NCBI GenBank assembly: GCA_963674945.2 | Contig: CAXXWQ010000003.1 | Span: forward strand, 960,001-1,024,000 | DNA: 64,000 nucleotides | DNA from: an uncultured Desulfosarcina sp. | GTDB lineage: Bacteria > Desulfobacterota > Desulfobacteria > Desulfobacterales > Desulfosarcinaceae | Reading direction: 5' to 3' | Shown here: positions 1-64,000 of the stretch, piece by piece | How positions within the stretch are numbered: the stretch's first letter is position 1 | Layout: each line of letters starts with the position of its first letter | Notes under the pieces: model-generated | Seen by the model: the letters and a program-made list of their open reading frames with translations, nothing else | The model's database searches: none | Told to the model about the DNA's origin: nothing | Translations under genes and position numbers: made by a program

Positions 1-2
1 AC

Positions 3-461
3 GATCCTTCGTTTTTGCAATTCATCCCTTATTGCCTGGTCACGCAAGGTGACAGAGTTTTCCTGATGCGGCGTCTGGAAAACGGCGAGGAATCCCGGCT
101 TCACAATAAACATTCCATCGGCGTCGGCGGCCATATGAACCCGATAGTACAGGTATCCCCGATAAAATTAATCGAAGAGAACATGTTTCGGGAACTCAAT
201 GAGGAGATAATTATTTCATTTCCTCAACCGGACAGAAAGTTCCCGTTTGAAATCATCGGGTTGCTGTTTTCAGACAAAACGCCCGTGGATATGGTTCATT
301 TGGGCGTCATTTACAGAATTGATCTGCCGATGGGCGCGACCGTCAGGATCAGAGAAAAGGATCAATTGAAGGGTAAATTCGTATCCTTCAACGAGGCTGC
401 AACCGCCCCGAATTTGGAAACATGGTCGAAAATTTGTCTTGATGAATATCTCATCAATTGA
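3..461 (+). CDS. NUDIX-like phosphoesterase, phage-encoded (5'-truncated by window edge)
   Basis: Frame open from position 3 (DPSFLQFIPY...); motifs ESRLHNKHSIGVGGHMN, RELNEE (Nudix-box-like) and VHLG/LETWS. Confidence 0.75.
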   Translation, partial: DPSFLQFIPYCLVTQGDRVFLMRRLENGEESRLHNKHSIGVGGHMNPIVQVSPIKLIEENMFRELNEEIIISFPQPDRKFPFEIIGLLFSDKTPVDMVHLGVIYRIDLPMGATVRIREKDQLKGKFVSFNEAATAPNLETWSKICLDEYLIN

Positions 462-473
462 ATGGAGGAAGCT

Positions 474-1019
474 ATGTTGCAAATCATCGTTATCAATGGA
501 GTAGCGGAAAACGGAAAGGATTCATTCGTCAAATATTGCGACGGGTTTTTCCCCGGGATGGTCTTCAACCACAGCACAGTGTCAACTGTGAAGGAGGCCG
601 CAAAATTGTTTGGCGCCGACGAAGCGGTCTGCAAAGGTGAAGCCGAACGGCGGCTTTGGTCCGACATGAAGGATGCTTATACCCGATATTGCGATGGTCC
701 ATTCAAAGAGATCGTAGAACGGATCGACATCCTGGATCGGGCTTATGGCCAAACATCAAATTCACTCATATTCCTTCACATCCGCGAACCGGGTGAAATA
801 AAAAAGGTCAAAGACAAATATCCGGATCGTTGCGTGGTCATTTTGGTCAGCAATGAAAACTTGGAACATGTCCCCGAAAATCATGCAGATCAGAATGTCC
901 GTAATTACAACTATGACAAACTCATCCAGAACAACGACAGTTTGGATGATCTAAAAAACGAAGCCCGAATCTTTGTTGAGGACATTTTAAAAAAAATGCC
1001 CGAAATTCTTTGTAATTAA
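474..1019 (+). CDS. P-loop nucleotide kinase-like phage protein (dNMP kinase family)
   Basis: N-terminal INGVAENGKD P-loop, HIREPGE and YDKLIQN motifs; RBS GGAGG before ATG 474. Confidence 0.65.
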   Translation: MLQIIVINGVAENGKDSFVKYCDGFFPGMVFNHSTVSTVKEAAKLFGADEAVCKGEAERRLWSDMKDAYTRYCDGPFKEIVERIDILDRAYGQTSNSLIFLHIREPGEIKKVKDKYPDRCVVILVSNENLEHVPENHADQNVRNYNYDKLIQNNDSLDDLKNEARIFVEDILKKMPEILCN

Positions 1020-1036
1020 TTACTTTGGAGGAACCA

Positions 1037-1315
1037 ATGGAGGCACCGAAAAAATCGAGACAAATCCGAAGGGCCGAACGGCGAACTGCAGCAAAAAAGC
1101 AGCCTGACTATCAGGAATTGAAAAATCAGTTAATAAAAGCCGTCACTCTCCTTCAGCAAGAGCAACTCCATCTCAGTACCATCTATCGGTTGCTGCTGGA
1201 AAAGAAGGTATTCACAACGGAAGAGTTCCAAAAGAAACAACTCCAGATCGTCCAAGAGATGACCACGAAACCTCAATTGCAGGCAACGCCGATAAAGGAG
1301 GCTCAAAATGCGTAA
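1037..1315 (+). CDS. hypothetical phage protein
   Basis: RBS GGAGG, tightly packed in phage operon; basic N-terminus then helical region. Confidence 0.6.
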   Translation: MEAPKKSRQIRRAERRTAAKKQPDYQELKNQLIKAVTLLQQEQLHLSTIYRLLLEKKVFTTEEFQKKQLQIVQEMTTKPQLQATPIKEAQNA

Positions 1316-1421
1316 GTTTACAAATCCGGGATCGGTCACCATCACCAGTGAATATCGAAAATACCGGAAGAAACGAAACAGAATGGCTCAATCAAGCCGC
1401 CGGCGCAACAGACAAAATTGA
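1308..1421 (+). CDS. small basic hypothetical phage protein (37 aa)
   Basis: AAGGAGG RBS before ATG 1308; MRKFTNPGSVTITSEYRKYRKKRNRMAQSSRRRNRQN; overlaps upstream stop; below ORF-track cutoff. Confidence 0.5.
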   Translation: MRKFTNPGSVTITSEYRKYRKKRNRMAQSSRRRNRQN

Positions 1422-1457
1422 TATGGAAACTCAATCTGAATATATGGAGACTCTATT

Positions 1458-1781
1458 ATGATTTCAATTCCCGACACACCGCCGCCTGGCACTGTTGATC
1501 GCCGAGACGGCAGCACGAAAGGTGAATGCGGTATTACGACAACCGGGTGCCTGTTCTGTAAAGATCAGATCGCCGGATCATCCACATACGTCCAAAACTA
1601 CGATCAAATGAAATGGGGCCCCAGAGATGGCTGCCAATTCGCCACCTGCCCTTTTTGGGGACAATCGGATTGCTGGTATCAAATGGTAGACCGGAAACGC
1701 GTTCCCAAAACAGAATGCCCCATTTATAAAAGGAAGCAATTGACCGGTGTATGGGAAGATGTAGAAAGGGAAGAACTATGA
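1458..1781 (+). CDS. Cys-rich hypothetical phage protein
   Basis: RBS GGAG; CxxC and several other Cys; ATGA overlap with next gene. Confidence 0.6.
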   Translation: MISIPDTPPPGTVDRRDGSTKGECGITTTGCLFCKDQIAGSSTYVQNYDQMKWGPRDGCQFATCPFWGQSDCWYQMVDRKRVPKTECPIYKRKQLTGVWEDVEREEL

Positions 1782-2110
1782 AAGTGAAAAGAGGTTGGAT
1801 TGGTTTCGACCTTGATGGCACTTTGGCCAATACCAGGACACCGACTGAAAATCTTCAAAGTATAGGTGAACCGATCCCGGATATGATCAAACGATTAAAG
1901 GATCATTTGAAAAAAGGATGGAAAGTGAAGATCCTCACCGCCCGAGCAAATGATCCTCGTCAAATTCCGTTAATTCAACAATGGTTGAAAGATTGCAACT
2001 TGCCCAGCAACATCGAAATCACATCCAAAAAAGATTATGACATGATCTGTTTTTATGATGATCGAGCCATAACCGTCGAACGAAATACTGGTCGCGTCGT
2101 TATCAAATAA
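1778..2110 (+). CDS. HAD-superfamily phosphatase (phage polynucleotide kinase/phosphatase-like)
   Basis: WIGFDLDGTLA motif I, ILTAR motif II, YDDRA motif IV. Confidence 0.8.
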   Translation: MKVKRGWIGFDLDGTLANTRTPTENLQSIGEPIPDMIKRLKDHLKKGWKVKILTARANDPRQIPLIQQWLKDCNLPSNIEITSKKDYDMICFYDDRAITVERNTGRVVIK

Positions 2111-2116
2111 TTCAAC

Positions 2117-2148
2117 GCCCCCGACTTCGGTCGGGGGCATCTTTTTTT
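2117..2148 (+). terminator. rho-independent terminator
   Basis: GCCCCCGAC-TTCG-GTCGGGGGC followed by T-tract. Confidence 0.85.
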
Positions 2149-2167
2149 GTTTTGAAAGGTAATTCCT

Positions 2168-2365
2168 ATGGAAAATAACAGAACGATCGAACCAATTTTG
2201 CTGACAATCAAAGAAACAGCTAAATATCTGAATATCTCTCCGAGAACCATCTATAACGGCGTTGCACCCAATTCATTGAACCCTTTTCCCGTCAGACCCA
2301 AACGGCTGGGCCGCAAAGTGCTTTTCCACAAGAAAGACCTTGATACATATTTGGAGACACTATAA
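2168..2365 (+). CDS. excisionase / HTH_17 DNA-binding protein
   Basis: LLTIKETAKYLNISPRTIYN HTH and RLGRKVLF wing; directly upstream of integrase. Confidence 0.8.
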   Translation: MENNRTIEPILLTIKETAKYLNISPRTIYNGVAPNSLNPFPVRPKRLGRKVLFHKKDLDTYLETL

Positions 2366-2422
2366 AAAAAATCATCTGCAGTTCAATTTCCTACCCATCC
2401 CAAAAAAAAGAAAGAACTTATT

Positions 2423-3571
2423 ATGGCCATAATGGTTCAATGCCCCCAATGTTGGAAACGTCGTTCATTAAAACATGATATATGCCCAGGTTGCGGTTTT
2501 GATCTCAAAAATGCCCGAAAACATAAAAAAGTCAAATATGTTGCGTATCTTTTTTATTCCTCAATAAACAAAAGAAAAAGTGAATATTTTGAAACCCTTA
2601 AAGAAGCTCAAGACGCTGAAAGAGAACACCAACAAATTAGAACAGAACAAGAAGATGATACCGCTTTATATTTAGGTGAAAAAGTAACCGTCGAGGGTTT
2701 GCTTAAATGGTTTTTAAGATTGAAAAAAATTCAGAAAACCGCACGTTATAAAAATGGAGTGTATTCTGCACATCGAAAACTTATCAACGCGGGCCTTGGA
2801 CCATATCCGGTAGTCAAATTGTCTTTGACAACATTGGAAGATTTTCAAGCCGACTTGGAAGAGAATTATAAATCCAATTATGTCGATTCGATATTTAAAA
2901 CCTTAAAACAAGCAATTAATAAAGGAGTGGATGATGACCAATTGCCAATAAAGGTTTTGAAACCTTTTCGAAAATTTAAGCCGAGCATGGCCAATAAAAA
3001 TGCCGATGCGCGATACCGGATTATCACACCCGAAGAATTCGATTTACTTTATCAAAAAGCACTTCCCCATCATAAACCATATCTGGCTTTGTTGTATTGG
3101 TCTGGTATGAGGCCCGGGGAGGCGCGGAATCTGGTTTGGTCGCAAGTTTATCTTAAACGTCAACAAATCATATTGGAATCTGAAGATACCAAGACCGAAG
3201 ACCCACGCATCGTCCCGATCGCTCCTCCATTAGTTGAAATCCTTAAAAACCATCCCCGAGCATTAAAAACGGACTGTGTTTTTAATTATCGTGGAGAGCC
3301 ATTAAAAAATATTTATAATAGTATGCGGGATTTATCAAAAAAAGTTGGTATTCCATGGGGTCGAAAAATTAGAGGCGGCTGGACGCTTCACGACTTACGA
3401 CACACCTGGGTGACAAATGCCAGGAAAGCTGGAGTTGCCGAATCAGTTATTATGAAAATCACAGGTCATAGGACTCGTGAAATGTTTGATAGATATAATT
3501 TTGTAGATGAATCAGATGCAATGAAGGCTGGAGACCTTTTAACCGATTTTATGAATAAGAGGATAGGATAA
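2423..3571 (+). CDS. int: tyrosine recombinase / phage integrase with N-terminal Zn-ribbon
   Basis: Catalytic set GMRPGE, TKT, HDLRH, TGH, RY; N-terminal CPQC...CPGC. Confidence 0.95.
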   Translation: MAIMVQCPQCWKRRSLKHDICPGCGFDLKNARKHKKVKYVAYLFYSSINKRKSEYFETLKEAQDAEREHQQIRTEQEDDTALYLGEKVTVEGLLKWFLRLKKIQKTARYKNGVYSAHRKLINAGLGPYPVVKLSLTTLEDFQADLEENYKSNYVDSIFKTLKQAINKGVDDDQLPIKVLKPFRKFKPSMANKNADARYRIITPEEFDLLYQKALPHHKPYLALLYWSGMRPGEARNLVWSQVYLKRQQIILESEDTKTEDPRIVPIAPPLVEILKNHPRALKTDCVFNYRGEPLKNIYNSMRDLSKKVGIPWGRKIRGGWTLHDLRHTWVTNARKAGVAESVIMKITGHRTREMFDRYNFVDESDAMKAGDLLTDFMNKRIG

Positions 3572-3582
3572 AAATATATGTA

Positions 3583-3658
3583 TTCCGGAAACGGCTGGAG
3601 TAACAATGTTCCAAAAGGAAGGGAAAACACTATGAATTCCGGAAACGTTCCGGAAACG
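3583..3658. repeat. TTCCGGAAACG x3, probable integrase arm-type sites
   Basis: Copies at 3583, 3637 and 3648, between integrase and att core. Confidence 0.6.
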
Positions 3659-3805
3659 GAGTTCCCAATGTTATATCATTTTCACTGTAATTACTTACTT
3701 TTTCTTGATTCTCCTAAATCTTTTATTCAATTGTTTTTATTGATTTTTTATGCATTGTAACTACTTACTATTATTGTAATTTTTTAGTTTAAAAACCCCA
3801 AATCA

Positions 3806-3862
3806 ATCTTGAGGGGGTAGTGGCCAACGGTCGTGCGGGTTCAAGTCCCGCCCTCGGCACCA
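3806..3862 (+). other. att site: 3' fragment of tRNA-Leu(GAG), not an intact tRNA
   Basis: ATCTTGAGGGGGTAG anticodon arm, long variable arm, GGGTTCAAGTCCC T-arm, ends CACCA; no D-arm or 5' acceptor strand upstream. Confidence 0.9.
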
Positions 3863-3871
3863 TAAATAATT

Positions 3872-3911
3872 AAAGGGTTTGGAGAGATGATGCCTCTTCA
3901 AGCCTTTTTTT
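3872..3911 (+). terminator. terminator downstream of tRNA fragment
   Basis: AAAGGGTTTGGAGAG / CTCTTCAAGCCTTT stem followed by T-tract. Confidence 0.65.
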
Positions 3912-4303
3912 ATTGGTATTTACAGGGTGGGGTTTTCCAAAAACATCATCCCATGATCCATATTCGTACTGCTGTCGTACCTTATTAACCGCCTTACAAA
4001 GATCTTTTGATAGCCAATGAGGTATTGGTATCGTTTCTTCAATGTTCCGCTTTCATCTGCACCTCTCGAAAGTGCGCTTGATGGGAAGCCAGGGAAGGGC
4101 CGGTCGAGAATCCCGGCCATTCGGTCCCGATGACCCGTCGGGGCCTATCCCTGGTTGCGAATGGAAAAATCTATGATTCAGAGAGTTCCGCACAACATAT
4201 ACCAATTATGACATTCATTTCCCTTATTGGTTGGCGTAAAAAGTTGTTGTGCAAAGCAGCAGTTAAAAAATCATCTAATAACTGATTATCATTTATTATT
4301 TAA

Positions 4304-4322
4304 AAGTGACCCATGGTCATTT
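4304..4322. promoter_or_regulatory. palindromic operator TGACC-N3-GGTCA, copy 1
   Basis: TGACCCATGGTCA at 4307-4319 just upstream of TTGAC; conserved at 7781-7793. Confidence 0.6.
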
Positions 4323-4456
4323 ATTTCTTGACCATCCGTTTTTTATTACTTATTTTCCACCAAATGATAGCAGGTCAGTACACAAAAGCCCGATCGGCAC
4401 TCAGGTTATTACGAATGACACGATTGAATGTAAAAACAAATAGAAGAGGTTTTATT

Positions 4457-4750
4457 ATGAAAAAGACCTTTATCACCTTACTGGTGATGGCATCCTTCGG
4501 CATAGCATCTTCGGCCCATGCTTTTTTTGATCCCATTAATACGCCATTAATAGGAATCTTTGGCGGTCTCTTAAATGGATTTAACACTCCAGAGAACCAG
4601 ACCGACGATCAGCAGATGGTATGTGTTCATGTCAAAGATGTGAAAAATGAAAAGGCCAAAAAACAGACCAAAATTGAACCGGAGAAATTTAATATTCCTA
4701 CCTTGCCAATGGTGCTTTCCTTCATTGGGGGCAGCTCCATTCATTTCTGA
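4457..4750 (+). CDS. small secreted hypothetical protein (paralog A)
   Basis: RBS GAGG; signal peptide MKKTFITLLVMASFGIASSAHA; similar to 7935..8270. Confidence 0.7.
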   Translation: MKKTFITLLVMASFGIASSAHAFFDPINTPLIGIFGGLLNGFNTPENQTDDQQMVCVHVKDVKNEKAKKQTKIEPEKFNIPTLPMVLSFIGGSSIHF

Positions 4751-4948
4751 ATATAGTGTATCAAAATGGCCGCACCATAGCGGGGTAATGGTCTCGCTGG
4801 TCATTTTTTGGTCAAGAAGGGGCAAAAAACAGCCCCCTGTTTCCCTACCCTTCGCTGAGATTCCCATTTTGTACCGAAGTTCTCAACAGATTGAACTTAC
4901 AAGTTCTCTCTGTTTGCCTGCTTTTCAATGTAATTCCAGACACATGGA

Positions 4949-5001
4949 TTGACGGGGCAGTGACCAACGGTCGTGCGGGTTCAAGTCCCACCCTCGCACC
5001 A
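4949..5001 (+). repeat. degenerate second copy of tRNA-Leu 3' end (att scar)
   Basis: TTGACGGGGCAGTGACCAACGGTCGTGCGGGTTCAAGTCCCACCCTCGCACCA, similar to 3809-3862. Confidence 0.85.
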
Positions 5002-5255
5002 ACAATACATTATGAAAATGGGGATTTACGAAATCGTAATCCCCATTTTTTGTTGGCCAGATGTTGCCCATCTTTTTTATCGTTGCATTATCACAAAAAG
5101 AATTACTTTGTATGTCGGTCAACCATTATTTCTGCAGACGATTGTTGCCCGCTATCATGCCGACGTTATTTTATTGAATTGCATGTTGGCCCGTGGCATG
5201 TGAGGGTATCAGATCCTTTTTTGAATAGGCACGGACAAAAGAGTCCGGTTCCAGT

Positions 5256-7448
5256 GTGGATGCCATGTTAGATGTCCCTTCTTTCAGACAAAAGCCCGGC
5301 TATTGCGGCCCGGCATCGTTAAAAATGGTGCTGGGCTATCTCGGCGTTAACATCACGGAAAAGAAATTGGCGCTGATATCCGGCTGCAAACCGTCCCGTG
5401 GGATCGGTGCGGAAGGTCTGGTGTTGACCGCCCAAAAGCTCGGCTTCCATGCCCGCGTAAAGGATTTTTCTGACCTGAAGGACATCCGGGAGTGGGTCAA
5501 CCGCAAAAAGCTGCCGGTCATCGTCGACTGGTTCGCCTTCGAAGGTGGCCACTACTCGGTCGTCAGTGGCATCGACAAAGAGAACATCTATCTCGAAGAC
5601 CCGAGCCTGGGTCATCGGCGGGCGCTGAAGCTCTCGACGTTCATGCGGCTGTGGTTCGACTTCCCTACCAACTACCTCCGATCCAGGGATGATCTGATCA
5701 TCCGACGGATGATCATCATCGACAGGCGCTCCCAGTATGAACGGTTTCGGAAAACCAGCGGCTTTTATGAAGAATTGAAGAAGCTGGCGGACGGGCGGCG
5801 CGACATCCAGATCGAACGGCATCGCCTCAAACACGATCGTAAGGGATACGATTTCTACCGCATCGCCTCGCGCAACGCCGAACCGCGCGACCGGTTCATG
5901 CTCATCCGCGCCGGGGTCCACGGTGATGAAGTGGCCGGCCCGTTGACCATCCTCCATTATTTCAACCGCATCGTCGACTATGCCCACAAACGAGGGCTCA
6001 AGCTCATCATCTATCCGCTGGGCAATCCAGCCGGCTACGATGCCCGGCAGCGCTACAACACCGATGACGCCGAGGAATCGGCCGTGAACAACGATTTCGT
6101 GCGCTACGAGCTTGAAAACGGAAATATCGTGGATGATGTCCGTCGGGGCGCTAAATTCAGGCGGTGGTACTGGTCGTCCGACAGCCGGCTGCAGTTGAGC
6201 CTGCCGGCCGAAACGCGCCTCATGCACCACCTTCTGCGGCGCGACCCCCTTGAAAACATCGTCGCGGCTCTTGATCTGCATCAGGACAACATCTCCCGGA
6301 TCGACCAAGCCGCCACCTACCACTACGCATTCGGTGATCTCTCGGTCTACCGCAGGATCGTGGAGACGATCCGCAAGGCCGTGCCGGTTCTGGATCACAA
6401 GATAATCAGCGCCGGACAAACCAGCGGTATGCGAACCGACGAAGAGGGCTTCATCGTCCGGCACGACGGCACCTTGGGCGATCTGCTGTCCCGGTTGGGA
6501 GTACCGTATCCGGTTACGGCCGAAACCACCGGAAGAACACCGCTCGATAAGGCTTTTCGGGTCAATTGGTTGTGGATCAAGGGGCTGATCGACCTGACGG
6601 CACGAAAACGCGCCGTCGTCAAACGGCCGTTTGCCGGCGAGGTCGCCCAACCATTCAAGAAACATGCAACCGGGCATCGCCTGATCAGAACTGGCCGCAT
6701 CGCGACGGATGCCGGCGTTCACCCCATCTACGCGGCCTTGACCCGGAACTACCGCAGCGATCTTCCCCGCATCATTCTCTCGGCCGGCATTCACGGCGAA
6801 GAACCGGCCGGCATCTATGCACTCCTGGATTTCATGAAGCGGGGCATGACCCAATTCCTGAGGCATTTTTCATTTCTGATCCTGCCCTGCCTCAATCCGT
6901 ACGGTTTCACCCGCGGTGTGCGTTACGGCAGCGGTGCGGCCGATCTAAACCGCGCCTTCGACAAGGTGTCCGGGGTGCCGGAGGTAGCGGCCGTAAAGGA
7001 TCTGATTCACCAGTTTCCCGGTCCTTACCGCCTTGCAATCGACCTTCACGAAACCGACACTTATATGCCGCGGGGCAAGGCGTTGTCGGTCGAGGACATT
7101 CCCGCCGGCTTCTATATGTACGAAACCATCCCCGACGGACGGCCGGTTCTTGGCGAGAAAATTCTCCAAGATCTCCGCACCGCAGGCTACACCATTACAA
7201 AGCGCCGATCAGTCTACGGTGCCGAATGCCGCAACGGCCTGATCGCCTCTGTTTCCCCCGACTCTCCCGACTACCCGACGCTGCCCGAATTCAACAGCAC
7301 GCTGGACTGGTATCTGCTCAAGCACTGCTACACGGACCATTTCATCGCAACCGAGACACCCACCGCCTGGCCCCTGCAACGACGGATCGCCGCCCACAAG
7401 AAAGCGCTGATCTGTACGCTCAATCACCTTAAAAAGTATTTGAAATAA
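5256..7448 (+). CDS. C39 cysteine peptidase fused to two M14 Zn-carboxypeptidase/desuccinylase domains
   Basis: QKPGYCGPASL, GHYSVV, EDP (C39); GVHGDE...DLHQD and GIHGEE...DLNR...DLHET (M14 x2); start may be ATG 5265. Confidence 0.8.
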   Translation: MDAMLDVPSFRQKPGYCGPASLKMVLGYLGVNITEKKLALISGCKPSRGIGAEGLVLTAQKLGFHARVKDFSDLKDIREWVNRKKLPVIVDWFAFEGGHYSVVSGIDKENIYLEDPSLGHRRALKLSTFMRLWFDFPTNYLRSRDDLIIRRMIIIDRRSQYERFRKTSGFYEELKKLADGRRDIQIERHRLKHDRKGYDFYRIASRNAEPRDRFMLIRAGVHGDEVAGPLTILHYFNRIVDYAHKRGLKLIIYPLGNPAGYDARQRYNTDDAEESAVNNDFVRYELENGNIVDDVRRGAKFRRWYWSSDSRLQLSLPAETRLMHHLLRRDPLENIVAALDLHQDNISRIDQAATYHYAFGDLSVYRRIVETIRKAVPVLDHKIISAGQTSGMRTDEEGFIVRHDGTLGDLLSRLGVPYPVTAETTGRTPLDKAFRVNWLWIKGLIDLTARKRAVVKRPFAGEVAQPFKKHATGHRLIRTGRIATDAGVHPIYAALTRNYRSDLPRIILSAGIHGEEPAGIYALLDFMKRGMTQFLRHFSFLILPCLNPYGFTRGVRYGSGAADLNRAFDKVSGVPEVAAVKDLIHQFPGPYRLAIDLHETDTYMPRGKALSVEDIPAGFYMYETIPDGRPVLGEKILQDLRTAGYTITKRRSVYGAECRNGLIASVSPDSPDYPTLPEFNSTLDWYLLKHCYTDHFIATETPTAWPLQRRIAAHKKALICTLNHLKKYLK

Positions 7449-7777
7449 TAAAATTATATTACTGAGATATGTAATGCAAAGGCGGGATACCCCTGTAATG
7501 GGTACTGGACATCCTCGTGTCGGCACATCGATTTGTATACCTTTCTCTGGTGTGGATCGATGTTCGTTTTATTGGAATTGTGCATATGAGCGACTTGCCC
7601 CTTGCCATCAACTATACTCGTGTCGCCTGAAGAATATATTGTACGTCGCGTTTTCTTTCGCTCAGCCTGTATCCAGAATATAAGAACCAGTCCTATTATC
7701 TACGAAGATTAAAAAATTTGTGGTCCAAACAGCATATCAAAAAACCATCAAAAACTTGATAATCATTCATTATATAA

Positions 7778-7796
7778 AAATGACCCAAGGTCATTT
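7778..7796. promoter_or_regulatory. palindromic operator, copy 2
   Basis: AAATGACCCAAGGTCATTT upstream of TTGACT. Confidence 0.6.
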
Positions 7797-7934
7797 AATT
7801 CTTGACTGTTACTTACCGGATATTTAATTTACACCGAAATTACCGCAGATTTCCGTATCCAAAGATTGATCTGCAGGCTGCATCATACGAGTGGCGCGAT
7901 TGAATGTAAAAACAGACAAAAATGAGGTTATACG

Positions 7935-8270
7935 ATGAAAACGATTTTCATTACCCTTATCGTCTTCCTGGCAATAGTATTCTTTGGTATGGCATCTTCG
8001 GCGCGTGCTTTTTTTGTTCCCATTTCTTCCACAGTTGCGTCAATCTTCGGCGGTAGCCTGATCGTAGGTATCAAGGCTCCGATGAACGGAAGCGGTATGG
8101 TAATGGGCGTTGATACGCCAAAGATCCAAATCGACCATCAGCAGACGAAATGTGCCCGGTTCAAAGATCAGAAGGATCAGGAAGAAAACCAGACAAGAAA
8201 ACAGGTTCGAAATTTTGTAATCTTACCCCTGCTGGTTCCAAGCGGTGGAGGCAACCTCTCTTATTTTTAA
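7935..8270 (+). CDS. small secreted hypothetical protein (paralog B)
   Basis: RBS GAGG; signal peptide ending SSARA; shares FF.PI, IFGG, single Cys and C-terminal GG..F with 4457..4750. Confidence 0.7.
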   Translation: MKTIFITLIVFLAIVFFGMASSARAFFVPISSTVASIFGGSLIVGIKAPMNGSGMVMGVDTPKIQIDHQQTKCARFKDQKDQEENQTRKQVRNFVILPLLVPSGGGNLSYF

Positions 8271-8642
8271 TGGAATTACAAACTCCCTTTGCTTTCTTTT
8301 TTCCCTTTTAATTCCAAATACATGGCTCAAGGAGAACGGCCCCGCTCTCTTTGAATGAATGAAAAGCCGGATCCCCCCGTCCGGTCTTCAATCACATCGG
8401 ATCCGCTCGCATCCATTGTTCCATCCCATCGCCGATAATGGTCGCCCCCATTGATCCACGCCTACTTTTTGTTATATAGTAAAATTTTATCGGCCCTTTC
8501 ATTGGCGTTTCCATTGATCCGCGAAAGCCATAGGGAAAAATGAAAATATCCCCGTTTGTGCCTTTTGAACCGTTCGATTTCCATCCGATTGCGAATCCGG
8601 ATACCCCCTGAAACACAGACAATCTTCTAAGGAATTGTTTTT

Positions 8643-9410
8643 ATGGAATGTATGGAATATACGATCGATTTGGAGAGAAAGAGGAAACGTTTCTTTTTTT
8701 CATTATGCTGCCTGATCATCTTCTTTGTATTTTTTGTCATTACCGTTGTCAACTGGCTACAGCAGGACAGCAGTGAATTAGTGATCGACGTTTTGGTCCT
8801 TTTTATCATGGCCGGCGGATTCATCGCGGTAAAGACCCTGGACATCGATACCACTATTTATTTCGTCATCCATTCTCTGATCTCCTTGCTCCTTCTTTAT
8901 TCTATTTTCATTGGTGCTGGCAAGGAAATGGGGATCTTGTGGGTTTTCTTCATGCCGATACTCTTTTTCTTCTTCTTCGGGAAAAGGCAGGGATTGTTGT
9001 GGGCCATATCGTTTCTGACGGGTGTTTCCCTCATCATGCTTTTTCCACGGATCTTCAACGGGCACGTTTACAGCCATGAAACGGTTTGGCGATTTTTGAT
9101 CACCCTGATAGCGATCACCACTTTTTCCTATGGGTTGGAATCTTCGAGATACTTCTTCGGCAAATTGCTGGAGGAAAAGAATCGAATGCTGCTCAGGGAA
9201 AAGGATCGGCTCGATAAGGCTTTAAAAGAGATAAAGACCCTCAGCGGGTTGATACCGATATGCAGCAATTGCAAAAAAATTCGAAACGACCGGGGCTATT
9301 GGGAAACGGTTGAAGTTTATGTGACGAACCATAGCGATGCCACATTCAGTCACGGTATCTGCCCGGATTGCAGCAGCATCCTATATCCATGGATGAAGCA
9401 CAAAAAGTGA
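8643..9410 (+). CDS. multi-TM membrane protein with C-terminal Cys/His-rich signalling tail
   Basis: About six hydrophobic segments, coiled coil, then LIPICSNCKKIR...W...FSHGICPDC. Confidence 0.75.
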   Translation: MECMEYTIDLERKRKRFFFSLCCLIIFFVFFVITVVNWLQQDSSELVIDVLVLFIMAGGFIAVKTLDIDTTIYFVIHSLISLLLLYSIFIGAGKEMGILWVFFMPILFFFFFGKRQGLLWAISFLTGVSLIMLFPRIFNGHVYSHETVWRFLITLIAITTFSYGLESSRYFFGKLLEEKNRMLLREKDRLDKALKEIKTLSGLIPICSNCKKIRNDRGYWETVEVYVTNHSDATFSHGICPDCSSILYPWMKHKK

Positions 9411-9482
9411 AAGCAGCAACCCTATTTGCGTCAGCCGAGAATCACGGGCATGGCGCCACATCTTACGCAGATCTTTGACACT

Positions 9483-10487
9483 TCATAATTCACGATCATT
9501 CATTCCATCTTGTGTCTCCCGGAAGATAGTAAATGACCTCTTCTTCCGACTAAGAACAACCAGCGTCTCATAGTGTATTACACCGGGCATATTGCCCAGG
9601 TCCTGAGCCACGAAATTGTGCATCTCACTTGTATTTTGATGGAATGACCATACCATGCAATCGAATGCACCAAAGGTTAGGGAAACCAATTTGACAGGTG
9701 GACGCCGCTTCAATTCATCGGTCAGCGTCTTCAGGTTGGATGGGTGGACTTTGATCAAGGTAATTCCACTGGTGGTGTACCCAAAGAATGCCGGATCAGG
9801 AATACAAATCGTCCGAACAATCTCTTGGTCATAAAGTTTAGACAAACTGAAGCGAACAGATGAAACACTGCCACCAATGACTTCGGCAAGTTCCTTTACG
9901 GATGCTCTTGGAAATTTTTCCAACCCTTTGATTACAGACAGGTCTAAGTCAGTTGGAGTGAAATCCAAGTGCGAAGAAGCAGGAGCATGATTCGTATGTG
10001 TCAAAACCGACCAACTCCTCTTAATCGACCTGGCCGATAACATTATCTCAACCCTTGCGTTTCCCAAAATACTGCCAATCTCAACGGGAAACAGCCTCAT
10101 ATACTCCTCGGGACTCCGGAATAAGGCAACTGCCAGAATATCATAACGTCCTGCAGTTAAACAAATGTATTTGGTTCTATTGATGGAGGCAAGTTGTCCT
10201 GCTATCGTGTTCACAGTTCCAGGAGCGGCATTGATTCCAAATACCACAAGGATTCTATAACCCAAAGCGACATGATCCGACAACGTGCCAATCAGGATGA
10301 CACCCGAGTCAACAAGCCTGTTCAGTCGTCTGCGCACAGTTGGCGGTGATGTGCCTAACTTTGAAGCAAGTGTTGCATAGCTCACCCGAGCGTCCTGTTC
10401 CAACTCTTTTACAAGCCTCGTATCCAACTCATCCAAGGCCGTTCGACTATTTTCAAAGCTTTCCATCAACGGCTTTTCCTCGATCAA
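9483..10487 (-). CDS. tandem (double) Lrp/AsnC transcriptional regulator
   Basis: Two HTH+RAM repeats (LDELDTRLVKELEQDAR..., TAGRYDIL; DLSVIKGLEKFPR..., TFGAFDC); divergent from the methyltransferase genes. Confidence 0.9.
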   Translation of the reverse strand: MIEEKPLMESFENSRTALDELDTRLVKELEQDARVSYATLASKLGTSPPTVRRRLNRLVDSGVILIGTLSDHVALGYRILVVFGINAAPGTVNTIAGQLASINRTKYICLTAGRYDILAVALFRSPEEYMRLFPVEIGSILGNARVEIMLSARSIKRSWSVLTHTNHAPASSHLDFTPTDLDLSVIKGLEKFPRASVKELAEVIGGSVSSVRFSLSKLYDQEIVRTICIPDPAFFGYTTSGITLIKVHPSNLKTLTDELKRRPPVKLVSLTFGAFDCMVWSFHQNTSEMHNFVAQDLGNMPGVIHYETLVVLSRKKRSFTIFRETQDGMNDREL

Positions 10488-10892
10488 TCGTCAATCTGCA
10501 GATATTCATAGCAATGTTGCTATGTAGCACATTATTTTGAATATCTTAACTAAAAAACCGCAGCGTATTATTTTGACCCCTTTTGCACCATTTTTTTCGA
10601 TCAATATGTTCTTTTTAAACATTTATAATGATATAATACATCATTTATAATTATTTGATATTTTTAACTTTAATTATCATACGTTTGTTTTTGATCATTT
10701 ATATATCATTTTCCAACATATTTTACTATTTATTTGTTTGACTTTGTTCTCTTTTTCGTACTATGAAACAGTTTGTGCCAAGCTGCGTCACGATACGAAC
10801 ACAAGCTGTTTGGCTTCATGTTGATGGTACAGGCACGCAGCGCAAAAAGACGTTTTCATACAACGGGTCTTTAACAAAAGGAGATTGCAAAC

Positions 10893-12134
10893 ATGGCAGA
10901 GGTAAAAATTGGACACATGGAAAATGCTCCATCCGACTGGTACGGCGTACCGCTGGAGGATCAGCATTTTGAGTGGAGTGTGGAGGAGGAACTGATCCTC
11001 AAGCGGTTGTGCGAAAAGATCGGCGAGAACTGTGAAGAGGAAGAGATGACGCCGATGGAGCGATTTCGGGCTACCTTCGAGAAGAAAGACAAGGACCGTC
11101 TTCACATCGAATGCAAGTACAATGTCCCGTATGCCGTTCGCTGTCTTGATTCCTGGGCGGACGCCATAAAGCCCGGTGACTTATATCAGCGGCCCAAGCT
11201 TCACATCATGGGTCATCTGGCCATGGCCGCGCGTTTCAAGCTGGATATCATCAACATTTACGTGATCCACTATACGGAAGAGTGCTGGGGCGGCAACGGG
11301 CGGATGATCGACTACGGGACCCCGCAGATGGTGGGCGAGCCGCCGATCAAGACGATGGAGGATTTGGAGAGCGTATTGCCGGCCGATCCGAAGAAGCACA
11401 GCCTGTATCCCGGATACCTCTGGGCGGCCAAAGAGATAAAAACGATCATGAAAAGATACGGTGTTGCCGATAAGTTGCCTGTGGAGCTGTCGTTCTGCGG
11501 AGATCCTTTGGGCACCATGTTTTTGGGCATGACCGGTTTTGGTCCCGGCACGGTGATGATGAAGAAAAATCCCGAGCTGTTCCAGGCGTGCATGTGGAAG
11601 GCGGCGGAGTTCCAGAAGGCATTCGGCAAGGCGTGCAAGGAGACCGGCCCGGATGGATTGTACATGTGCTCTTTCATGGGATCATTTCCTCCGAAGACGA
11701 AAAAACTGGACAATACGTTCATCATGGATGTGTATGCGGACGTGGGAAAGACGATCAAGTCTCATCTGGGCAAGGATATTCCCATGTGGCATACCCTGGG
11801 CGCAAACGGATGGGAACACTGGCAGGAGCATTACTATCCCCATGGCGCTGTCGGTCCGGGCAGTTTCGACGGCTGGTGGGTCGGCCCTGAGATGGATCCC
11901 GCCTTTATCCATGCCTATGCCAGGGAAAAGGATTTGTACTGCGGGTGCAGTGTGGATGACCATATCGTTCTGGATGGCGATTTTGACGCCGTGGAAGCGG
12001 AACTGAAAGTGCGCGTTGCCGAAGCCAAGAAATATCCCAAGCACTTCCAGGCCCTCGGTGTTCTCGACTACTGGACTCCCATGGAGTATGTGGACAAGCT
12101 GTTTGATATGACCAAGAAAATGGCAAGGTTCTAA
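10893..12134 (+). CDS. uroporphyrinogen decarboxylase-fold (MtaA/CmuA-like) corrinoid methyltransferase
   Basis: MTPMERF...DR start of the URO-D fold; directly upstream of corrinoid protein; AAAGGAG RBS. Confidence 0.75.
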   Translation: MAEVKIGHMENAPSDWYGVPLEDQHFEWSVEEELILKRLCEKIGENCEEEEMTPMERFRATFEKKDKDRLHIECKYNVPYAVRCLDSWADAIKPGDLYQRPKLHIMGHLAMAARFKLDIINIYVIHYTEECWGGNGRMIDYGTPQMVGEPPIKTMEDLESVLPADPKKHSLYPGYLWAAKEIKTIMKRYGVADKLPVELSFCGDPLGTMFLGMTGFGPGTVMMKKNPELFQACMWKAAEFQKAFGKACKETGPDGLYMCSFMGSFPPKTKKLDNTFIMDVYADVGKTIKSHLGKDIPMWHTLGANGWEHWQEHYYPHGAVGPGSFDGWWVGPEMDPAFIHAYAREKDLYCGCSVDDHIVLDGDFDAVEAELKVRVAEAKKYPKHFQALGVLDYWTPMEYVDKLFDMTKKMARF

Positions 12135-12176
12135 CCATTCTCAAGTCTATACCCAATAGTAAGGAGAAAAGAGCGA

Positions 12177-12827
12177 ATGTCTAAAGAGGAAATCCTTAAG
12201 AAATTAACGGAAGCCACCGTTGAGATCGAAGACGACGATGTAATGGATCTGGTCGACGAAGCGTTGGAGGCGGGCATGGATCCCATGGAGATCATCATCG
12301 AAGGGCTTCAACCGGGTCTGACCATCATCGGTGAGGGCTTCGATGCCCATACGCGATTCACCAGCGACCTGGTTCTGGCCGGCGAGCTGTTAAACGATGT
12401 GATCACCAGGTTGAAGCCGGTGATGGAAAAAGGATCCACGGGTGTGGGCCAGAACATGGTGATCGGCACGGTGGAAGGCGACGAGCACTGCGTGGGCAAG
12501 CGTGTCGTGGCCTCGGTGTTTACCGCGGCCGGTTACAATGTGATCGACATCGGTGAGAACCAGACGGCGGATGCCTTTGTCGCGGCGGCCAAGGAGTACA
12601 ATGCCAAGGTCGTTGGCGCTTCTGCGATTTTAGGCCCCCAGAAGCCGTACTGCAAGGTGATTCATGATGCGCTGGTGGAAGCGGGCATCAGGGACCAGGT
12701 GATATACATCATCGGTGGCTGGGGCATGACGCAGGAGTGGTGCGACAAGGTTTGCGCCGATGCCTATGGCGACACCGCCAATGAAGCCATCGAGAAAGTC
12801 AAGGCGATCGTAGCCGCCAGGGGGTAG
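12177..12827 (+). CDS. corrinoid (B12-binding) protein, MtaC/MttC family
   Basis: Cap domain, GTVEGDEHCVGK (DxHxxG), VGASA, IIGG, ADAYG. Confidence 0.95.
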   Translation: MSKEEILKKLTEATVEIEDDDVMDLVDEALEAGMDPMEIIIEGLQPGLTIIGEGFDAHTRFTSDLVLAGELLNDVITRLKPVMEKGSTGVGQNMVIGTVEGDEHCVGKRVVASVFTAAGYNVIDIGENQTADAFVAAAKEYNAKVVGASAILGPQKPYCKVIHDALVEAGIRDQVIYIIGGWGMTQEWCDKVCADAYGDTANEAIEKVKAIVAARG

Positions 12828-13508
12828 AAGGGTTACACTGGCAGCCTTGATTATTTGCTCTGTGTGGCATCAGCTGCGGAACCAAATCGGGGGGGCCGAT
12901 TTGTGCGGGCCGATTTTTTCAGTTCCTCCATAATGCTGCCGAGGGCGCTTATCCAGTTGGCCGCTATCGTATGTTTTAGTATTTTTAGCATTGGCTGACG
13001 CCTTCTCGACAAACCGTCCTTTGATGGCAGTTTTCATCAGATTCACTTCGCTTCGATTAGGCTCTCCCTCTCCCGGCACCATGTCTGGAAACATCTGTGA
13101 CAAGGTTCACGCCGGGAGGGGGAGGCCATTGCGGTAGATCTTTCCGGGTACTCCGTACAAAGTACCCACAGGATACGTCGCGGATAACATCTCTGGTGTT
13201 CTTTCCGGGATGTTTTCTTCCATATTAGTGTTCATTGTTCGATACCAGTTCCATTACTGCTATAGACTTTATTTTGAGCATGTATCTATTTTTCGCTCAA
13301 ACGTTCGTGGCTCATTCCCTCTCGGATGAATCCCGAAAGTTGAGTTTTAAGATATTTTCCAACTGATTACTACCCTGATCGTCATTATCATCCAGAGGGC
13401 AGATGATCTAAAGGTCGTAATGACATACGTTTCTAATTTATGCTTTCTGGTTGAAAATAAAAAAGTAAATGCAGAAAGATCATTGGATTTGAAAAGGAGA
13501 AAGACCGG

Positions 13509-13979
13509 ATGAAGAACATGTACGGCAAGGAACTCAAATTCCCTGAAGATCTCTATTATTCGGAAGAGTTTATCTGGGTCAAGGACCTGGGTGGAAACAA
13601 GGTTCAAATCGGTATTTCAGACCTTGGTGTCAAAGCGGTGAAGGAATTGGCGCATGTCAAGATCGTTGCCAAAGAGGGTGCGCAAATCACCAAGGGGAAG
13701 CCAGTCGGGCATGTGGAAACCAGCAAGGGGATCTGGGAGATCATCGCCCCCGTAAGTGGAACCGTAGCCGCGATCAATCCGCCCCTTACCAAGGGAAACG
13801 CCAATCCCATCCAGATGGATTCGTATGGCAAAGGCTGGGTGATGGAAGTTGAAACCGCCGATGACAGTGAAGTAAGGGCACTGAAGAAGGGGGCGGATGA
13901 GGATACCAAGGCATGGATCAACGAGATGATAGAAGAAAATGTGCCATTGATGGATGAAGACGAGGACGATGATGATTAG
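13509..13979 (+). CDS. gcvH: glycine cleavage H-like lipoyl-carrier protein, copy 1
   Basis: FPEDLYYS, VETSKG (lipoyl-Lys position), APVSG, YGKGW; acidic tail. Confidence 0.85.
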   Translation: MKNMYGKELKFPEDLYYSEEFIWVKDLGGNKVQIGISDLGVKAVKELAHVKIVAKEGAQITKGKPVGHVETSKGIWEIIAPVSGTVAAINPPLTKGNANPIQMDSYGKGWVMEVETADDSEVRALKKGADEDTKAWINEMIEENVPLMDEDEDDDD

Positions 13980-14029
13980 GTCGGCCATTACCGATTCGGA
14001 GAATTATAAAGAAAAGGGGTTACCATTAC

Positions 14030-14929
14030 ATGTTTGAATTCGCTACGGAACAGAAAGTATTCGATATCGCCGGCGTCAAAGTCGGCGGCAAGCCCGGAGA
14101 GAACCCTTCCGTCATGATCGGCAGCATGTTCTTCCGCGGTCACAAGATCGTCAAGGATACCGATAAAGGAATCTTCGATAAGGACAAAGCCAAGGCATTG
14201 CTGGACAAAGAAGAAGAATTGTCGCTGAGTACCGGCAATCCGCGCATCATCGATGTCATCGGAGATACCGGTGAGGCATTGATCAACTATATCGAGTGGG
14301 TGGCGGCCAATACCACCTCCCCCATCCTGGTGGATTCTGCGCTTCCCAAGGCACGGATGGAGGCCATCCGGCATTTTGCCGGAAGCGAGCTTATCCCCCG
14401 TCTGATCTACAATTCCATGGAGGGGCACTATAAAGAAGATGAAATGGAGTGTATCGCCGAATGCGGTATCAAGAGCGTGGTGATTCTTCCCCTGACCACC
14501 AAGGCGATCAAGCCGAAAGCCAGGTTCAAACTGCTCAAGGAGAACATGTATCCCGCGGCGAAGAAAGCCGGGCTGGAAAACTTTCTGATCGACCTTGGCA
14601 TACTGGATATCCCCAGCGTCGGTTGGGCCACCCAGGCCGCCCAGCTGGTGAAAAATGAGCTTGGTTTGCCGTGGGGCTGTGCACCATCGAACGCCATTTA
14701 TCTGTGGAAGAAACTGCGTGACCGCGGCACACCGGCCTTCGAAGCCACCGCATCCGTTGTTTACGCATTGCCGCTTTGCTGGGGGGGCAGCTTCATCTTT
14801 TACGGTCCGACCCGAAACGCAAAATGGTTTTATCCGGCGGCAGGGGCGGTGGATGCCATGCTGGCCTACGGCGGAATGAACATGGGGCTGCGACCCGGTC
14901 CGGATCACCCGCTGTTCAAAATATTTTAA
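14030..14929 (+). CDS. mtrH: MtrH/MtgA-family pterin methyltransferase
   Basis: EQKVFDIAGVKVGGKPGENP, GSMFFRGHKIV, IYNS, GCAPSN, YGP, HPLFKIF. Confidence 0.9.
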   Translation: MFEFATEQKVFDIAGVKVGGKPGENPSVMIGSMFFRGHKIVKDTDKGIFDKDKAKALLDKEEELSLSTGNPRIIDVIGDTGEALINYIEWVAANTTSPILVDSALPKARMEAIRHFAGSELIPRLIYNSMEGHYKEDEMECIAECGIKSVVILPLTTKAIKPKARFKLLKENMYPAAKKAGLENFLIDLGILDIPSVGWATQAAQLVKNELGLPWGCAPSNAIYLWKKLRDRGTPAFEATASVVYALPLCWGGSFIFYGPTRNAKWFYPAAGAVDAMLAYGGMNMGLRPGPDHPLFKIF

Positions 14930-15447
14930 GGGATTTCTGGCACTGCAAGGACGAAAAATCAATTACCGCACAACAAGGGATTGATTGCAACGGCTCAATA
15001 GCGCCTTTATACGCTTTGGTAAACATCCAACAATGCATATCCTGGCGCTATACTCGTTAATTGAGAGATAACTGCCGTTCCGCTGAATTCTATTCATTTT
15101 TTTACAAGCAATAACTTGTTGCGCCCATGAGACATATTGAACTGAAGCTAGGAATGAATGCGAACAGTTGAATGATCGGTATTTTTACCGTGCAGTAATC
15201 AAAGTCATTACCGGAAATGCTTGCGGCGGGGTGGGAGCCAAAAGCATGTTTTTGCAAAACGTGGTGACGAATCACGGTTACGGAGATCGATCGTTTACAA
15301 GGCGCCAAAAGAGAGGGGGTGATCATCTTTTTTTCAAATAGGGGCAGTCATCATTTTCCATGATGAATCCAGAGTTCTATCGAATTCTCATTCTGGAGAA
15401 ATCTGGGCGCTGATGTGGGATACCAACGCATACTCGAGGAGAGGAAG

Positions 15448-17001
15448 ATGAGGCATTTGAAAAGTCAAAGGAACATTTTGATAACGATGGCATGCATTCT
15501 TGGCGTGTTTTCGTTTCTTGGATCTGCGGATGCGGCGAAATGGTATTTGGGATCCGACACACAACTACTTATGGACGTTTCACTCACCTACGGGACTGGA
15601 ATAAGGGTGTCTGACCGGGACGCCGAATTACTGGCCGATGTCATCAAAGATGACAGCAACCGGAATTTCGACCAGTGGGACTTTTTCAACAACAAGATCA
15701 CCGCCCTTGCGGACATCGAATTCATCTATAAGGACTTTGGCGTATTCGTCCGGCCCAAGGCGTTTTATGACTATGTGTACATGTCAGACAACTCCAATGA
15801 CGGTTCCAGCAATGCCACCAACAGTGCCTATGTCGGCGGCCTCATCGATGAACCGGATCAATGGGCCGATGAGATCGAGGATATCCACGGCATGAACGCC
15901 GAAATCCTGGATCTTTTCGCATATTACGGATTCCGGCTGGGCGAAGTGCCCTTTGACCTCCGTGTGGGAAAACAGGTCATCGCCTGGGGCGAGAGCAGCT
16001 ACATTCCGGGCATGAATTCGGCCCAGGCCCCCATTGATGCTGCCGCCGCGGTCGCAGTGGGAACAGAGGTAAAAGAGATCTTTCTGCCCACGGGAGCGGT
16101 TTATCTTCAGACAGGCTTCTGGGATTTCGGACTGCGCGGTTACTATCAGTGGGAGTGGGAAAAAAACAGACTGATGGAAGGCGGGACCTTTCTTTCGTCT
16201 GCGGACATGCTCGATGAAATCAAGGCGCCCCTTATAGCAGAATTAGGACCAGGGGCCTATATAAACTTGCCTCGGATAAAGGATGATGAACCCAGAGACG
16301 ACGGACAGTTCGGTGTCGCGCTGTCATATATGCTGCCGTGGGCCGCAACGGAGATCGCGGGGTATTATCTCAACTATCACGAGAAGAGCCAGGCAATTAT
16401 AGATGCCGGTGCTACCGGGTATAAGATTATCTTTCCGGAAGACATCAAGCTGTATGGCTTCACCGTCAGTTCTGTGATCGGAGACACCCAGGTAGGCTTC
16501 GAAGTCACCTATCGAGACGACATCGTCTTCCAGGACGCCGAAGCACGGACGATTAATGAGGGTGGCTTCTGGCAGACACAGGCAAGTTTTACCTACCTCA
16601 AAAGCCCGGGATGGTTCAATGTGGCGGATCGAATTATCGTGTCCGGTGAAGCCGCGTACTGCGCCCAAGTCGACCTCAAGGGGATAGAGGGACGGCCGGA
16701 AGAAGGTATCGATGGGAGAGAGGAGGAAGGTTTCAAGTATGTCGCCGTACTCAATTTTGATTGGTTCCAGGTGCTGCAAAGAACGGATTTCGGCTTCAAC
16801 GTGAAATATTCCGAAATCCCCAAAGGGGACGATTATCTCAAACCGGTAGATTTTCAGGAAAATAAAAATGCCGTCTCCGTCGGTGTGGATATGGTTTTCA
16901 ATGATGTCTGGGAAGCCGATCTTACCTATGAAAACCGATTGCACAACAATGATCTATCGGATCGCGATACGATTTCCTTTAAACTGTCATACGCATTTTA
17001 A
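15448..17001 (+). CDS. DUF1302 family outer-membrane protein
   Basis: Signal peptide, DDSNRNFD, RVGKQVIAWGES, KEIFLP, YYQWEW, DRDTISFKLSYAF. Confidence 0.85.
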   Translation: MRHLKSQRNILITMACILGVFSFLGSADAAKWYLGSDTQLLMDVSLTYGTGIRVSDRDAELLADVIKDDSNRNFDQWDFFNNKITALADIEFIYKDFGVFVRPKAFYDYVYMSDNSNDGSSNATNSAYVGGLIDEPDQWADEIEDIHGMNAEILDLFAYYGFRLGEVPFDLRVGKQVIAWGESSYIPGMNSAQAPIDAAAAVAVGTEVKEIFLPTGAVYLQTGFWDFGLRGYYQWEWEKNRLMEGGTFLSSADMLDEIKAPLIAELGPGAYINLPRIKDDEPRDDGQFGVALSYMLPWAATEIAGYYLNYHEKSQAIIDAGATGYKIIFPEDIKLYGFTVSSVIGDTQVGFEVTYRDDIVFQDAEARTINEGGFWQTQASFTYLKSPGWFNVADRIIVSGEAAYCAQVDLKGIEGRPEEGIDGREEEGFKYVAVLNFDWFQVLQRTDFGFNVKYSEIPKGDDYLKPVDFQENKNAVSVGVDMVFNDVWEADLTYENRLHNNDLSDRDTISFKLSYAF

Positions 17002-17033
17002 AAAGTCATTGTAAAAGGGGAAAGGAGAGCTCA

Positions 17034-18416
17034 ATGAACAATACCATATGCAGATCCATACTTTCCGTAATATTGACAAGCCTGCTCGTGTTTACAGCAA
17101 TTCCGGCGTATGCAAAAGTGACCGCTGAAGAGGCAGCGAAACTGAAAACCGAATTGACTCCCGTTGGCGCCGAACGGGCGGGAAACAAAGAGGGAACCAT
17201 CCCTGCCTGGACCGGCGGACTTTCCAAAATTCCCGAAGGCATCGATTATGTAGCCAAATCCGGGATACCCCATCCTGATCCCTTTGCCGATGACAAGATC
17301 CTGTTTACCATTACGGCGCAAAATGTCGACCAGTACAAAGATAAATTGTCTGCGGGTTTGCTGAAAATGTTCCAACTTCATCCGGAGACCTGGAAGATGC
17401 ATGTCTATCCTACCAGAAGATCCGCAGCATATTCCGAAGACACGTATGAGGGAACATATCAAAACGCCCTGAATACAGAGATTGTCGATGAATATGGCAG
17501 TGTAATCCATATCACCAAGGGGTTTCCGTTTCCGATTGCCAAAAACGGCGTGGAGGCCATTGTCAATTTTATTCAGAAGCCGCAAGGCGCAAAATATTTG
17601 ACCCACACGTTGGGTGGCGGGATCATATTGGCAAACGGCAGAACTACGTGGATGGCCGCAACGAACTACATTATGTACGCACTCGAAGGCGCAAATGAAC
17701 AAGCAGTAGATCCAAGAGACTATACGTATAGAATAATGTATGAACTGCGCATCCCCGGCCGCATCGGCGAGTATTTTTTCGTAATGGAACCGGCCAACTA
17801 CGAGCGAGAAGATTCCGTGGGCTGGTCTTATATACCAGGTATGCGCCGGGTGCGCCGGAATCCCGGCCTGTTTTACGATGGCGTCGACGGCACCGGCGGC
17901 GGCATTGCGTGCGTGGACGACGGGTGGATGTGGAGGGGCAAACCCGACCGGTTTGATTGGGCACTGCCCAAAGAGAAAAAAGAGATGTTCATTCCGTATA
18001 ACAACTACCAGATCGACTTGCTTCCTGATTATAAGGAAATGCAAACACCCAATCATCCCAACCCGAAATACCTCCGGTGGGAACTTCACCGGACGTGGGA
18101 GCTCGTTGCGACGCTTAAGGAAGGCAGTCGGCATATATACGGAAAAAGGGTATATTATATGGATGAAGACACATGGCTGATCGGTCTTAAGGACGCGTAC
18201 GACAAGCGCGGAAGTCTGTGGAGAGCAGCAATGGCAACCGGGAAACAACATTACGACGTTCCCGTGTACCGACAGGCCCAGTACTTTAATTTTGATTTCA
18301 CAACGGATTATTGGGTTGCAAACGGGTGGGTCAACGGGCTACCGCACGAAAGTTACGAGGAGATACCGGATGACTTTTTCACAGTTCAAAATTTACGAAG
18401 GATTGGCAAACGGTAA
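17034..18416 (+). CDS. DUF1329 family periplasmic protein
   Basis: LTPVGAERAGNKEGTIPAWTGG, VYPTRRS, PFPI, PGMRRVRR, RWELHR. Confidence 0.9.
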   Translation: MNNTICRSILSVILTSLLVFTAIPAYAKVTAEEAAKLKTELTPVGAERAGNKEGTIPAWTGGLSKIPEGIDYVAKSGIPHPDPFADDKILFTITAQNVDQYKDKLSAGLLKMFQLHPETWKMHVYPTRRSAAYSEDTYEGTYQNALNTEIVDEYGSVIHITKGFPFPIAKNGVEAIVNFIQKPQGAKYLTHTLGGGIILANGRTTWMAATNYIMYALEGANEQAVDPRDYTYRIMYELRIPGRIGEYFFVMEPANYEREDSVGWSYIPGMRRVRRNPGLFYDGVDGTGGGIACVDDGWMWRGKPDRFDWALPKEKKEMFIPYNNYQIDLLPDYKEMQTPNHPNPKYLRWELHRTWELVATLKEGSRHIYGKRVYYMDEDTWLIGLKDAYDKRGSLWRAAMATGKQHYDVPVYRQAQYFNFDFTTDYWVANGWVNGLPHESYEEIPDDFFTVQNLRRIGKR

Positions 18417-18465
18417 TCCGCGAAGGCGGCTTAGGATGAAAGACAGTTTGTGAGACGCCAAGAAG

Positions 18466-18501
18466 AAGAGAAGGTCGGTGCAACGCCGGCCTTCTCTTTT
18501 T
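18466..18501 (+). terminator. rho-independent terminator
   Basis: AAGAGAAGGTCGG / CCGGCCTTCTCTT stem with T-tail. Confidence 0.7.
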
Positions 18502-18675
18502 GCGAAGTCACTTGGAATTTCCCCACGAACGAACCTGAACTGACGACATGAAAAATTTCCCACGTACCCTCTAAAGGTTGAACCATAAACGACCAATAAC
18601 CTTTACAGAGACCAGACGTTTGTTTATCGTGGATCATAAATGATCAGTGTCAAAAAGGAATACACTGAGGAGACC

Positions 18676-19008
18676 ATGCAGAATCGTAGAAAATCAAAAA
18701 GAATATCGACAAGTTGCCCCATTATTTATGTGATCCCGAACTTACGTGGCCAAATTGAAACACAAGGATTGGGCGTCGCTTTGGATGTCAGCCTGGACGG
18801 AATGATGTTTGAATCGAACGAACCAATTGAAGCGACGAAATTATACATTCGTGCATCGTGCAATGATGGAAGTTCGGTTAAGATCGAAGGAATCTTGGTT
18901 TATTCGATGCCGTATTCCAATGGCAAATATCGATCGGGAATCAGCTTCAAGGGGGCCTCTGATCAAATCTCAGATTTTGTCACCGAAGTATTGAGCAGAC
19001 CCTTATAA
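18676..19008 (+). CDS. PilZ domain protein
   Basis: NRRKSKR (RxxxR) and DVSLDG (D/NxSxxG); RBS GAGGAG. Confidence 0.85.
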   Translation: MQNRRKSKRISTSCPIIYVIPNLRGQIETQGLGVALDVSLDGMMFESNEPIEATKLYIRASCNDGSSVKIEGILVYSMPYSNGKYRSGISFKGASDQISDFVTEVLSRPL

Positions 19009-19283
19009 CGATAAAATTGCAGTTGCCTGTATAGAAACGACCACATCTTTTCCTCTCCAAAAAGAATAGTATGTAAAGGCCTTATCCATTTCCTTCGCAC
19101 GTCTTTTTTACTATCTATTTCCATCAATCGGATGATATACAAAAACGCCATGTGCCTGGTGAGCATAAAGACCCATTGCCGGCCGCAATTTCCGGTAGCA
19201 TGAAAAGACTGCAATAACATCAATGCCCGAAAGGCGCAAACTGTTGACTGAGTCATCTCAAAGCATTTGCATATGGACCCGCC

Positions 19284-19868
19284 ATGGAAAACAAGCGCAA
19301 CGCCATCACGAAAATATACGACCATTTCGAAGAAGAGGCCGCCCCTTTCAAAAAGGACGCCGCATGCAAGAAAGGATGCGCGTTCTGTTGTACGGATGCC
19401 GGCAGCATCGACATCACCACCCTGGAAGGACTGCGGATCCACAAGCATATCGCCCAACTGCCGCGTTCCCAGCAGGGCGCATTGAAAAAGGCTATTGCCA
19501 GGGATGCCCGTCGGAGGGAAAAGGGTCAGGCCTCACCCTGCCCGTTTCTGCTGAAGAATAAAAATTGTCGTATTTATGATATTCGGCCGTTTGCCTGCCG
19601 GCGGATCTATTCGCTCAAGCGGTGCAACCCGGAGCAGCCACCAATGCTTCACCGGCAAGTGATGGCGGTGGCCCAGGAGGCCATTGGGCACTTGCAACAA
19701 TTGGACGACACCGGATACTCGGGCCATATCTCCTATATTCTGCAGATGCTGGAAACGCCGGCGTTCACGAAGGTCTACCTGGCAGGCGGTTTTCAACCTG
19801 AAACGATCATGGCATATGGAAAATCCCACAAGATTGCCATTAACCGGATGATGAATCCGGAAAGGTAG
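19284..19868 (+). CDS. YkgJ / CxxCxxCC cysteine-cluster protein
   Basis: CKKGCAFCC, CPFL, CRIYDIRPFACR. Confidence 0.85.
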   Translation: MENKRNAITKIYDHFEEEAAPFKKDAACKKGCAFCCTDAGSIDITTLEGLRIHKHIAQLPRSQQGALKKAIARDARRREKGQASPCPFLLKNKNCRIYDIRPFACRRIYSLKRCNPEQPPMLHRQVMAVAQEAIGHLQQLDDTGYSGHISYILQMLETPAFTKVYLAGGFQPETIMAYGKSHKIAINRMMNPER

Positions 19869-19940
19869 GTAAAACGTACGAACGTTTTCAATGGAAGTCC
19901 GAGATTAGGGAAGCTATCACACCGAGTGCAGATCCAACGG

Positions 19941-21191
19941 TCAGGACGAACGAAAAGGCCGCCAGGTTTTCGCCAAAGACCGCCAACGCTGAAATCGGAA
20001 GAACGTTTTTAAAACCATCGCCATCATTTTTGCTTTTCTGTTTTCAAATTCGCAGACAACCTCCTTCAGCATGTCCGGGATCGCTATACTCTGGGGGCAT
20101 TGTTTTGCACACTTCCCGCACTCTTTGCACTGAGAAGCCAAAGAAGGTTTACCATCGGCGATCCCTGACAAATTAAACACATACATCCCCAATGCGCTGC
20201 GATCTTCAAACATGTGGCGACGATTATAAGATTCAAAGCAGCCGGGGATATTCACACCTTCCGGGCAAGGCATGCAATATTGACAGCCCGTACAAGGTAC
20301 TTTCATTAATTCACGGTAGGCTTTTTCAACTCGCTCATAGAGTGATATTTCATGTGGCGTCAGCGAGTACGGCTCTGCCTCGGACGCAATCTTGATATTC
20401 TCCTCGATATGACGCTCTTCATTCATGCCGGAGAGGAGAACAGTCACATTCGGATGATTCCATACCCATCGCAACGCCCACTCGGCGGGAGAGCGCTTCA
20501 CCTCCGCTTCATCCCAGATCGCCTGCACTTTTTTGGGAATTTCACCAACGAGATTTCCGCCCCGCAAAGGTTCCATGATCACGATACCAAGATCTTTTGC
20601 CGCGGCATATTCCAGGCCTTCTTTGCCGGCCTGATTTTTCTCATCCAGAAAATTATATTGAATCTGACAAAAATCCCAGTCAAATGCATCGACGATCAGC
20701 TTGAATTCATCCAACGGCATATGCGATGAAAAACCGGCATTGGCAATTCGACCGTCTTTTTTTGCCTGGACAAGGAAATCGGTAATGCCCAAACCGCATA
20801 AACGATCCCATTTATTTTTCCATATATTATGGACCAGATAATAATCGATCTGATCCGTCTTCAGGTTTTTTAACTGGGCGTTTAGTAAACGGTCCATATC
20901 GTCCCGCGTTTTCACGGACCAGTGGGGCAGCTTCGTGGCGAGTCTGACTTTTCGACGATACCCATCAGACAGGGCTCTTCCTAAAAAAGGCTCGCTGCCA
21001 CCCATATGGTAGGGCATGGCCGTATCAAAATAGTTGACGCCTTGTTCGATGGCATGGCGGATTTGTCTTGTCGCTCTCTCCTCATCAATCTTTCCTTCAC
21101 CGGGAGTGCCTTTCTTCTGCGGAAGCCGCATGCAACCAAAACCCAATATGGATAAGCGATCTCCATTTTTCGGCATCTCCCGGTAAAGCAA
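19941..21191 (-). CDS. aldo/keto reductase with C-terminal 4Fe-4S domain
   Basis: LGFGCMRLP, FDTAMPY, ATKLP, MEPLRGG, CTGCQYCMPCP, CKECGKCAKQCPQ. Confidence 0.92.
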   Translation of the reverse strand: MLYREMPKNGDRLSILGFGCMRLPQKKGTPGEGKIDEERATRQIRHAIEQGVNYFDTAMPYHMGGSEPFLGRALSDGYRRKVRLATKLPHWSVKTRDDMDRLLNAQLKNLKTDQIDYYLVHNIWKNKWDRLCGLGITDFLVQAKKDGRIANAGFSSHMPLDEFKLIVDAFDWDFCQIQYNFLDEKNQAGKEGLEYAAAKDLGIVIMEPLRGGNLVGEIPKKVQAIWDEAEVKRSPAEWALRWVWNHPNVTVLLSGMNEERHIEENIKIASEAEPYSLTPHEISLYERVEKAYRELMKVPCTGCQYCMPCPEGVNIPGCFESYNRRHMFEDRSALGMYVFNLSGIADGKPSLASQCKECGKCAKQCPQSIAIPDMLKEVVCEFENRKAKMMAMVLKTFFRFQRWRSLAKTWRPFRSS

Positions 21192-21237
21192 TTTTCACCT
21201 CCGTTCAAATAAAATTGAACAATTTACGCTCACTAGT

Positions 21238-21408
21238 TAGTGTCTATCCAGAAATAGGCAAATTTGGTCGAGATCAAGGCGCACGAAAAATTTTACCGCA
21301 GGTGCCCGAAGGAAATACCCTTGGGGTGCATATGGTTGATATTCCGAGGATAAAATTTTTCGCGCAACGCGGATATCGGGCAAATTGGCCATTTCTGGAT
21401 GGGTACTA
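21238..21408. mobile_element. MITE/REP-like palindromic element, copy 1
   Basis: Imperfect terminal inverted repeats TAGTGTCTATCCAGAAATAGGCAAATTTG / CAAATTGGCCATTTCTGGATGGGTACTA; near-identical copy at about 46856. Confidence 0.8.
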
Positions 21409-21409
21409 G

Positions 21410-21778
21410 TTAACGGAGAGAATAGATCTCACCAACAGCCACTTTTACCACACATTTTGGTTCGATATTCTTCTTGGAGAACAGTTCCTTGTATTGGTCG
21501 AATACTTCGCCGCTCGTCTCTATGGTGGCTTTTCCTTTGATCTGGTGCTGCTGCATAATTTCAGCATCGACGACAGTTACCGCCACATTCGGGTTTTCAT
21601 GGACATTCTTGAATGTTTTTCCTTCGCTGGCGCAGGCAAAACATATGGTTTCATCGTCTAACACCATGGGTGATCCCATGGCCACGGTGTTCGGGATGCC
21701 TTCCTTGCTCGCAGTACCCACCATGGAATACCGTTTGTTCTTAAACATCTCCTTCATCTCGTCATTCAAGACTGCCAT
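21410..21778 (-). CDS. pyridoxamine 5'-phosphate oxidase-like FMN-binding protein
   Basis: VGTASKEGIPN, KTFKNVHENPNVAV, QIKGKA; AAGGAGG RBS. Confidence 0.85.
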   Translation of the reverse strand: MAVLNDEMKEMFKNKRYSMVGTASKEGIPNTVAMGSPMVLDDETICFACASEGKTFKNVHENPNVAVTVVDAEIMQQHQIKGKATIETSGEVFDQYKELFSKKNIEPKCVVKVAVGEIYSLR

Positions 21779-21837
21779 GATGCCCTCCTTGGCTTTTCCT
21801 GTTTGAAGTCGCACTTTATCACTGCCAGACAACCACT

Positions 21838-22803
21838 TTAATAGATTACTTTTATTGGAACGCCAACCCCGCTCACCTTTTCCACAAGAGATTCGATGAA
21901 CTCCGTTTCCAGGGTATCCACACCCTCAAGCGGGTATTCCATATCCAATGCATCGTATTTCCCTGAGCCAAACTTGTGATAGGGTAAAAGATTAACCTCA
22001 ATATCACCTAACTCGTGTGCAAATTGGACGGTCTGCTCAATATTTTCCAAAGTGGCGTTGCATTCCGGTATCAAAGGGACCCTGATGATCATCGAAATTC
22101 CTTTGTCGGCAATCAGCTTGGCATTTTTCAAGATGATCTCATTACTCACACCCGTCAGCCTTTCGTGAAGCGCGGGATCAATCGCTTTGATGTCGTAGAG
22201 CACCAGGTCAACATGCTCCAGAACCGACGCCAGGGTTTCAGAGGATACAAATCCGCAGGTATCCAATGTGGTATGTAGTCCACGCTTCTGACATCTTTCC
22301 AAAAATGCCGAGAGAAAAGCCGGTTGGCCACATGCCTCACCACCGGATGCCGTTACACCACCGCCGGAATTTCGATAATAGTCCATGTCTTTCAGCACAA
22401 TATCCATCACTTCGTCCACGGTATATTCCTTGCCCGTGATCTTTCGTGCCTCATTCAAACAGGCTGATTCGCATTTCCCGCACCCGTTGCAGCGTCTCCT
22501 ATCCGTAGCCACGAATCCATCATCCCGAACCAGGATCGCTTTATTGGGGCAGACATCGATGCACCGATGGCACTGGGAGCAAAGATTTTCCCGGTACAGA
22601 ATCTCAGGACTCTTCCTCTGTGACTCAGGATTGCTGCACCACAGGCAAGCCAGCGGACACCCTTTGAAAAAGACCGTGGTTCGAATTCCCGGACCATCCT
22701 GGACGGAAAACCGCTGGATATCGAAAATGCGACCCTTCAGCTCTTCCGTTTCCTCTGCATCTACATCATTCGGTTCATAGGCGGTGGCTTGATTTGTATC
22801 CAT
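21838..22803 (-). CDS. glycyl-radical enzyme activating enzyme (radical SAM, ferredoxin insert)
   Basis: DGPGIRTTVFFKGCPLACLWCSNPES, two CxxCxxCxxxC motifs, SGGE, LLPYH. Confidence 0.95.
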   Translation of the reverse strand: MDTNQATAYEPNDVDAEETEELKGRIFDIQRFSVQDGPGIRTTVFFKGCPLACLWCSNPESQRKSPEILYRENLCSQCHRCIDVCPNKAILVRDDGFVATDRRRCNGCGKCESACLNEARKITGKEYTVDEVMDIVLKDMDYYRNSGGGVTASGGEACGQPAFLSAFLERCQKRGLHTTLDTCGFVSSETLASVLEHVDLVLYDIKAIDPALHERLTGVSNEIILKNAKLIADKGISMIIRVPLIPECNATLENIEQTVQFAHELGDIEVNLLPYHKFGSGKYDALDMEYPLEGVDTLETEFIESLVEKVSGVGVPIKVIY

Positions 22804-23061
22804 CTTTCAAATTCCTTTGTTTTATCCGCGAATTTCCCAAACTTGGCTGATATTCTCAGACAGGAGGGGACAGACGCTCAAGTTTCGAATATGCCTCTCG
22901 GTTATTTGATGTATCTTCGGGCGACATTACGATCGAGAACTGTAGTTACCTTTTGTACGGCACTGGATGTTTCATATGAACCATTACAGGCGTAAGCCGC
23001 CACGGCCTTTCGGCAGTGACGGCTTCTCTTTGACTTTGGATCAGAATCTGTTTCCCATGGA

Positions 23062-25581
23062 CTACATGGCGTGTTCCGTCCGGGTGATGATTTCGTCCCG
23101 TACTTCCGGCGTCAGCTCGATCCAGTAAGCACTGTATCCCGCAACCCGTACCACCAGGTCCTGGTAATTCTCCGGATGGGCTTTGGCATCCAGAAGGGTT
23201 TTTCTGTTCAAAATATTCAGCTGCAACTGGGATCCGCCCTTGGCAAAAAAAGTGCTAAGCAAGGCGGCAAACTTCTGCTTGCCCTCATTGCTTCCAAGAA
23301 CGCCGGCGGAAAACTTCATGTTCATCAGTGAGCTCTCCATGCCCATCATGTCACATTTCGCCGATGAATTCATCACGGCCGTGGGACCGTTCTTGTCGCA
23401 GCCGCGAACGGGTGACAACGACCCGTCGGCCAGGGGTTCCCCCTTCTTCTTCCCGTTTGGCAGCGCTCCGGTTTCTGCGGCAACCCACTGGGCCCACGCG
23501 GCGCCCTGACGGAAGAGTCTGGGCGGACGGCCAAGGATGTCACGATAGGAGAGTGCCTCGTCCCGGGTCCAGGACCAGATATGCGCCATCAGTTCGTCGG
23601 GCTCTTCCAGGTCGTTGCCGTACTTGGGATAATCCATCAGTCTTTTCCGCAGTTCCTCATGCCCCTCGAAATCCGCCTTGAGCGCCGCGAGAAGTTCGTC
23701 CATGGTGCAGATCTTGTCTTCGAACACCGCATGCTTGATCGCGATCAGAGAATCGGTGGTGTCCGGAAAGGCCCGGTCCACGAAGGAGCCGCCCTCCAGC
23801 TGCATGGCGGTCGTGCAACCATGATGGTTGCAGTCCTTGCCGCTCTCGACGCAGCCTTCCAGCCAGGCCGAGGCGATCGGCATATAGGCTTCGCCGGTGC
23901 CGTCGCAATGCCTGTCTCCATCATTTCCCAGGTTCATGTGGAAGGCGTAATGGTGCTTCACCTGTGTCTTGTAGGCTTCCAGAACCTCATCGAAGGTCGT
24001 AAATTCTCTCGGGTCTCCCGTGTCCGTTCCCAGTTTGAACCCGGAATCCGGATCCACGCCCCGATTGAGCGCCATCTGGAGCAGTTTGCCGTGATGCACG
24101 AATCCGGGCCCCGGTCCCATGCCCCAGTTGAAGGTCTTGCAGATACCGGTATTCACACAGCCGGCCATGGACCAGTCCCGCGCCTCTTCATGGGGAACAC
24201 CGCGACTCATCAGGTACTCCATGTTGTTGCGGTCGTTGAACCAGGCCGGGATGCCTGCGCCGTGATTCTTGTTGCACTCGATGGCCGCATCCAGAAATTC
24301 CGGTTTCATGGCGTGGTGATAGCGAATGGAGATGTGCGGCTGGTGCGTCCTGAGCTGGCCTGCCACGTGCAACACCATACAACCCCACTCATTGGAGCAG
24401 TCTCTGCCCCTCCGGTCGATTCCGCCCAGGGTGACGTTGACGATGTAGTTGGCCTGGGCCACCGCCTGATGGTCCCGCCGGCCCGCAAGCCCCGTGAACA
24501 GAAAAGGCTCCAGCGAATCCCAGAATACGAAGATGTTCCCCATCAGTTCCGCCGCTTCCTGGCGACTCATGCGGCCTTCGTTGATGTCCTTCATGTAAAA
24601 CGGGAACAGGTACTGATCGAAACGGCCGGCGTAATGGTTGGAGATGGCCTTTTCCATGTCGTGTACCACCGGTATGAACCAATAGGCCTGCAGCGCTTCC
24701 CTGAAGGTCCGCGGCGGATTTTCGGACACCCATTCGCACACATCGCCGATCTCTTTCAGCTCTTTCTTTCTGGTGGCGTTCTTTTCTTTCTTCGCCAGCT
24801 TGCGCGCCGCTTCGGCGTGACGCTTGATGAATACCGAAAACCCCTTCTGGCCGATGACAAAGGATTCCAGAACCTTGATCTTGTCCGTGTCCTCCAGCGT
24901 GATCTTAGCCCCTTTGCGCTTGATTTCGGATATCCGCTCTTCGATTTCGGCGATGATGCCGTTGATCCCGATCTTCAGGTACTTCTCGAAGTCGCAGCCC
25001 ACGACCAGCGGGGTGTGTTCGCCCATCTGCAGAACGCCGCCCATGTTGAGCTTGGCCTGACCCATCTGATTTCTCTTTTCGCCGCCAAAGGCCACATTGG
25101 CCGCATGGCGTTTCTTGCCCAGACCCATGGCATCCCAGTATGTGGCCGCGGCACGGATGTCCTCGATGGTTTCGTCGGTGAGTTCGGCGTCCTGCTCCTC
25201 GCTGCCGGCGCTGGCCATCTTGTCCCGGTACTCCAGGATCATCAGTATCATTTCCGGGCCAAAGGTGTGGCCCGGATAGGCACCGCGATTGTAAGGCGTC
25301 GGCTTGCCCACGATCAGCTCGCCGTCCCGGATGACGATGGGCATCTTGGCCATGAGATTGGCTTCGCCCTTGGCTTTCCGAATCGCCGGATGCTCGCCCT
25401 CGGTTTCCCTGTAGGATTCCAGCCAGTATCTGGCCCTTTCGCCGGCGATGTGAACGCCGTCTTCCCTTACCCTGTTCTTGAGCATCTTGATCCGGTCGGT
25501 GAAGCCGTTGGTCTTGTAGACCTCTTCCAGATGGATCACCCGTGGATCAACCTTCGGTTCTTTGCTTTTTGAAGCGGCCAT
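23062..25581 (-). CDS. glycyl radical enzyme (PFL-like family), paralog 1
   Basis: VRVAGYS glycyl loop, AGCVN Cys loop, GRFDQYLFPF, PKYGND. Confidence 0.95.
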   Translation of the reverse strand: MAASKSKEPKVDPRVIHLEEVYKTNGFTDRIKMLKNRVREDGVHIAGERARYWLESYRETEGEHPAIRKAKGEANLMAKMPIVIRDGELIVGKPTPYNRGAYPGHTFGPEMILMILEYRDKMASAGSEEQDAELTDETIEDIRAAATYWDAMGLGKKRHAANVAFGGEKRNQMGQAKLNMGGVLQMGEHTPLVVGCDFEKYLKIGINGIIAEIEERISEIKRKGAKITLEDTDKIKVLESFVIGQKGFSVFIKRHAEAARKLAKKEKNATRKKELKEIGDVCEWVSENPPRTFREALQAYWFIPVVHDMEKAISNHYAGRFDQYLFPFYMKDINEGRMSRQEAAELMGNIFVFWDSLEPFLFTGLAGRRDHQAVAQANYIVNVTLGGIDRRGRDCSNEWGCMVLHVAGQLRTHQPHISIRYHHAMKPEFLDAAIECNKNHGAGIPAWFNDRNNMEYLMSRGVPHEEARDWSMAGCVNTGICKTFNWGMGPGPGFVHHGKLLQMALNRGVDPDSGFKLGTDTGDPREFTTFDEVLEAYKTQVKHHYAFHMNLGNDGDRHCDGTGEAYMPIASAWLEGCVESGKDCNHHGCTTAMQLEGGSFVDRAFPDTTDSLIAIKHAVFEDKICTMDELLAALKADFEGHEELRKRLMDYPKYGNDLEEPDELMAHIWSWTRDEALSYRDILGRPPRLFRQGAAWAQWVAAETGALPNGKKKGEPLADGSLSPVRGCDKNGPTAVMNSSAKCDMMGMESSLMNMKFSAGVLGSNEGKQKFAALLSTFFAKGGSQLQLNILNRKTLLDAKAHPENYQDLVVRVAGYSAYWIELTPEVRDEIITRTEHAM

Positions 25582-25634
25582 TTTACCTTCCCCCCATTGT
25601 ATTGTTTTCTGGACATCGCTGACGATTTAAATGA

Positions 25635-25663
25635 ATTTTATCAAGCGTCTATCAGACTGTCAA
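25635..25663 (-). promoter_or_regulatory. sigma70 promoter of GRE paralog 1
   Basis: TTGACA-N17-TAAAAT on minus strand. Confidence 0.75.
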
Positions 25664-25873
25664 TAAATAAGTCCCCGATTTTTATATTTTGATAGCTAAG
25701 TTTATTTTAAACTACCAAACATTGATTTTTTTTGCCCATGCGATCAATCTTTTGGCTTTTTTTCATCTTTCCGTTCTTCCTGGTAAATTGTTTTGACAGA
25801 TAATTGATGAGGCCCTACAAATCAGTTACCATTCAATGTGACGAAGATCAACATATTTGGCTTATGCTCATAT

Positions 25874-26443
25874 TGAAAGATCGTTTTGATTAGCGGTGAA
25901 AGCGGCACCGGCAAGGGGTTGTTGGCGCGATTGATTCATGACTGGAGCCCCCGAACGGGAAGGCCCTTCGTTACCGTCGATTGTGCCGCACTTCAGGAAA
26001 ACCTTCTGGAAAGCGACCTGTTCGGCCATGTCAAAGGTGCATTCACCGGTGCACTTCGGGACAAGGAAGGCAAACTCAAGACGGCTGAAGGAGGAACCGT
26101 ATTCCTCGACGAGGTACCCGGGGGGGACAATCTCGCAAACCTCAACAAAGCCATATGATATGTCCAGCAAAATGAGCATACCAACCGTCTCAAGGTCGTC
26201 ACGGTAATCAGCGAGCATGGAAAAGTTGCGCCGAATCTTCAACGGGACCTCGATATGCTTAATGAAACCTACCCCAATATCGACATCGAGTTGGTCATTC
26301 AATCCGGTAAATTCGGACCCGAAATGATCGATGCGCTTTCCCAAAAATGGCGCATCCCTACGAATCTGATGTTCATCGGTTCTCCAGGCAACCATTTCCT
26401 GTATGGTCTTGCCGAACTGGGGGGCGTTCGCCTCATCATCTGA
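25874..26443 (+). pseudogene. chimeric remnant: sigma54-activator AAA+ fragment joined to amino-acid permease C-terminus
   Basis: GESGTGK...[15 protein letters not shown]...FLDEV switches to [19 protein letters not shown]...FGPEMI...FIGSPG...GGVRLII in the same frame, with internal TGA. Confidence 0.7.
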
Positions 26444-26804
26444 TTGACCGGAAGATTATCTTCAGATTCCTTGCAGAATCATGGCCGATACCGAGCCCGA
26501 TCACCGGCAGCGCGAGTGGTTTTTTCCACACGGCCGGCTGGCATCGGACCTCTTGGCATTCGTGACGCGGTTGCGGATCTCCACAGCCCCCATTTTTATA
26601 TTTTTTGATATATAATTTGATTTATTTTGCGCTAAATATTAAGATAAAGTTTAAATTTATCATATTTTGACGGTTTTTTTGAAATCAGTTTCTATTTCCT
26701 GTGAAGTGATGATGATTCTGAAAAGCAAGATTTGAAAGACCAGGAACATATACATAAATTTATCGATTTTCATGCTGCTTGACCCAAATGAAAAAGGGAC
26801 ATGA

Positions 26805-27734
26805 ATGCCACTCGATACGCTTGACCAGACGCTCATCAAATTACTTAAAGTCGATGCCAGACAGCCGATTCAAACGCTTGCGAACAAGTTGGGAATAAAA
26901 AGCGCAACCGTCCGCTATCGTCTAAATCGGCTGATCGATGAGGGGATTATAAAGATCGCCTGCGTAACCAACTCCCAGGTTCTGGGGTATCGTTCTCTAG
27001 TCGTGATTGGCATCAATGTTTCACCAGGCAAGGCAGAAGCCGTCGCCAGCCAACTGGCACCGATGAGGGATGTTCGATCCGTATTTCTGACTGCTGGCCG
27101 GTTTAGCATCTTGGCATGGATTCTTTTTCGGGATCAGTCGGACCTGGGAGATTTTGTTTCGGAGGATTTGCCAGGCATATCCGACATCACGGATGTCGAA
27201 ATTATGAACTCTTATCGTTGGACGCAGTATTCCTGGAGTTTTTCCGCGTGTCAAAAAGAATACACCCAAAATGACCTTACCAGACTGGAACTGTCCATTA
27301 TCAGTGCGATGCGAGAGGCTCCCAGACAAAGCATCACCAAGCTTGCCCAAACCGTTGGGTGCAGCAGGGCGGTAGCAAAAGCAACGTTAGAAAAATTAAT
27401 TAAGGATGGAATCGTCAAGTTCAACGCGTTTCTAGACCCAACGAATATCGGTTACGATACGGGGGTAGCCATCTTCATCAAGTCCCAACCAGACAAAATC
27501 GACGCTGTCGCCAAAAAATTGTCCGCAGAAAATACAGAAACGCACGTGAACCTGATTTCCGGTCAATGGCATATCTATTTCAGAGGTCATTTTCGAAGTA
27601 GTAATCACCTGCAGAGCTTCTTGGTAGATACATTGGCAAACATACCGGGCGTCATCGCCTTTGATGTTGTCCATCTGATAAAAACGCTGAAATACTCCGT
27701 GAAATACTTCTTTAGCCCCCTTGATCTGGCCTAG
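26805..27734 (+). CDS. tandem Lrp/AsnC regulator (with GRE paralog 1)
   Basis: Two HTH+RAM repeats; highly similar to 31272..32201. Confidence 0.9.
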   Translation: MPLDTLDQTLIKLLKVDARQPIQTLANKLGIKSATVRYRLNRLIDEGIIKIACVTNSQVLGYRSLVVIGINVSPGKAEAVASQLAPMRDVRSVFLTAGRFSILAWILFRDQSDLGDFVSEDLPGISDITDVEIMNSYRWTQYSWSFSACQKEYTQNDLTRLELSIISAMREAPRQSITKLAQTVGCSRAVAKATLEKLIKDGIVKFNAFLDPTNIGYDTGVAIFIKSQPDKIDAVAKKLSAENTETHVNLISGQWHIYFRGHFRSSNHLQSFLVDTLANIPGVIAFDVVHLIKTLKYSVKYFFSPLDLA

Positions 27735-27802
27735 GATCGATTCAGAAATCGGAACACTTGCTATAGATCTTTCGCCTAAGATCGAATGGGACAGGCAGGA
27801 AA

Positions 27803-27928
27803 ACGAAAAATTTTTCCGTATGCACCCCAAGTAAATTTTCCTGGGGTACATACGATTGTTGAAATGTAGAGGAACTCATTTTGCCCGGCAAAGATACCGG
27901 ACGAGATGGCAATTTTTAGATGGGTAAT
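27803..27928. repeat. degenerate copy of the MITE/REP-like element
   Basis: CGAAAAATTTT, CCTGGGGTACATA, AAAGATA, ATTTTTAGATGGGTA match 21238..21408 in order. Confidence 0.5.
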
Positions 27929-27995
27929 GATGTTTATGAATATATTATGATTACTACCCTACTCTTGAATGAGAACCAGGATCAACAGGTAATCA

Positions 27996-28322
27996 TTACT
28001 TCCCTGCAGCCATTTTCTCCAAAAGAGCCTTTTTACAAACGGCTTCCGCCGGCTTGTAACTCCCCGCCCCGAATTCCCACCAGGTGCCGACATCTGTGAA
28101 TCCCAATTCCGCCGCTTTGTTGATTACGGCCTCGGCAGCACCGGTATCCTCGGAATAGGGCGTCAACTCGCTCCAGATGCTGTCTCCAGACGGATCGAGG
28201 AATCGTTCCGTATCGCCGATGATCTCATCGGCGGCAACCTCGTGACCCATCAGTTCTTTGGCCACCATCATGTTCAGTTCTCTTCCGGGCTTCATTTCGA
28301 GTATTTGGTTTTCTGTCATCAT
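27996..28322 (-). CDS. hypothetical protein resembling Phage ABA sandwich (BC1872-like) domain
   Basis: GRELNMMVAKELMG...PYSEDTGAA...PAEAVCKKAL; GGAGG RBS. Confidence 0.6.
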   Translation of the reverse strand: MMTENQILEMKPGRELNMMVAKELMGHEVAADEIIGDTERFLDPSGDSIWSELTPYSEDTGAAEAVINKAAELGFTDVGTWWEFGAGSYKPAEAVCKKALLEKMAAGK

Positions 28323-28456
28323 TTTCTATCCATGCCTCCATGGTAACCGATTTTTTTATCCATCATCTCTTTCGAAGCCCCCCAGTCATCTGACCGGGAG
28401 GCTTTTGGCTGTCTTTTCGTTAGAACGGTAGCATGAAAGAGTATTCAACCCCTTGC

Positions 28457-30973
28457 CTACATGGCATGTTCCGTGCGGGTGATGATCTCGTCCCGGACTT
28501 CCGGCGTGAGTTCGGTCCAGTAGGCACTGTAACCTGCAACCCTGACGACAAGGTCTTGATAGTTTTCCGGATGCGCCTTGGCATCCAGCAGGGTCGCCGT
28601 GTTCAGGATATTCACCTGGACCTGGGAACCGCCCTTGGCAAAGTAGGTGTTCAGCAGGGCTGCAAATTTCTGTTTGCCCTCTTTGGAACCGAGTACGCCG
28701 GCGGAGAACTTCATGTTGAGCAGCGTACTCTGCATGCCCATGGTGTCGCATTTGGATGCAGAATTCAAAACGGCCGTCGGTCCGCTCTTGTCGTAACCCC
28801 GGACGGGAGACAGGGAACCGTCCGCCAATGGCTCACCAAGCTTCTTGCCGTTGGGCAGGGCGCCCGTCGACGCGGCCACCCACTGGGCCCACGCAGCGCC
28901 CTGTCGGAAGAGTACGGGGGCACGATCGTGCTCATCCCGATACTCCAGCGCCCGGTCCCGGGTCCAGGTCCAAAGGTGGGCCATCATTTCATCGGGCTCT
29001 TCCAGGTCGTTGCCGTATTTGGGATAGTCCATCAGCTTTTTGCGCAGTTCTTCATAGCCTTCGAAGTTGGCTTCCAATGCTTTCAAAAGTTCGTCCATGG
29101 TGCAGATCTTCTCTTCGAATACCGCATACTTGATCGCCATCAGACTATCGGCCGTATCCGAAAGGGCACGATCCACGAAATGCCCGCCTTCGATCTCCTT
29201 GCAATACCGGGTGCCGCCGCGACTCAGATCCTTGCCCCTTTCAATGCACCCGTCTATCCATGCAGAAGCGAACGGCATATAGGCCATCAACTGATCGAAA
29301 TGGGGCTCCATCGCCGCGTACAGATTCATGTGAAAATCATAGTTGAACATGACCTGCTCTTTGTATGCCGCCACAACATCCTCGAAGGTCGCAAATTCCC
29401 GCGGATCTCCGGTGTCGGGCCCCAGTTTCATCTTGGAATCCGGATCCACCCCGCAGTTCAGCGCCATCTGAAGCAGTTTGGCGTGATGCACGAATCCGGG
29501 GCCGGGTCCGTGACCCCAGGCCCAGGCCTTGCCGATGGCGGTATTCACACAGCCGGCCATGGACCAATCCCGGGCTTCTTCATGGGGTACGCCACGGCTC
29601 ATCAGCCACTCGATATTGTTGCGGTCATTGAACCAGGCCGGAATGCCCGCGCCGTGGTTCTTGTTGCACTCGATGCACGCATCCAGAAACTCCGGCTTCA
29701 TGGCGTGATGATAACGGATCGAGATATGCGGCTGATGGGTCTTGAGCTGCCCGCCCACATGCAGCACCAGGCAGCCGAACTCATTGGAGTTGTCCCTTCC
29801 CCTTCGGTCGATTCCGCCGAGGGTGACATTGACGATGTAGTTGGCCTGGGCCACCGCCTGATGGTCGCGCCTGCCGGCAAGCCCCTGGAACAGAAAGGGC
29901 TCCAGCGAATCCCAGAACACATAGATATTGCCCATCAGTTCCGCCGCTTCCTGGCGGGTCATGCGGCCTTCGTTGATGTCTTTCATGTAAAACGGAAACA
30001 GGTACTGATCGAACCTGGCAGCATAATGGTTGGATATGGCCTTTTCCATGTCATGGGCCACGGGGATGAACCAGTAGGCCTGCAGGGCCTCGCGGAATGT
30101 GCGCGGCGGATTGGTGGCGATCCATTCGCAGACATCACCGATCTCTTTCAGTTCCTTCTTCCTTGTTGCGTTCTTTTCCTTGGCCGCCATCTCCCGGGCC
30201 ACTTCGGCATGGCGCTGGATAAAGCGAATGAACCCTTTCTGGGCGATGATCATCGCTTCGAGCATCTTGATCTTGTCATTGTCCTTGGCCGTGGTCTTCA
30301 TCCCCTTTTTCCGGATTTCGCCGATTCGATCTTCGATCTCGGCGATGATGCCGGGCACACCGATGCGAAGGTACTTGTCGAAATCGCAACCCAGCACCAG
30401 CGGGCTGACCTCCCCGACGGGCTGTACGCCGCCCATGTTGACCTTGGACGCACCGAACTTGTTTCTCAGCCCGTCGCCAAAGGCCATGCCGATTTCATGG
30501 GCCTTTCTGTTGAGCCCCATCTTGGCCCAGTATTCGGCTGCCTTCTTGATATCCTCCAGGGCCTCATCGGTGAGCCCGGCGTCCTGGGATTCGCTGCCGG
30601 CACTGGCCATCTTTTCCCGGTGTTGAATGATCATCAGGGTCTGTTCCGGCGCCGAACTGTGATTGGCGTATGCACCCCGGTTGTAGGGCGTTGGTTTGCC
30701 CACGATCAGTTCGTTGTCACGGATGACGATGGGCACCTTTTCAAAGAGGTTGGCCTCGGCCTTGGCCCGCCGGATGGCCGGATGCTTGCCCTCGGTCTCC
30801 AGGTAGGATTCGAGATGATACTTGGCCCTTTCACCGGCGATGTGAACGCCATCTTCCCTCACCCTGTTCTTGAGCGCCTGAATCCGCTCTGTGAGACCGT
30901 TGGTCTTGTACACCGCATCCAGATTAATCGTATTCGGACCAACCTTTGGTTCATTCGTTTTCGCAGTCGCCAT
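28457..30973 (-). CDS. glycyl radical enzyme, paralog 2
   Basis: VRVAGYS and AGCVN; start at ATG 30973 (GGAGG RBS, aligns with paralog 1, promoter overlaps the longer start). Confidence 0.95.
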   Translation of the reverse strand: MATAKTNEPKVGPNTINLDAVYKTNGLTERIQALKNRVREDGVHIAGERAKYHLESYLETEGKHPAIRRAKAEANLFEKVPIVIRDNELIVGKPTPYNRGAYANHSSAPEQTLMIIQHREKMASAGSESQDAGLTDEALEDIKKAAEYWAKMGLNRKAHEIGMAFGDGLRNKFGASKVNMGGVQPVGEVSPLVLGCDFDKYLRIGVPGIIAEIEDRIGEIRKKGMKTTAKDNDKIKMLEAMIIAQKGFIRFIQRHAEVAREMAAKEKNATRKKELKEIGDVCEWIATNPPRTFREALQAYWFIPVAHDMEKAISNHYAARFDQYLFPFYMKDINEGRMTRQEAAELMGNIYVFWDSLEPFLFQGLAGRRDHQAVAQANYIVNVTLGGIDRRGRDNSNEFGCLVLHVGGQLKTHQPHISIRYHHAMKPEFLDACIECNKNHGAGIPAWFNDRNNIEWLMSRGVPHEEARDWSMAGCVNTAIGKAWAWGHGPGPGFVHHAKLLQMALNCGVDPDSKMKLGPDTGDPREFATFEDVVAAYKEQVMFNYDFHMNLYAAMEPHFDQLMAYMPFASAWIDGCIERGKDLSRGGTRYCKEIEGGHFVDRALSDTADSLMAIKYAVFEEKICTMDELLKALEANFEGYEELRKKLMDYPKYGNDLEEPDEMMAHLWTWTRDRALEYRDEHDRAPVLFRQGAAWAQWVAASTGALPNGKKLGEPLADGSLSPVRGYDKSGPTAVLNSASKCDTMGMQSTLLNMKFSAGVLGSKEGKQKFAALLNTYFAKGGSQVQVNILNTATLLDAKAHPENYQDLVVRVAGYSAYWTELTPEVRDEIITRTEHAM

Positions 30974-31025
30974 TTCTTTCCTCCCATTGTTGTGTTTTTT
31001 TGAACATCGCCTGAGTTCTGGGGTA

Positions 31026-31054
31026 ACAATATCCATCGTATTTCAATATGTCAA
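31026..31054 (-). promoter_or_regulatory. sigma70 promoter of GRE paralog 2
   Basis: TTGACA-N17-TATTGT; shares TTATTTATTGACA with promoter of paralog 1. Confidence 0.7.
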
Positions 31055-31271
31055 TAAATAACTTTTAATTTTTTAATTTTGACATCTTTACTTAATCATT
31101 ATCTCTTTTCTTTAATCAATGTTGCCAATTATATCATTTTTTGATTTTTGCAACTTATCTGCCTTTCCATGAGATCGTATTTTTCAAAGATTACAATTTG
31201 ACATTTTGGTCAATTATACGTAAGTTCTCGTTTTTTTATGGTGATTGATCCAAATCAAGAAAAGGAAATGC

Positions 31272-32201
31272 ATGGCACTCGATAACTTCGACCATCTGCT
31301 CATCAAACGAATCAAAGCGGATGCCAGACAGCCGATTCAGACACTTGCCAACAAATTGGGGCTTAAAAGCGCAACGGTCCGTTACCGCCTAAATCGACTG
31401 ATCGATGATGGTATCTTGAAAATAGCCTGCGTTACCAACTCCGAAGTTTTGGGATATCGTTCTCTTGTTGTGATAGGAATCAAGGTTTTTCCAGGGAAGG
31501 CCGAAGCCGTAGCCAACCAACTGGCGCCGCTGCCGGAGGTTCGATCGGTCTTTGTGACCGCAGGCCGCTTTAACATTCTGGCGTGGATGCTGTTTCGGAA
31601 CCAATCGGACTTGGGAAACTTTGTTTCGGAGGATTTGCCGGGCATTGCCGACATTACGGATGTGGAAATTATGAACTCCTATCGATGGGAACCGTATTCA
31701 TGGAGTTTTTCCGAGTCCAAAAAGGAATTCACGCAAAGCGATCTTAGCAAACTGGAATTGTCAGTGGTCAGGGCGATGCGGGAGGCTCCCAGACAAAGCA
31801 TCACCAAACTGGCCCAAACCGTTGGCTGTAGCAGGGCTGTGGCAAAAGCCACACTGGAAAAGCTCACCAATGATGGAATCGTCAAGTTCAACGCCTTTGT
31901 CGATCCCACCAGCATTGGATACGATACCGGTGTTGCCATCTTCATCAAGGCGCAACCAGACAAAATCGACGCCGTTGCCAAAAAGTTGTCCAAAGAAAAT
32001 ACGGAAACGCACGTGAACCTGATTTCCGGTCAATGGCACATCTATTTCAGGGCGCATTTTCAAGACAGTGAGCACCTGCAGAACTTCTTGTTAAACACGC
32101 TGGCGGGCATACCGGGCGTCGTAGCATATGATGTTGTTCATCTGGTAAGAACAGTGAAATTCTCCGTGAAATACTCCTTCAGCCCCCTCGACCTGGCATA
32201 G
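31272..32201 (+). CDS. tandem Lrp/AsnC regulator (with GRE paralog 2)
   Basis: Paralog of 26805..27734; divergent from the GRE. Confidence 0.9.
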   Translation: MALDNFDHLLIKRIKADARQPIQTLANKLGLKSATVRYRLNRLIDDGILKIACVTNSEVLGYRSLVVIGIKVFPGKAEAVANQLAPLPEVRSVFVTAGRFNILAWMLFRNQSDLGNFVSEDLPGIADITDVEIMNSYRWEPYSWSFSESKKEFTQSDLSKLELSVVRAMREAPRQSITKLAQTVGCSRAVAKATLEKLTNDGIVKFNAFVDPTSIGYDTGVAIFIKAQPDKIDAVAKKLSKENTETHVNLISGQWHIYFRAHFQDSEHLQNFLLNTLAGIPGVVAYDVVHLVRTVKFSVKYSFSPLDLA

Positions 32202-32243
32202 CATGCATATTCGCAAATCGTTATACGAAGAAAGATTGCGGAA

Positions 32244-32711
32244 ATGACACCCGCGATAAAAACGGCAAAAAAGGCGAAAGTTGAATTTCATGTTCACAAA
32301 TATGAACATGCCCCGTCATCTTCCTCCTATGGAGAAGAAGCAGCAAGTAAATTGGGCATTGATACGGACAGGGTCTTCAAGACACTCGTTGTGGCGATCG
32401 GTGACAGGGATTTTGCCGTCGCGGTTCTCCCGGTTTCCAGGCAACTGGACGTAAGGCGGTATGCCAGGGCCGTTGGCGTAAAAAAAGTGATTATGGCAAA
32501 CAAGAAGGACGTAGAAAAAATTACCGGCTATGTTCTCGGCGGCGTGAGCCCCATTGGCCAGAACAAACGCCTCGTGACCATCATCGATGGATCGGCGAAT
32601 AAATTTGATACTATATTTGTAAGTGCCGGCAGAAGGGGCCTCGAGATCGAACTCTCCCCAAAGGATTTATGCTTGTTGACGTCAGGAAGTCTTATGGATA
32701 TTTGCAAATGA
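32244..32711 (+). CDS. ybaK: Cys-tRNA(Pro) deacylase YbaK
   Basis: MTPAI, VFKTLV, TGYVLGGVSPIGQ, VSAGRRGLEIEL. Confidence 0.93.
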   Translation: MTPAIKTAKKAKVEFHVHKYEHAPSSSSYGEEAASKLGIDTDRVFKTLVVAIGDRDFAVAVLPVSRQLDVRRYARAVGVKKVIMANKKDVEKITGYVLGGVSPIGQNKRLVTIIDGSANKFDTIFVSAGRRGLEIELSPKDLCLLTSGSLMDICK

Positions 32712-32946
32712 ACGGCATCCACGATTACTTCAAGAACTTGCGTTCTCCCTACTTATGAGTGTCATTCTTAATACTTTCGGGCCACCGTTGGCCTGGAAAA
32801 GCTTTTTAAAAACCACACTTTGTAAAGATTTTCCACATCTTTTCTCCACATTCTAATGATATTGCAACAATTGGAATAAACAACAGGGTAATCCCGTTTC
32901 GAATCCATCGGGAGTAACGATTTTCAATGGGACGGACGGCCTCGTA

Positions 32947-33723
32947 ATGGAACGGTATGAGATGAAATACACGATTCCACGGTCGCTGATCCGGCCCATA
33001 ACCGATTTCGTGTCGGTCTACTGCAGGAAAGATCCCCACTCCCAGGCATCGAGAACGGGTTTTTACCGGGTGAACAATCTCTATCTGGATTCGCCGGGAT
33101 ATCTTCTCATGCGCATGCGAAGGGAAGGCGCTGAAAACCGGTTCAATATCCGGATCCGATCTTACGGCGACACCCCCAAACGGCCCTACTTTCTTGAAAT
33201 CAAGCAGAAATGGAATCAGGTGATCCGCAAATACCGGTCTCGCGTGACAGATCCGGACTGGCATCGGACATACACCCAGCCGGGATGCCAGAGCATAGAA
33301 CCCGATGCCGGCGATCGGGAGATCCAAAACCGCGAACGGTTTGATCGGATGATCTACACCTACAATGCGGAGCCGAAGATATTCACCCAGTACAAACGGC
33401 TGGCCTGGGTCAGCGAGGTGGACACCTACGCCCGGGTAACCTTCGATGTCAATCTTCGGTATATGGCGGCCAACGGATATCACCTTGTTCCCAGGGAAGA
33501 AGATCTTGTCTCCTGTGACGCACAAACCTGCTTCGATCCGGGATGCAGCGTAATTCTGGAGTTAAAGTGCCATGCGTCGGCCGTTCCTTTCTGGATGCTC
33601 GATCTGATTCGACGCTTCGAGCTGAGACGTCGCAGCTTTTCAAAATATCTCAACGGCGCCGAAGCGCTCTTCGGGCGTCGTTGCGGGGAAGCAATCGGCC
33701 GGGTTTCCGTGTTTTGCGCATAG
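32947..33723 (+). CDS. VTC (polyphosphate polymerase) domain protein
   Basis: RYEMKY, LYLDS, RIRSY, LEIK, RVTFD, ILELK, FSKY. Confidence 0.88.
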   Translation: MERYEMKYTIPRSLIRPITDFVSVYCRKDPHSQASRTGFYRVNNLYLDSPGYLLMRMRREGAENRFNIRIRSYGDTPKRPYFLEIKQKWNQVIRKYRSRVTDPDWHRTYTQPGCQSIEPDAGDREIQNRERFDRMIYTYNAEPKIFTQYKRLAWVSEVDTYARVTFDVNLRYMAANGYHLVPREEDLVSCDAQTCFDPGCSVILELKCHASAVPFWMLDLIRRFELRRRSFSKYLNGAEALFGRRCGEAIGRVSVFCA

Positions 33724-33779
33724 CCGAACCCCGTAGCGTCGAGGACCATCGTAACAAGCCAAACCGGAGGAAACAAAAT

Positions 33780-34463
33780 ATGCTCGATTCTCTCGCCTTT
33801 AACGTGGCGGCGCCCCATACGGAATGGGTGCATGCCATCTATATCGTTCTCATGGCTTTTTTGCTTTCCACACTGGTGGGTGCCACCTATGTGAAAACGT
33901 TCCAGGGTCTTTCTTTTTCCCGCAATTATGTGCAGGCCGTGATACTGGCGTCCATCGTGTCGGCCATGGTCATGCTCGCCATCGGCGACAGTCTGGCAAG
34001 GGGACTGGGGATGATCGGCGCCCTTGCTATTGTCCGGTTCAGGACCAACTTCAAGGACGCCAAGGATATCCTCTTCATGTTCGCTTCCCTTGCCGCCGGC
34101 ATCGGTTGCGGCGTGGGCGCTTACAAGGCGGCCACGGTCGGCACCATCGGATTCGTGATTACATCGATCATCCTCTATCTCTCTCCCATGGGGCAGACAC
34201 GCATGTTCGACGGCATACTACGGTTCAATTGCACAAACAATGCAGATCAGCAGTCCATTTTGGAGAAAATCCTGCGCACCCACTGCAAGACCTTTGTCCT
34301 GGTCACGTTGCGGGACATGCAGCAAGGGGAAAGGCTCGATTACGCCTATCAGGTGAAACTCAAAAAAGGACGCGATTCTCAACTGGTTTCCGTTCTTTCC
34401 ACACAACTTCCCTCGGTTCAGGGGATCAGTCTGATGCTGCAAGAGGCGACCGTGGAATTGTGA
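33780..34463 (+). CDS. DUF4956 membrane protein
   Basis: IGDSLARGLGMIGALAIVRFRT, D.LFMF; typical VTC neighbour; GGAGG RBS. Confidence 0.88.
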   Translation: MLDSLAFNVAAPHTEWVHAIYIVLMAFLLSTLVGATYVKTFQGLSFSRNYVQAVILASIVSAMVMLAIGDSLARGLGMIGALAIVRFRTNFKDAKDILFMFASLAAGIGCGVGAYKAATVGTIGFVITSIILYLSPMGQTRMFDGILRFNCTNNADQQSILEKILRTHCKTFVLVTLRDMQQGERLDYAYQVKLKKGRDSQLVSVLSTQLPSVQGISLMLQEATVEL

Positions 34464-34509
34464 TGTGCTTCACATCGCAGACAAATTCAACAACCGGAGG
34501 GCTTTACTC

Positions 34510-36285
34510 ATGAAAAAGCGCGCATGGATTCCCTTTCTATGTATTTGCATGATTTTGATGCTTCTCATCGCTTGCGGCGGCGGTTCCTCAGCAGACGGCG
34601 GATCGGACACCGGTGTGAGTTCCGGTGATACGACAGATGAGGACAACGATACCTCGGACGATTCCGACGATGATGAGACGGATTTGCCGGATCATGATGA
34701 TGATGACGACTATATCTGGGATGATGACGATGTGGTCAACGTAACGCTGAACGGGGATTCGGTCACCATCGACGGCAGCGGCGCCACGGCTGCCGAAAGC
34801 GTTGTCACGGTCTCTTCCGCGGGTGCCTACCAGTTCAGCGGTAATCTGAGTAACGGCATGATCAAGGTGGATACCGAAGATGAAGAGAAGGTCGTCCTTA
34901 TCTTGGACGGCGTGGACATCACCTGTTCGTACCAGGCGCCCATCCAGGTACTTTCGGCGGAAAAGACCGTGATCGTCCTGGCCGACGGATCGGATAACTA
35001 TATTACGGACGGTTCGAGCTACACCTTCGATGACCCGGAAGAAGACGAGCCTAATGCTGCGGTTTTCAGCAAGGATGACCTGATCCTTTACGGCGACGGC
35101 AATCTTACCGTCATGGCAAGTTACAACGACGGGATCGCCGGCAAAGACGGGCTCATCATCTACTGCGGGGGAACCATCACCATCGATGCCGTGGATGATG
35201 GCATCCGTGGCAAGGACTATCTGGTGGTCAAAGATGGGATGTTGATGATCGACGCGGATGGGGACGGGCTGAAATCGGATAATGACGAGGACGAGGGCGC
35301 GGGATATATCAAGATTACAGGCGGAACGTTGGACATCACCGCCGGTGCAGACGCCATCCAGGCGGCATCCGATGTCCAGATCGAAGACGGCACCTTTTCC
35401 TTGACGACCGGCGGAGGGAGCAGTTACACGATCGGCGATTTTGATTCGTCGGCCAAGGGGATCAAGGCGTCAGCATCAATATCGATAATCGGCGGGGATT
35501 TCACCATCAGCTCCGCGGACGACTGCATCCACGCCAACGACACCATCCATATCTACGGTGGGAGTTTTCTCCTCTCTTCCGGAGACGATGGAATCCATGC
35601 CGATACCCAGATCGAGATCGACTACGCCGACTTGGAAATCACCAAGTCCTATGAAGGGATCGAAAGCGCGCTGATTACCATCAATGACGGAAATTTCATC
35701 ATCGTTTCCAGCGATGACGGCCTGAACGTGGCAGGCGGAAACGATGATTCGGCCAGTAACGGACGCCCCGGACAGGGCGATTTTAATTCTTCCGATGGGG
35801 ATGCCCTTTATATCAACGGCGGATTCTTCGCCATCACATCGGCGGGTGACGGCTTGGATGCCAACGGGTTCATCGAGATGACCGGCGGAACGGTGCTGGT
35901 TCACGGTCCCACGTCCGATGCCGACGGCGCCATCGATTATGACGAGTACTTCAAGATCTCCGGTGGATTACTCGTAGCCGCCGGTAGTTCAGGTATGGCC
36001 ATGGGACCGAGCAACGATTCGAGCCAAGGCTCCGCCCTGCTCACATTCAACACCCGTCAGGCGGGAACCCTGATCCATATCCAATCCGGATCCGGTGCGT
36101 CGTTGCTGACCTTTGCCCCTTCCAAGGCATATGAATCGCTGGCTTTCTCGTCTCCGGACCTTATCAGCGGGGGAACCTATGATGTGTACTTCGGTGGCAC
36201 CTGTACCGGTACAGAAACCTACGGCCTTTACACCGGCGGCACATACTCCGGCGGAACCCGGGCGGGCTCGTTTACGGCCCGCTGA
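34510..36285 (+). CDS. DUF4353 beta-helix carbohydrate-binding lipoprotein
   Basis: Lipobox LIAC, acidic linker, AAVFSKDDL, DDGIHA, SYEGIE, GDGLDANG. Confidence 0.85.
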   Translation: MKKRAWIPFLCICMILMLLIACGGGSSADGGSDTGVSSGDTTDEDNDTSDDSDDDETDLPDHDDDDDYIWDDDDVVNVTLNGDSVTIDGSGATAAESVVTVSSAGAYQFSGNLSNGMIKVDTEDEEKVVLILDGVDITCSYQAPIQVLSAEKTVIVLADGSDNYITDGSSYTFDDPEEDEPNAAVFSKDDLILYGDGNLTVMASYNDGIAGKDGLIIYCGGTITIDAVDDGIRGKDYLVVKDGMLMIDADGDGLKSDNDEDEGAGYIKITGGTLDITAGADAIQAASDVQIEDGTFSLTTGGGSSYTIGDFDSSAKGIKASASISIIGGDFTISSADDCIHANDTIHIYGGSFLLSSGDDGIHADTQIEIDYADLEITKSYEGIESALITINDGNFIIVSSDDGLNVAGGNDDSASNGRPGQGDFNSSDGDALYINGGFFAITSAGDGLDANGFIEMTGGTVLVHGPTSDADGAIDYDEYFKISGGLLVAAGSSGMAMGPSNDSSQGSALLTFNTRQAGTLIHIQSGSGASLLTFAPSKAYESLAFSSPDLISGGTYDVYFGGTCTGTETYGLYTGGTYSGGTRAGSFTAR

Positions 36286-36398
36286 CGAAAGCTGCCGGGC
36301 GCCGCAAGCATCATCGGCGCCCGGAGTACATTACTCCATATTGAATTCGTACCTCTTACAAGACATCCGTTTTTCATCGTAAAGGAGGTCTTTGTCCA

Positions 36399-38132
36399 AT
36401 GAAAAAACACACCGCATTGGCGGCAACGATGCTTATCGTTCTGGCTGCTTTGCACCCGCACATCGATACTGCATCGGCAGGGACAATCATCCCGACATCC
36501 GAACAAACCGACGAACAAACGTCTGCCAAGGCGTTGCCGGCGTTGACATTGCTTTTGCTGGACAGTGCCAACAGCAACAACGGAAACACTATCACCTTTA
36601 ACGGCGATTCCATTGCGGTCAAAGGGAGCGGCGTTACCGTAAACGGCAGTGTCGCCACCATCAACGCGGCGGACACATACAGCGTCGGCGGCACCCTCGA
36701 CGATGGACAACTGGTGGTCGATACCGATGACGAGGAGAGTGTAACACTCGTCTTTAACGGTGTGGATATCACCAATACAAGCGGTGCGCCGCTTTTCGTC
36801 AGCAGTGCCGAAAAGACGGTGATTGTCCTTACCGCGGGAACGCAAAACACACTCACCGATGGTGAGGAGTATGTTTTCCCCGAGGGAGAAGATGAGCCGG
36901 ATGCGGCGCTTTTCAGCAAAGACGATCTCGTCATCGAGGGCGAAGGCGCCTTGACGGTGAATGCCAACTATAAAAACGGCATCACGAGCAAAGACGATCT
37001 GGAAATAAAAAATGGCACCATCACCGTCACGGCGGCCAATCATGCCATCAAGGGTAAAAATTCCATTACCATCGAAGGGGGCACATTCACACTTGTCGCC
37101 GGAAGCGACGGGATGCAATCCGACGAGGATGAGGACGAGGATAAGGGCTTTATCAACATTTCCGGCGGCACCTTTGCCATCACCGCCGCCAACGACGGGA
37201 TACAGGCCGAGACGACGCTTGCCGTCAGCAGCGGTGATTTTACCATCGTGGCCTGCGGCGGCAGCAGCGTTACCACGGAAGATAGCGCCAAGGGGCTGAA
37301 AGCCGGTGTGATGGTTAACGTTTCCGGCGGCACCTTTGCCATCGATACCGCCGACGACGCCGTTCATTCCGATGCCGACATCACCATCGAGAGCGGCACA
37401 TTTACGCTGGCAACCGCCGACGACGCAATTCACGCCGACGGCACGGTAACGATCAACGGCGGTGACATCACCGTTACGAAGAGCTACGAGGGCATCGAAG
37501 GGGTGGCGATCGTCATCAACGACGGCGACATACGCCTGACCGCCGACGATGACGGCATCAATGTCGCAGGGGGCAACGACGACCCGGCTGATGGAGATGG
37601 GTACTATCTTGCAATCAACGGCGGTACCATCGTGGTGAATGCATCGGGCGATGGATTGGACGCCAACGGTGACATCACCATGACCGGCGGGACGGTTTTG
37701 GTAAACGGCCCCACCGTCAGCAACAACGGTGCTTTGGATTGCGACGGATCTTTTACCTTAACCGGGGGCTTTCTGGTAGCTGCGGGCAGTTCCGGCATGG
37801 CGCAGTCGCCAAGCACGTCCTCGACGCAATATTGTGTGCTGGTCAATCTCTCTTCCGCCCAACCGGCGGATACACTGTTCCATATTCAAACCCGGACAGG
37901 CGAAGCAGTACTCACCTTTGCACCCGCGAAAACATACCAGTCGGTCGCATTCTCCCTCTCCTCGCTGACAAACGGCACCACCTATGCCGTTTACACCGGC
38001 GGCAGTTCCACCGGTACCGTTTCCGATGGCCTCTATACGGGCGGAACGTACACGCCCGGTACGCAGGTCGCCGGCTTCACGATCACGAGTATTGTCACTA
38101 CGGTCGGCGGGTCGGGCCCCCCTGGCTGGTAA
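36399..38132 (+). CDS. DUF4353 beta-helix carbohydrate-binding secreted protein
   Basis: Paralog of upstream gene with the same repeats; signal peptide. Confidence 0.85.
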   Translation: MKKHTALAATMLIVLAALHPHIDTASAGTIIPTSEQTDEQTSAKALPALTLLLLDSANSNNGNTITFNGDSIAVKGSGVTVNGSVATINAADTYSVGGTLDDGQLVVDTDDEESVTLVFNGVDITNTSGAPLFVSSAEKTVIVLTAGTQNTLTDGEEYVFPEGEDEPDAALFSKDDLVIEGEGALTVNANYKNGITSKDDLEIKNGTITVTAANHAIKGKNSITIEGGTFTLVAGSDGMQSDEDEDEDKGFINISGGTFAITAANDGIQAETTLAVSSGDFTIVACGGSSVTTEDSAKGLKAGVMVNVSGGTFAIDTADDAVHSDADITIESGTFTLATADDAIHADGTVTINGGDITVTKSYEGIEGVAIVINDGDIRLTADDDGINVAGGNDDPADGDGYYLAINGGTIVVNASGDGLDANGDITMTGGTVLVNGPTVSNNGALDCDGSFTLTGGFLVAAGSSGMAQSPSTSSTQYCVLVNLSSAQPADTLFHIQTRTGEAVLTFAPAKTYQSVAFSLSSLTNGTTYAVYTGGSSTGTVSDGLYTGGTYTPGTQVAGFTITSIVTTVGGSGPPGW

Positions 38133-38164
38133 AAACCTTCATCGAAATAGAAAGAAAAACGAAA

Positions 38165-38186
38165 GGGGTAGCCGTTCGGCTACCCC
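38165..38186. terminator. hairpin between convergent operons
   Basis: GGGGTAGCC-GTTC-GGCTACCCC with upstream A-tract. Confidence 0.65.
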
Positions 38187-38255
38187 CTCCCCCACACTAC
38201 CCGGCATACGTCTCATTTACCAAATCGCTCCGGCTGGTGATGATTAAGATAGCAA

Positions 38256-40709
38256 CTACTGCAACGCATAGTAGGGAACGCGACCCTTGTAGATTCTGGA
38301 AATCATGCCTTCATTGGAAAGATCCTTCAGACAATGCAGAACACGCTGCTTTTCCTCCTTGATGGATGCCACGATCTCATTTAATCCGAGTACTTTTGCC
38401 TCGTTGCGAAGGTGATTGACGACACGGGTCCGCAAGAATTCATCCATCACCACATCCGTGAACGTCTCGTCAAAAGCCAGCGCATTTCGTGGATCCGAAG
38501 GATAAGTGGTTTCCCAGGGACGCCGCAGGCTTGCCCCCAGTACCCACCGGACCCGTGAATTGTTGAGGGTGTCGTAGACATCTCGGATTTTCGCCTTCAT
38601 GTCGTTGTCCCGTTCGATGGGGCCGAGTTCATCCATCAGGGCCACAAAGCGGTTCACGGCCCTGACCAGTTGTTCCGGTTTGTTCAGGTCGATATGGGCA
38701 AGGGCAATCCGGTCCCTCTCCAGGCCGATGAGGGTGAAAAGCTTTTTGACCAACACCACCCTGCTCCATGTATGATCCAGTCCATAACTGTGATGACACT
38801 CTTCCGCCGGACACCCCAAGAGAAGCAATCCATTGGCACCATCCAGAAACGCCCGCCCCATGACGATTGGATCGAGCTGACCGATACAGTCCACGGGAAG
38901 AAGGTGAAAGCGTTCATTGTATCGCATACCGCGGACACCCGCGTTATCCGCCGCGGCGCCCCCGCCCCAGCGGCACCCGAAACCCATGACTTCATCGTCC
39001 GCAAGGCGGGTGGCCAATGCGTTCACCCGGGCCTCTCTCTGGGTCGTGGTATTGTTCTGGAGTGAAATGGCATGGTAGGGGCACGCCGCCGCGCAGGTCC
39101 CCCCTCCCGTGCAGGTCATGGGATCCACGACACGGGGAATATTCCCTCCCGGCCCCTCCACCGGTTCGATACCGCCACAGTCGCAGATTTCCTTGCACAA
39201 TCCGCACCCGATGCACTTTTCCGGATCCACCGTGCAGACCATGCGTGGCGCAAAGAGTTCTCCTGCACGTGATTTTTTTATGATCTCTGCGGTCTTCTGG
39301 GCCGCTCGCCGGCCCTGCCGCAGGCTTTCCCTCAGGTCGCAGGGGTTTCGTGCCGACCCGGCAAGAAATTTTTCTTCCATGCCTACCTGTTCGGGCCTTA
39401 CCATCTGGGGATTGCGTTCTAGAAAATCGTCTTCATGGATATCCAGGCCCAGGATCTTGGCAACCTTGAGTTGTTCCACCCCCGGGTGCCGTTTGGGGGA
39501 AAGCACGAGTTGATCCCAGGAAAGTTCCCGCTCAATCTGGCTGTCCGGTTCGTCGTAGGTAATATAACCGTCTTGAACCGTTGGCCGCACTTCTCCGTCG
39601 TATGGAATCCACTGGATCTTCAACTTCCTTGCCAGAACACGTTCCGCAGCACTCAAGGGCAGGGAAGCCTTGTCGTTGAATAAAATGGTGACATCGCAGA
39701 ACGCGTTGTTCTCCCTCATGAAGACCGCCATGTTCCAGGCTGTCCGTGCGGAAAGATGTGCGTAGGAACGATCCGCTTCGAAGTCGTTGATCCAGAACAC
39801 GATTCGATGGCCGGGGACGCCGTGGAGCCAGATGTGCTCCTCCATCTCGGTATGGCAGAGGACCCGCCTTCCGTCGTGGCTGAAATCATTCCCCTGGTTG
39901 AGCATCTCTCCGTCCAGGGCGGCGATGATTGCACCGGCCTTGTAAATCCGGGGCAGTTCACTTCCCTCGGATGAAAACGTCACCGCGTAATCGCCCACGG
40001 ACCCCATGACCTGCTCCAACTCGCCCACGGTGATATGCTTGATGAGAGGGCTTGAATCCACCTCTTCCATGATCTTCATGAGGCGGTCATGGTAGGCCCG
40101 TTCCCCCGGATACCGTTCGTGAAGGATCCGGATTTCGTCCTCGATATCCTCGGTCTGAAGGGCCATCAGTGCTTCGATTCCCTCCCGCGCAAACTCTTGG
40201 GCCGCAGAATAGGTCGCAATCCCGCCGCCAAGAATCATCACCGGACCCTGGATGTCCACCTTTTGCACCGTTGATGGCACCAACGCCTTCAACCCGGCGG
40301 CCGAGGCAACGATCAGCTTTGCCGCTTTTTCCGCCAGCGCCTTGGAATCCCCCTCGTTGACCGAGGCAACATGGCCCCTGATGTTGACGACATCGATCTG
40401 TCCTTCGGCCAACCCCATCTCTTCGAGTTCCTTTTCGAACTTTGAAAGCATGATCCGTCGTTCACACCCGGCCACGATCAACCGGTCCAGTTTCTGACGT
40501 TTCACTGCCTTTCGGATTTCGGTCAAACCAGGCAGGGTACAGGAGTAAGGCAGAATCTGGACGGCATCCACTTCCGGGGCGGCCTTTACGATCTTTTTCA
40601 GATGAGCGAGGTCCACGTTCCCGTCTATCTTTCCTCCGCACTCGCACAGGAAAACCCCAAGTTTGGCGCCGTTCACGGTCGCCTTTGTTGCAGTCGTCTT
40701 TTTCTTCAT
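38256..40709 (-). CDS. HdrA-like flavo/Fe-S protein fused to MvhD-like domain and C-terminal helical tail
   Basis: GVFLCECGG, VAGC, GGGIA, CIGCGLCKEIC, CTGGGTCAAACP, MvhD-like GCRW / DCIG / GCPAEECH; start at ATG 40709 with AGGAGG. Confidence 0.8.
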   Translation of the reverse strand: MKKKTTATKATVNGAKLGVFLCECGGKIDGNVDLAHLKKIVKAAPEVDAVQILPYSCTLPGLTEIRKAVKRQKLDRLIVAGCERRIMLSKFEKELEEMGLAEGQIDVVNIRGHVASVNEGDSKALAEKAAKLIVASAAGLKALVPSTVQKVDIQGPVMILGGGIATYSAAQEFAREGIEALMALQTEDIEDEIRILHERYPGERAYHDRLMKIMEEVDSSPLIKHITVGELEQVMGSVGDYAVTFSSEGSELPRIYKAGAIIAALDGEMLNQGNDFSHDGRRVLCHTEMEEHIWLHGVPGHRIVFWINDFEADRSYAHLSARTAWNMAVFMRENNAFCDVTILFNDKASLPLSAAERVLARKLKIQWIPYDGEVRPTVQDGYITYDEPDSQIERELSWDQLVLSPKRHPGVEQLKVAKILGLDIHEDDFLERNPQMVRPEQVGMEEKFLAGSARNPCDLRESLRQGRRAAQKTAEIIKKSRAGELFAPRMVCTVDPEKCIGCGLCKEICDCGGIEPVEGPGGNIPRVVDPMTCTGGGTCAAACPYHAISLQNNTTTQREARVNALATRLADDEVMGFGCRWGGGAAADNAGVRGMRYNERFHLLPVDCIGQLDPIVMGRAFLDGANGLLLLGCPAEECHHSYGLDHTWSRVVLVKKLFTLIGLERDRIALAHIDLNKPEQLVRAVNRFVALMDELGPIERDNDMKAKIRDVYDTLNNSRVRWVLGASLRRPWETTYPSDPRNALAFDETFTDVVMDEFLRTRVVNHLRNEAKVLGLNEIVASIKEEKQRVLHCLKDLSNEGMISRIYKGRVPYYALQ

Positions 40710-40722
40710 CGTCTTTCCTCCT

Positions 40723-41361
40723 TCAGTGGGCGAACCCGCCGCCTGTGCGTTGTGCGACATCACCACGAACCTTGTCGAGACGGGCTTGCATGGCACCCGT
40801 GGGGCAGACCGTGACACAGGCGCCACAGGCGATACAGGCCTGATTGGGAATCATATAGGGCGTGGCGACATGTTTATGGACGCCCCGTGAACCGAACGAT
40901 ATGGCCCGAACGCCAACGACCTCCTGGCAAACGCGGACACACAGGCCGCACAAAAGGCATTCCTCTTCCGGGTTCTCCACCGTAAACCGGGTTTTTTGCA
41001 CCCCGTACTCGGCTGCAAGCTTCTGGACTTCCCTGGATGCGGGACACTCGGCAAGGAGCATCTCCAGTATCCAGCGGCGCACGTTTCGTACACGCTCGGA
41101 GTCCGTCTCGATCGTAAGGCCCTCTTCCGCCGGATACATGCAGGAGATGACCACTTTGGACCTGTCTCCCTGCTTGGCTTCCACCACACAAAGCCGGCAC
41201 GCCCCGCTGGGCTTGACGGCTTCATGGTAACAAAGGGTGGGGATGGGGATATGATAATGTCTGGCCGTCTCCAGGACGGTCCAGCCCTCTTCGGCCTCGA
41301 CCGGCTTTCCATTAATGGTGAAACGGATTTTACCGTCGTTCTTTTTATTTTCTTTGCTCAT
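40723..41361 (-). CDS. NuoG/HoxU-like 2Fe-2S + 2x4Fe-4S subunit
   Basis: IPTLCYH...GACRLCVVE...SC, CLLCGLCVRVC, CIACGACVTVCPTGA. Confidence 0.88.
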   Translation of the reverse strand: MSKENKKNDGKIRFTINGKPVEAEEGWTVLETARHYHIPIPTLCYHEAVKPSGACRLCVVEAKQGDRSKVVISCMYPAEEGLTIETDSERVRNVRRWILEMLLAECPASREVQKLAAEYGVQKTRFTVENPEEECLLCGLCVRVCQEVVGVRAISFGSRGVHKHVATPYMIPNQACIACGACVTVCPTGAMQARLDKVRGDVAQRTGGGFAH

Positions 41362-41372
41362 GATAATCCTCG

Positions 41373-43271
41373 CTATTCCACGATCACTGCGTCGAATTTG
41401 CAGGAGTCCAGGCACATCCCGCAGCGAATACACTGTGCTGCATCGATGCTGTGGGGTTTCTTTTTCTCTCCGGTAATACACTGTGTGGGACAGCCCCTCT
41501 TGCATGTCCCGCAACCGGTGCAGGCATCCGGGTCGATCCGGTAGGTGATCAGGTCTTTGCAGACGCCCGCCGGACACTTGTGCTCCTGGATGTGGGCCTC
41601 GTATTCTTTCCGAAAGTACCGGAGTGTGGTCAGAACGGGGTTGGGGGCGCTACCGCCCAGGGCGCACAGGGACCCGTCCTGAACCGCACGGGCCAGGCTC
41701 TCCAGATCGGCGATATCTTCCACAGTCCCCTTGCCTGCTGCAAACTCATCAAGGAACTGAAGCATGGATTTGAGTCCAAGCCGGCACGGCAGGCATTTTC
41801 CACAGGACTCATCTTCCAGAAAACGAAGGAAATACCGTGCGATATCCACCACACAGTCCTTATCATCCATCACGATCATACCGCCCGACCCCATCATGGA
41901 TCCGGCTTTGGTGAGGGAATCGAAATCAACGGGTGTCTTGGCCAATTCATGGGGAATACAGCCTCCCGAAGGCCCACCGGTCTGGACTGCCTTGAAGTGA
42001 TCCTGATCCGGCACCCCGCCACCAATTTTTTCGACCAGATCCTCCAACGGCATTCCCATGGGTACTTCGACCAGGCCCACATTGTTCACCTTTCCCACCA
42101 GGGAGAAAACTTTGGTACCGGTGCTGGTGGGCACGCCCAGCTTTTTGTACCAGGCCGATCCGTTTTCAATGATGAGCGGGATGTTGCACCAGGTCTCCAC
42201 GTTGTTCAGGACTGTTGGTTTTCCCCAGAGACCTTCCTCTGCGGAGCGAACATACTTTGGCCTGGGTTCGCCCGCCCTCCCCTCGATGGAGGTGAACAGC
42301 GCCGTGGATTCACCGCAGACGAATGCACCGGCCCCCCGGTTGATCTGGACATCAAACGAGAACCCGCTGCCCAGGATATTCTCTCCCAGCAAACCCAGTT
42401 CCCTTGCCTGATCCATGGCGATGGTCAGGTGTTCGATGGCAAGGGGGTACTCGGCACGGATGTACATGAAACCCTGTTTGGATCCCAAGGCATAGGCGCC
42501 GATGATCAGTCCTTCCAGCATCGCATGGGGATCGCCTTCCATCAGCGTTCGGTCCATAAAAGCGCCCGGGTCACCCTCGTCGCCGTTGACCACGACATAG
42601 ACGGTTTCGTTTTTCCGCTGGGCCGCGTCGATGGCGGTCTGCCATTTCCGGCCCGTGGGGAATCCGGCCCCGCCACGGCCCCGAAGTCCGGAGGCCGTCA
42701 CCTCCGAAACCACCTTTTCCGGCTTCATGGAAACCAGTGTCTTGGCAAGCCCCTTGTAAGCGCCGGCCGCAATGCTGTCCCGGATATCCCTGGGATCGAT
42801 ATGGCCGATATGCCGCATCACGATTCGTTGCTGGTGCTTGTAGAAGGGGATTTCCCCATGGTGGGTGATGGGCTCTCCCGTTTTGGGGTCCCGATAGAGC
42901 AATCGCTCCACGGGTTTTCCTTCCACAAGCGTCGACTGAACGATTTCTTGGGCATCTTTCGGTTTGACCTGTTGATAAAAGATACCGGCCGGTTCCATGA
43001 TGACCAGAGGTCCACGGGAGCAAAACCCATGGCATCCCGTGGCCTTGATCTGGGGAATTACCGCAGCGTCGATATTTGCCGCCGCGATCGCCGCATCCAG
43101 GGCTTCGGCCACCTTCGGGCTTCCGTTGGCGCGGCAGCCGGTGCCGTGACATACAATGATGCGGGGCCTCTCCGGGTCCCTCTCCTTCATCAGTTGTTCC
43201 CGGAAGCTCTCCAGCGCTTCCACCGATTCGAGGCGTTCGCCACGAACTTCCGCCGTACTGACTTGAGCCAT
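41373..43271 (-). CDS. nuoF: NuoF/HydB-like NADH-binding flavoprotein
   Basis: SGLRGRGGAGFPTG, NGDEGDPGAFMDR, FVCGE, ESCGKCLPCR, C-terminal 2x4Fe-4S. Confidence 0.93.
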   Translation of the reverse strand: MAQVSTAEVRGERLESVEALESFREQLMKERDPERPRIIVCHGTGCRANGSPKVAEALDAAIAAANIDAAVIPQIKATGCHGFCSRGPLVIMEPAGIFYQQVKPKDAQEIVQSTLVEGKPVERLLYRDPKTGEPITHHGEIPFYKHQQRIVMRHIGHIDPRDIRDSIAAGAYKGLAKTLVSMKPEKVVSEVTASGLRGRGGAGFPTGRKWQTAIDAAQRKNETVYVVVNGDEGDPGAFMDRTLMEGDPHAMLEGLIIGAYALGSKQGFMYIRAEYPLAIEHLTIAMDQARELGLLGENILGSGFSFDVQINRGAGAFVCGESTALFTSIEGRAGEPRPKYVRSAEEGLWGKPTVLNNVETWCNIPLIIENGSAWYKKLGVPTSTGTKVFSLVGKVNNVGLVEVPMGMPLEDLVEKIGGGVPDQDHFKAVQTGGPSGGCIPHELAKTPVDFDSLTKAGSMMGSGGMIVMDDKDCVVDIARYFLRFLEDESCGKCLPCRLGLKSMLQFLDEFAAGKGTVEDIADLESLARAVQDGSLCALGGSAPNPVLTTLRYFRKEYEAHIQEHKCPAGVCKDLITYRIDPDACTGCGTCKRGCPTQCITGEKKKPHSIDAAQCIRCGMCLDSCKFDAVIVE

Positions 43272-43281
43272 TTCTTCCTCC

Positions 43282-43755
43282 TTACTCCGCGGAAAGCTTA
43301 TCGATAACCTTGTTCAACTTCCGGGACGTGACTTGGGACTGGTAGTCCTCATCCACCACCGCCACAGGGGCGAGGGCGCAGGCCCCCAGACAGTTGACCG
43401 TATCCAGGGTAAACTTGAGATCCTCCGTCGTCTCCCCGGGTCTAATGCCAAGTTCCCGGGAAAGATTGTCAACCAGACGCTGGCCGCCCTTGAGATGGCA
43501 TGCGGTGCCAAGGCAAACCTTGATTTCGTGCTCTCCCCTCGGTTCCAGACTGAATGACTTGTAGAAGGTGGCCACGGCCCACGCCTGGGTAACCGGAACA
43601 CCGACGTGATCACAGACCAGGGTCATGTTCTCCTTCGAAATGTAGTTGTACTCTGCCTGCACATCCTGCAGCAAAGCGATGAGATACCGCGATTCACCCG
43701 GGTAACTCTCAAGAATCGTGTCAATATCCTTGGCTTCTGGTTTCACGTCTTTCAT
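43282..43755 (-). CDS. nuoE: NuoE/HydC-like 2Fe-2S subunit
   Basis: VATFY, VCLGTACHLKG, CLGACALAP. Confidence 0.93.
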   Translation of the reverse strand: MKDVKPEAKDIDTILESYPGESRYLIALLQDVQAEYNYISKENMTLVCDHVGVPVTQAWAVATFYKSFSLEPRGEHEIKVCLGTACHLKGGQRLVDNLSRELGIRPGETTEDLKFTLDTVNCLGACALAPVAVVDEDYQSQVTSRKLNKVIDKLSAE

Positions 43756-43823
43756 CCTTTCTCATGGAAGGGTGGTTTCACGAAGGGGCGCCGGCCCCGA
43801 ACCGTTTCTGAACCATAGTATGG

Positions 43824-43838
43824 GCAAAATGCATGCCT
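43824..43838 (-). promoter_or_regulatory. sigma54 -24/-12 promoter of the nuoE-like operon
   Basis: Minus strand AGGCATGCATTTTGC = GG-N10-GC. Confidence 0.7.
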
Positions 43839-43902
43839 CATTCTTAACATGTTGTTTTAAAATGGTTTTTCTATTTTTCCACAGCCCGCTGTTTACAAAA
43901 TC

Positions 43903-43920
43903 TGTTTCACACCTGAAACA
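43903..43920. promoter_or_regulatory. putative enhancer (UAS) palindrome
   Basis: TGTTTCA-CACC-TGAAACA; more TGTTTC/GAAACA half-sites up to about 44128. Confidence 0.6.
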
Positions 43921-44139
43921 TTTCATTTCGCATCTTAGTCCTATTATCTTGATTTTAAAGGATATAAATCCATTTCAAGATAAGGATGTTTCAATTAAAC
44001 AAAAAATCGAACCTGAAACATCAAAACCGGAAAAATGAAACAAAAATATCGAAAAAAGAAACAACGGATGTGTTTCGGCTGGTGAATTATCTCGAAAGGA
44101 TGTGGTTGGCTGGTTTACATTGAAACAAAAAAGATAGGA

Positions 44140-45846
44140 TCAAGCAAGACCGTGGGTTTTCATCTTACGCCAGAGGGTGCTTCGGCTGATGCCCAACATG
44201 GCAGCGGCGACGGACCGTCGTCCTTCGGCCTTTTCCAGGGCCCGCTGGACGGTTATTTTTTCGTCTTCCCAGGTATCGGATTTCGCGGATGCGGTCGAGC
44301 CGCTTGGATTGGGAGCACCAAGGCCCTCCAGTCTGGGAATATGAGAGGCGGTGATGATGGGCCCTTTGACAAACACGAAGGCGTGCTCGATGGCATGTTT
44401 CAACTCCCTGACGTTGCCCGGCCAGGGATACCCGCGAAACAGGCGAAGTACCTTTGGATCCACCCCACGGACTTTCTTGCCGGTCTTTTGATTAAATAGA
44501 TTGACAAAATAATCGGTGAGAAGGGAAATGTCCGTCCCCCGTTCCCGCAGGGGGGGGATAAAAATCGGGACTGTGCGTAATCGGTAGTAAAGATCCTCGC
44601 GAAACCGTCCCCTTTTCACCTCTTTCGCCAGGCTCTTGTTCGTTGCCACGATGATGCGTGAATCCATGCGGATCGGCCGGTTCCCTCCCACCCGTTCGAA
44701 CACGCGTTCTTCAAGGACACGCAGCAGCTTTATCTGAATCTCCGGCTTGATTTCACCCACCTCATCGAGAAACAGGGTTCCCCCCTTGGCCAGTTCAAAT
44801 CGGCCGACCTTGTTGTTCAACGCACCGGTAAAGGCGGCCTTAACATGGCCAAAAAGCTCGGATTCGAGAAGGGTCTCGGCCAGGGCGCTGCAGTTGACCG
44901 CCACGAAAGGACTCGAGGGCCGAGAGCCTTGCGCGTGAATGGCCTTTGCCACCAGCTCCTTTCCCGTGCCCGATTCCCCCTCGATCAGCACCGTGGCATC
45001 GGATGCGGCCAAATCCGGAATCATGTTCAAGACCTTGACGAGAATGGGACTTCGGCCGATGATCTGTCCCGGACGGTTGTCAAAAGTGATCCCCTCGGAT
45101 TCGGATGGACCGAGCTGGGCGATGGGTCGAAAGCTCTCAACCGCCCCCATCACGAGCCCGTGCTTATTTTCGATGACCGACGTGTTCACCAGAATGGACT
45201 GCGCCGTTCCCCCTTTGTTCACGATGCGCACATCCTGATCCATGGTCACTACGCCGGTCTCCATGGTCACCCGTAAGGGGCAGTTACTCTTGCATAGATC
45301 GCTGCGGAAGATGTCCCAGCAGTTTCGGCCCAACACCTCCTCGGGTCGAAATCCCGTGATCTCCTGGGCCCTTCGGTTAAAAGACATGATCCGCCATCGG
45401 GTATTGATGGTAAAGACCCCTTCCGCCAGATGCTCGAACAGGGCATCATTCTCCCAGACAGGGTACATCAGCCTTTCCGGCTTATCCGGTTTGGATGGCA
45501 CCGTATCGATAAAGGTCAAAAGGACCCCGATCAATCGGTCCTCCCCATAGACGGGATTCATTGAAAACGTGATGGAAACCGGAAACCCGGAGTTCAGATG
45601 AACCTGTGCCGTCAGATTCGACCGAGAGTGTCCCTTAAGGGCATCGTTCCAGGCCTGTTTTGCATCCGCACGGCAATCCTCGGAAATGATCTCATCGAAA
45701 AGGAAAGGACGGCCCCGATCGAGGCTTCGCTGAAGCAGGCGCTCCGCCTGGAGGTTGGCCGACATAATCCGGCAATCAGGAGAGAGCACGACCACCCCGT
45801 CCCCTTCCGGAAAATCATTATAATCGATCCTCTCGATGTCTGTCAC
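44140..45846 (-). CDS. sigma54-dependent activator with two PAS domains
   Basis: [31 protein letters not shown], Fis HTH; start uncertain (45846-45945). Confidence 0.92.
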
Positions 45847-45862
45847 TCGACCTTCTGCCTTA

Positions 45863-46135
45863 TCAGTTTCCAAGTTTGATTCCCCGAGTCTGGAAGTCAC
45901 CATCCGTGAGCAGCGATGAAATATTCCAGCATAGCCGCCGGACAACGGATGAATCCAGGCCGGCTTCCAAGACTTTGTTGCCTTCTTTGTACCCTCTTTT
46001 CTCAGCCAGTCGCACCATGGCCTTCAGATCTTCCAGGGCCTTATCATCTTTTTCTTTCATGCCCTGATCATAAAGAAGGCAGAGGGTATTCACCCGGACG
46101 ACGGAACATCTCCTGCAAAACTTATCCTCTTCCAT
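45863..46135 (-). CDS. small hypothetical protein
   Basis: RBS-like AAGGGGA; co-oriented directly upstream of the activator. Confidence 0.5.
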   Translation of the reverse strand: MEEDKFCRRCSVVRVNTLCLLYDQGMKEKDDKALEDLKAMVRLAEKRGYKEGNKVLEAGLDSSVVRRLCWNISSLLTDGDFQTRGIKLGN

Positions 46136-46516
46136 TCAAAATCATTCCCCTTCGTATGATCGGTTGCTGTAATCTCTTTCTGCCCATCTGTCACCGGGAT
46201 GGGGCGCAAACCGCAAAACACTGCAAAGGGTGCAGTGGCCGTTTGTTTTAAACAAGCATTAACAATCTTTTAAAGGGATGTAAACGAGAATCAAAATCCG
46301 AACAAACGCAAACCATTGACATATCAGAATCGACGACCGAAGAGCCCCGGGAAAGCCGTGCTATCTGATGATGGGCAATCCGACGACGATTTGGTCGGAA
46401 ATGCGTATTGACTGCCATGGAGAATCTGCCCTACAATTTCGATGTGGGTTATAGATCGATATCTACAACAGAAGGTCGTCATCCCCTGTATCAATTGTAT
46501 AAAAAGGAGATAAAAA

Positions 46517-46753
46517 TTGAAAAAAAGAGTGATATGGTTTGCTGCAGCGCTGTTCATATTCAGCTCCCTGCTCTCCTCCTGTACAAAGAGTGACACCGAT
46601 GAAACAGAAAAGGGAGCGATTGACAGGATGACCGAAGAGGCCGGAAAAGAGATGGCGGACAGAATTACAGACCCGATTGAAAAAGCCCGTAACGCGAAAG
46701 AACTGACGGAGAAGCATAACCGCGACACGGAAAAAGACCTAAAAACAGAGTGA
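46517..46753 (+). CDS. small lipoprotein
   Basis: AAGGAG RBS; lipobox LSSC. Confidence 0.7.
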   Translation: MKKRVIWFAAALFIFSSLLSSCTKSDTDETEKGAIDRMTEEAGKEMADRITDPIEKARNAKELTEKHNRDTEKDLKTE

Positions 46754-46855
46754 CCGGTTAAAATTGTTACGATATTTTTATAGACGCTGTGTATACTTCA
46801 TTCTGCTGCCATTATGACTCGCATAAAAAACCTACGACAAACAGCTTCATGAAAA

Positions 46856-47034
46856 AGTCTGTCCAGAAATAGGCAAATTGGGTTGAGATCAAGGCGCGCG
46901 AAAAATCTTACCGGAGGTGCCCGAAGGAAATGCCCCTGGGGTGCATATGGTTGATATTCCGAGGATAAAATTTTTCGCGCAACAAAGATATCGGCCCAAG
47001 CTACAATTGAACTGGCCTTTTCCGGGTGAGCACT
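46856..47034. mobile_element. MITE/REP-like element, copy 2
   Basis: Near-identical core to 21238..21408. Confidence 0.8.
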
Positions 47035-47169
47035 GTTTAACTTTTACCACGTCATCGGGTCTCCAGGTCTGGTCGAAGAATTCAACGCCGGTACCGTACA
47101 GGCGAATACAAACGACGAAATTCCGACCTTCGACAGACTGTATCCAATTCGTACGTTTTGATTGGACTG

Positions 47170-49593
47170 CTACTCAGCCAAAGCGGCCTTTGCTCTGCCT
47201 TCACGATATTTCTTGAGTTGTTTCTCCGTGAGCTTTTCTTCCGTGATAGTCATGGTCACCTTCTCCAGCTTGCCGGTGAAGGTGAACGGCACATGATAAT
47301 CCTCGCTGATGGGAGTACCGGTATCCTCACCGATATCCAGGGTCTCGTCCAGGGACATGCGGAAGGCGATGGTTTTCGGCAGCTTTTCACTGGCCACGAT
47401 CTTCCCGTCTACCGTCAGCGTTGCCTTTCCGCCCTTGCCGACGCCTCCGCCGTCGTAAACGAAATCTATCGTGATGACGTGCTTGCCGGGCGTTAGCTTG
47501 TCGTTGCCTTTTACCGTATAACGCTCGACACCGCACAGGTTGTAGTGGAAGACCGGACAGTTATCGAGGAGATACAGCCCGAGTCCCGCAAAACGACCGC
47601 CCTGGGTCATGAGCACACCCTCGGCGCCACCCTCGGGAATCTCCACCACGGCACTGATGCCGAAGGATTTGTTTTTCAGATCTGGCGCCGCGCCTTCGGG
47701 GATGCGGATCATGCCGTCGTAATAGGTGAATTCGTTCAGACCGCGGATATTGCTCGGGCGGTTTTTGACGTCAAGCCGCTCGACCTTGGAGTTGTCCAGC
47801 GGCAGAACATTGTATTTGACCGCTTCGATATAGAAAAGCCGCTGGAGCTCGCGGAGTTTATCGGGGTATTTTTCGGCCAGGTTCTGTGACTCTGAGAAGT
47901 CTTTTTCGATGTTGTAGAGCTCCCATTCATAGCCGTCTATCGGATCCACCGCCTCGGCGATGCTCACCCACGGAGGAGTCGTGGGCGTGGTCGTGGCGAT
48001 CCACCCGTTGTCGTAGATCGCCCGGTTGGCAAACATCTCAAAATACTGGATGGTGTGCCGTGAAGGTGCTTTTGCATCGTCGAAGGCATAGACCATGCTT
48101 ACCCCCTCGATGGGTGCCTGCCCCACCCCGTTAAACAGGGTCGGCGCTTCGACACCTGTTGCTTCGAGGATGGTGGGCAGTATGTCGATCACGTGGTGGA
48201 ACTGGCTTCGTATTTCCCCCCTGGCTTTGATGCCTTTTGGCCAGGAGATTGCGAGGCCGTTTCGTGTGCCGCCAAAATGCGAGGCGATCTGCTTGGTCCA
48301 CTGGAACGGCGTGTCCATGGCATGGGCCCAGCCAATGGGATAATGGTTGAAGGTCATGGGCCCGCCGATTTCGTCCATCCGGCGAAGCAGCTCGGAAAAG
48401 TCCTCCGGTACTGCATTGAAAAAGGTCATCTCGTTGAGCAAACCCTGGGGGCTGCCCTCGGCGGAGGCGCCATTGTCTCCCTGGATGTAAATAATGAGGG
48501 TGTTGTCAAGCTCACCAAGCTCTTCGATGGAATCGATGACACGACCGATCTGGTAGTCTGCGTGGGACAGCGCACCGGCATACACCTCCATCATTCGCGC
48601 GAAGACCTTCTTCTGGTCGACATTCAGGGTGTCCCAGGCTTCGATTCCCGGTGATCGAACCGTGAGTTTCGTATCGGGAGGGACAATGCCCATTTTTTTC
48701 TGCCTGGCGATGGTCAGTTCCCGCTGCCTGTCCCAGCCATGGTCGAACTTGCCCTTGTACTTTTCTATCCACTCTTTGGGAGCATGGTGCGGGGCATGGG
48801 CTGTACCCGTAGCATAGTAGACGAGGAACGGTTTCTTCGGTGCTACGGCTTTCTGCATTCTTATCCAGGCAATGGCCCTGTCCGCCATATCCCGGTCGAA
48901 GTTGTAGTTGGGATCGTCGTGTGGAGGCTCGACGGGTCGGGTGTTCTCTACGATCGCCGGGGCCCACTGGCTGGTGTCGCCGCCGACAAAACCGTAGAAA
49001 TACTCAAAGCCCAAACCGGCAGGCCACAAGTCGAAGGGACCACTCTGGCTGGTTTGCCAGTCAGGCACGTTGTGGTTCTTGCCGAACCAGGAGGTGTTGT
49101 ACCCGTTCTGCTTCAGGATATTTCCCATGCCCTTTTTGGATTGCGAGATCAAGGTGTTGTAACCCGGAAAGCCAACGCCGGCCTCCATGATGCATGCGGT
49201 GCCGACGCTGTGGTGGTTGCGGCCGGTGAGCAGCGCGGCCCGTGTGGGAGAGCAGAGCGCGGTGGTGTGAAATTGATTGAACCGCAGGCCGGCATTCGCC
49301 ACCCGGTCCATGGTCGGTGTCGGGATCGGCCCGCCAAAGGTGCTCGATGCCCCGAACCCCACGTCGTCCGTCAGGATCAGAAGAATGTTGGGGGCACCCT
49401 CCGGTGCCTTGACATCTTCGGGGAAGTCCTTGACCGAATCCGAGGGCCGCAGTCCGATCTTCCCCTTGAAGGGCTGATCCGGCATGGGAAGAATGCTGCG
49501 GTTGACCTCCTTGTCTTCTTCTCCTGTTTCTCCAAATGCGAATGCTGGGCTTAATACCAGACACAAAATAAAAAATATTGAAAATTTTCTCAT
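47170..49593 (-). CDS. arylsulfatase (Cys-type, secreted)
   Basis: PNILLILTDD, LCSPTRAALLTGR, GKNH, GDNG; signal peptide. Confidence 0.93.
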   Translation of the reverse strand: MRKFSIFFILCLVLSPAFAFGETGEEDKEVNRSILPMPDQPFKGKIGLRPSDSVKDFPEDVKAPEGAPNILLILTDDVGFGASSTFGGPIPTPTMDRVANAGLRFNQFHTTALCSPTRAALLTGRNHHSVGTACIMEAGVGFPGYNTLISQSKKGMGNILKQNGYNTSWFGKNHNVPDWQTSQSGPFDLWPAGLGFEYFYGFVGGDTSQWAPAIVENTRPVEPPHDDPNYNFDRDMADRAIAWIRMQKAVAPKKPFLVYYATGTAHAPHHAPKEWIEKYKGKFDHGWDRQRELTIARQKKMGIVPPDTKLTVRSPGIEAWDTLNVDQKKVFARMMEVYAGALSHADYQIGRVIDSIEELGELDNTLIIYIQGDNGASAEGSPQGLLNEMTFFNAVPEDFSELLRRMDEIGGPMTFNHYPIGWAHAMDTPFQWTKQIASHFGGTRNGLAISWPKGIKARGEIRSQFHHVIDILPTILEATGVEAPTLFNGVGQAPIEGVSMVYAFDDAKAPSRHTIQYFEMFANRAIYDNGWIATTTPTTPPWVSIAEAVDPIDGYEWELYNIEKDFSESQNLAEKYPDKLRELQRLFYIEAVKYNVLPLDNSKVERLDVKNRPSNIRGLNEFTYYDGMIRIPEGAAPDLKNKSFGISAVVEIPEGGAEGVLMTQGGRFAGLGLYLLDNCPVFHYNLCGVERYTVKGNDKLTPGKHVITIDFVYDGGGVGKGGKATLTVDGKIVASEKLPKTIAFRMSLDETLDIGEDTGTPISEDYHVPFTFTGKLEKVTMTITEEKLTEKQLKKYREGRAKAALAE

Positions 49594-49768
49594 GGCTCCC
49601 TCCTATATTTTATAAATCGCTACCTGATTTTTTTTATATGATTCACGGAGCACTTGTGTAATTCCCACCAGTCAAGGGCACGAATGAAAGTAATGCCGTT
49701 TGCCTTGATTTTCTGTTCCTGCACGTCCATTATTTTGCTTTTTACGAAGATGACGACAAAGAAGTCAT

Positions 49769-51460
49769 CTATCTGCTCGAAGCCTCCAACATCAATGGCA
49801 GTTCCGCAGGCAAGTTTTCTTTTTGTCGTTCACTGAACGACCGGGTCAATTCCGATAGAGAAATGGGACCCTTCGAACCGTGTACCATTTCGATTCGACT
49901 CCAGGCATAAATGTCCATCGGTTCCCCGAATTTGTGTGTGAGGACATTTTCCAACACTTTTACTTCCTGGGCCGGGTAAACATTCGGTCCGACAATTTCC
50001 AGCAGGAATTGAAACCGGCCGTCCAGACAGGTTGCATTGATATTGACCAATTCATAATCAACATCTTTCGCGAAAGCGGCTTTCAATTCTGCACGTACCT
50101 GCCGGATACGCTCGTGAATTTTCACAGTACCCTGGTTTCCCAGGATCCACCCGTAGCGAATCGTGCCCTCGGAATTTTGAATGGATTTTTGAAAACTGCT
50201 GAAGGCCAGTTCGATGGTCTTTTTCCCCGTCGCATCGCGGATGCGCGTCTCCAATATCGTAATCTCTTCCGGTGACAATTGTCTGATTCCCAGAGCATGC
50301 GCCAACATGATCTTGCGTTGGGCAATGGCGATCGGTTCAACCCTGATCAAATCCAATGCATGATCCGTTGCAAAATACTCGCGAATGATCTGTTCCGATG
50401 TCGCCACGTCGCTAATAACATCATCGTCTATGGCTTTGATGAACGTTCCGTCGAGTTTCGGTTTGAGAACGCGCTTGACCGATCCCGAGGCTGAAACATT
50501 ATTGCTGAGGACACAATGGATGATCAGCTCCGCGGGTTTGCCAAGCTGCTCGGCCAACTGATTTTGCATCGCGGTAACCTGGGTCGTCGTAAATAGCACC
50601 GGAGTATGCACATTGGCCATGACATGAACCGTCTCCCCTTCCGAATAGTTGTGCACATCCCCCAAGTATGTCGCCGGCAGATAGGAAGTTGCTTCGATCA
50701 ACGTGGTTTTGATGGTCTTGGTCAGCCATCGTTCCTGGTAGATCTGCACCAGCGAATGGCCGAGAAAGGCGGCAATCAGCACGAAGGCCACAACCGGCAA
50801 AGTGAAGCGGCGCGCATGGTCGATACGCTTTGCCTGCGCCCCGAACTGTCTGGCCATCCCGCTCAGTATAAATGTTCCCGATGCGACGACCAATATGGAC
50901 AGAAAGTTGGCAAAAAAAAGTAAGAATGAACCGATGCCGCCGCTCACCTCGCCCAGGGCCAGACAGAGACCCGAGTTGGCCAACGGCGGCACGATGGCCG
51001 TTGCAATGGCGACACCCGGCAGCGCAGGGCTGATCTTTTCGTCGACCAGCGCATATGCGCCTGCGAACCCGGCCAGAACGGCGACGAGCAGATCAAACAG
51101 GTTTGGTTGTGTTCGGGAAAGCATCTCGGGGGTAGGCTCGATGTCACCCAACATCGATCCCAGAACAAAACCCATGAATACCGCAGCCACCACGCCGACA
51201 ATCTCTGCTCGCGCAGCTTTCCCAAACAGGACCGTCTCCCCCCTGACCAGCGCCAGAGATATGCCGAAAATGGGGGTCATCAACGGCGCCACCAGCATGG
51301 CACCGATGACCACGGCAGTGCTGTTGGCAATCAGTCCGAAGCTGGCAATCAGGGTCGAGACCGCCACCAGGATGTAGAAACGCAGTGCCGGTTCGGACCC
51401 GTCTGAAATTTCGGCATGAACGATTTTGAAACGTTCCGGTGTAATATTCAGGATCTGCAT
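49769..51460 (-). CDS. DUF389 / TIGR00341 membrane protein
   Basis: VVIGAMLVAPLMTPI, LPGVAIATAIVPPL, LFFAN. Confidence 0.88.
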   Translation of the reverse strand: MQILNITPERFKIVHAEISDGSEPALRFYILVAVSTLIASFGLIANSTAVVIGAMLVAPLMTPIFGISLALVRGETVLFGKAARAEIVGVVAAVFMGFVLGSMLGDIEPTPEMLSRTQPNLFDLLVAVLAGFAGAYALVDEKISPALPGVAIATAIVPPLANSGLCLALGEVSGGIGSFLLFFANFLSILVVASGTFILSGMARQFGAQAKRIDHARRFTLPVVAFVLIAAFLGHSLVQIYQERWLTKTIKTTLIEATSYLPATYLGDVHNYSEGETVHVMANVHTPVLFTTTQVTAMQNQLAEQLGKPAELIIHCVLSNNVSASGSVKRVLKPKLDGTFIKAIDDDVISDVATSEQIIREYFATDHALDLIRVEPIAIAQRKIMLAHALGIRQLSPEEITILETRIRDATGKKTIELAFSSFQKSIQNSEGTIRYGWILGNQGTVKIHERIRQVRAELKAAFAKDVDYELVNINATCLDGRFQFLLEIVGPNVYPAQEVKVLENVLTHKFGEPMDIYAWSRIEMVHGSKGPISLSELTRSFSERQKENLPAELPLMLEASSR

Positions 51461-51887
51461 GAATTTACCCTTTCAGTGACTTCCAGTTTGAGATGTGACG
51501 AAAACGCGAACAGTAGTGTTCGCCTTGCATCTTCGGGATATGAGCGTTTACGCCATTTGAAGGAGATTGGTGTATCCATAGTATATACTTGAAAGAGTGC
51601 CTGCAACTGAATTGTTGAACAGGATGGGTGAGATTGAGTGCAGATTATTCAATTTGATCAAGGAAAGGAAGATTTTCATTTGCACCATTTTCCAATTTCT
51701 TCACGCTGAATATGTACAACGTCAAAACAACCGCCTAAGCGAGCAGATAGGAAACCACTCCTGCCATGGTCTTTTGTCCACGGTTGTTGGTCGTGATGAA
51801 CATGAAATTGAAAAAGACATTCGAGAAGAAAAATCCGGTCCCCCAATATATGACCGGTCGGAAGGACAACCAAAGTAAAAAGCAGAG

Positions 51888-51992
51888 TTGGGTGCCGATA
51901 CCTCAACGGGAAAATCTTTGACCGAATCCTTGGTGCGCAAAGTGAGCACGTCCCTTGAAGGCGCCTTGGAGGATCGGCAAGGAGTATCGATC
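51888..51992 (-). pseudogene. short remnant of a sulfatase paralog 5' region
   Basis: LRTKDSVKDFPVEVSAP versus LRPSDSVKDFPEDVKAP in the intact sulfatase; DNA similar to 49400-49500. Confidence 0.6.
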
Positions 51993-52079
51993 AAGCTGCC
52001 AAGCTTATGAGCTTTCAGCAGTTTTCCTATTTCGATGTTTATCCCGATGCTGAGAATTTGATGGCGTGCTGTTTGCTAA

Positions 52080-52232
52080 CTATTTGTCAACAGCCTCTTT
52101 TGCGGAATCGACTGCTTCATCCACTTTTTTACCGGCTTTTTCCATCGCTCCTTCTTTCTCGCACCCAAGGGTTGCGAGGGCCAAAAAAGAGCACAGAACA
52201 CTGACTATCATGATCATTTTAAATTTTGTCAT
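52080..52232 (-). CDS. small lipoprotein
   Basis: AAGGAG RBS; TLGC lipobox; EGAMEKAGKKVDEA. Confidence 0.75.
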   Translation of the reverse strand: MTKFKMIMIVSVLCSFLALATLGCEKEGAMEKAGKKVDEAVDSAKEAVDK

Positions 52233-53251
52233 GATTTTCTCCTTCGGACTTTTTGCTAATGTCGATGGTATCGGTAAACTTGTCTGCAAACGCAATGCTG
52301 GATATTACACATGCCATTACAACAACGATCAACACAACGAAAGGACGAAAATAATGATTTATCCGATCTCCCTTCAACCATTGATAAAATAGTTGGAAGT
52401 TCCGTTTCGAAAGACCGAGGCCAAGTGCAGTTGGCCTTTCGTGTATGGAAACAAGGCCTATCAGCCCGATACTCAACAACAGAATAAAATCGGTTTCAGG
52501 CATTGATAAGGTCCTTTCCCACAATCATAGACCTGTTCAAGAGTTCCACGAAACGACTCATGTTGCCACTGCTCGTCACGGCGATCTTTATGGCTGGCAA
52601 CCTTTTTCGTTCGGAAAAAAATTGAACGCTATCATCCTGTAGAGCCAAAACATACCCTATAAAGTCAAATTGTTTTCAATTGAACATCGTAAGAAGAGAT
52701 CGCAGAAGGATGAAAGAAGTTTCAAGGGAATATCAATACAAAATTAATGAACGTTCAATTGAAATAATGCAAGACAAGAACATTTTTATTAATGTATTGG
52801 AGAGACGTAACAGATTAATTACGTTAGCGCAAGAGATTATTACCGAAGAGGATACATCACAATCTCTATTGAATAACAACGTAAAGTGACATCGATAATA
52901 CTATTTATTTTTAATCGTAACAGTTATCAAATACCATTTGCATCATATCCAATATCGATGAATTTATCACATTCTACTCTGTAATTGAGATCTTCTATCA
53001 TTGAACTGGAGATATGCGATAAATATGGTTTACTTGATCGGTAGTTTGTGAAATAGTAAAAGATCTGCCCAAAAGCCTTACAAAATTTTCCAGTCACCGA
53101 CCACCCGATATGCGGGTGGATTGGATATTCGTCCCATCGGCCGCATATCCAAAAGCACGTGGGTACCGTAACGTTCGGGTTGTTTCCGGGTGAAATGCAC
53201 CCGGTTTGAATATAACGGATCGATAACTGCTTTTTCGAAGAGGAGGTCGTT

Positions 53252-53686
53252 ATGGAAAAATTAATCTATTCTTTTTGTCGTGCAATGGCCGTTTTGGGCA
53301 TACTATGCTTCCTTTATGCCTGCGCGGTTACGACACAAACCACGGAATCGTCATCCAATACCGTTCAGAATTCAACCGAATCATCAAGCAAATTCACCTC
53401 GAGTACCAGCCCGGGTGGCGATTCAGATTCGGCCCAAAGGGAACAGGCATTGGCTTTTTCCAAAATACAACTCGAACGCATCAAAACCGATATGGCGATG
53501 GGTGGCGGCGAGCATCTGACCTCCCTGGCAACGTTGTTGGGGGTTCCTGCCCATAACCAGCAGGAATTTTTCACCCTGACAAAGGAGAATTTCAGCACCT
53601 TGTTCAGTTCCGAAGAGACAACCGCCGAAGAAATGCTGGCACGGCTCGATGATGAATTAGACGCCAATCCGAATTTGCTCAGATAA
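53252..53686 (+). CDS. DUF3015 family lipoprotein
   Basis: LYAC lipobox; DMAMGGGEHLTSLATLLGV. Confidence 0.8.
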   Translation: MEKLIYSFCRAMAVLGILCFLYACAVTTQTTESSSNTVQNSTESSSKFTSSTSPGGDSDSAQREQALAFSKIQLERIKTDMAMGGGEHLTSLATLLGVPAHNQQEFFTLTKENFSTLFSSEETTAEEMLARLDDELDANPNLLR

Positions 53687-53689
53687 CTT

Positions 53690-55687
53690 GTGCGGCTGTA
53701 CCGAATGGGCCATTTGCGAACGTGGCCCGTAAGACTTCTGCCCTCATCGAAGGCGATTGTCACCGCCATCTGTTTTGCCCTCAACACTTTCTTGCTTTGT
53801 TCGCAAACGGCTCTTTCAATTGCTGCGGCTACAATTGACAATTCCTACCTGCTTCAGCTTCAACAAACGGCACGGCAGGAACGGTTGAGCGAGCATCGCC
53901 AGTGGCAGGTTCTGATGCATTACCGGCAGCGCCTTTTGGCCAAGGGATTTAAAAGCCAGGTGGACGAACCATCTTTCTTCTTGAGTCCTTCCGGAAAATT
54001 TGATCCTCGCGCCGAACTCGATGCCACGATAGCCAGTTTTTTTTCACCTGAAGCAAATGAAGAGGGCGTTGAACATCCCCAATGTAAATTCATTGCCCGG
54101 TATCAATGGTTGAAACGGGAACTGGGCTTTGATACAACACGGCTTCCCGAATATACTTGCCCCCGATTTGACGACTGGATGGCCGAGATGGACCCGCAGT
54201 CGGTGACGCTCGTCTTTCCCGTTGCCTATCTGAACAATCCCGCTTCCATGTTCGGGCATACACTCCTTCGTGTCGACTCCAAGGAAAGGGACGAGCGAAC
54301 GCGCCTGCTCGACTTCACGATCAATTATGCCGCCAGTACCCAGGAAGAGTTGGGGCTGTCCTATGCAATGAAAGGGCTGTTTGGAGGTTATCCGGGCAGT
54401 TTTTCCGTCGAACCTTATTATGTCCAGGTGAAACGATATGGGGACATCGAAAATCGGGACATCTGGGAATACCGTCTTACCCTGTCCTACGAAGAAGTGC
54501 TTCGTATGCTGATGCACACGTGGGAACTGAAATCTGCGAGCTTCGATTATTATTTTCTGGATGAGAACTGCTCTTATCAATTGCTTTCGCTGCTGGAGGC
54601 CGCACGTCCGTCGTTGCATCTCTTGGATCAATTCGGCCTCTGGGCAATTCCGACGGATACGGTACGGTCCGTCAGCACCGTCGATGGTCTGGTATCGTCT
54701 GCAACCTTTCGTCCCTCCAGGAGAACTGTGCTCCAGGAACGGGTCAAGGACCTGAAACCCGAATTACAAGACATGGCAAAATGCATCGGAGACAACCAGT
54801 GTACGGCTGATATTCCTATGCGAAAAGAACTTTCACCTGTAGACCAGGCCAAGGTGTTAGAATTGGCAACGGAATATGTGGGCTACCGATATGCCGTGGA
54901 AAGAGAAGATACGGCGGAAAATGATCCCCTCCTGATGGAAATACTAACATCCAGAAGCAAACTGGAAATACTACCGCAGACACCACGGGTCAGGCAGCCA
55001 CCCCGACGACCGGATCAAGGTCATCCGAGCGGTCGTGCGGGGATTGACTATGGTTATGAAAATGACCGGCATTTTTTTCAGCTGCGTCTCCGGCCCGTAC
55101 TGCACGATTTGATCGATCCGACCGGTGGCTATATCGATGGTGCGCAGCTTGAATTCCTGAATACAGCACTCCGATACGATGTAGATGAGAACAAACTGTC
55201 CCTTGAATATCTTGACTTGGTCGACATCGTGTCCATTCCGACGCGAAGCCGTTTTATTACACCATTGTCATGGAAGGCGAATGCCGGCTTGGCGCGAAAA
55301 CAATTCGATGACCAAGACCGACCGATCACCGGTCACGGCAACGTAGGCTTCGGGATAAGTTACCAACTTTCACAAAAAGTAAGAACTTTCTTGTTTGCCG
55401 AGGCGATGGTCATTATCAGTGATCGTTTCGACGAGAAGCTGGCCATGGGAGCAGGACCGAGTGGTGGTGTTCATTTGGATTTGACCGAACGATGGCGCAT
55501 GGCGCTTTCTGCCCGTTCATTCGCATTTGCATTGGGTTTTTCGCACTTGACCTATGATATTGATGTGGCACAGGCATTCGACCTGACATCGCGAATCGGC
55601 CTTCGGTTTCGTCTGTCCAGGCACCGGGAGTTCGATGTGGATGATCCCTGCAATTCGATATCGGCTAGCTGTCTTGTATACTTCTAA
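53690..55687 (+). CDS. DUF4105 domain protein with C-terminal beta-barrel
   Basis: CKFIAR, NNPASMFGHTLL, ENRDIWEY, YYFLDENCSY; start may lie downstream. Confidence 0.85.
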   Translation: MRLYRMGHLRTWPVRLLPSSKAIVTAICFALNTFLLCSQTALSIAAATIDNSYLLQLQQTARQERLSEHRQWQVLMHYRQRLLAKGFKSQVDEPSFFLSPSGKFDPRAELDATIASFFSPEANEEGVEHPQCKFIARYQWLKRELGFDTTRLPEYTCPRFDDWMAEMDPQSVTLVFPVAYLNNPASMFGHTLLRVDSKERDERTRLLDFTINYAASTQEELGLSYAMKGLFGGYPGSFSVEPYYVQVKRYGDIENRDIWEYRLTLSYEEVLRMLMHTWELKSASFDYYFLDENCSYQLLSLLEAARPSLHLLDQFGLWAIPTDTVRSVSTVDGLVSSATFRPSRRTVLQERVKDLKPELQDMAKCIGDNQCTADIPMRKELSPVDQAKVLELATEYVGYRYAVEREDTAENDPLLMEILTSRSKLEILPQTPRVRQPPRRPDQGHPSGRAGIDYGYENDRHFFQLRLRPVLHDLIDPTGGYIDGAQLEFLNTALRYDVDENKLSLEYLDLVDIVSIPTRSRFITPLSWKANAGLARKQFDDQDRPITGHGNVGFGISYQLSQKVRTFLFAEAMVIISDRFDEKLAMGAGPSGGVHLDLTERWRMALSARSFAFALGFSHLTYDIDVAQAFDLTSRIGLRFRLSRHREFDVDDPCNSISASCLVYF

Positions 55688-55757
55688 CCCATTTTCATTT
55701 CAATGAAATCGATTCCATTCGATCTTCTTGCGTCTCTTCATCCAGAAACGATCACTA

Positions 55758-56579
55758 TCAAAGAAATTGCATGTTCAGAGCGAAAAAAATCTGCCATTCC
55801 GGATACCCGGCACCGTCATCTGCAACCGAATATTGTGGTTCGATAAAAATATTGAATACCGTGCTCCCTTTCCTGACGACTCGCCCGATCCCCAGGCCGA
55901 GAGGCACGCTGTAGGTATCGTTTTCAAAGTTGTACACCCAGACCGGTGCAGATCTCAGATATCTGCCATGACCCAGCTGGTAGAAGAGAAAGGGCTGAAA
56001 GGCACCCGCATTGACATCGTCGCGGTCGCCCTCACCGGCGAAACTGGCCTGCCATGTCAAAAGGTAGCCGTATTGAAATCTGGCGTTTCTGGCGTCAAAG
56101 AGAACTTGGGCAAAACCTGCGGACCATTTTTCACTGCCTATCGTGTCCTTGGTCGCCGTCGGTACCGTAAGCTGCGGCCCGATACCGATGCTTAGCGCCG
56201 GATTTGGCATATCAAACAGATAGGCAGCAAAAACGTTGAAATCACCAAGGCCTGTTTCCTGGTCGGCATCGGGAGAGACAGGAAAGGAGTTGATAGGCAA
56301 GGATGCACGCATCAGCCAGTTGGTTTTTGCAATGGAGAAGGGTTGGGCGTATCGCATCCAGAACTGATTGGCGTTTTCACCGGATTCCGTCAGTTCACCG
56401 ATGTAGTAATTGTGCAAATTGAACGCCACCATGTTTGCCAGCGGGTTGTTGGCCTGGGCCGCTGCATCGGATCCACTTTGCTTCTCATCAGCTGCCGGCG
56501 CTGATTGGACAAAAATGATACAGCAGAAAAAAAGCAAAAGTAACATGAATAGGAAGCCAGAATTGCGTTGTTGAATCAT
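55758..56579 (-). CDS. putative outer-membrane beta-barrel / transporter
   Basis: Signal peptide, [28 protein letters not shown]. Confidence 0.75.
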
Positions 56580-57041
56580 GAGCGTCTCCTTCAGAGTCCA
56601 TGAATTTACCGAGATATGTTGTGCCTTGTCCAACCGCCACCGTCTTCATAACCGGTGACAAACCATACTTCCTGATGGGTCCCAGACTGCTTTTGAAACT
56701 ACTGCGTGTGCTCGGTAATGCGGTACGGTTGCAGGATCAGCGGGTGTACCCGGTTGGGGTCCCTGTATTGGCCAGCTTAGATCTCGTCATGAAGAAAGCG
56801 ACGATGGCCATGGAACTGATATACATTGAAATTAGCCTCCGAATCGCACCCTTGTCAAATGTTTCGTTCGATGCAAACCGGATCAGCCAAAGAAAAGTCA
56901 CAACCAAACGAGCAGGTTATATCGATAACATAAAAAAAAATACGAGCAGGCCTTTATCCAAAGCGAAAATTGCTTGGAATTGTTCTACTCTTTCCATGTT
57001 ATCACCTCTGTTTTCACGATTTCTTGGAAAGGTAGACAGCA

Positions 57042-58064
57042 CTACTCCAAACGCATGCGAGAAATAATTGTTTCAAGTTCACCGGATTTACGCATTGCCG
57101 CGATATCCGCACGTAACTTTTCGGCCGCCGCCGGATCGGCAGCGCCCAGGACGAAACGCATGGGTTCATCCTTGAAGACGACGTCGTCAGCGGTCTGGAG
57201 ATTGTTTTTACGAATGATGCCCTTCAAGGTGTCCACATATTTTTGGCCGCGCTCGGAGTAGTTTTTCAAGCCATCGGCAAGTGCCAGGGAAGTTAGCTTT
57301 TCCCCCTTTGTCTTGTACTCGGCCCGAATTCGGCGAAAATCTTCATAGGCAGGGTGTGAACTCAGGTTGATGAAATAGCCGCGGACGCTATCGAAGGGCC
57401 AATCGAAGTTGGCAATCCGGTGATCTCCCAGTTCTTTGCGTTGCTGCTGCGGTGTCAGCCCTTTTCCGCCGAATGTCCATTGTCCGAACAGGGCATTGCC
57501 CTCCACGGCGAACCGGGATGTGCCGTAGCCGCTCTCGTAGGCGGACTGCCCTAGCGCCAGGGAAGGCGGAATGACGTCCAGTTTGTACAGCGCCTGGTCG
57601 ATGACCTTGCTCAGGCCGGCACGATCCATCGGCTGGTCTGTCTTTTCTTCGTCCAAAATACGCAGCACTACGGCGATCTTTCGCAGCCACGTCTCATCGT
57701 CTTTTGCTATAGGTTCTGCCTTGGCAATGCTGTCCTGTATTCGCTGCAACCGTTGGCGGTGGTCCAGAACCATGGTATTGGCGTGCAAAACCAACGGCAG
57801 CATGAAGCGATAGAAAATCTCTTTTTTGGTTCCGACCGGAAGGTTTTTTGCATTTTTACGCCAGCGCTCGTTGATGGCCACGATGATGGCCCGGGGCACC
57901 TTCAGTTGTTCGGCATGTTTCGCCTCCCCCCAGAAGTCTTGTCTTTCGAACCAGGCGATGGTTTCATCCAGTCCGGGCAGCACCACCACCTCCTGGGCCA
58001 TGAGCGGTGAGGTTGAGGAAAGCACCAAAATCGCTGTCACCAATGCTACAAACCATTTGTTCAT
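57042..58064 (-). CDS. glucosaminidase (Bax-like, GH73) domain protein
   Basis: PPSLALGQSAYESGYGTSRFAVEGNALFGQW, NLSSHPAY, YSERG. Confidence 0.88.
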   Translation of the reverse strand: MNKWFVALVTAILVLSSTSPLMAQEVVVLPGLDETIAWFERQDFWGEAKHAEQLKVPRAIIVAINERWRKNAKNLPVGTKKEIFYRFMLPLVLHANTMVLDHRQRLQRIQDSIAKAEPIAKDDETWLRKIAVVLRILDEEKTDQPMDRAGLSKVIDQALYKLDVIPPSLALGQSAYESGYGTSRFAVEGNALFGQWTFGGKGLTPQQQRKELGDHRIANFDWPFDSVRGYFINLSSHPAYEDFRRIRAEYKTKGEKLTSLALADGLKNYSERGQKYVDTLKGIIRKNNLQTADDVVFKDEPMRFVLGAADPAAAEKLRADIAAMRKSGELETIISRMRLE

Positions 58065-58100
58065 GGGCCTCTCCTTCTTCGGCATTTGTCCACCAATAGT

Positions 58101-58225
58101 GACGGATTCGTAAAAAGTCCGATATCGGCGTTACGCTTCATCCTTCGTCACTGCGGCGTACGATCAGTACGCCTCATTCCTTAAGGACTCGCAAGCTTTG
58201 ATCTCGGGCTTTTTACGAATCCGTC
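58101..58225. repeat. REP/MITE-like element, second family
   Basis: Terminal inverted repeat GACGGATTCGTAAAAAG / CTTTTTACGAATCCGTC; internal GGCGTAC..GTACGCC hairpin. Confidence 0.75.
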
Positions 58226-58268
58226 CCAACAGCGACTTTATACGAAACTGTCAATATTGGAACGGTAA

Positions 58269-58865
58269 TCAAAAATTCATGAATACTGTCGTGTCTTGCA
58301 GGGTGTCGCGTGAGCCCCTGCCCAGCCGTTTCATCAAATTGGCCGCCGTGTTAACCGTTACCGCCAACGGTGCCACCCGATCGGCACTCACCACACAGAT
58401 CGAACCGGTCCAGGGATCGGGCGAACCGGGCAGAAATACGACAACCTTATCGTCCTTAAGACGTTCAACCTCGAAGACGAGCTGCCAGGAATCGTCGAAT
58501 CGGGTAATGGCCGGCCGCAGGTCTTCTATCTCTTCGGGAGTGAGTGCACTCTGGGTCTTGGCTTTGAGAAGTATATACGCCGGAATCCTGTTCAGCACAT
58601 TGGCCTCCAGCGACCGAATGAATTTCCGGGCAGATACCGTTTTGGCTGCCAGCCCCGCAAGAAAACAGATCAAGATTAAAATCACCAAAGCAAACAGGTT
58701 GACGACCGCGACACCGCCAACCGGTTCGATGGCGAGAAGATTCGCCAATGGTTCTGCAATCTTATTCGTCAGCAACAGGGCCTTGCCGATGACGACGATG
58801 AATACGACAATGGGAATGATAAACACGATTCCACCGAGAATTGTGGTCTTCAAGAACCTGAACAT
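58269..58865 (-). CDS. DUF502 membrane protein
   Basis: LGGIVFIIP, RIPAY, VFLPGSPDPWTG. Confidence 0.8.
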   Translation of the reverse strand: MFRFLKTTILGGIVFIIPIVVFIVVIGKALLLTNKIAEPLANLLAIEPVGGVAVVNLFALVILILICFLAGLAAKTVSARKFIRSLEANVLNRIPAYILLKAKTQSALTPEEIEDLRPAITRFDDSWQLVFEVERLKDDKVVVFLPGSPDPWTGSICVVSADRVAPLAVTVNTAANLMKRLGRGSRDTLQDTTVFMNF

Positions 58866-59684
58866 ATTGCCATCCTTGTATCCGAAAAATGCGTGCAGTA
58901 AGGGGGTCAAGCCACCGGCTCTAATTACATTGAGATAGGGATCAGGCTTTCACATTGAATCCCCAGAAATTCTGATAGGCTCCGATATCCAATGACACAA
59001 TGGGTACACGGTCGTCAAGCCCCCATGCGTTCCGATTCGATGCCGGTGCTGTCCCTGGTACCTGCCGACTGATTTCCGCATGGGTCCGCTGCCAGATGGG
59101 CTTTTTCATGTGCCTTTCAGAGAAAATATCGATTGTACCCCTTATTAGAATTGAATAAAACTATTGGACAAATTGAAAAATCTTATATTAAGTAGCCTTT
59201 TTAACTCCATATGAAAGGGGGTGATCGATATGCGTCAACGCAGATGAAATTGTAGTCAACAAGAAGCGTGTCTTCTCGTGGATTTGAAAGAAGCGTTTGA
59301 AAATGGGTTTGGTGTAGCATTGGTGCAGAAGCAGTCGATCGCCCTTAAGACCTTCCATCGTTACGGGCAATCCGCATAACTTCACTATCATGGGTTCTTT
59401 TGCGCCATTCATGCTTCCGCTGTCGGCCTCAATCAGCCCAATTTGCGACATGTATTCGTAAATAGGGGCCGTGCAAATAACCTCCCATTCCTTCAAGCTG
59501 GATCGCTGTTGCACAGCGATAGCCGATTACGTTTCGGTTTTCTCAAAAGCTTTATCAGCTTCTTGCGAAGCGATGTCTTGTCCATGTTTGTATGACACCG
59601 TATGTCGCATTCTCGAAATAAAGGAGTCCGATTGAACGGCAAACGAGAAAATACTCGAAAAATTGAAACTGAAAGGAGAGGAAA

Positions 59685-60038
59685 ATGGCAGATAGGGAGG
59701 CATTGAAGAAACGATTGGATCAGGCAGTGGAAAAACTTGCGGATATCGGACCCGACATTGCGGACGACTGGGGTGGAACCATCCTTTTTAAAGTTCCTGA
59801 CCTGGAAACGGGCTGGATGATGAAGATGGCCATGGATGGTACCGTGGAAAGCCTTGAAGAGAAGGTCGACGAGGAAGCCGCTACCAGTATCATCGATGCG
59901 GATAGCGACATACTTCTCGGCATCCTCAATGGTGATGTCAATCCGACGCAGGCAAGAGCTGAGGGTAAGATGCGTGCAGAAAAGGCCCTGGACGGTCTCG
60001 CCCTGGTTTTGGTACCGATTATCGGACCACCTGAATGA
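59685..60038 (+). CDS. SCP2 sterol/lipid-binding domain protein
   Basis: ADSDILLGILNGDVNPTQARAEGKMRAE; AAGGAG RBS. Confidence 0.8.
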   Translation: MADREALKKRLDQAVEKLADIGPDIADDWGGTILFKVPDLETGWMMKMAMDGTVESLEEKVDEEAATSIIDADSDILLGILNGDVNPTQARAEGKMRAEKALDGLALVLVPIIGPPE

Positions 60039-60083
60039 TAAATGACAGAAAGAACCATCAACTTGTGTAAGGAGAAGATCAAA

Positions 60084-60551
60084 ATGATGAACATGTACGG
60101 CAAGGAACTCAAATTCCCTGAAGATCTCTATTATTCGGAAGAGTTTATCTGGGTCAAGGACCTGGGTGGAAACAAGGTTCAAATCGGTATTTCAGATCTT
60201 GGCGTCAAGGCGGTGAAGGAATTGGCCCATGTAAAGATAGATGCCAAAGTCGGCGATCAAATCTCCAAGGGAAAGCCAATCGGACATGTGGAGACAAGCA
60301 AGGGCATCTGGGAGATCATCGCCCCTGTATATGGGACCGTAATGGAGATAAACCCACCACTTACCAATGGCAACGCCTATCCGATCCAGATGGATCCATA
60401 TGGTAAAGGCTGGGTAATGGAGGTTGAAATCTCCGATGAAAACGAAGTAAAGGCACTGAAAAAGGGCTCGGATGAATCGACCAAGGCCTGGATCAACGAG
60501 AAAGTAGAAGAAAATGTGCCTTTGATGGATGACGACGACGATGATGATTAG
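60084..60551 (+). CDS. gcvH: glycine cleavage H-like lipoyl-carrier protein, copy 2
   Basis: Near-identical to 13509..13979, including VETSKG and acidic tail. Confidence 0.85.
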   Translation: MMNMYGKELKFPEDLYYSEEFIWVKDLGGNKVQIGISDLGVKAVKELAHVKIDAKVGDQISKGKPIGHVETSKGIWEIIAPVYGTVMEINPPLTNGNAYPIQMDPYGKGWVMEVEISDENEVKALKKGSDESTKAWINEKVEENVPLMDDDDDDD

Positions 60552-60583
60552 ACCGGCCATTACTGCTCATGACAACGATTTCC

Positions 60584-62473
60584 CTACGGTGCCACCACCT
60601 CGTTGGCCCGGTTTAGGCCGGCGCCGTCTTTACCGTAAACAGCCGCGGGGATGCCCTGGGCGGAGGACGGATAGTAGGTTTTCAGAAAATGCTCCAGGGC
60701 CATCCACTCCTTCAGTTCCTGGACCCCTGTTTCGGTTGAGGCATCGATGCGCAGGTCGGCATAATCATCTGTCGAGACGGGATCACCGTTTTTGTCCTTG
60801 GGGATGATGTCGAGTCCCACCGAAGTCACCACGTCCATCATGCTCAGGGCATAAAGGTTGACGACCAGGTGGTAGAGGGTGGTGGTGTCGTTCAGATCCA
60901 GCTTCGTGCCGGAACCGGTGGTATTCATGTCCGGCGACAGGTAAACATCCGTTACCTTTTGTAGAAAATCGTTGGATGGCTGGTAGTCGTATCGGACGCC
61001 GGAAACGTTGATGTAGTAATTGCCCCCAAAAACGGGCGCCGCGCTGATGGAGATCTCGCAGATGTTCCGAATCTCCGGTGCCGTCACATAGACGCTCATC
61101 ATGGGATAACCGGGTGCGCTGTCGTCGTAGGGGGAGCTTCCCAGGGGCACTGCATTGTAGACATCGGAAAAGGAGATCATGCCGGTCTTGCCCCGATAGA
61201 TGTTGTCCCGAATTACGCCGCTGACGATAACGCCGACGGCATAAGGCTCATTGTCCACCGTATCCAGGTCGCTGGCGGATTGCCGGATGGCATCGGCGAC
61301 CAGATTTCCGAAACCGGTCTCTGTCATCGATTCCAGGGTGAGATCAAATTCGGTTTTGGAGACGATGTCATCCGCACCGACCCCGAGATCGCTTAATTGT
61401 GCATTCAAAACGGATTGATAGCCGTAAACCATGGTATCCATCTCTTCGTCTCCGGCCACCGTGTCATCCACGGGCATAAGTTCGAAGGCATAGCTCGTGA
61501 TCTTCTGCTGCTGCTTGCTGTAGGTAATATCCAGCCGGCTCAGATAGGATCCGTACTCTCCCGGGGAGAAGATGATCGTGCCGGAATCGCCCTTGACGAA
61601 GGCTGTGGTGGTGGCGGTATGCTCGTGGCCGGATGCGATGATGTCGATCCCGGTGACATTTTCCGCGATATCGGCGTCCTCGCCCGAACCATCCTTTATG
61701 ACGCCGGTATGGGAAAGCAAGACGACGACATCGGCACCGCTTGCCCGCAGGGCATCCACCTTGCCCTGTAAAAAGGCATATCCATGGTTGAAAACCACCG
61801 GATCGGCCAGTGGTGCATAGGATTCGGCGTCGCTGCCCATGATCCCCAAAACACCCACCGTCACGTCGCCGTCCATTGTGAAAAGCTCGCTTTCGACGAT
61901 AATCCCTGCCGCCACCAGGGTCTCTATGTCATCGTCCCCGCCGTCGGTCGGATTGGTCTGCAAGTTGGAAGCGATAATGGGGATGTCGAAACCCGATTGC
62001 CGCCCGGCCTCGATCAGGTCGTAAAGAGATGCATTGCCCCAATCGAATTCATGGTTTCCCAGGGTAATGGCATCATATTCCATGGCATCGAAAAAGGCGA
62101 AGGCGATGGGATCGGCGGCGGTGAGGTCATAGATCGTTCCCATCAAAAAATCACCGGAATCGACCAGCAAGACGGATTTTCCCGCAGCTTCGGCCTCGCT
62201 TCTGATTTGTCGGATCAATCCGGAAAGCCTTGCATAGCCGCCCAACACACTGTCCCCATCGCTACCATCAAGGGGCGTGTAATCCAGTTGGGGGCCGTAG
62301 CCCGCGGCGTGATGATGCAGGTCCGATGTCTGTAGAATGACCAGGGAGACGGAGTCGGGTACTTCATGATCGTCGTCGTCATCGAAGAGACCGCAACCGG
62401 TAACCAGGATAAAACCGAAACAGATCACCATCATTATTAGAAAACCACAACATTGTCTTGGTTTGCTCGCCAT
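60584..62473 (-). CDS. 5'-nucleotidase / metallophosphoesterase lipoprotein
   Basis: SDLH, DSGD, GNHEFD, LSHTG, GHEH, GNLVADA; VTGC lipobox. Confidence 0.9.
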   Translation of the reverse strand: MASKPRQCCGFLIMMVICFGFILVTGCGLFDDDDDHEVPDSVSLVILQTSDLHHHAAGYGPQLDYTPLDGSDGDSVLGGYARLSGLIRQIRSEAEAAGKSVLLVDSGDFLMGTIYDLTAADPIAFAFFDAMEYDAITLGNHEFDWGNASLYDLIEAGRQSGFDIPIIASNLQTNPTDGGDDDIETLVAAGIIVESELFTMDGDVTVGVLGIMGSDAESYAPLADPVVFNHGYAFLQGKVDALRASGADVVVLLSHTGVIKDGSGEDADIAENVTGIDIIASGHEHTATTTAFVKGDSGTIIFSPGEYGSYLSRLDITYSKQQQKITSYAFELMPVDDTVAGDEEMDTMVYGYQSVLNAQLSDLGVGADDIVSKTEFDLTLESMTETGFGNLVADAIRQSASDLDTVDNEPYAVGVIVSGVIRDNIYRGKTGMISFSDVYNAVPLGSSPYDDSAPGYPMMSVYVTAPEIRNICEISISAAPVFGGNYYINVSGVRYDYQPSNDFLQKVTDVYLSPDMNTTGSGTKLDLNDTTTLYHLVVNLYALSMMDVVTSVGLDIIPKDKNGDPVSTDDYADLRIDASTETGVQELKEWMALEHFLKTYYPSSAQGIPAAVYGKDGAGLNRANEVVAP

Positions 62474-62680
62474 CTTGGATCTCCTTTTTTGCCCGCCTGT
62501 CGATGAAAGTCATACCGTTTTTGCTATTTAAAATTTTTTCTTTTGGCATTACATTAATTAAATTGATAGTACTATCACTGTCCTTGACCCGATAACCGTT
62601 TTTCTGCGGATACGTTGTTATTACTATGTAATTGTCGCAACGGCAATAAATGGTTTTACCCAATTAAAAGAAGAGATGAA

Positions 62681-63577
62681 ATGAAAGATGGCGAGGAGAC
62701 GATTATCGGCAGTCGGAAAAACTATGCCGATAATGATTTTGAAAGGAAAGTTCCTCGTCTGACGTGTATGACGGGTGATCATATCGGACGCAGGATCATG
62801 CTTGCCGATGATCGAATCACCTTAGGACGATCCCATGATGCGACCATTTATCTGCGCGACGCACATGTGTCACGGCTTCACCTGTCCATTTCCTTCGACC
62901 CGGATCTGGGAGTGTATCGTGTCACGGATTTGGGAAGTTCCAACGGAACATGGGTAAATGGAAAGCGTATTTGCGATGCGATCCTAAAAGAATCGGATAA
63001 GATTATCATCGGACAAACCATGCTCCGTTTTGGTTGGGCAGATGAATTGGACCTGGAGTATCAGGCCGAAATCGACCAGTTACTGAATATCGATGAACTG
63101 ACCGGTTTGCTTGTCAAGCGCCGTTTCGATGAAGAGATGGACCGGGCGATTGCAGTCGCCAAAAATCAAGGCGATGATCTGGCGATGATCATGATCGATA
63201 TCGACGGACTCAAGCAAATCAATGATAGGCACGGTCATGCGTTCGGTGCTTACACCATTGCGGAGACGGGAAAGCTGATCAAGGCAACCATCGATAAGAA
63301 GGGGTTGGCCTGTCGTTTCGGTGGAGATGAATTCATGGTCTTTTTGCCCAACCGCAACGCCGAGGAAGGGCGCCGAATCGCCGAAGAAATCCGCAGTCGT
63401 GTTGAAAACCACCCCTATGAAAAAAATGGTGTGCCCCTTACCCCTACTGTCAGCCTTGGAGCAACTGCGCTGAAACCCGATGATACCATGTCATCCATTT
63501 TTGATCGTGCCGATAAGGCGCTCTATTCGTCCAAAAACGCTGGCCGCAATGCGGTAAGTGTTTCTTATATAACTTAA
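62681..63577 (+). CDS. FHA-domain diguanylate cyclase
   Basis: GR...SRLH...DLGSSNGT (FHA); DELTGL, DIDGLKQINDRHGH, RFGGDEF. Confidence 0.92.
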   Translation: MKDGEETIIGSRKNYADNDFERKVPRLTCMTGDHIGRRIMLADDRITLGRSHDATIYLRDAHVSRLHLSISFDPDLGVYRVTDLGSSNGTWVNGKRICDAILKESDKIIIGQTMLRFGWADELDLEYQAEIDQLLNIDELTGLLVKRRFDEEMDRAIAVAKNQGDDLAMIMIDIDGLKQINDRHGHAFGAYTIAETGKLIKATIDKKGLACRFGGDEFMVFLPNRNAEEGRRIAEEIRSRVENHPYEKNGVPLTPTVSLGATALKPDDTMSSIFDRADKALYSSKNAGRNAVSVSYIT

Positions 63578-63636
63578 CCATTGTTGGGAAACAATGAGAA
63601 AATACGTCCCCGGCGCCACGTTTGTCCACACGGTAG

Positions 63637-64000
63637 GAGCAGGTGGCGGCAGTGGTAACTTTTTCCGGAAGCGGTCCGGTGCTGGCCATGGCCAAGAAGG
63701 CAAACGCATGCCAGACCCCGATCACTGCAGTCCTGGCCATTCACCCGGATATCACGAAAGAAAATGACTATGTGAACCAAATCTGTTTCGACAACATCTT
63801 CCAGGGAAATGTGGCGGTATTTTTCGTCAGAGATGATCTTCTCGTGGAACGGATGGCAATATTCAAGACGCCTGACAATTCTCACTCCAGCAACTTGGCC
63901 GCCGATTTCGAAGGTCTCATGGGAAAAATCACCATCGATGCCGAAGACAAGGCCCACTGCCCGGTGATCATCAATACCATACGGAACAACCAGTTGAAGT
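63637..64000 (+). pseudogene. probable truncated/internally deleted branched-chain amino-acid ABC substrate-binding protein
   Basis: Open + frame: SGPVLAMAKKANACQTP...HPDIT...QICFDNIFQG...SSNLAADFEGLMGKITID; no signal peptide; runs off window. Confidence 0.45.

Follow-up and report, generated by a model that had tools for sequence, protein, structure and literature searches.

The window, a stretch of 64,000 nucleotides from an uncultured Desulfosarcina sp., carries at positions 9483-32201 two gene arms, one of methyltransferase (MT) genes and one of glycyl radical enzyme (GRE) genes. Their features, together with two genes from further along the window, are the following.

9483-10487, minus strand: LrpA, predicted regulator with two Lrp/AsnC units (HTH_24, HTH_AsnC-type and AsnC_trans_reg matches in two stretches)
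10893-12134, plus strand: URO-D-family methyltransferase, predicted MT1 (substrate:corrinoid; PF01208)
12177-12827, plus strand: corrinoid protein (B12-binding_2 and B12-binding; PF02607, PF02310)
12896-13493, no strand: spacer separating mosaic patches 1 and 2
13509-13979, plus strand: GcvH-like predicted lipoyl carrier protein with an acidic C-terminal tail (PF01597, 73 bits)
14030-14929, plus strand: MtrH-family methyltransferase, predicted MT2 (methyl-corrinoid:tetrahydrofolate; PF02007, 238.8 bits)
15415-17001, plus strand: DUF1302 protein (PF06980, 355 bits)
17034-18416, plus strand: DUF1329 (LolA-like) protein (PF07044, 322 bits)
18640-19008, plus strand: PilZ-like gene between the arms (21.7 bits, just below the 22.5 cutoff)
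19284-19868, plus strand: CxxCxxCC gene between the arms
19941-21191, minus strand: aldo/keto reductase (AKR) fused to a 4Fe-4S dicluster domain (PF00248 and Fer4_9)
21233-21412, no strand: MITE-like hairpin repeat between the AKR and PNPOx genes
21410-21832, minus strand: PNPOx-like FMN-binding protein (PF01243, 66.3 bits)
21838-22803, minus strand: GRE-activating radical SAM enzyme with a ferredoxin-like insert (TIGR02494)
23062-25581, minus strand: GRE1, Cys-x-Asn clade (C475, N477; PFL-like and Gly_radical matches)
25635-25663, minus strand: sigma-70-like match (11 of 12 plus TG)
26805-27734, plus strand: LrpB, predicted double Lrp/AsnC regulator, divergent from GRE1
27996-28322, minus strand: orf108, small protein downstream of GRE2
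28457-31036, minus strand: GRE2, second Cys-x-Asn GRE (PFL-like and Gly_radical matches)
31245-32201, plus strand: LrpC, predicted double Lrp/AsnC regulator, divergent from GRE2
59685-60035, plus strand: SCP2-like gene, outside 9483-32201
60042-60551, plus strand: second GcvH-like gene, after the SCP2-like gene and likewise outside 9483-32201

Pfam and NCBIfam bear out the gene content originally predicted for 9483-32201, with the PNPOx-like protein corresponding to the earlier 'FMN-binding protein'; SCP2, also placed there, is not found in that range. As had been described, each double Lrp/AsnC gene diverges from its own arm, and the two arms meet head-on at 19868/19941. The genes were further said to converge on the activase. 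The arms are indeed convergent, but four genes (PilZ-like, CxxCxxCC, AKR-Fer4 and PNPOx-like) and the MITE-like repeat separate the DUF1302/DUF1329 pair from it. No paralog of the PilZ-like or CxxCxxCC gene adjoins any other GRE or MT locus in the genome, and the open reading frame at 25868-26395 matches no Pfam or NCBIfam family. The repeat occurs 65 times in the genome, with 54 copies of 150 nt or more, and has a fold energy of -79.7 kcal/mol. The sigma-70-like site, 54 nt upstream of the GRE1 start, is the best of a region in which the total of such sites does not exceed that in shuffled sequences.

The URO-D protein matches PF01208 over residues 54-408 (E 2e-8, 34.1 bits, cutoff 23.9); no NCBIfam model matches it and no relative is found by sequence in the PDB. 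Its AlphaFold2 model has a pLDDT of 94.1. Cys259 is kept in 30 of 31 aligned homologs, and some MT1 paralogs have an in-frame TGA at this position. The corrinoid protein scores 154.9 bits against TIGR02370, under the cutoff, and its translation reads D-E-H-C-V-G, a DxHxxG motif. The GcvH-like protein remains under the GcvH equivalog cutoffs (84.9 against 117). Its K73, invariant in 34 homologs, corresponds in alignment to the VESTK lysine of a solved GcvH, which we take to be the lipoyl lysine; the protein is predicted to be lipoylated. For the MtrH-like protein, present in three genome copies 99-100% identical, the closest NCBIfam model is MtgA (385.7 bits, cutoff 550). With the DxHxxG corrinoid protein and an MtrH-like protein closest to MtgA, the MT1/corrinoid/MT2 set stands as a real methyl-transfer module. 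The association of DUF1302/DUF1329 with hydrophobic substrates is likewise upheld, as PMC13101534 ties a DUF1329/YCF48-related/MMPL cluster to such substrates. The genome encodes 14 DUF1329 paralogs.

The MT arm is a patchwork. A larger operon on contig C4 of the same genome contains counterparts of three of its stretches at 98-100% identity (99.75%, 98% and about 100%), while the flanking LrpA and DUF1329 have diverged. The C4 operon runs URO-D/corrinoid repeats, SCP2-like, GcvH, MtrH, RACo, Lpd (dihydrolipoyl dehydrogenase), LplA (lipoate ligase), LipA (lipoyl synthase). DNA at 10900-12895 matches two C4 copies at 99.75% identity; homology stops at 12895 and restarts at 13494, and the C4 interval matching the spacer contains additional MT1/corrinoid genes as well as an SCP2-like gene. 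By sliding identity, about 15430-17010 (DUF1302) is roughly 100% identical to C4 708.9-710.5 kb; in DUF1329 DNA identity drops to 65-83%, with 63% at the amino acid level. Instead of recent arrival, the high C4 identity could reflect gene conversion acting on a long-resident operon, a reading that this divergence fits. The SCP2-like/GcvH-like pair of 59685-60551 also recurs in the C4 operon, and further GcvH-like genes on C4 adjoin CCG-domain (HdrD-like) proteins.

An arm built of 1.4-2.0-kb stretches with such identity to C4 could be an assembly artefact from near-identical repeats. This is extremely unlikely, since unitigs from three public runs, which may come from the assembled sample itself, bridge each unique/repeat junction of the arm and both unique spacers; unitigs at 12845-13543 cross both junctions of the spacer 12896-13493. 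Unitig depth over the arm fits 2-3 copies.

The closest known counterparts of the module are the Mto-type and bacterial O-demethylase systems (MtoB, MtoC, MtoA, MtoD; MtgABC of Desulfitobacterium), which likewise combine an MT1, a DxHxxG corrinoid protein and an MtrH-family MT2. As described in PMC8630106, Mto is a three-component corrinoid system with MtoB as MT1, MtoC as corrinoid protein and MtrH-like MtoA as MT2, plus the activator MtoD. The likeness extends to a RACo-type activator, encoded here only in the C4 parent operon, and to many MT1 paralogs beside few MT2 genes (15 URO-D against 3 MtrH genes in this genome). In contrast to Mto/Mtg, the C4 operon adds GcvH-like, dihydrolipoyl dehydrogenase, lipoate ligase, lipoyl synthase and SCP2-like genes; the in-frame TGA codons, the sub-cutoff MtgA score and an MT1 matching neither NCBIfam nor PDB are further differences. 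Dedicated LplA-type ligase and lipoyl synthase genes next to a GcvH-like protein whose lipoyl lysine is conserved are also reminiscent of glycine cleavage H/L and sHdr-LbpA, a lipoate-binding-protein system with its own lipoylation genes. Here, however, the partners are corrinoid methyltransferases and RACo; GcvP, GcvT and an Hdr-like complex are absent from the annotated genes of the window module and the C4 operon. In Asgard archaea, MtrH, MttB-like, corrinoid and gcvH genes lie in proximity, for which the part of PMC11291895 at hand gives no explanation.

Two genomes of another family (G090 and G220) hold the same MT gene set with RACo, Lpd, LplA and LipA. In G220, contig C195 carries GcvH-MtrH-LplA-LipA-URO-D-Lpd-RACo at 45-60% identity; the G090 counterparts are MtrH-LplA-LipA-URO-D-Lpd and, on a second contig, URO-D-corrinoid-GcvH-MtrH. 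Among the eight loci of the two genomes (122 kb), no GRE or activase is matched; their GREs, 31-32% identical, lie on other contigs, and none belongs to the Cys-x-Asn clade. URO-D and GcvH-like homologs seemingly share a contig twice more, judging by equal contig sizes (7311, 17636). In the order's other genomes, GcvH adjoins MtrH in one of 29 MtrH loci, that of the closest MtrH (58%). The MT module appears individually novel and is conserved without clade GREs.

From family membership, the URO-D MT1 would transfer a methyl group onto Co(I) of the corrinoid protein, from which the MtrH-like MT2 would move it on to tetrahydrofolate. RACo, Lpd, LplA and LipA, encoded in the C4 parent operon and not in the window, would act in trans. 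Gene context suggests that the lipoyl GcvH-like protein may alternate between its disulfide and dithiol forms in exchange with Lpd and NAD(H), its most likely role being to supply RACo with electrons for the ATP-dependent repair of Co(II) to Co(I).

GRE1 and GRE2 share the PFL-like fold and glycyl radical domain of CutC, glycerol/propanediol dehydratase, HypD, IslA, HpsG, HplG, YbiW and PflD. They resemble eliminases and isomerases in a single Cys-loop cysteine, in an activase with a ferredoxin-like insert and in giving their highest scores among solved GREs to this group. They differ in that their equivalog scores are all less than half of the cutoffs, so that every NCBIfam equivalog cutoff is missed, and in that the Gln of the glycyl-motif fingerprint is Arg in both. 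Their clade motif is Gly-Cys-[Val/Ile]-Asn, whereas 1,2-eliminases/isomerases have Cys-x-Glu, a motif attributed to them in a 2026 review and present in HplG, HypD, 8IOF and glycerol dehydratase. The clade comprises 67 aligned sequences (support 99), with Asn at Cys+2 in 64 and Asp in 3; eight members occur in this genome, and none in the 300 order-level and 400 phylum-level genomes searched at E<=1e-150. As a motif, the Cys-x-Asn loop speaks against a 1,2-elimination assisted by a base. An ordinary 1,2-eliminase function of the GREs, such as that of a choline-lyase-like enzyme freeing a methylamine for corrinoid demethylation, is very improbable: although CutC, glycerol dehydratase, HypD and HpsG give the top PDB and NCBIfam scores, these lie far under the equivalog cutoffs (CutC 399 against 1050), the loop reads Cys-Val-Asn, and the MT1 belongs to the URO-D family, not to the MttB type.

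Some arylacetate decarboxylases (HPAD, IAD, PAD, AAD) also lack the Cys+2 Glu, AAD (7E7L) having Cys-Val-Leu. In PAD, the catalytic Cys is presumably residue 482, which would place the Gln484 amide at Cys+2, as Asn in GRE1 and GRE2. Gln484 is catalytically essential (2026 review, section 5.4). Loci of GRE homologs further share LysR regulators and Amidohydro_2 decarboxylase-family genes with the decarboxylases; on the other side, identity is about 30%, the small subunit is absent here, and the GRE neighbours are rich in CoA-ester enzymes, unneeded at known decarboxylase loci.

Within the genome, GRE1 is 96% identical to a C4 copy at 752 kb. GRE2, 77% identical to GRE1, falls in a separate subclade, where C4_3083 is its sister and the Chloroflexota proteins P0008 and P0009 lie close by. 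The activase (362 bits to TIGR02494, cutoff 174, beneath every equivalog cutoff) is the only closely related one in the genome, the other three being 43-44% identical to it. Both GRE1 and GRE2 would receive their glycyl radical from it, as probably would three more close paralogs, and the PNPOx-like flavoprotein encoded directly downstream of the activase may be its electron donor; PNPOx also adjoins the GRE homolog in the metagenome locus L023. Each of three genome copies of orf108 adjoins a clade GRE or lies within 5 kb of one, and a 46.5% identical homolog in L026 matches Phage_ABA_S at 28.5 bits.

The four metagenome loci with 48-51% GRE homologs (L023-L026) carry LysR, PNPOx, CoA-transferase III, Amidohydro_2, AMP-binding ligase, MaoC-like, DUF4037/DUF4125, orf108 homolog and activase genes. 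On C4, 3.05-3.09 Mb holds DUF1302/DUF1329/BNR/MMPL, SDR, CoA ligase, CoA-transferase, enoyl-CoA hydratase, thiolase with a DUF35-type OB fold, FAD_binding_2, DUF4125/DUF4037 and two orf108 copies. These neighbours of paralogs and homologs point to GRE products entering CoA-dependent beta-oxidation-type routes, and the GRE module would act on a different substrate from the MT module, probably a hydrophobic carboxylic or hydrocarbon-like one. The GREs appear to be of an uncharacterised type, and their module to be individually novel.

Such neighbours also recall the benzyl-, alkyl- and limonenylsuccinate synthases, and GREs acting as X-succinate synthase-like hydroalkylases, with the paralog-adjacent genes processing the succinate adduct, are a further reading. 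The benzylsuccinate beta-oxidation (bbs) gene set is the term of comparison: CoA-transferase III, enoyl-CoA hydratases, SDRs and thiolase with its OB-fold partner at C4 3.07-3.09 Mb resemble it. DUF4125/DUF4037 at GRE loci accompany a hydrocarbon pathway too, being LrcL/LrcM of the limonene ring-cleavage (lrc) operon (PMC12583861). The reading is nevertheless quite improbable. Among solved GREs, TutD and MasD give the weakest matches but one class (246-279 bits against 389-398 for CutC), and the four gaps flanking GRE1 and GRE2 hold no frame of at least 25 codons with at least four Cys, hence no sign of small Cys-rich BssB/BssC-like subunits.

The original prediction joined both arms in one catabolic route. 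In such a pathway, a methylated or methoxylated hydrophobic compound would enter via DUF1302/DUF1329, the MT arm would strip off its methyl group for transfer to tetrahydrofolate, and GRE1/GRE2 would cleave or rearrange the skeleton, in either order. In the window, MtrH is 8 kb away from GRE1, and the large C4 MT island lies, more loosely, 34-60 kb from three GREs; the SCP2-like gene of the C4 parent operon and nearby FadL/TodX genes suit hydrophobic substrates. The nearest homologs of GRE (76%, 70%) and URO-D (71%, 59%) are Chloroflexota proteins with close accessions in two series (MFC1924366 and MFC1925505 with MFC1925276; MFC2018289 with MFC2018176). This proximity of accession numbers suggests that both families share two Chloroflexota MAGs, a co-occurrence that is notable for families so rare; the proteins lie, however, on different contigs (30, 27 and 48 kb).

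Several results speak against a single route. Genes of the MT module were expected to recur beside homologous GREs and do so in none of the four metagenome loci, whose short length (5.2-13.5 kb) means that more distant MT genes would be missed, and in neither of the two C4 GRE loci at 3.06-3.09 Mb. G090 and G220 hold the MT module without a clade GRE. The arms are transcribed towards each other and are separated by unrelated genes and a repeat, and the MT arm is a mosaic of C4 copies. In a simulation of random placement, based on the 10 GREs and the 30 MT-module genes of the genome, 23% of 20,000 trials brought one or more of six GRE loci to within 15 kb of an MT gene; GRE-MT proximity does not clearly exceed chance. 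A single pathway is thus doubtful, and direct coupling of the MT arm and the GREs is unproven. Since each gene set recurs without the other, the locus is best read, with a probability of about 0.6, as two separately conserved modules whose adjacency is a lineage-specific juxtaposition.

Both modules probably serve one broad niche, that of hydrophobic, possibly methoxylated substrates, and both arms would use the same DUF1302/DUF1329 envelope proteins and the same regulator family. This one family, counted by the pathway reading in its favour, flanks both MT-type and GRE-type operons. LrpA is one of its 21 paralogs in the genome and is 34% identical to LrpC; LrpB and LrpC share 82% identity.

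The gene content set out in the original prediction is borne out by ORF listing and by Pfam and NCBIfam scans. Three double-Lrp/AsnC proteins, predicted regulators, are likewise present, divergent from the methyltransferase arm (LrpA) and from the glycyl radical enzymes (GREs) GRE1 (LrpB) and GRE2 (LrpC), respectively; LrpB and LrpC are 82% identical, LrpA and LrpC 34%.

Genes of the two arms and those between them (window coordinates; strand where assigned; basis of assignment in brackets)
10893-12134, + strand, URO-D-family protein (Pfam)
12177-12827, + strand, corrinoid protein (DEHCVG, fitting DxHxxG, in the translation; PF02310 and PF02607)
13509-13979, + strand, GcvH-like protein (Pfam/NCBIfam)
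14030-14929, + strand, MtrH-like protein (Pfam/NCBIfam)
15415-17001, + strand, DUF1302 protein (Pfam)
17034-18416, + strand, DUF1329 protein (Pfam)
3' of DUF1329, + strand, PilZ protein (borderline), then CxxCxxCC protein (Pfam)
19941-21191, − strand, aldo/keto reductase with 4Fe-4S domain (Pfam)
21410-21832, − strand, PNPOx-like protein (Pfam)
21838-22803, − strand, GRE activase (Pfam/NCBIfam)
23062-25581, − strand, GRE1 (Pfam/NCBIfam)
27996-28322, orf108, a small ORF
28457-31036, GRE2 (Pfam/NCBIfam)

Rfam (gathering scores) and tRNA scans of the whole window returned no hits, and counts of promoter and terminator sites in the window are not above those of shuffled sequences. The intergenic region between GRE1 and LrpB includes a 1.1-kb stretch (25622-26749) that is absent from its GRE2-LrpC counterpart; orf175 (25868-26395, 175 codons) was discarded as a gene, having no family match. 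All four contigs of the genome contain copies of a MITE-like element, roughly 180 nt in size, whose ends are complementary over a long stretch (−79.7 kcal/mol). Of its 65 copies, three lie in the window: 21233-21412, between the PNPOx and aldo/keto reductase genes, 46857-47022 and 58091-58245.

GRE1 and GRE2, which are 77% identical, belong to the GRE superfamily, scoring 458 and 490 bits against PF02901 and 95 and 99 bits against PF01228. RVAGYSAYW is present, and C475 (GRE1 numbering), the single catalytic Cys of the Cys loop, is invariant; the Gln of the glycyl-motif fingerprint is replaced by Arg in both. The available text of a 2026 review describes a CXE motif as kept by 1,2-eliminases and isomerases (PMC13450708). 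GRE1 and GRE2 lack this Cys-x-Glu signature, their Cys loop reading Gly-Cys-Val-Asn (GCVN). In the five solved GREs aligned, the Cys+2 residue is Glu in four (HplG, HypD, 8IOF and glycerol dehydratase) and Leu in AAD (7E7L). For phenylacetate decarboxylase, the catalytic Cys is taken here to be residue 482. Gln484 of that enzyme is essential, according to section 5.4 of the review in the part available (PMC13450708).

Neither protein reaches the NCBIfam cutoff of a named equivalog (CutC, HypD, HpsG, HpfG, IAD, HPAD or PFL). The best scores are 442.5 for HpsG (cutoff 1000) and 437.9 for HypD (cutoff 1100), and the PFL2/glycerol dehydratase subfamily TIGR01774, at 485 and 506 against 678, is missed too. 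The nearest solved relatives, CutC, glycerol dehydratase, propanediol dehydratase and HypD, are roughly equidistant. As to the small Fe-S subunits of X-succinate synthases, none of the four gaps flanking GRE1 and GRE2 holds an open frame that reaches 25 codons and includes four or more Cys. The activase clears TIGR02494 (362 bits against 174) and falls below the HypD, CutC and HpsG activase equivalog cutoffs; judging from its family, it would generate the glycyl radical. The Cys-x-Asn enzymes may catalyse a reaction other than elimination, akin to that of decarboxylases or of hydroalkylases, with hydrophobic acids or hydrocarbons as substrates.

The Cys-x-Asn loop marks a clade. When the best 120 database homologs were compared together with the ten GREs of the genome, all sequences at least 41% identical to GRE1 formed one clade of 67 rows (SH-like support 99), in which Cys+2 is Asn in 64 and Asp in three; outside it, this position is variable. 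Eight clade members are encoded in the genome itself (7.08 Mb, four contigs), five of them close (75-100%) and three at 41-42%. Of its four activases, only that of the window is close, the others being 43-44% identical. In the tree, GRE1-type and GRE2-type sequences each have their own, separate Chloroflexota sisters, and a recent tandem duplication was therefore dropped as the origin of the pair. At E ≤ 1e-150, with two to three candidates scored per genome, neither the 300 other genomes of the order nor the 400 of the phylum yielded a clade member, and a contig scan with GRE1 gave a single, unrelated match (32%). A distant GRE at C3:2604431-2606842 (C3 and C4 being contigs of the same genome), 32-35% identical to GRE1, contains one in-frame TGA, which could be selenocysteine or the mark of a broken gene.

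The original prediction joined both arms in a single catabolic route, under which methyltransferase genes would be expected to recur beside GRE homologs. A metagenome scan kept 80 loci, four of which (5.2-13.5 kb) carry GRE homologs of 48-51% identity; by tblastn, genes of the methyltransferase module occur in none of these four, whose flanks are short. Pfam domains in the four comprise LysR (three loci), Amidohydro_2 (two), and PNPOx, CoA-transferase III and an AMP-binding ligase (one each), along with a MaoC-like hydratase, DUF4037 and DUF4125, an orf108 homolog and activases. A similar set surrounds two close GRE paralogs at C4 3.05-3.09 Mb: DUF1302/DUF1329/BNR/MMPL, SDRs, a CoA ligase, CoA-transferase III, enoyl-CoA hydratases, a thiolase with OB-fold partner, FAD_binding_2, DUF4125/DUF4037 and two orf108 copies. 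At C4 727-755 kb, three GREs lie with an AMP-binding ligase, an HpaB-family protein, FAD_binding_2, an OYE-type reductase, FadL/TodX and two activases. The GRE products would, on this hypothesis, enter CoA-dependent routes of the β-oxidation type. In an operon for limonene ring cleavage, DUF4125 and DUF4037 are found as LrcL and LrcM, both of them expressed (PMC12583861).

The orf108 family, proteins of about 108 residues that are weakly Phage_ABA_S-like (28.5 bits for the copy at metagenome locus L026), was seen only near clade GREs among the three genome copies and one metagenome copy examined (window 27996-28322; C4:3078677-3079424; L026:4752-5054); an accessory role is possible. Two genes of the PanB (ketopantoate hydroxymethyltransferase) family adjoin a GRE activase at C4:745621-748339; PanB enzymes use a folate-bound one-carbon unit. 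According to section 7 of the GRE review in the part available, whole GRE clades are still without assigned function (PMC13450708). The diagnostic loop, the conserved partners (orf108, PNPOx, DUF4125/DUF4037 and CoA enzymes) and the eight copies in one genome, which public runs filed under a single organism label seem to contain, make the present clade a tractable entry to new radical chemistry on hydrophobic substrates.

The methyltransferase arm has candidates for the parts of a three-component corrinoid system. Its corrinoid protein combines a B12-binding domain with DxHxxG. The candidate MT1 has a full-length URO-D Pfam match above cutoff and a confident structural model (pLDDT 94.1); searches with it found no match among PDB sequences and only generic URO-D clusters in the protein atlas. 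The candidate MT2 scores 238.8 bits against the MtrH Pfam model, 385.7 against a cutoff of 550 for MtgA, and 277 against 287 for the MtrH family model. By analogy with their families, methyl groups would pass from MT1 to the corrinoid protein and via MtrH to tetrahydrofolate. A RACo/RamA-type activator is absent from the window; C4 carries two identical RACo genes (665738-667573 and 681188-683023), and RACo would repair the cofactor in trans.

A larger operon on C4 (minus strand, 693816 to 678027) appears to be the parent of this arm. It runs from repeated URO-D/corrinoid genes through SCP2-like, GcvH and MtrH genes to RACo, a dihydrolipoyl-dehydrogenase-type flavoprotein (Lpd), LplA and a LipA-like lipoyl synthase. 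The arm in the window is built as a mosaic of three patches. Two tandem C4 copies match 10900-12895 at 99.75% identity, C4 683163-684599 matches 13494-14929 at 98%, and C4 708.9-710.5 kb matches about 15430-17010 at roughly 100%; LrpA, DUF1329 and the spacers that separate the patches lie outside the shared sequence. Every junction is bridged by unitigs from three public runs (two from one sample, possibly that of the assembly itself), with depths that fit two to three copies. Recent copying would account for this pattern, and so would gene conversion into a paralogous operon of greater age.

Elsewhere in the order, the URO-D family occurs in two of 300 other genomes, both of another family. 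One (G220) has the order GcvH-MtrH-LplA-LipA-URO-D-Lpd-RACo; the other (G090) has MtrH-LplA-LipA-URO-D-Lpd and, elsewhere, URO-D-corrinoid-GcvH-MtrH. Among 29 MtrH loci in other genomes of the order, GcvH is a neighbour only at that of the closest MtrH (58% identity). Of the systems described, the Mto/O-demethylase type comes closest; it includes an MtrH-like MT2 and an activator (PMC8630106). In Asgard archaea, genes for MtrH, an MttB-like protein, a corrinoid protein and GcvH lie close together, an arrangement left unexplained in the available text (PMC11291895). The literature searched yielded no paper describing a lipoyl-linked corrinoid methyltransferase operon.

The GcvH-like protein scores below the cutoffs of the GcvH models (84.9 against 117, and 64.6 against 115.85), and GcvP and GcvT are absent from the annotated genes of both the window module and the C4 operon. 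Its K73, invariant in 34 homologs, falls opposite the VESTK lysine of a solved GcvH, the residue that carries the lipoyl group; going by this alignment, lipoylation is predicted. Lipoyl-GcvH, recycled by Lpd with NAD(H), might serve RACo as electron donor. In both lineages Lpd lies next to RACo and GcvH next to MtrH, so that GcvH might instead act directly with MtrH. To our knowledge, it is not well established what supplies the reductive activators of corrinoid proteins with electrons in the cell. An operon in which RACo stands together with a lipoyl protein, an E3-type dehydrogenase and dedicated lipoylation genes, and which two families have in common, provides an answer that can be tested.

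An orphan pair of SCP2-like and GcvH-like genes lies at 59685-60551 of the window with no methyltransferase genes beside it; this second GcvH-like protein is 86% identical to the first, and the DNA of the pair is 81.5% identical to that of the C4 operon pair. At C4:695761-707304, beside URO-D/corrinoid genes, stands a set of FAD_binding_4, CCG/Fer4, GcvH-like, FAD_binding_4 and CCG genes, repeated at C4:659234-665408 and C3:264639-272579; two radical SAM genes, an LplA-B/DUF116 protein and a FAD_binding_3 flavoprotein follow the first. These sets look like a second, dedicated lipoyl-protein system.

Five URO-D-family paralogs (C4:690454-691707, C4:686995-688248, C4:655746-656993, C3:263002-264252 and C4:2158790-2160040) contain a single in-frame TGA aligned with C259 of the window copy, a Cys conserved in 30 of 31 homologs. 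C3 encodes two tRNA-SeC genes, and each TGA is followed after 16-20 nt by the start of a hairpin. From these sequence features, the paralogs are likely selenocysteine-containing corrinoid methyltransferases. A pyrrolysine reading of the split genes was dropped because the stop is TGA, not TAG.

The single route finds no support in other loci, where each arm is conserved without the other. In G090 and G220, GREs are only 31-32% identical and lie on other contigs than the methyltransferase module. In the window, the arms are transcribed towards each other, and four other genes plus the MITE-like repeat separate the DUF1302/DUF1329 pair from the activase. Random placement of ten GREs in six loci and 30 methyltransferase genes puts at least one GRE locus within 15 kb of a methyltransferase gene in 23% of cases, and at least two within 50 kb in 14%. 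A caution for annotation follows: where a genome has many paralogous catabolic islands, neighbouring position by itself says little for a shared pathway. Among 12 outside clade clusters with a longest contig of at least 30 kb, none was size-matched to the contig of a listed URO-D/GcvH-like cluster, an indirect proxy of limited sensitivity, and the literature searched yielded no paper linking the arms.

Other findings favour a link. For the URO-D protein as for the GREs, the nearest homologs come from Chloroflexota; one accession series holds two GREs and one URO-D protein (MFC1924366 and MFC1925505 with MFC1925276) and another one of each (MFC2018289 with MFC2018176), on different contigs, and these numbers suggest that both occur in the same MAGs. 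In addition, 21 double-Lrp paralogs flank GRE, methyltransferase, FAD/CCG and DUF1329 loci alike, and the C4 methyltransferase island lies 34-60 kb from three GREs. Gene content, motifs, paralogy, mosaic structure and synteny are observed directly. More speculatively, two undescribed systems might together form a single anaerobic network that handles methoxylated hydrophobic compounds of lignin or terpenoid origin and that Chloroflexota and this bacterium would have exchanged; we give this roughly one chance in five. One half would be a corrinoid methyltransferase system dependent on a lipoyl protein (URO-D MT1s, of which some contain selenocysteine, SCP2-like, GcvH-like, MtrH, RACo, Lpd, LplA and LipA), in which NADH would drive corrinoid reactivation via the lipoyl arm; the other would be the new Cys-x-Asn class of non-eliminase GREs, with eight copies and one closely related activase.

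Upstream of the cluster lie a phage-type integrase (2423-3571), with GC as low as 38% at 2-4 kb, and a 730-aa protein (5256-7448) with C39 peptidase and succinylglutamate desuccinylase/aspartoacylase domains. An operon at 38256-43755 encodes a large FlpD/MvhD-domain Fe-S protein, a 2Fe-2S/4Fe-4S protein, a NuoF-like flavoprotein and a NuoE-like thioredoxin-like ferredoxin, and is adjoined by a sigma-54 activator.

Follow-up and report, generated by a model that had tools for sequence, protein, structure and literature searches.

The known jobs of lipoate are few and concern acyl groups, aminomethyl groups and, recently, sulfur oxidation. MtgA accepts a foreign corrinoid protein, and in the covered passages of the published mec model a URO-D methyltransferase, a corrinoid protein and MtrH work without a thiol. 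S-methyltransferases bear a His-Cys-Cys site according to the covered sections of PMC10418091, and related MGC enzymes are described, in excerpt, with methyl-sulfur or methyl-selenium substrates. In clostridial Wood-Ljungdahl clusters, gcvH adjoins acsV, with a function left open in the covered part of PMC4600107. Lipoate is the redox cofactor of LbpA in the excerpt of PMC6067878, and LbpA is thought, in the passages covered, to bind sulfur. In the locus described here, within a 64,000-nucleotide stretch of DNA (the window), a GcvH-like lipoyl-domain protein, termed H1, lies among genes for B12-dependent methyl transfer. No description of this module is found in the literature searched, which comprises main texts; clusters or selenoproteins of this kind could stand in the supplements of PMC10418091, PMC13326102 and the lipoylation papers.

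Gene order and mosaic structure of the locus

The four open reading frames proposed by the sequence-only reading (10893-12134, 12177-12827, 13509-13979 and 14030-14929) are real, lie together on the forward strand and are each backed by Pfam. The first encodes a 413-residue corrinoid methyltransferase (MT) of URO-D fold (Pfam URO-D, 2e-8), the probable MT1, and is followed by the gene for a 216-residue corrinoid protein (B12-binding and B12-binding_2), whose DxHxxG motif is intact as DEHCVG, as read in the identical copy at L005:10417. Beyond a gap of 681 bp (12828..13508) stand H1 (156 residues; GCV_H, 2.6e-20) and a 299-residue MtrH/MtgA-like protein (MtrH, 9.5e-71), the predicted methylcorrinoid:tetrahydrofolate methyltransferase (MT2). 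An Lrp/AsnC double regulator (9483..10487, reverse strand; HTH_AsnC-type and AsnC_trans_reg) is divergent from the MT gene and is likely the local regulator. Promoter and terminator scans stay at chance level (5 vs 5.8; 7 vs 5.0), and no shared operator is found upstream of the window's H1. As stated earlier, the window carries no gcvT, gcvPA, gcvPB or lpdA, here by a tblastn search in which the copies from this genome served as queries.

H1 had been described as embedded in an operon; the gene order holds, but the gap, with no open reading frame of at least 80 residues, separates the corrinoid gene from H1, and cotranscription across 12828-13508 is putative only. The gap is the junction of two duplicated segments. 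Positions 10900-12895 are 99.75% identical to one part of a longer operon in the same genome (G000:C4:678-694 kb), 13494-14929 are 98% identical to another, separate part of it, and about 600 bp of the gap are found at the window locus only. The junction is real, as 12845-13543 are spanned by a 699-base contig in runs X1 and X2, both from one sample. Reads cover the MT and corrinoid genes, and likewise MtrH, at about threefold the depth of the unique flanks. The window locus is a mosaic, satellite copy of the longer operon, and the module copied would be one of catabolic B12 demethylation.

The parent operon runs MT-COR-MT(TGA)-MT-COR-MT(TGA)-COR-MT-SCP2-H1-MtrH-RACo-LpdA-LplA-LipA with gaps of 2-168 bp, adding to the module the corrinoid activator RACo, dihydrolipoamide dehydrogenase (LpdA) and lipoate ligase; LpdA and LipA exceed their respective cut-offs, TIGR01350 and TIGR00510. 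LipS1, LipS2-like and ligase genes and members of the geranylgeranyl-reductase family are also found on the island. A second H type (H2) adjoins CCG genes, with the LipS genes beside it on a divergent operon and LipA beside H1. ACS and MetF are present in 3/3 genomes.

A second H1 gene (60084..60551, forward strand), 86% identical to the first, and an SCP2-like gene (59685..60038, forward strand; SCP2, 8e-5) were overlooked earlier (59685-60551). The SCP2 gene is a paralog of the one preceding H1 in the parent operon (78% identical to that copy). No MT, corrinoid or MtrH gene lies close to this H1, and the DNA upstream of it shares 74-77% identity with the upstream regions of two MT-corrinoid operons.

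H1 and its conserved neighbourhood

In the VETSKG motif of H1, Lys73 (AAG, 13725-13727) aligns with the lysine that carries the lipoyl group in H proteins of known structure, as claimed beforehand, and is invariant in 79/79 clade members. The reported acidic tail is present in the window H1 and is not general, at least five D/E among the last ten residues occurring in only 38/79. H1 is very likely lipoylated, because ligase, LipA and LpdA genes sit in the parent operon. It lies on a long branch in a clade of its own, distinct from canonical GcvH and marked by Lys45, Trp76, hydrophobic residues at 21-22 and a C-terminal extension. In GcvH, the Glu of a His-Glu pair before a conserved Trp holds the aminomethyl arm; in 79/79 H1 proteins the pair is replaced by hydrophobic residues, with Trp76 kept in all. 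The surface near the arm is rebuilt and more hydrophobic. The mean net charge of the core, a sequence proxy for surface, is +3.3 in the 79 H1 proteins versus -8.0 in 40 canonical-like ones, and by this proxy the acidic ligase- and partner-facing surface is lost.

Whether H1 is simply a canonical GcvH had been posed beforehand, and the answer is no: the same genome has a separate gcvT-H-PA-PB operon, and H1 belongs to a distinct clade. On TIGR00527, H1 scores 64.6, below the cut-off of 115.85, and the genome's C2 copy scores 165.9. The contig of the canonical operon carries no lpdA, and the module LpdA may also serve glycine cleavage.

Outside this genome, H1 is traced in 15 loci (12 metagenome and 3 MAG loci) spanning at least two phyla. 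Since H1 forms its own clade and adjoins MT, corrinoid or MtrH genes in 15/15 of these loci, its link to the methyltransferases, the claim put to the synteny survey, is conserved. MtrH is directly beside H1 in 8/12 metagenome and 3/3 MAG loci, SCP2 immediately precedes H1 in 4/12 metagenome loci, and MTd, the MT type commonest beside H1, precedes it directly or via SCP2 in 5/12. The trunk order COR-MTd-(SCP2)-H1-MtrH recurs in G000 (the window's genome), L015, L025 and L062. It is highly improbable, given a link kept across these loci, that H1, as a mere passenger or as a spare H protein for glycine cleavage or lipoate relay, plays no part in methyl transfer. Some bacteria use GcvH as an intermediate in lipoyl relay, the window H1 was possibly carried along on the MtrH segment, and one of the four G000 copies stands alone with SCP2; against this, gcvP/T lie beside H1 in 0/15 outside and 0/4 own loci, a count limited by many contigs of only 1.3-4.6 kb, the acidic surface is lost, and a canonical gcvH is found in 3/3 genomes.

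Among the neighbours of H1 are oxidoreductases of the TfrB-like CCG and the FAD-linked kind, with no annotated HdrA/B/C set; TfrB is the best-scoring model for 6/6 single CCG proteins scanned. In G061, the operon's 3' end reads MtrH-H1-RACo-LipA-FAD oxidoreductase-CCG, and that operon has no lpdA. The place of the G000 FAD/CCG pair is taken in G062 by a TfrA/TfrB-like pair, whose 642 and 298 bits both fall below cut-off; it follows the second H type and precedes OsmC-LipS-LipS-ligase. The eight FAD-linked oxidoreductases aligned do not keep the His/Glu metal motif that lactate/glycolate dehydrogenases have near the C-terminus, and their assignment as ordinary members of that group is rejected. 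The window's glycyl radical enzymes were considered as core partners and fall outside the conserved module, because their best matches in G061 reach only 34-36% and none is found in G062 with the same query. H1 is not found in 60 relatives, nor in 400 genomes of its own phylum and 400 of G061's phylum (two large searches with at most nine candidates per genome scored), and a plasmid search returns canonical-level matches only and no H1. The H1 group is rare and belongs to anaerobic bacteria.

The methyltransferases and a possible S-methyl arm

The MT has a URO-D TIM-barrel fold, is as similar to UroD as to MtaA/MtbA, and shares 16-17% identity with MtaA/MtbA/MtsA; a single-sequence PDB search with it gives no match. 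The proposal that an MtaA-type enzyme methylates the lipoyl thiol loses its premise, as the MtaA His-Cys-Cys site is absent from the window MT: only His300 is kept, and Leu302 and the Val390 region replace the two Cys. MTd, an MT without a corrinoid gene behind it and a clade of its own (support 99, taken from a quick MT tree), keeps none of the three residues in its profile; the reference profile matches 4ay7 at E 3e-77. The window MT has conserved Glu129, Cys202, Cys259 (TGC at 11667-11669) and His300. Within the family, Cys202 occurs in 50/55 and Cys/TGA259 in 54/55, at neighbouring strand ends, and the two may form a soft-ligand site.

Column 259 holds 48 Cys, 6 TGA and 1 Ser among 55 sequences, with Cys in the window copy, and the in-frame TGA is carried by six distinct paralogs. 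At 13 nt after the TGA codon, a SECIS-like hairpin has a 7-pair stem, 90.5% paired, in which four pairs show double changes; 1/500 shuffles scores as high, with the structure derived from the same sequences. Whole-region folding z-scores 3' of the TGA are mixed (-0.2 to -2.6), and covariation is confined to the short stem. G000 encodes selA, two selB and two tRNA-Sec, and G062 selB. The TGA-bearing paralogs probably make up a selenoprotein family, one that is missing from a 2026 list with 119 entries. Public entries of these paralogs end at the UGA.

The MtrH-like protein matches PDB 6sj8 at E 1e-103. In this alignment, read by eye, the pterin- and tail-binding residues S32, D75, D102, N129, D194, N227, Y230 and R236 of MtgA are kept, as are H38, F243 and W272, with Y35 changed to F and F251 to Y; S32, D75, D102, N128, D188, N221 and Y224 are invariant in 11/11 MtrH proteins neighbouring H1. 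From its residues the enzyme reads as one that works like MtgA, and, with an NCBIfam MtgA score of 385.7 bits vs a cut-off of 550, it is not filed as glycine betaine-specific.

The recurrent trunk with its separate MTd clade, the hydrophobic replacement of His-Glu with Trp76 in every H1, the MT's own Cys202 and Cys/TGA259, and SCP2 directly 5' of H1 would suit a carrier of methyl or alkyl groups, a possibility that we regard as doubtful. Substrate-specific MT/corrinoid pairs would load CH3 or a longer alkyl onto the lipoyl sulfur, from which MTd, corrinoid and MtrH would pass it on to THF; the scheme would be a soluble counterpart of MtaA and Mtr in which lipoyl replaces coenzyme M, and LpdA and CCG enzymes would hold or restore the arm's right redox state. 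Transfer from a thioether to THF is uphill by ~20-30 kJ/mol, judging from Mtr and methionine synthase, and this, like the missing His-Cys-Cys site, speaks against such a carrier; no enzyme using S-methyl-lipoyl further is evident, and the thiol step is needless where MtgA takes foreign corrinoid and the mec/Cdm models, in the passages covered, run MT1-corrinoid-MT2. In favour of the carrier, MtaA methylates non-native thiols and a dithiol (PMC13618148). The methyl relay as originally drawn keeps the conserved place of H1 and its implied lipoylation, and the premise of its MtaA-type step does not hold for this MT. Also tentative is a version in which lipoate serves as a bacterial coenzyme M: URO-D enzymes with the Cys/Sec site would make S-methyl-lipoyl on H1, the MT-corrinoid-MtrH trunk would pass the methyl to THF, and TfrB-like CCG enzymes with the second lipoyl protein would act as heterodisulfide partner. 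With S-methyl carrier and heterodisulfide partner both lipoyl, a single cofactor would copy both CoM and CoB roles.

A proposed redox role of H1 and comparison with known systems

Reading from the observed genes, motifs, synteny and clade to a predicted lipoylation, direction, substrate and set of reactions, we favour H1 as a dedicated redox shuttle, with a probability of about 45%. The URO-D enzyme would pass the methyl of a substrate, probably hydrophobic, to the Co(I) corrinoid protein, and the MtgA-like enzyme would hand it to tetrahydrofolate for oxidation by Wood-Ljungdahl enzymes, with RACo reactivating the corrinoid. With the lipoylation of H1 carried out by the ligase and synthase of the module, its arm would alternate between the dithiol and disulfide states, a counterpart of CoM-SH/CoB-SH that is bound to a protein, connecting NAD(H), via LpdA, to the TfrB-like CCG/FAD oxidoreductases and perhaps feeding reduction of the corrinoid or of the active-site Cys/Sec. 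The shuttle is preferred because the clusters encode enzymes of free-dithiol turnover (LpdA, TfrAB-like, FAD/CCG pairs); the MT without the MtaA site, the THF site kept in MtrH, and the clostridial gcvH and lpdA clusters (PMC4600107) and LbpA (PMC6067878) as precedents, as far as the covered parts of these papers go, count for it too. Against it, H1 travels with MtrH and MT, not with LpdA or CCG genes, and H2 beside the CCG genes could do all the redox work. The long branch and hydrophobic surface of H1 seem to exceed the need of a plain shuttle, and the presence of LpdA is non-discriminating, group-carrying lipoyl systems needing it too.

The shuttle and the methyl carrier are separable with purified proteins, because all parts are small and soluble, and a conserved lipoyl clade that is linked to B12 methyl transfer and served by a ligase, a synthase and an E3 of its own offers a clean test system. 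A methyl-carrying H1, if true, would give lipoic acid a task not known before. The abundance of paralogs and the uptake genes suggest an as yet undescribed anaerobic process by which hydrophobic compounds are demethylated in sediments.

Compared with MtaA/MtbA/MtsA and the mlp gene clusters of type 1 (PDB 4AY7; PMC10418091), the present module lacks the His-Cys-Cys site and has a THF methyltransferase; the covered main text of PMC10418091 contains neither 'lipo' nor 'MtrH'. In the covered parts of the papers on the other systems, the MtgABC glycine betaine system (MtgA PDB 6SJ8; PMC7154762) shares the MtrH-family MT2 with its pterin- and tail-binding residues, and differs in that the MT1 here is of URO-D fold and not of the MttB family, lipoyl genes are present and the score is under the MtgA cut-off. 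The mec cassette (MecE, MecB, MecF, MecH; bioRxiv 10.1101/2021.08.30.458270), which belongs to anaerobes that degrade dichloromethane, and CdmBCA (PMC13222342) share a URO-D/MtaA-fold MT, a corrinoid protein, a second MT to THF (MtrH family in mec) and a reductive activator; the present MT belongs to a distant family that has Cys/Sec sites of its own, and the mec/CdmBCA passages searched mention neither glycine cleavage nor lipoyl genes.

LbpA of sHdr sulfur oxidation (PMC6067878; bioRxiv 10.64898/2026.10.01.755906) is, in the excerpts covered, GcvH-like with its own ligase and LipS1/LipS2 genes and CCG-domain partners, as in the H1/H2 module, and the basic cores of H1 and H2 resemble its basic interaction surface. 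These likenesses, extended by the geranylgeranyl-reductase-family gene of the lipoylation set, would fit an oxidised lipoyl arm that captures the RS-, HS- or HSe- leaving group released when a thioether or selenoether is demethylated, as mixed disulfide or persulfide for the CCG/FAD enzymes to resolve; the Sec/Cys-bearing MTs suggest soft substrates, as handled by the MGC enzymes. Such capture is nevertheless unlikely, since the partners of H1 are B12 methyltransferases and not sHdr, no sHdr, DsrE, TusA or rhodanese genes are seen among annotated neighbours, and the conserved Cys pair near the LbpA termini is lacking, with no Cys in 48/79 H1 proteins, one in 31 and two in none. The clostridial Wood-Ljungdahl clusters (PMC4600107), in the part covered, likewise have a lipoyl H protein and E3, with no P or T protein, near corrinoid, methyltransferase and RACo/AcsV genes; their MT and corrinoid families are others, and the present module has a diverged H clade, CCG/FAD enzymes and SCP2. 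In conclusion, the system bears on why H proteins and E3 adjoin corrinoid enzymes, as they do in the clostridial cluster.

The window locus and its parent operon

The four reading frames named by the sequence-only reading are present and match the URO-D, B12-binding, GCV_H and MtrH profiles: a URO-D-fold methyltransferase (MT, 10893-12134), a corrinoid protein (12177-12827), the GcvH-like H1 (13509-13979) and the MtgA-like MtrH (14030-14929). The lipoyl lysine it had recognized is borne out by alignment, where Lys73 of H1 stands in register with that of solved H proteins, and gcvT, gcvP and lpdA are indeed absent from the 64-kb window. The genes do not, however, form a tight operon, with 681 bp separating the corrinoid and H genes. 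The block is a mosaic: its two segments are 99.75% and 98% identical to stretches of a longer operon that the genome also carries. An assembly error does not account for this arrangement, since public contigs from one sample bridge the junction and the repeated genes reach about threefold depth. Positions 59685-60551 hold a second H1-type gene with an SCP2 gene ahead of it.

The parent operon (G000:C4:678-694 kb) runs MT, corrinoid, MT, MT, corrinoid, MT, corrinoid, MT, then SCP2, H1, MtrH, the corrinoid activator RACo, LpdA, lipoate ligase and LipA, with intergenic gaps of 2-168 bp and a tandem duplicate making up part of it. LpdA and LipA both exceed their own NCBIfam cut-offs; the ligase matches Pfam LplA-B_cat at 1.5e-40, yet stays below the NCBIfam cut-offs. 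Divergent from the operon lie an FAD-linked oxidoreductase, a CCG-domain protein, a second H type (H2), another FAD/CCG pair, OsmC, LipS2-like, LipS1, a ligase and a geranylgeranyl-reductase-family protein. MT, corrinoid, FAD/CCG, SCP2 and H1 or H2 recur in two further clusters of the genome. Its nine GCV_H matches comprise four H1, three H2, one canonical gcvH within a gcvT-H-PA-PB operon, and one fused domain. The remaining close matches to LpdA belong to 2-oxoacid dehydrogenase operons or lie elsewhere, and the contig with the glycine cleavage operon carries none of them. A 311-aa protein (L008:9395-10330) places a GCV_H domain after a Cys-rich N-terminus, with two-component genes nearby. 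Three types of FAD-linked oxidoreductase (L005:17761-19197, L001:9854-11308, L004:4764-6224) lack the 2-hydroxyacid dehydrogenase C-terminal motif, and a TfrB-like CCG protein accompanies each of them.

Elsewhere in the window, a tyrosine-recombinase-like ORF upstream (2423-3571, judged by sequence motif) may mark an island edge, and a 730-aa fusion (5256-7448) joins a C39 peptidase domain to two domains of the AstE/AspA type. The DUF1302/DUF1329 pair (15415-18416) is one among many paralogs in the genome, with 86% DNA identity to the pair beside the parent island. Two glycyl radical enzymes (23062-25581 and 28457-31036, minus strand; activase 21838-22803) carry the active-site loop GCVN, found in seven of eight such long genes of the genome, and fall below the cut-off for every named family scanned. 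HdrA/MvhD-like fusion and NuoEFG-like genes, read from sequence, occupy 38256-43755 (minus strand). Short dispersed repeats of 80-190 bp (21233-21417, 46854-47034, 58090-58245) are MITE- or REP-like and recur tens of times over all four contigs.

The H1 clade and its distribution

Among the best 120 of 133 matches to H1, 80 share 46-96% identity, and below these the E-value falls off from 4.5e-36 to 5e-16. Lys73 is invariant throughout an alignment of 79 sequences, made up of the window protein and the 80 matches less two short ones, and in a quick tree of 33 rows a long branch with support 99 sets the clade apart. Fixed differences from 40 canonical-like proteins include hydrophobic residues at 21-22 versus His-Glu, Lys/Arg42 versus Asp, Lys45 versus Gly and Trp76 versus Ser, with a core net charge of +3.3 versus -8.0. 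A 2026 preprint associates acidic surfaces with GcvH ligases and basic surfaces with LbpA ligases; under this rule, the charge reversal is consistent with the need for a dedicated ligase.

A metagenome scan yields 12 H1 loci from 10 datasets on contigs of 1.3-4.6 kb. The expected conservation beside these genes holds in all 12, with MT, corrinoid or MtrH adjoining H1 or standing one SCP2 gene away. On these short contigs, MtrH directly follows H1 in eight loci and gcvP/T adjoins it in none; three of the four contigs without MtrH stop in or just past H1. MtrH also flanks all three H1 genes of two Chloroflexota MAGs (G061, G062) and three of four copies in the Desulfosarcina genome. H1 and the MT, corrinoid and MtrH genes constitute a conserved genetic unit, and it is very improbable that H1 is a mere passenger. 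The system is rare: neither 60 relatives nor two 400-genome samples yielded it.

The G061 operon reads MT, corrinoid, hydantoinase-like, MT, corrinoid, MT, MtrH, H1, RACo, LipA, FAD oxidoreductase, CCG. At the position that an FAD/CCG pair holds in the Desulfosarcina genome, G062 has a TfrA/TfrB-like pair behind H2. This bacterial locus (L060:911-10574), where H2 is joined by the TfrA/TfrB-like thiol:fumarate reductase and by genes of a LipS/ligase set, suggests a dihydrolipoyl protein as donor, replacing CoM/CoB. A further H-like gene of G062 (L061:3669-5508) lies between selD-like and JAB-like genes in sulfur-carrier surroundings, as named from sequence. ACS and MetF occur in all three genomes.

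The methyltransferases and a probable selenocysteine form

MtrH matches MtgA at E 1e-103 and retains the THF-binding residues named for MtgA in PMC7154762, so THF is its likely methyl acceptor. The MT, modelled at pLDDT 94.8, is equally similar to MtaA and UroD. URO-D S-methyltransferases use His-Cys-Cys (as described in PMC10418091), whereas the window MT keeps the His only: in a profile alignment against an MtaA-like set of 22, His300 falls on the zinc His, and Leu302 and the Val390 region occupy the positions of the two Cys. None of the three zinc-site residues is kept in the MT type that most commonly adjoins H1. Conserved across 55 family members are Tyr127 (54), Glu129 (51), Cys202 (50), Cys/TGA259 (54), Asp356 (50) and Tyr393 (55); residues 202, 259 and 300 end neighbouring strands and from these positions could form another metal site.

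The window MT is the Cys form. Five MT genes of its genome (four distinct) and two of G062 carry one in-frame TGA at the Cys259 column, for example at L001:7481 (-), L005:12939 (-), L012:11564 (+), L003:18225 (-), L019:942 and L020:1256, and gene callers cut them in two. Downstream, all six distinct genes share a stem of 7 pairs closed by a GUU loop, 90.5% paired when scored on the same six sequences from which the structure was derived; four pairs show double changes and one gene pairs less well. Four Cys-coded control MT genes do not fold this SECIS-like stem. The Desulfosarcina genome encodes selA, two selB and two tRNA-Sec, and G062 encodes selB. Eight of 14 short database proteins, inspected as protein sequences, stop one residue ahead of the Cys259 column, and clusters of three such proteins are mostly uniform in length (256 or 267 aa). 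No URO-D/MtaA family appears among the 119 prokaryotic selenoprotein families tabulated in PMC13188914, and the BSepDB main text holds no such term. The TGA paralogs with their stem probably represent a new selenoprotein family. Another MT paralog, behind an FAD/CCG pair (L014:9357-9701; G000:C3:547 kb), has lost about 940 bases internally, in frame, and the joined form recurs in a contig of sequencing run X4.

Role of H1 and known systems

In the main texts searched, few of them from subscription journals, no paper connects a lipoyl H protein with URO-D/corrinoid/MtrH genes; the module is a real, conserved, rare and new form of B12 methyltransferase system. To judge from the neighbouring SCP2, FadL-like and DUF1302/DUF1329 genes, the substrate may be hydrophobic.

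The methyl carrier originally proposed, here widened to methyl or alkyl groups, is a weaker candidate for the role of H1. The ties of H1 to MtrH and to one MT clade, its hydrophobic rebuilding close to the lipoyl arm, and the second H protein available to the CCG enzymes favour this role, but the zinc site is missing from the MT and methyl transfer from a thioether to THF is uphill. Capture of a sulfur leaving group by H1 is less probable still.

A redox shuttle ranks first, at a probability of roughly 45%, because the methyl group would pass from MT1 to corrinoid, MT2 and THF by a route requiring no thiol, because the full clusters each carry free-dithiol enzymes (LpdA, TfrB-like CCG proteins), and because a precedent exists in clostridial Wood-Ljungdahl clusters, where gcvH and lpdA lie, unexplained, beside acsV (PMC4600107). 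The same MT1-corrinoid-MT2-THF order appears in the mec (bioRxiv 10.1101/2021.08.30.458270) and Cdm (PMC13222342) models.
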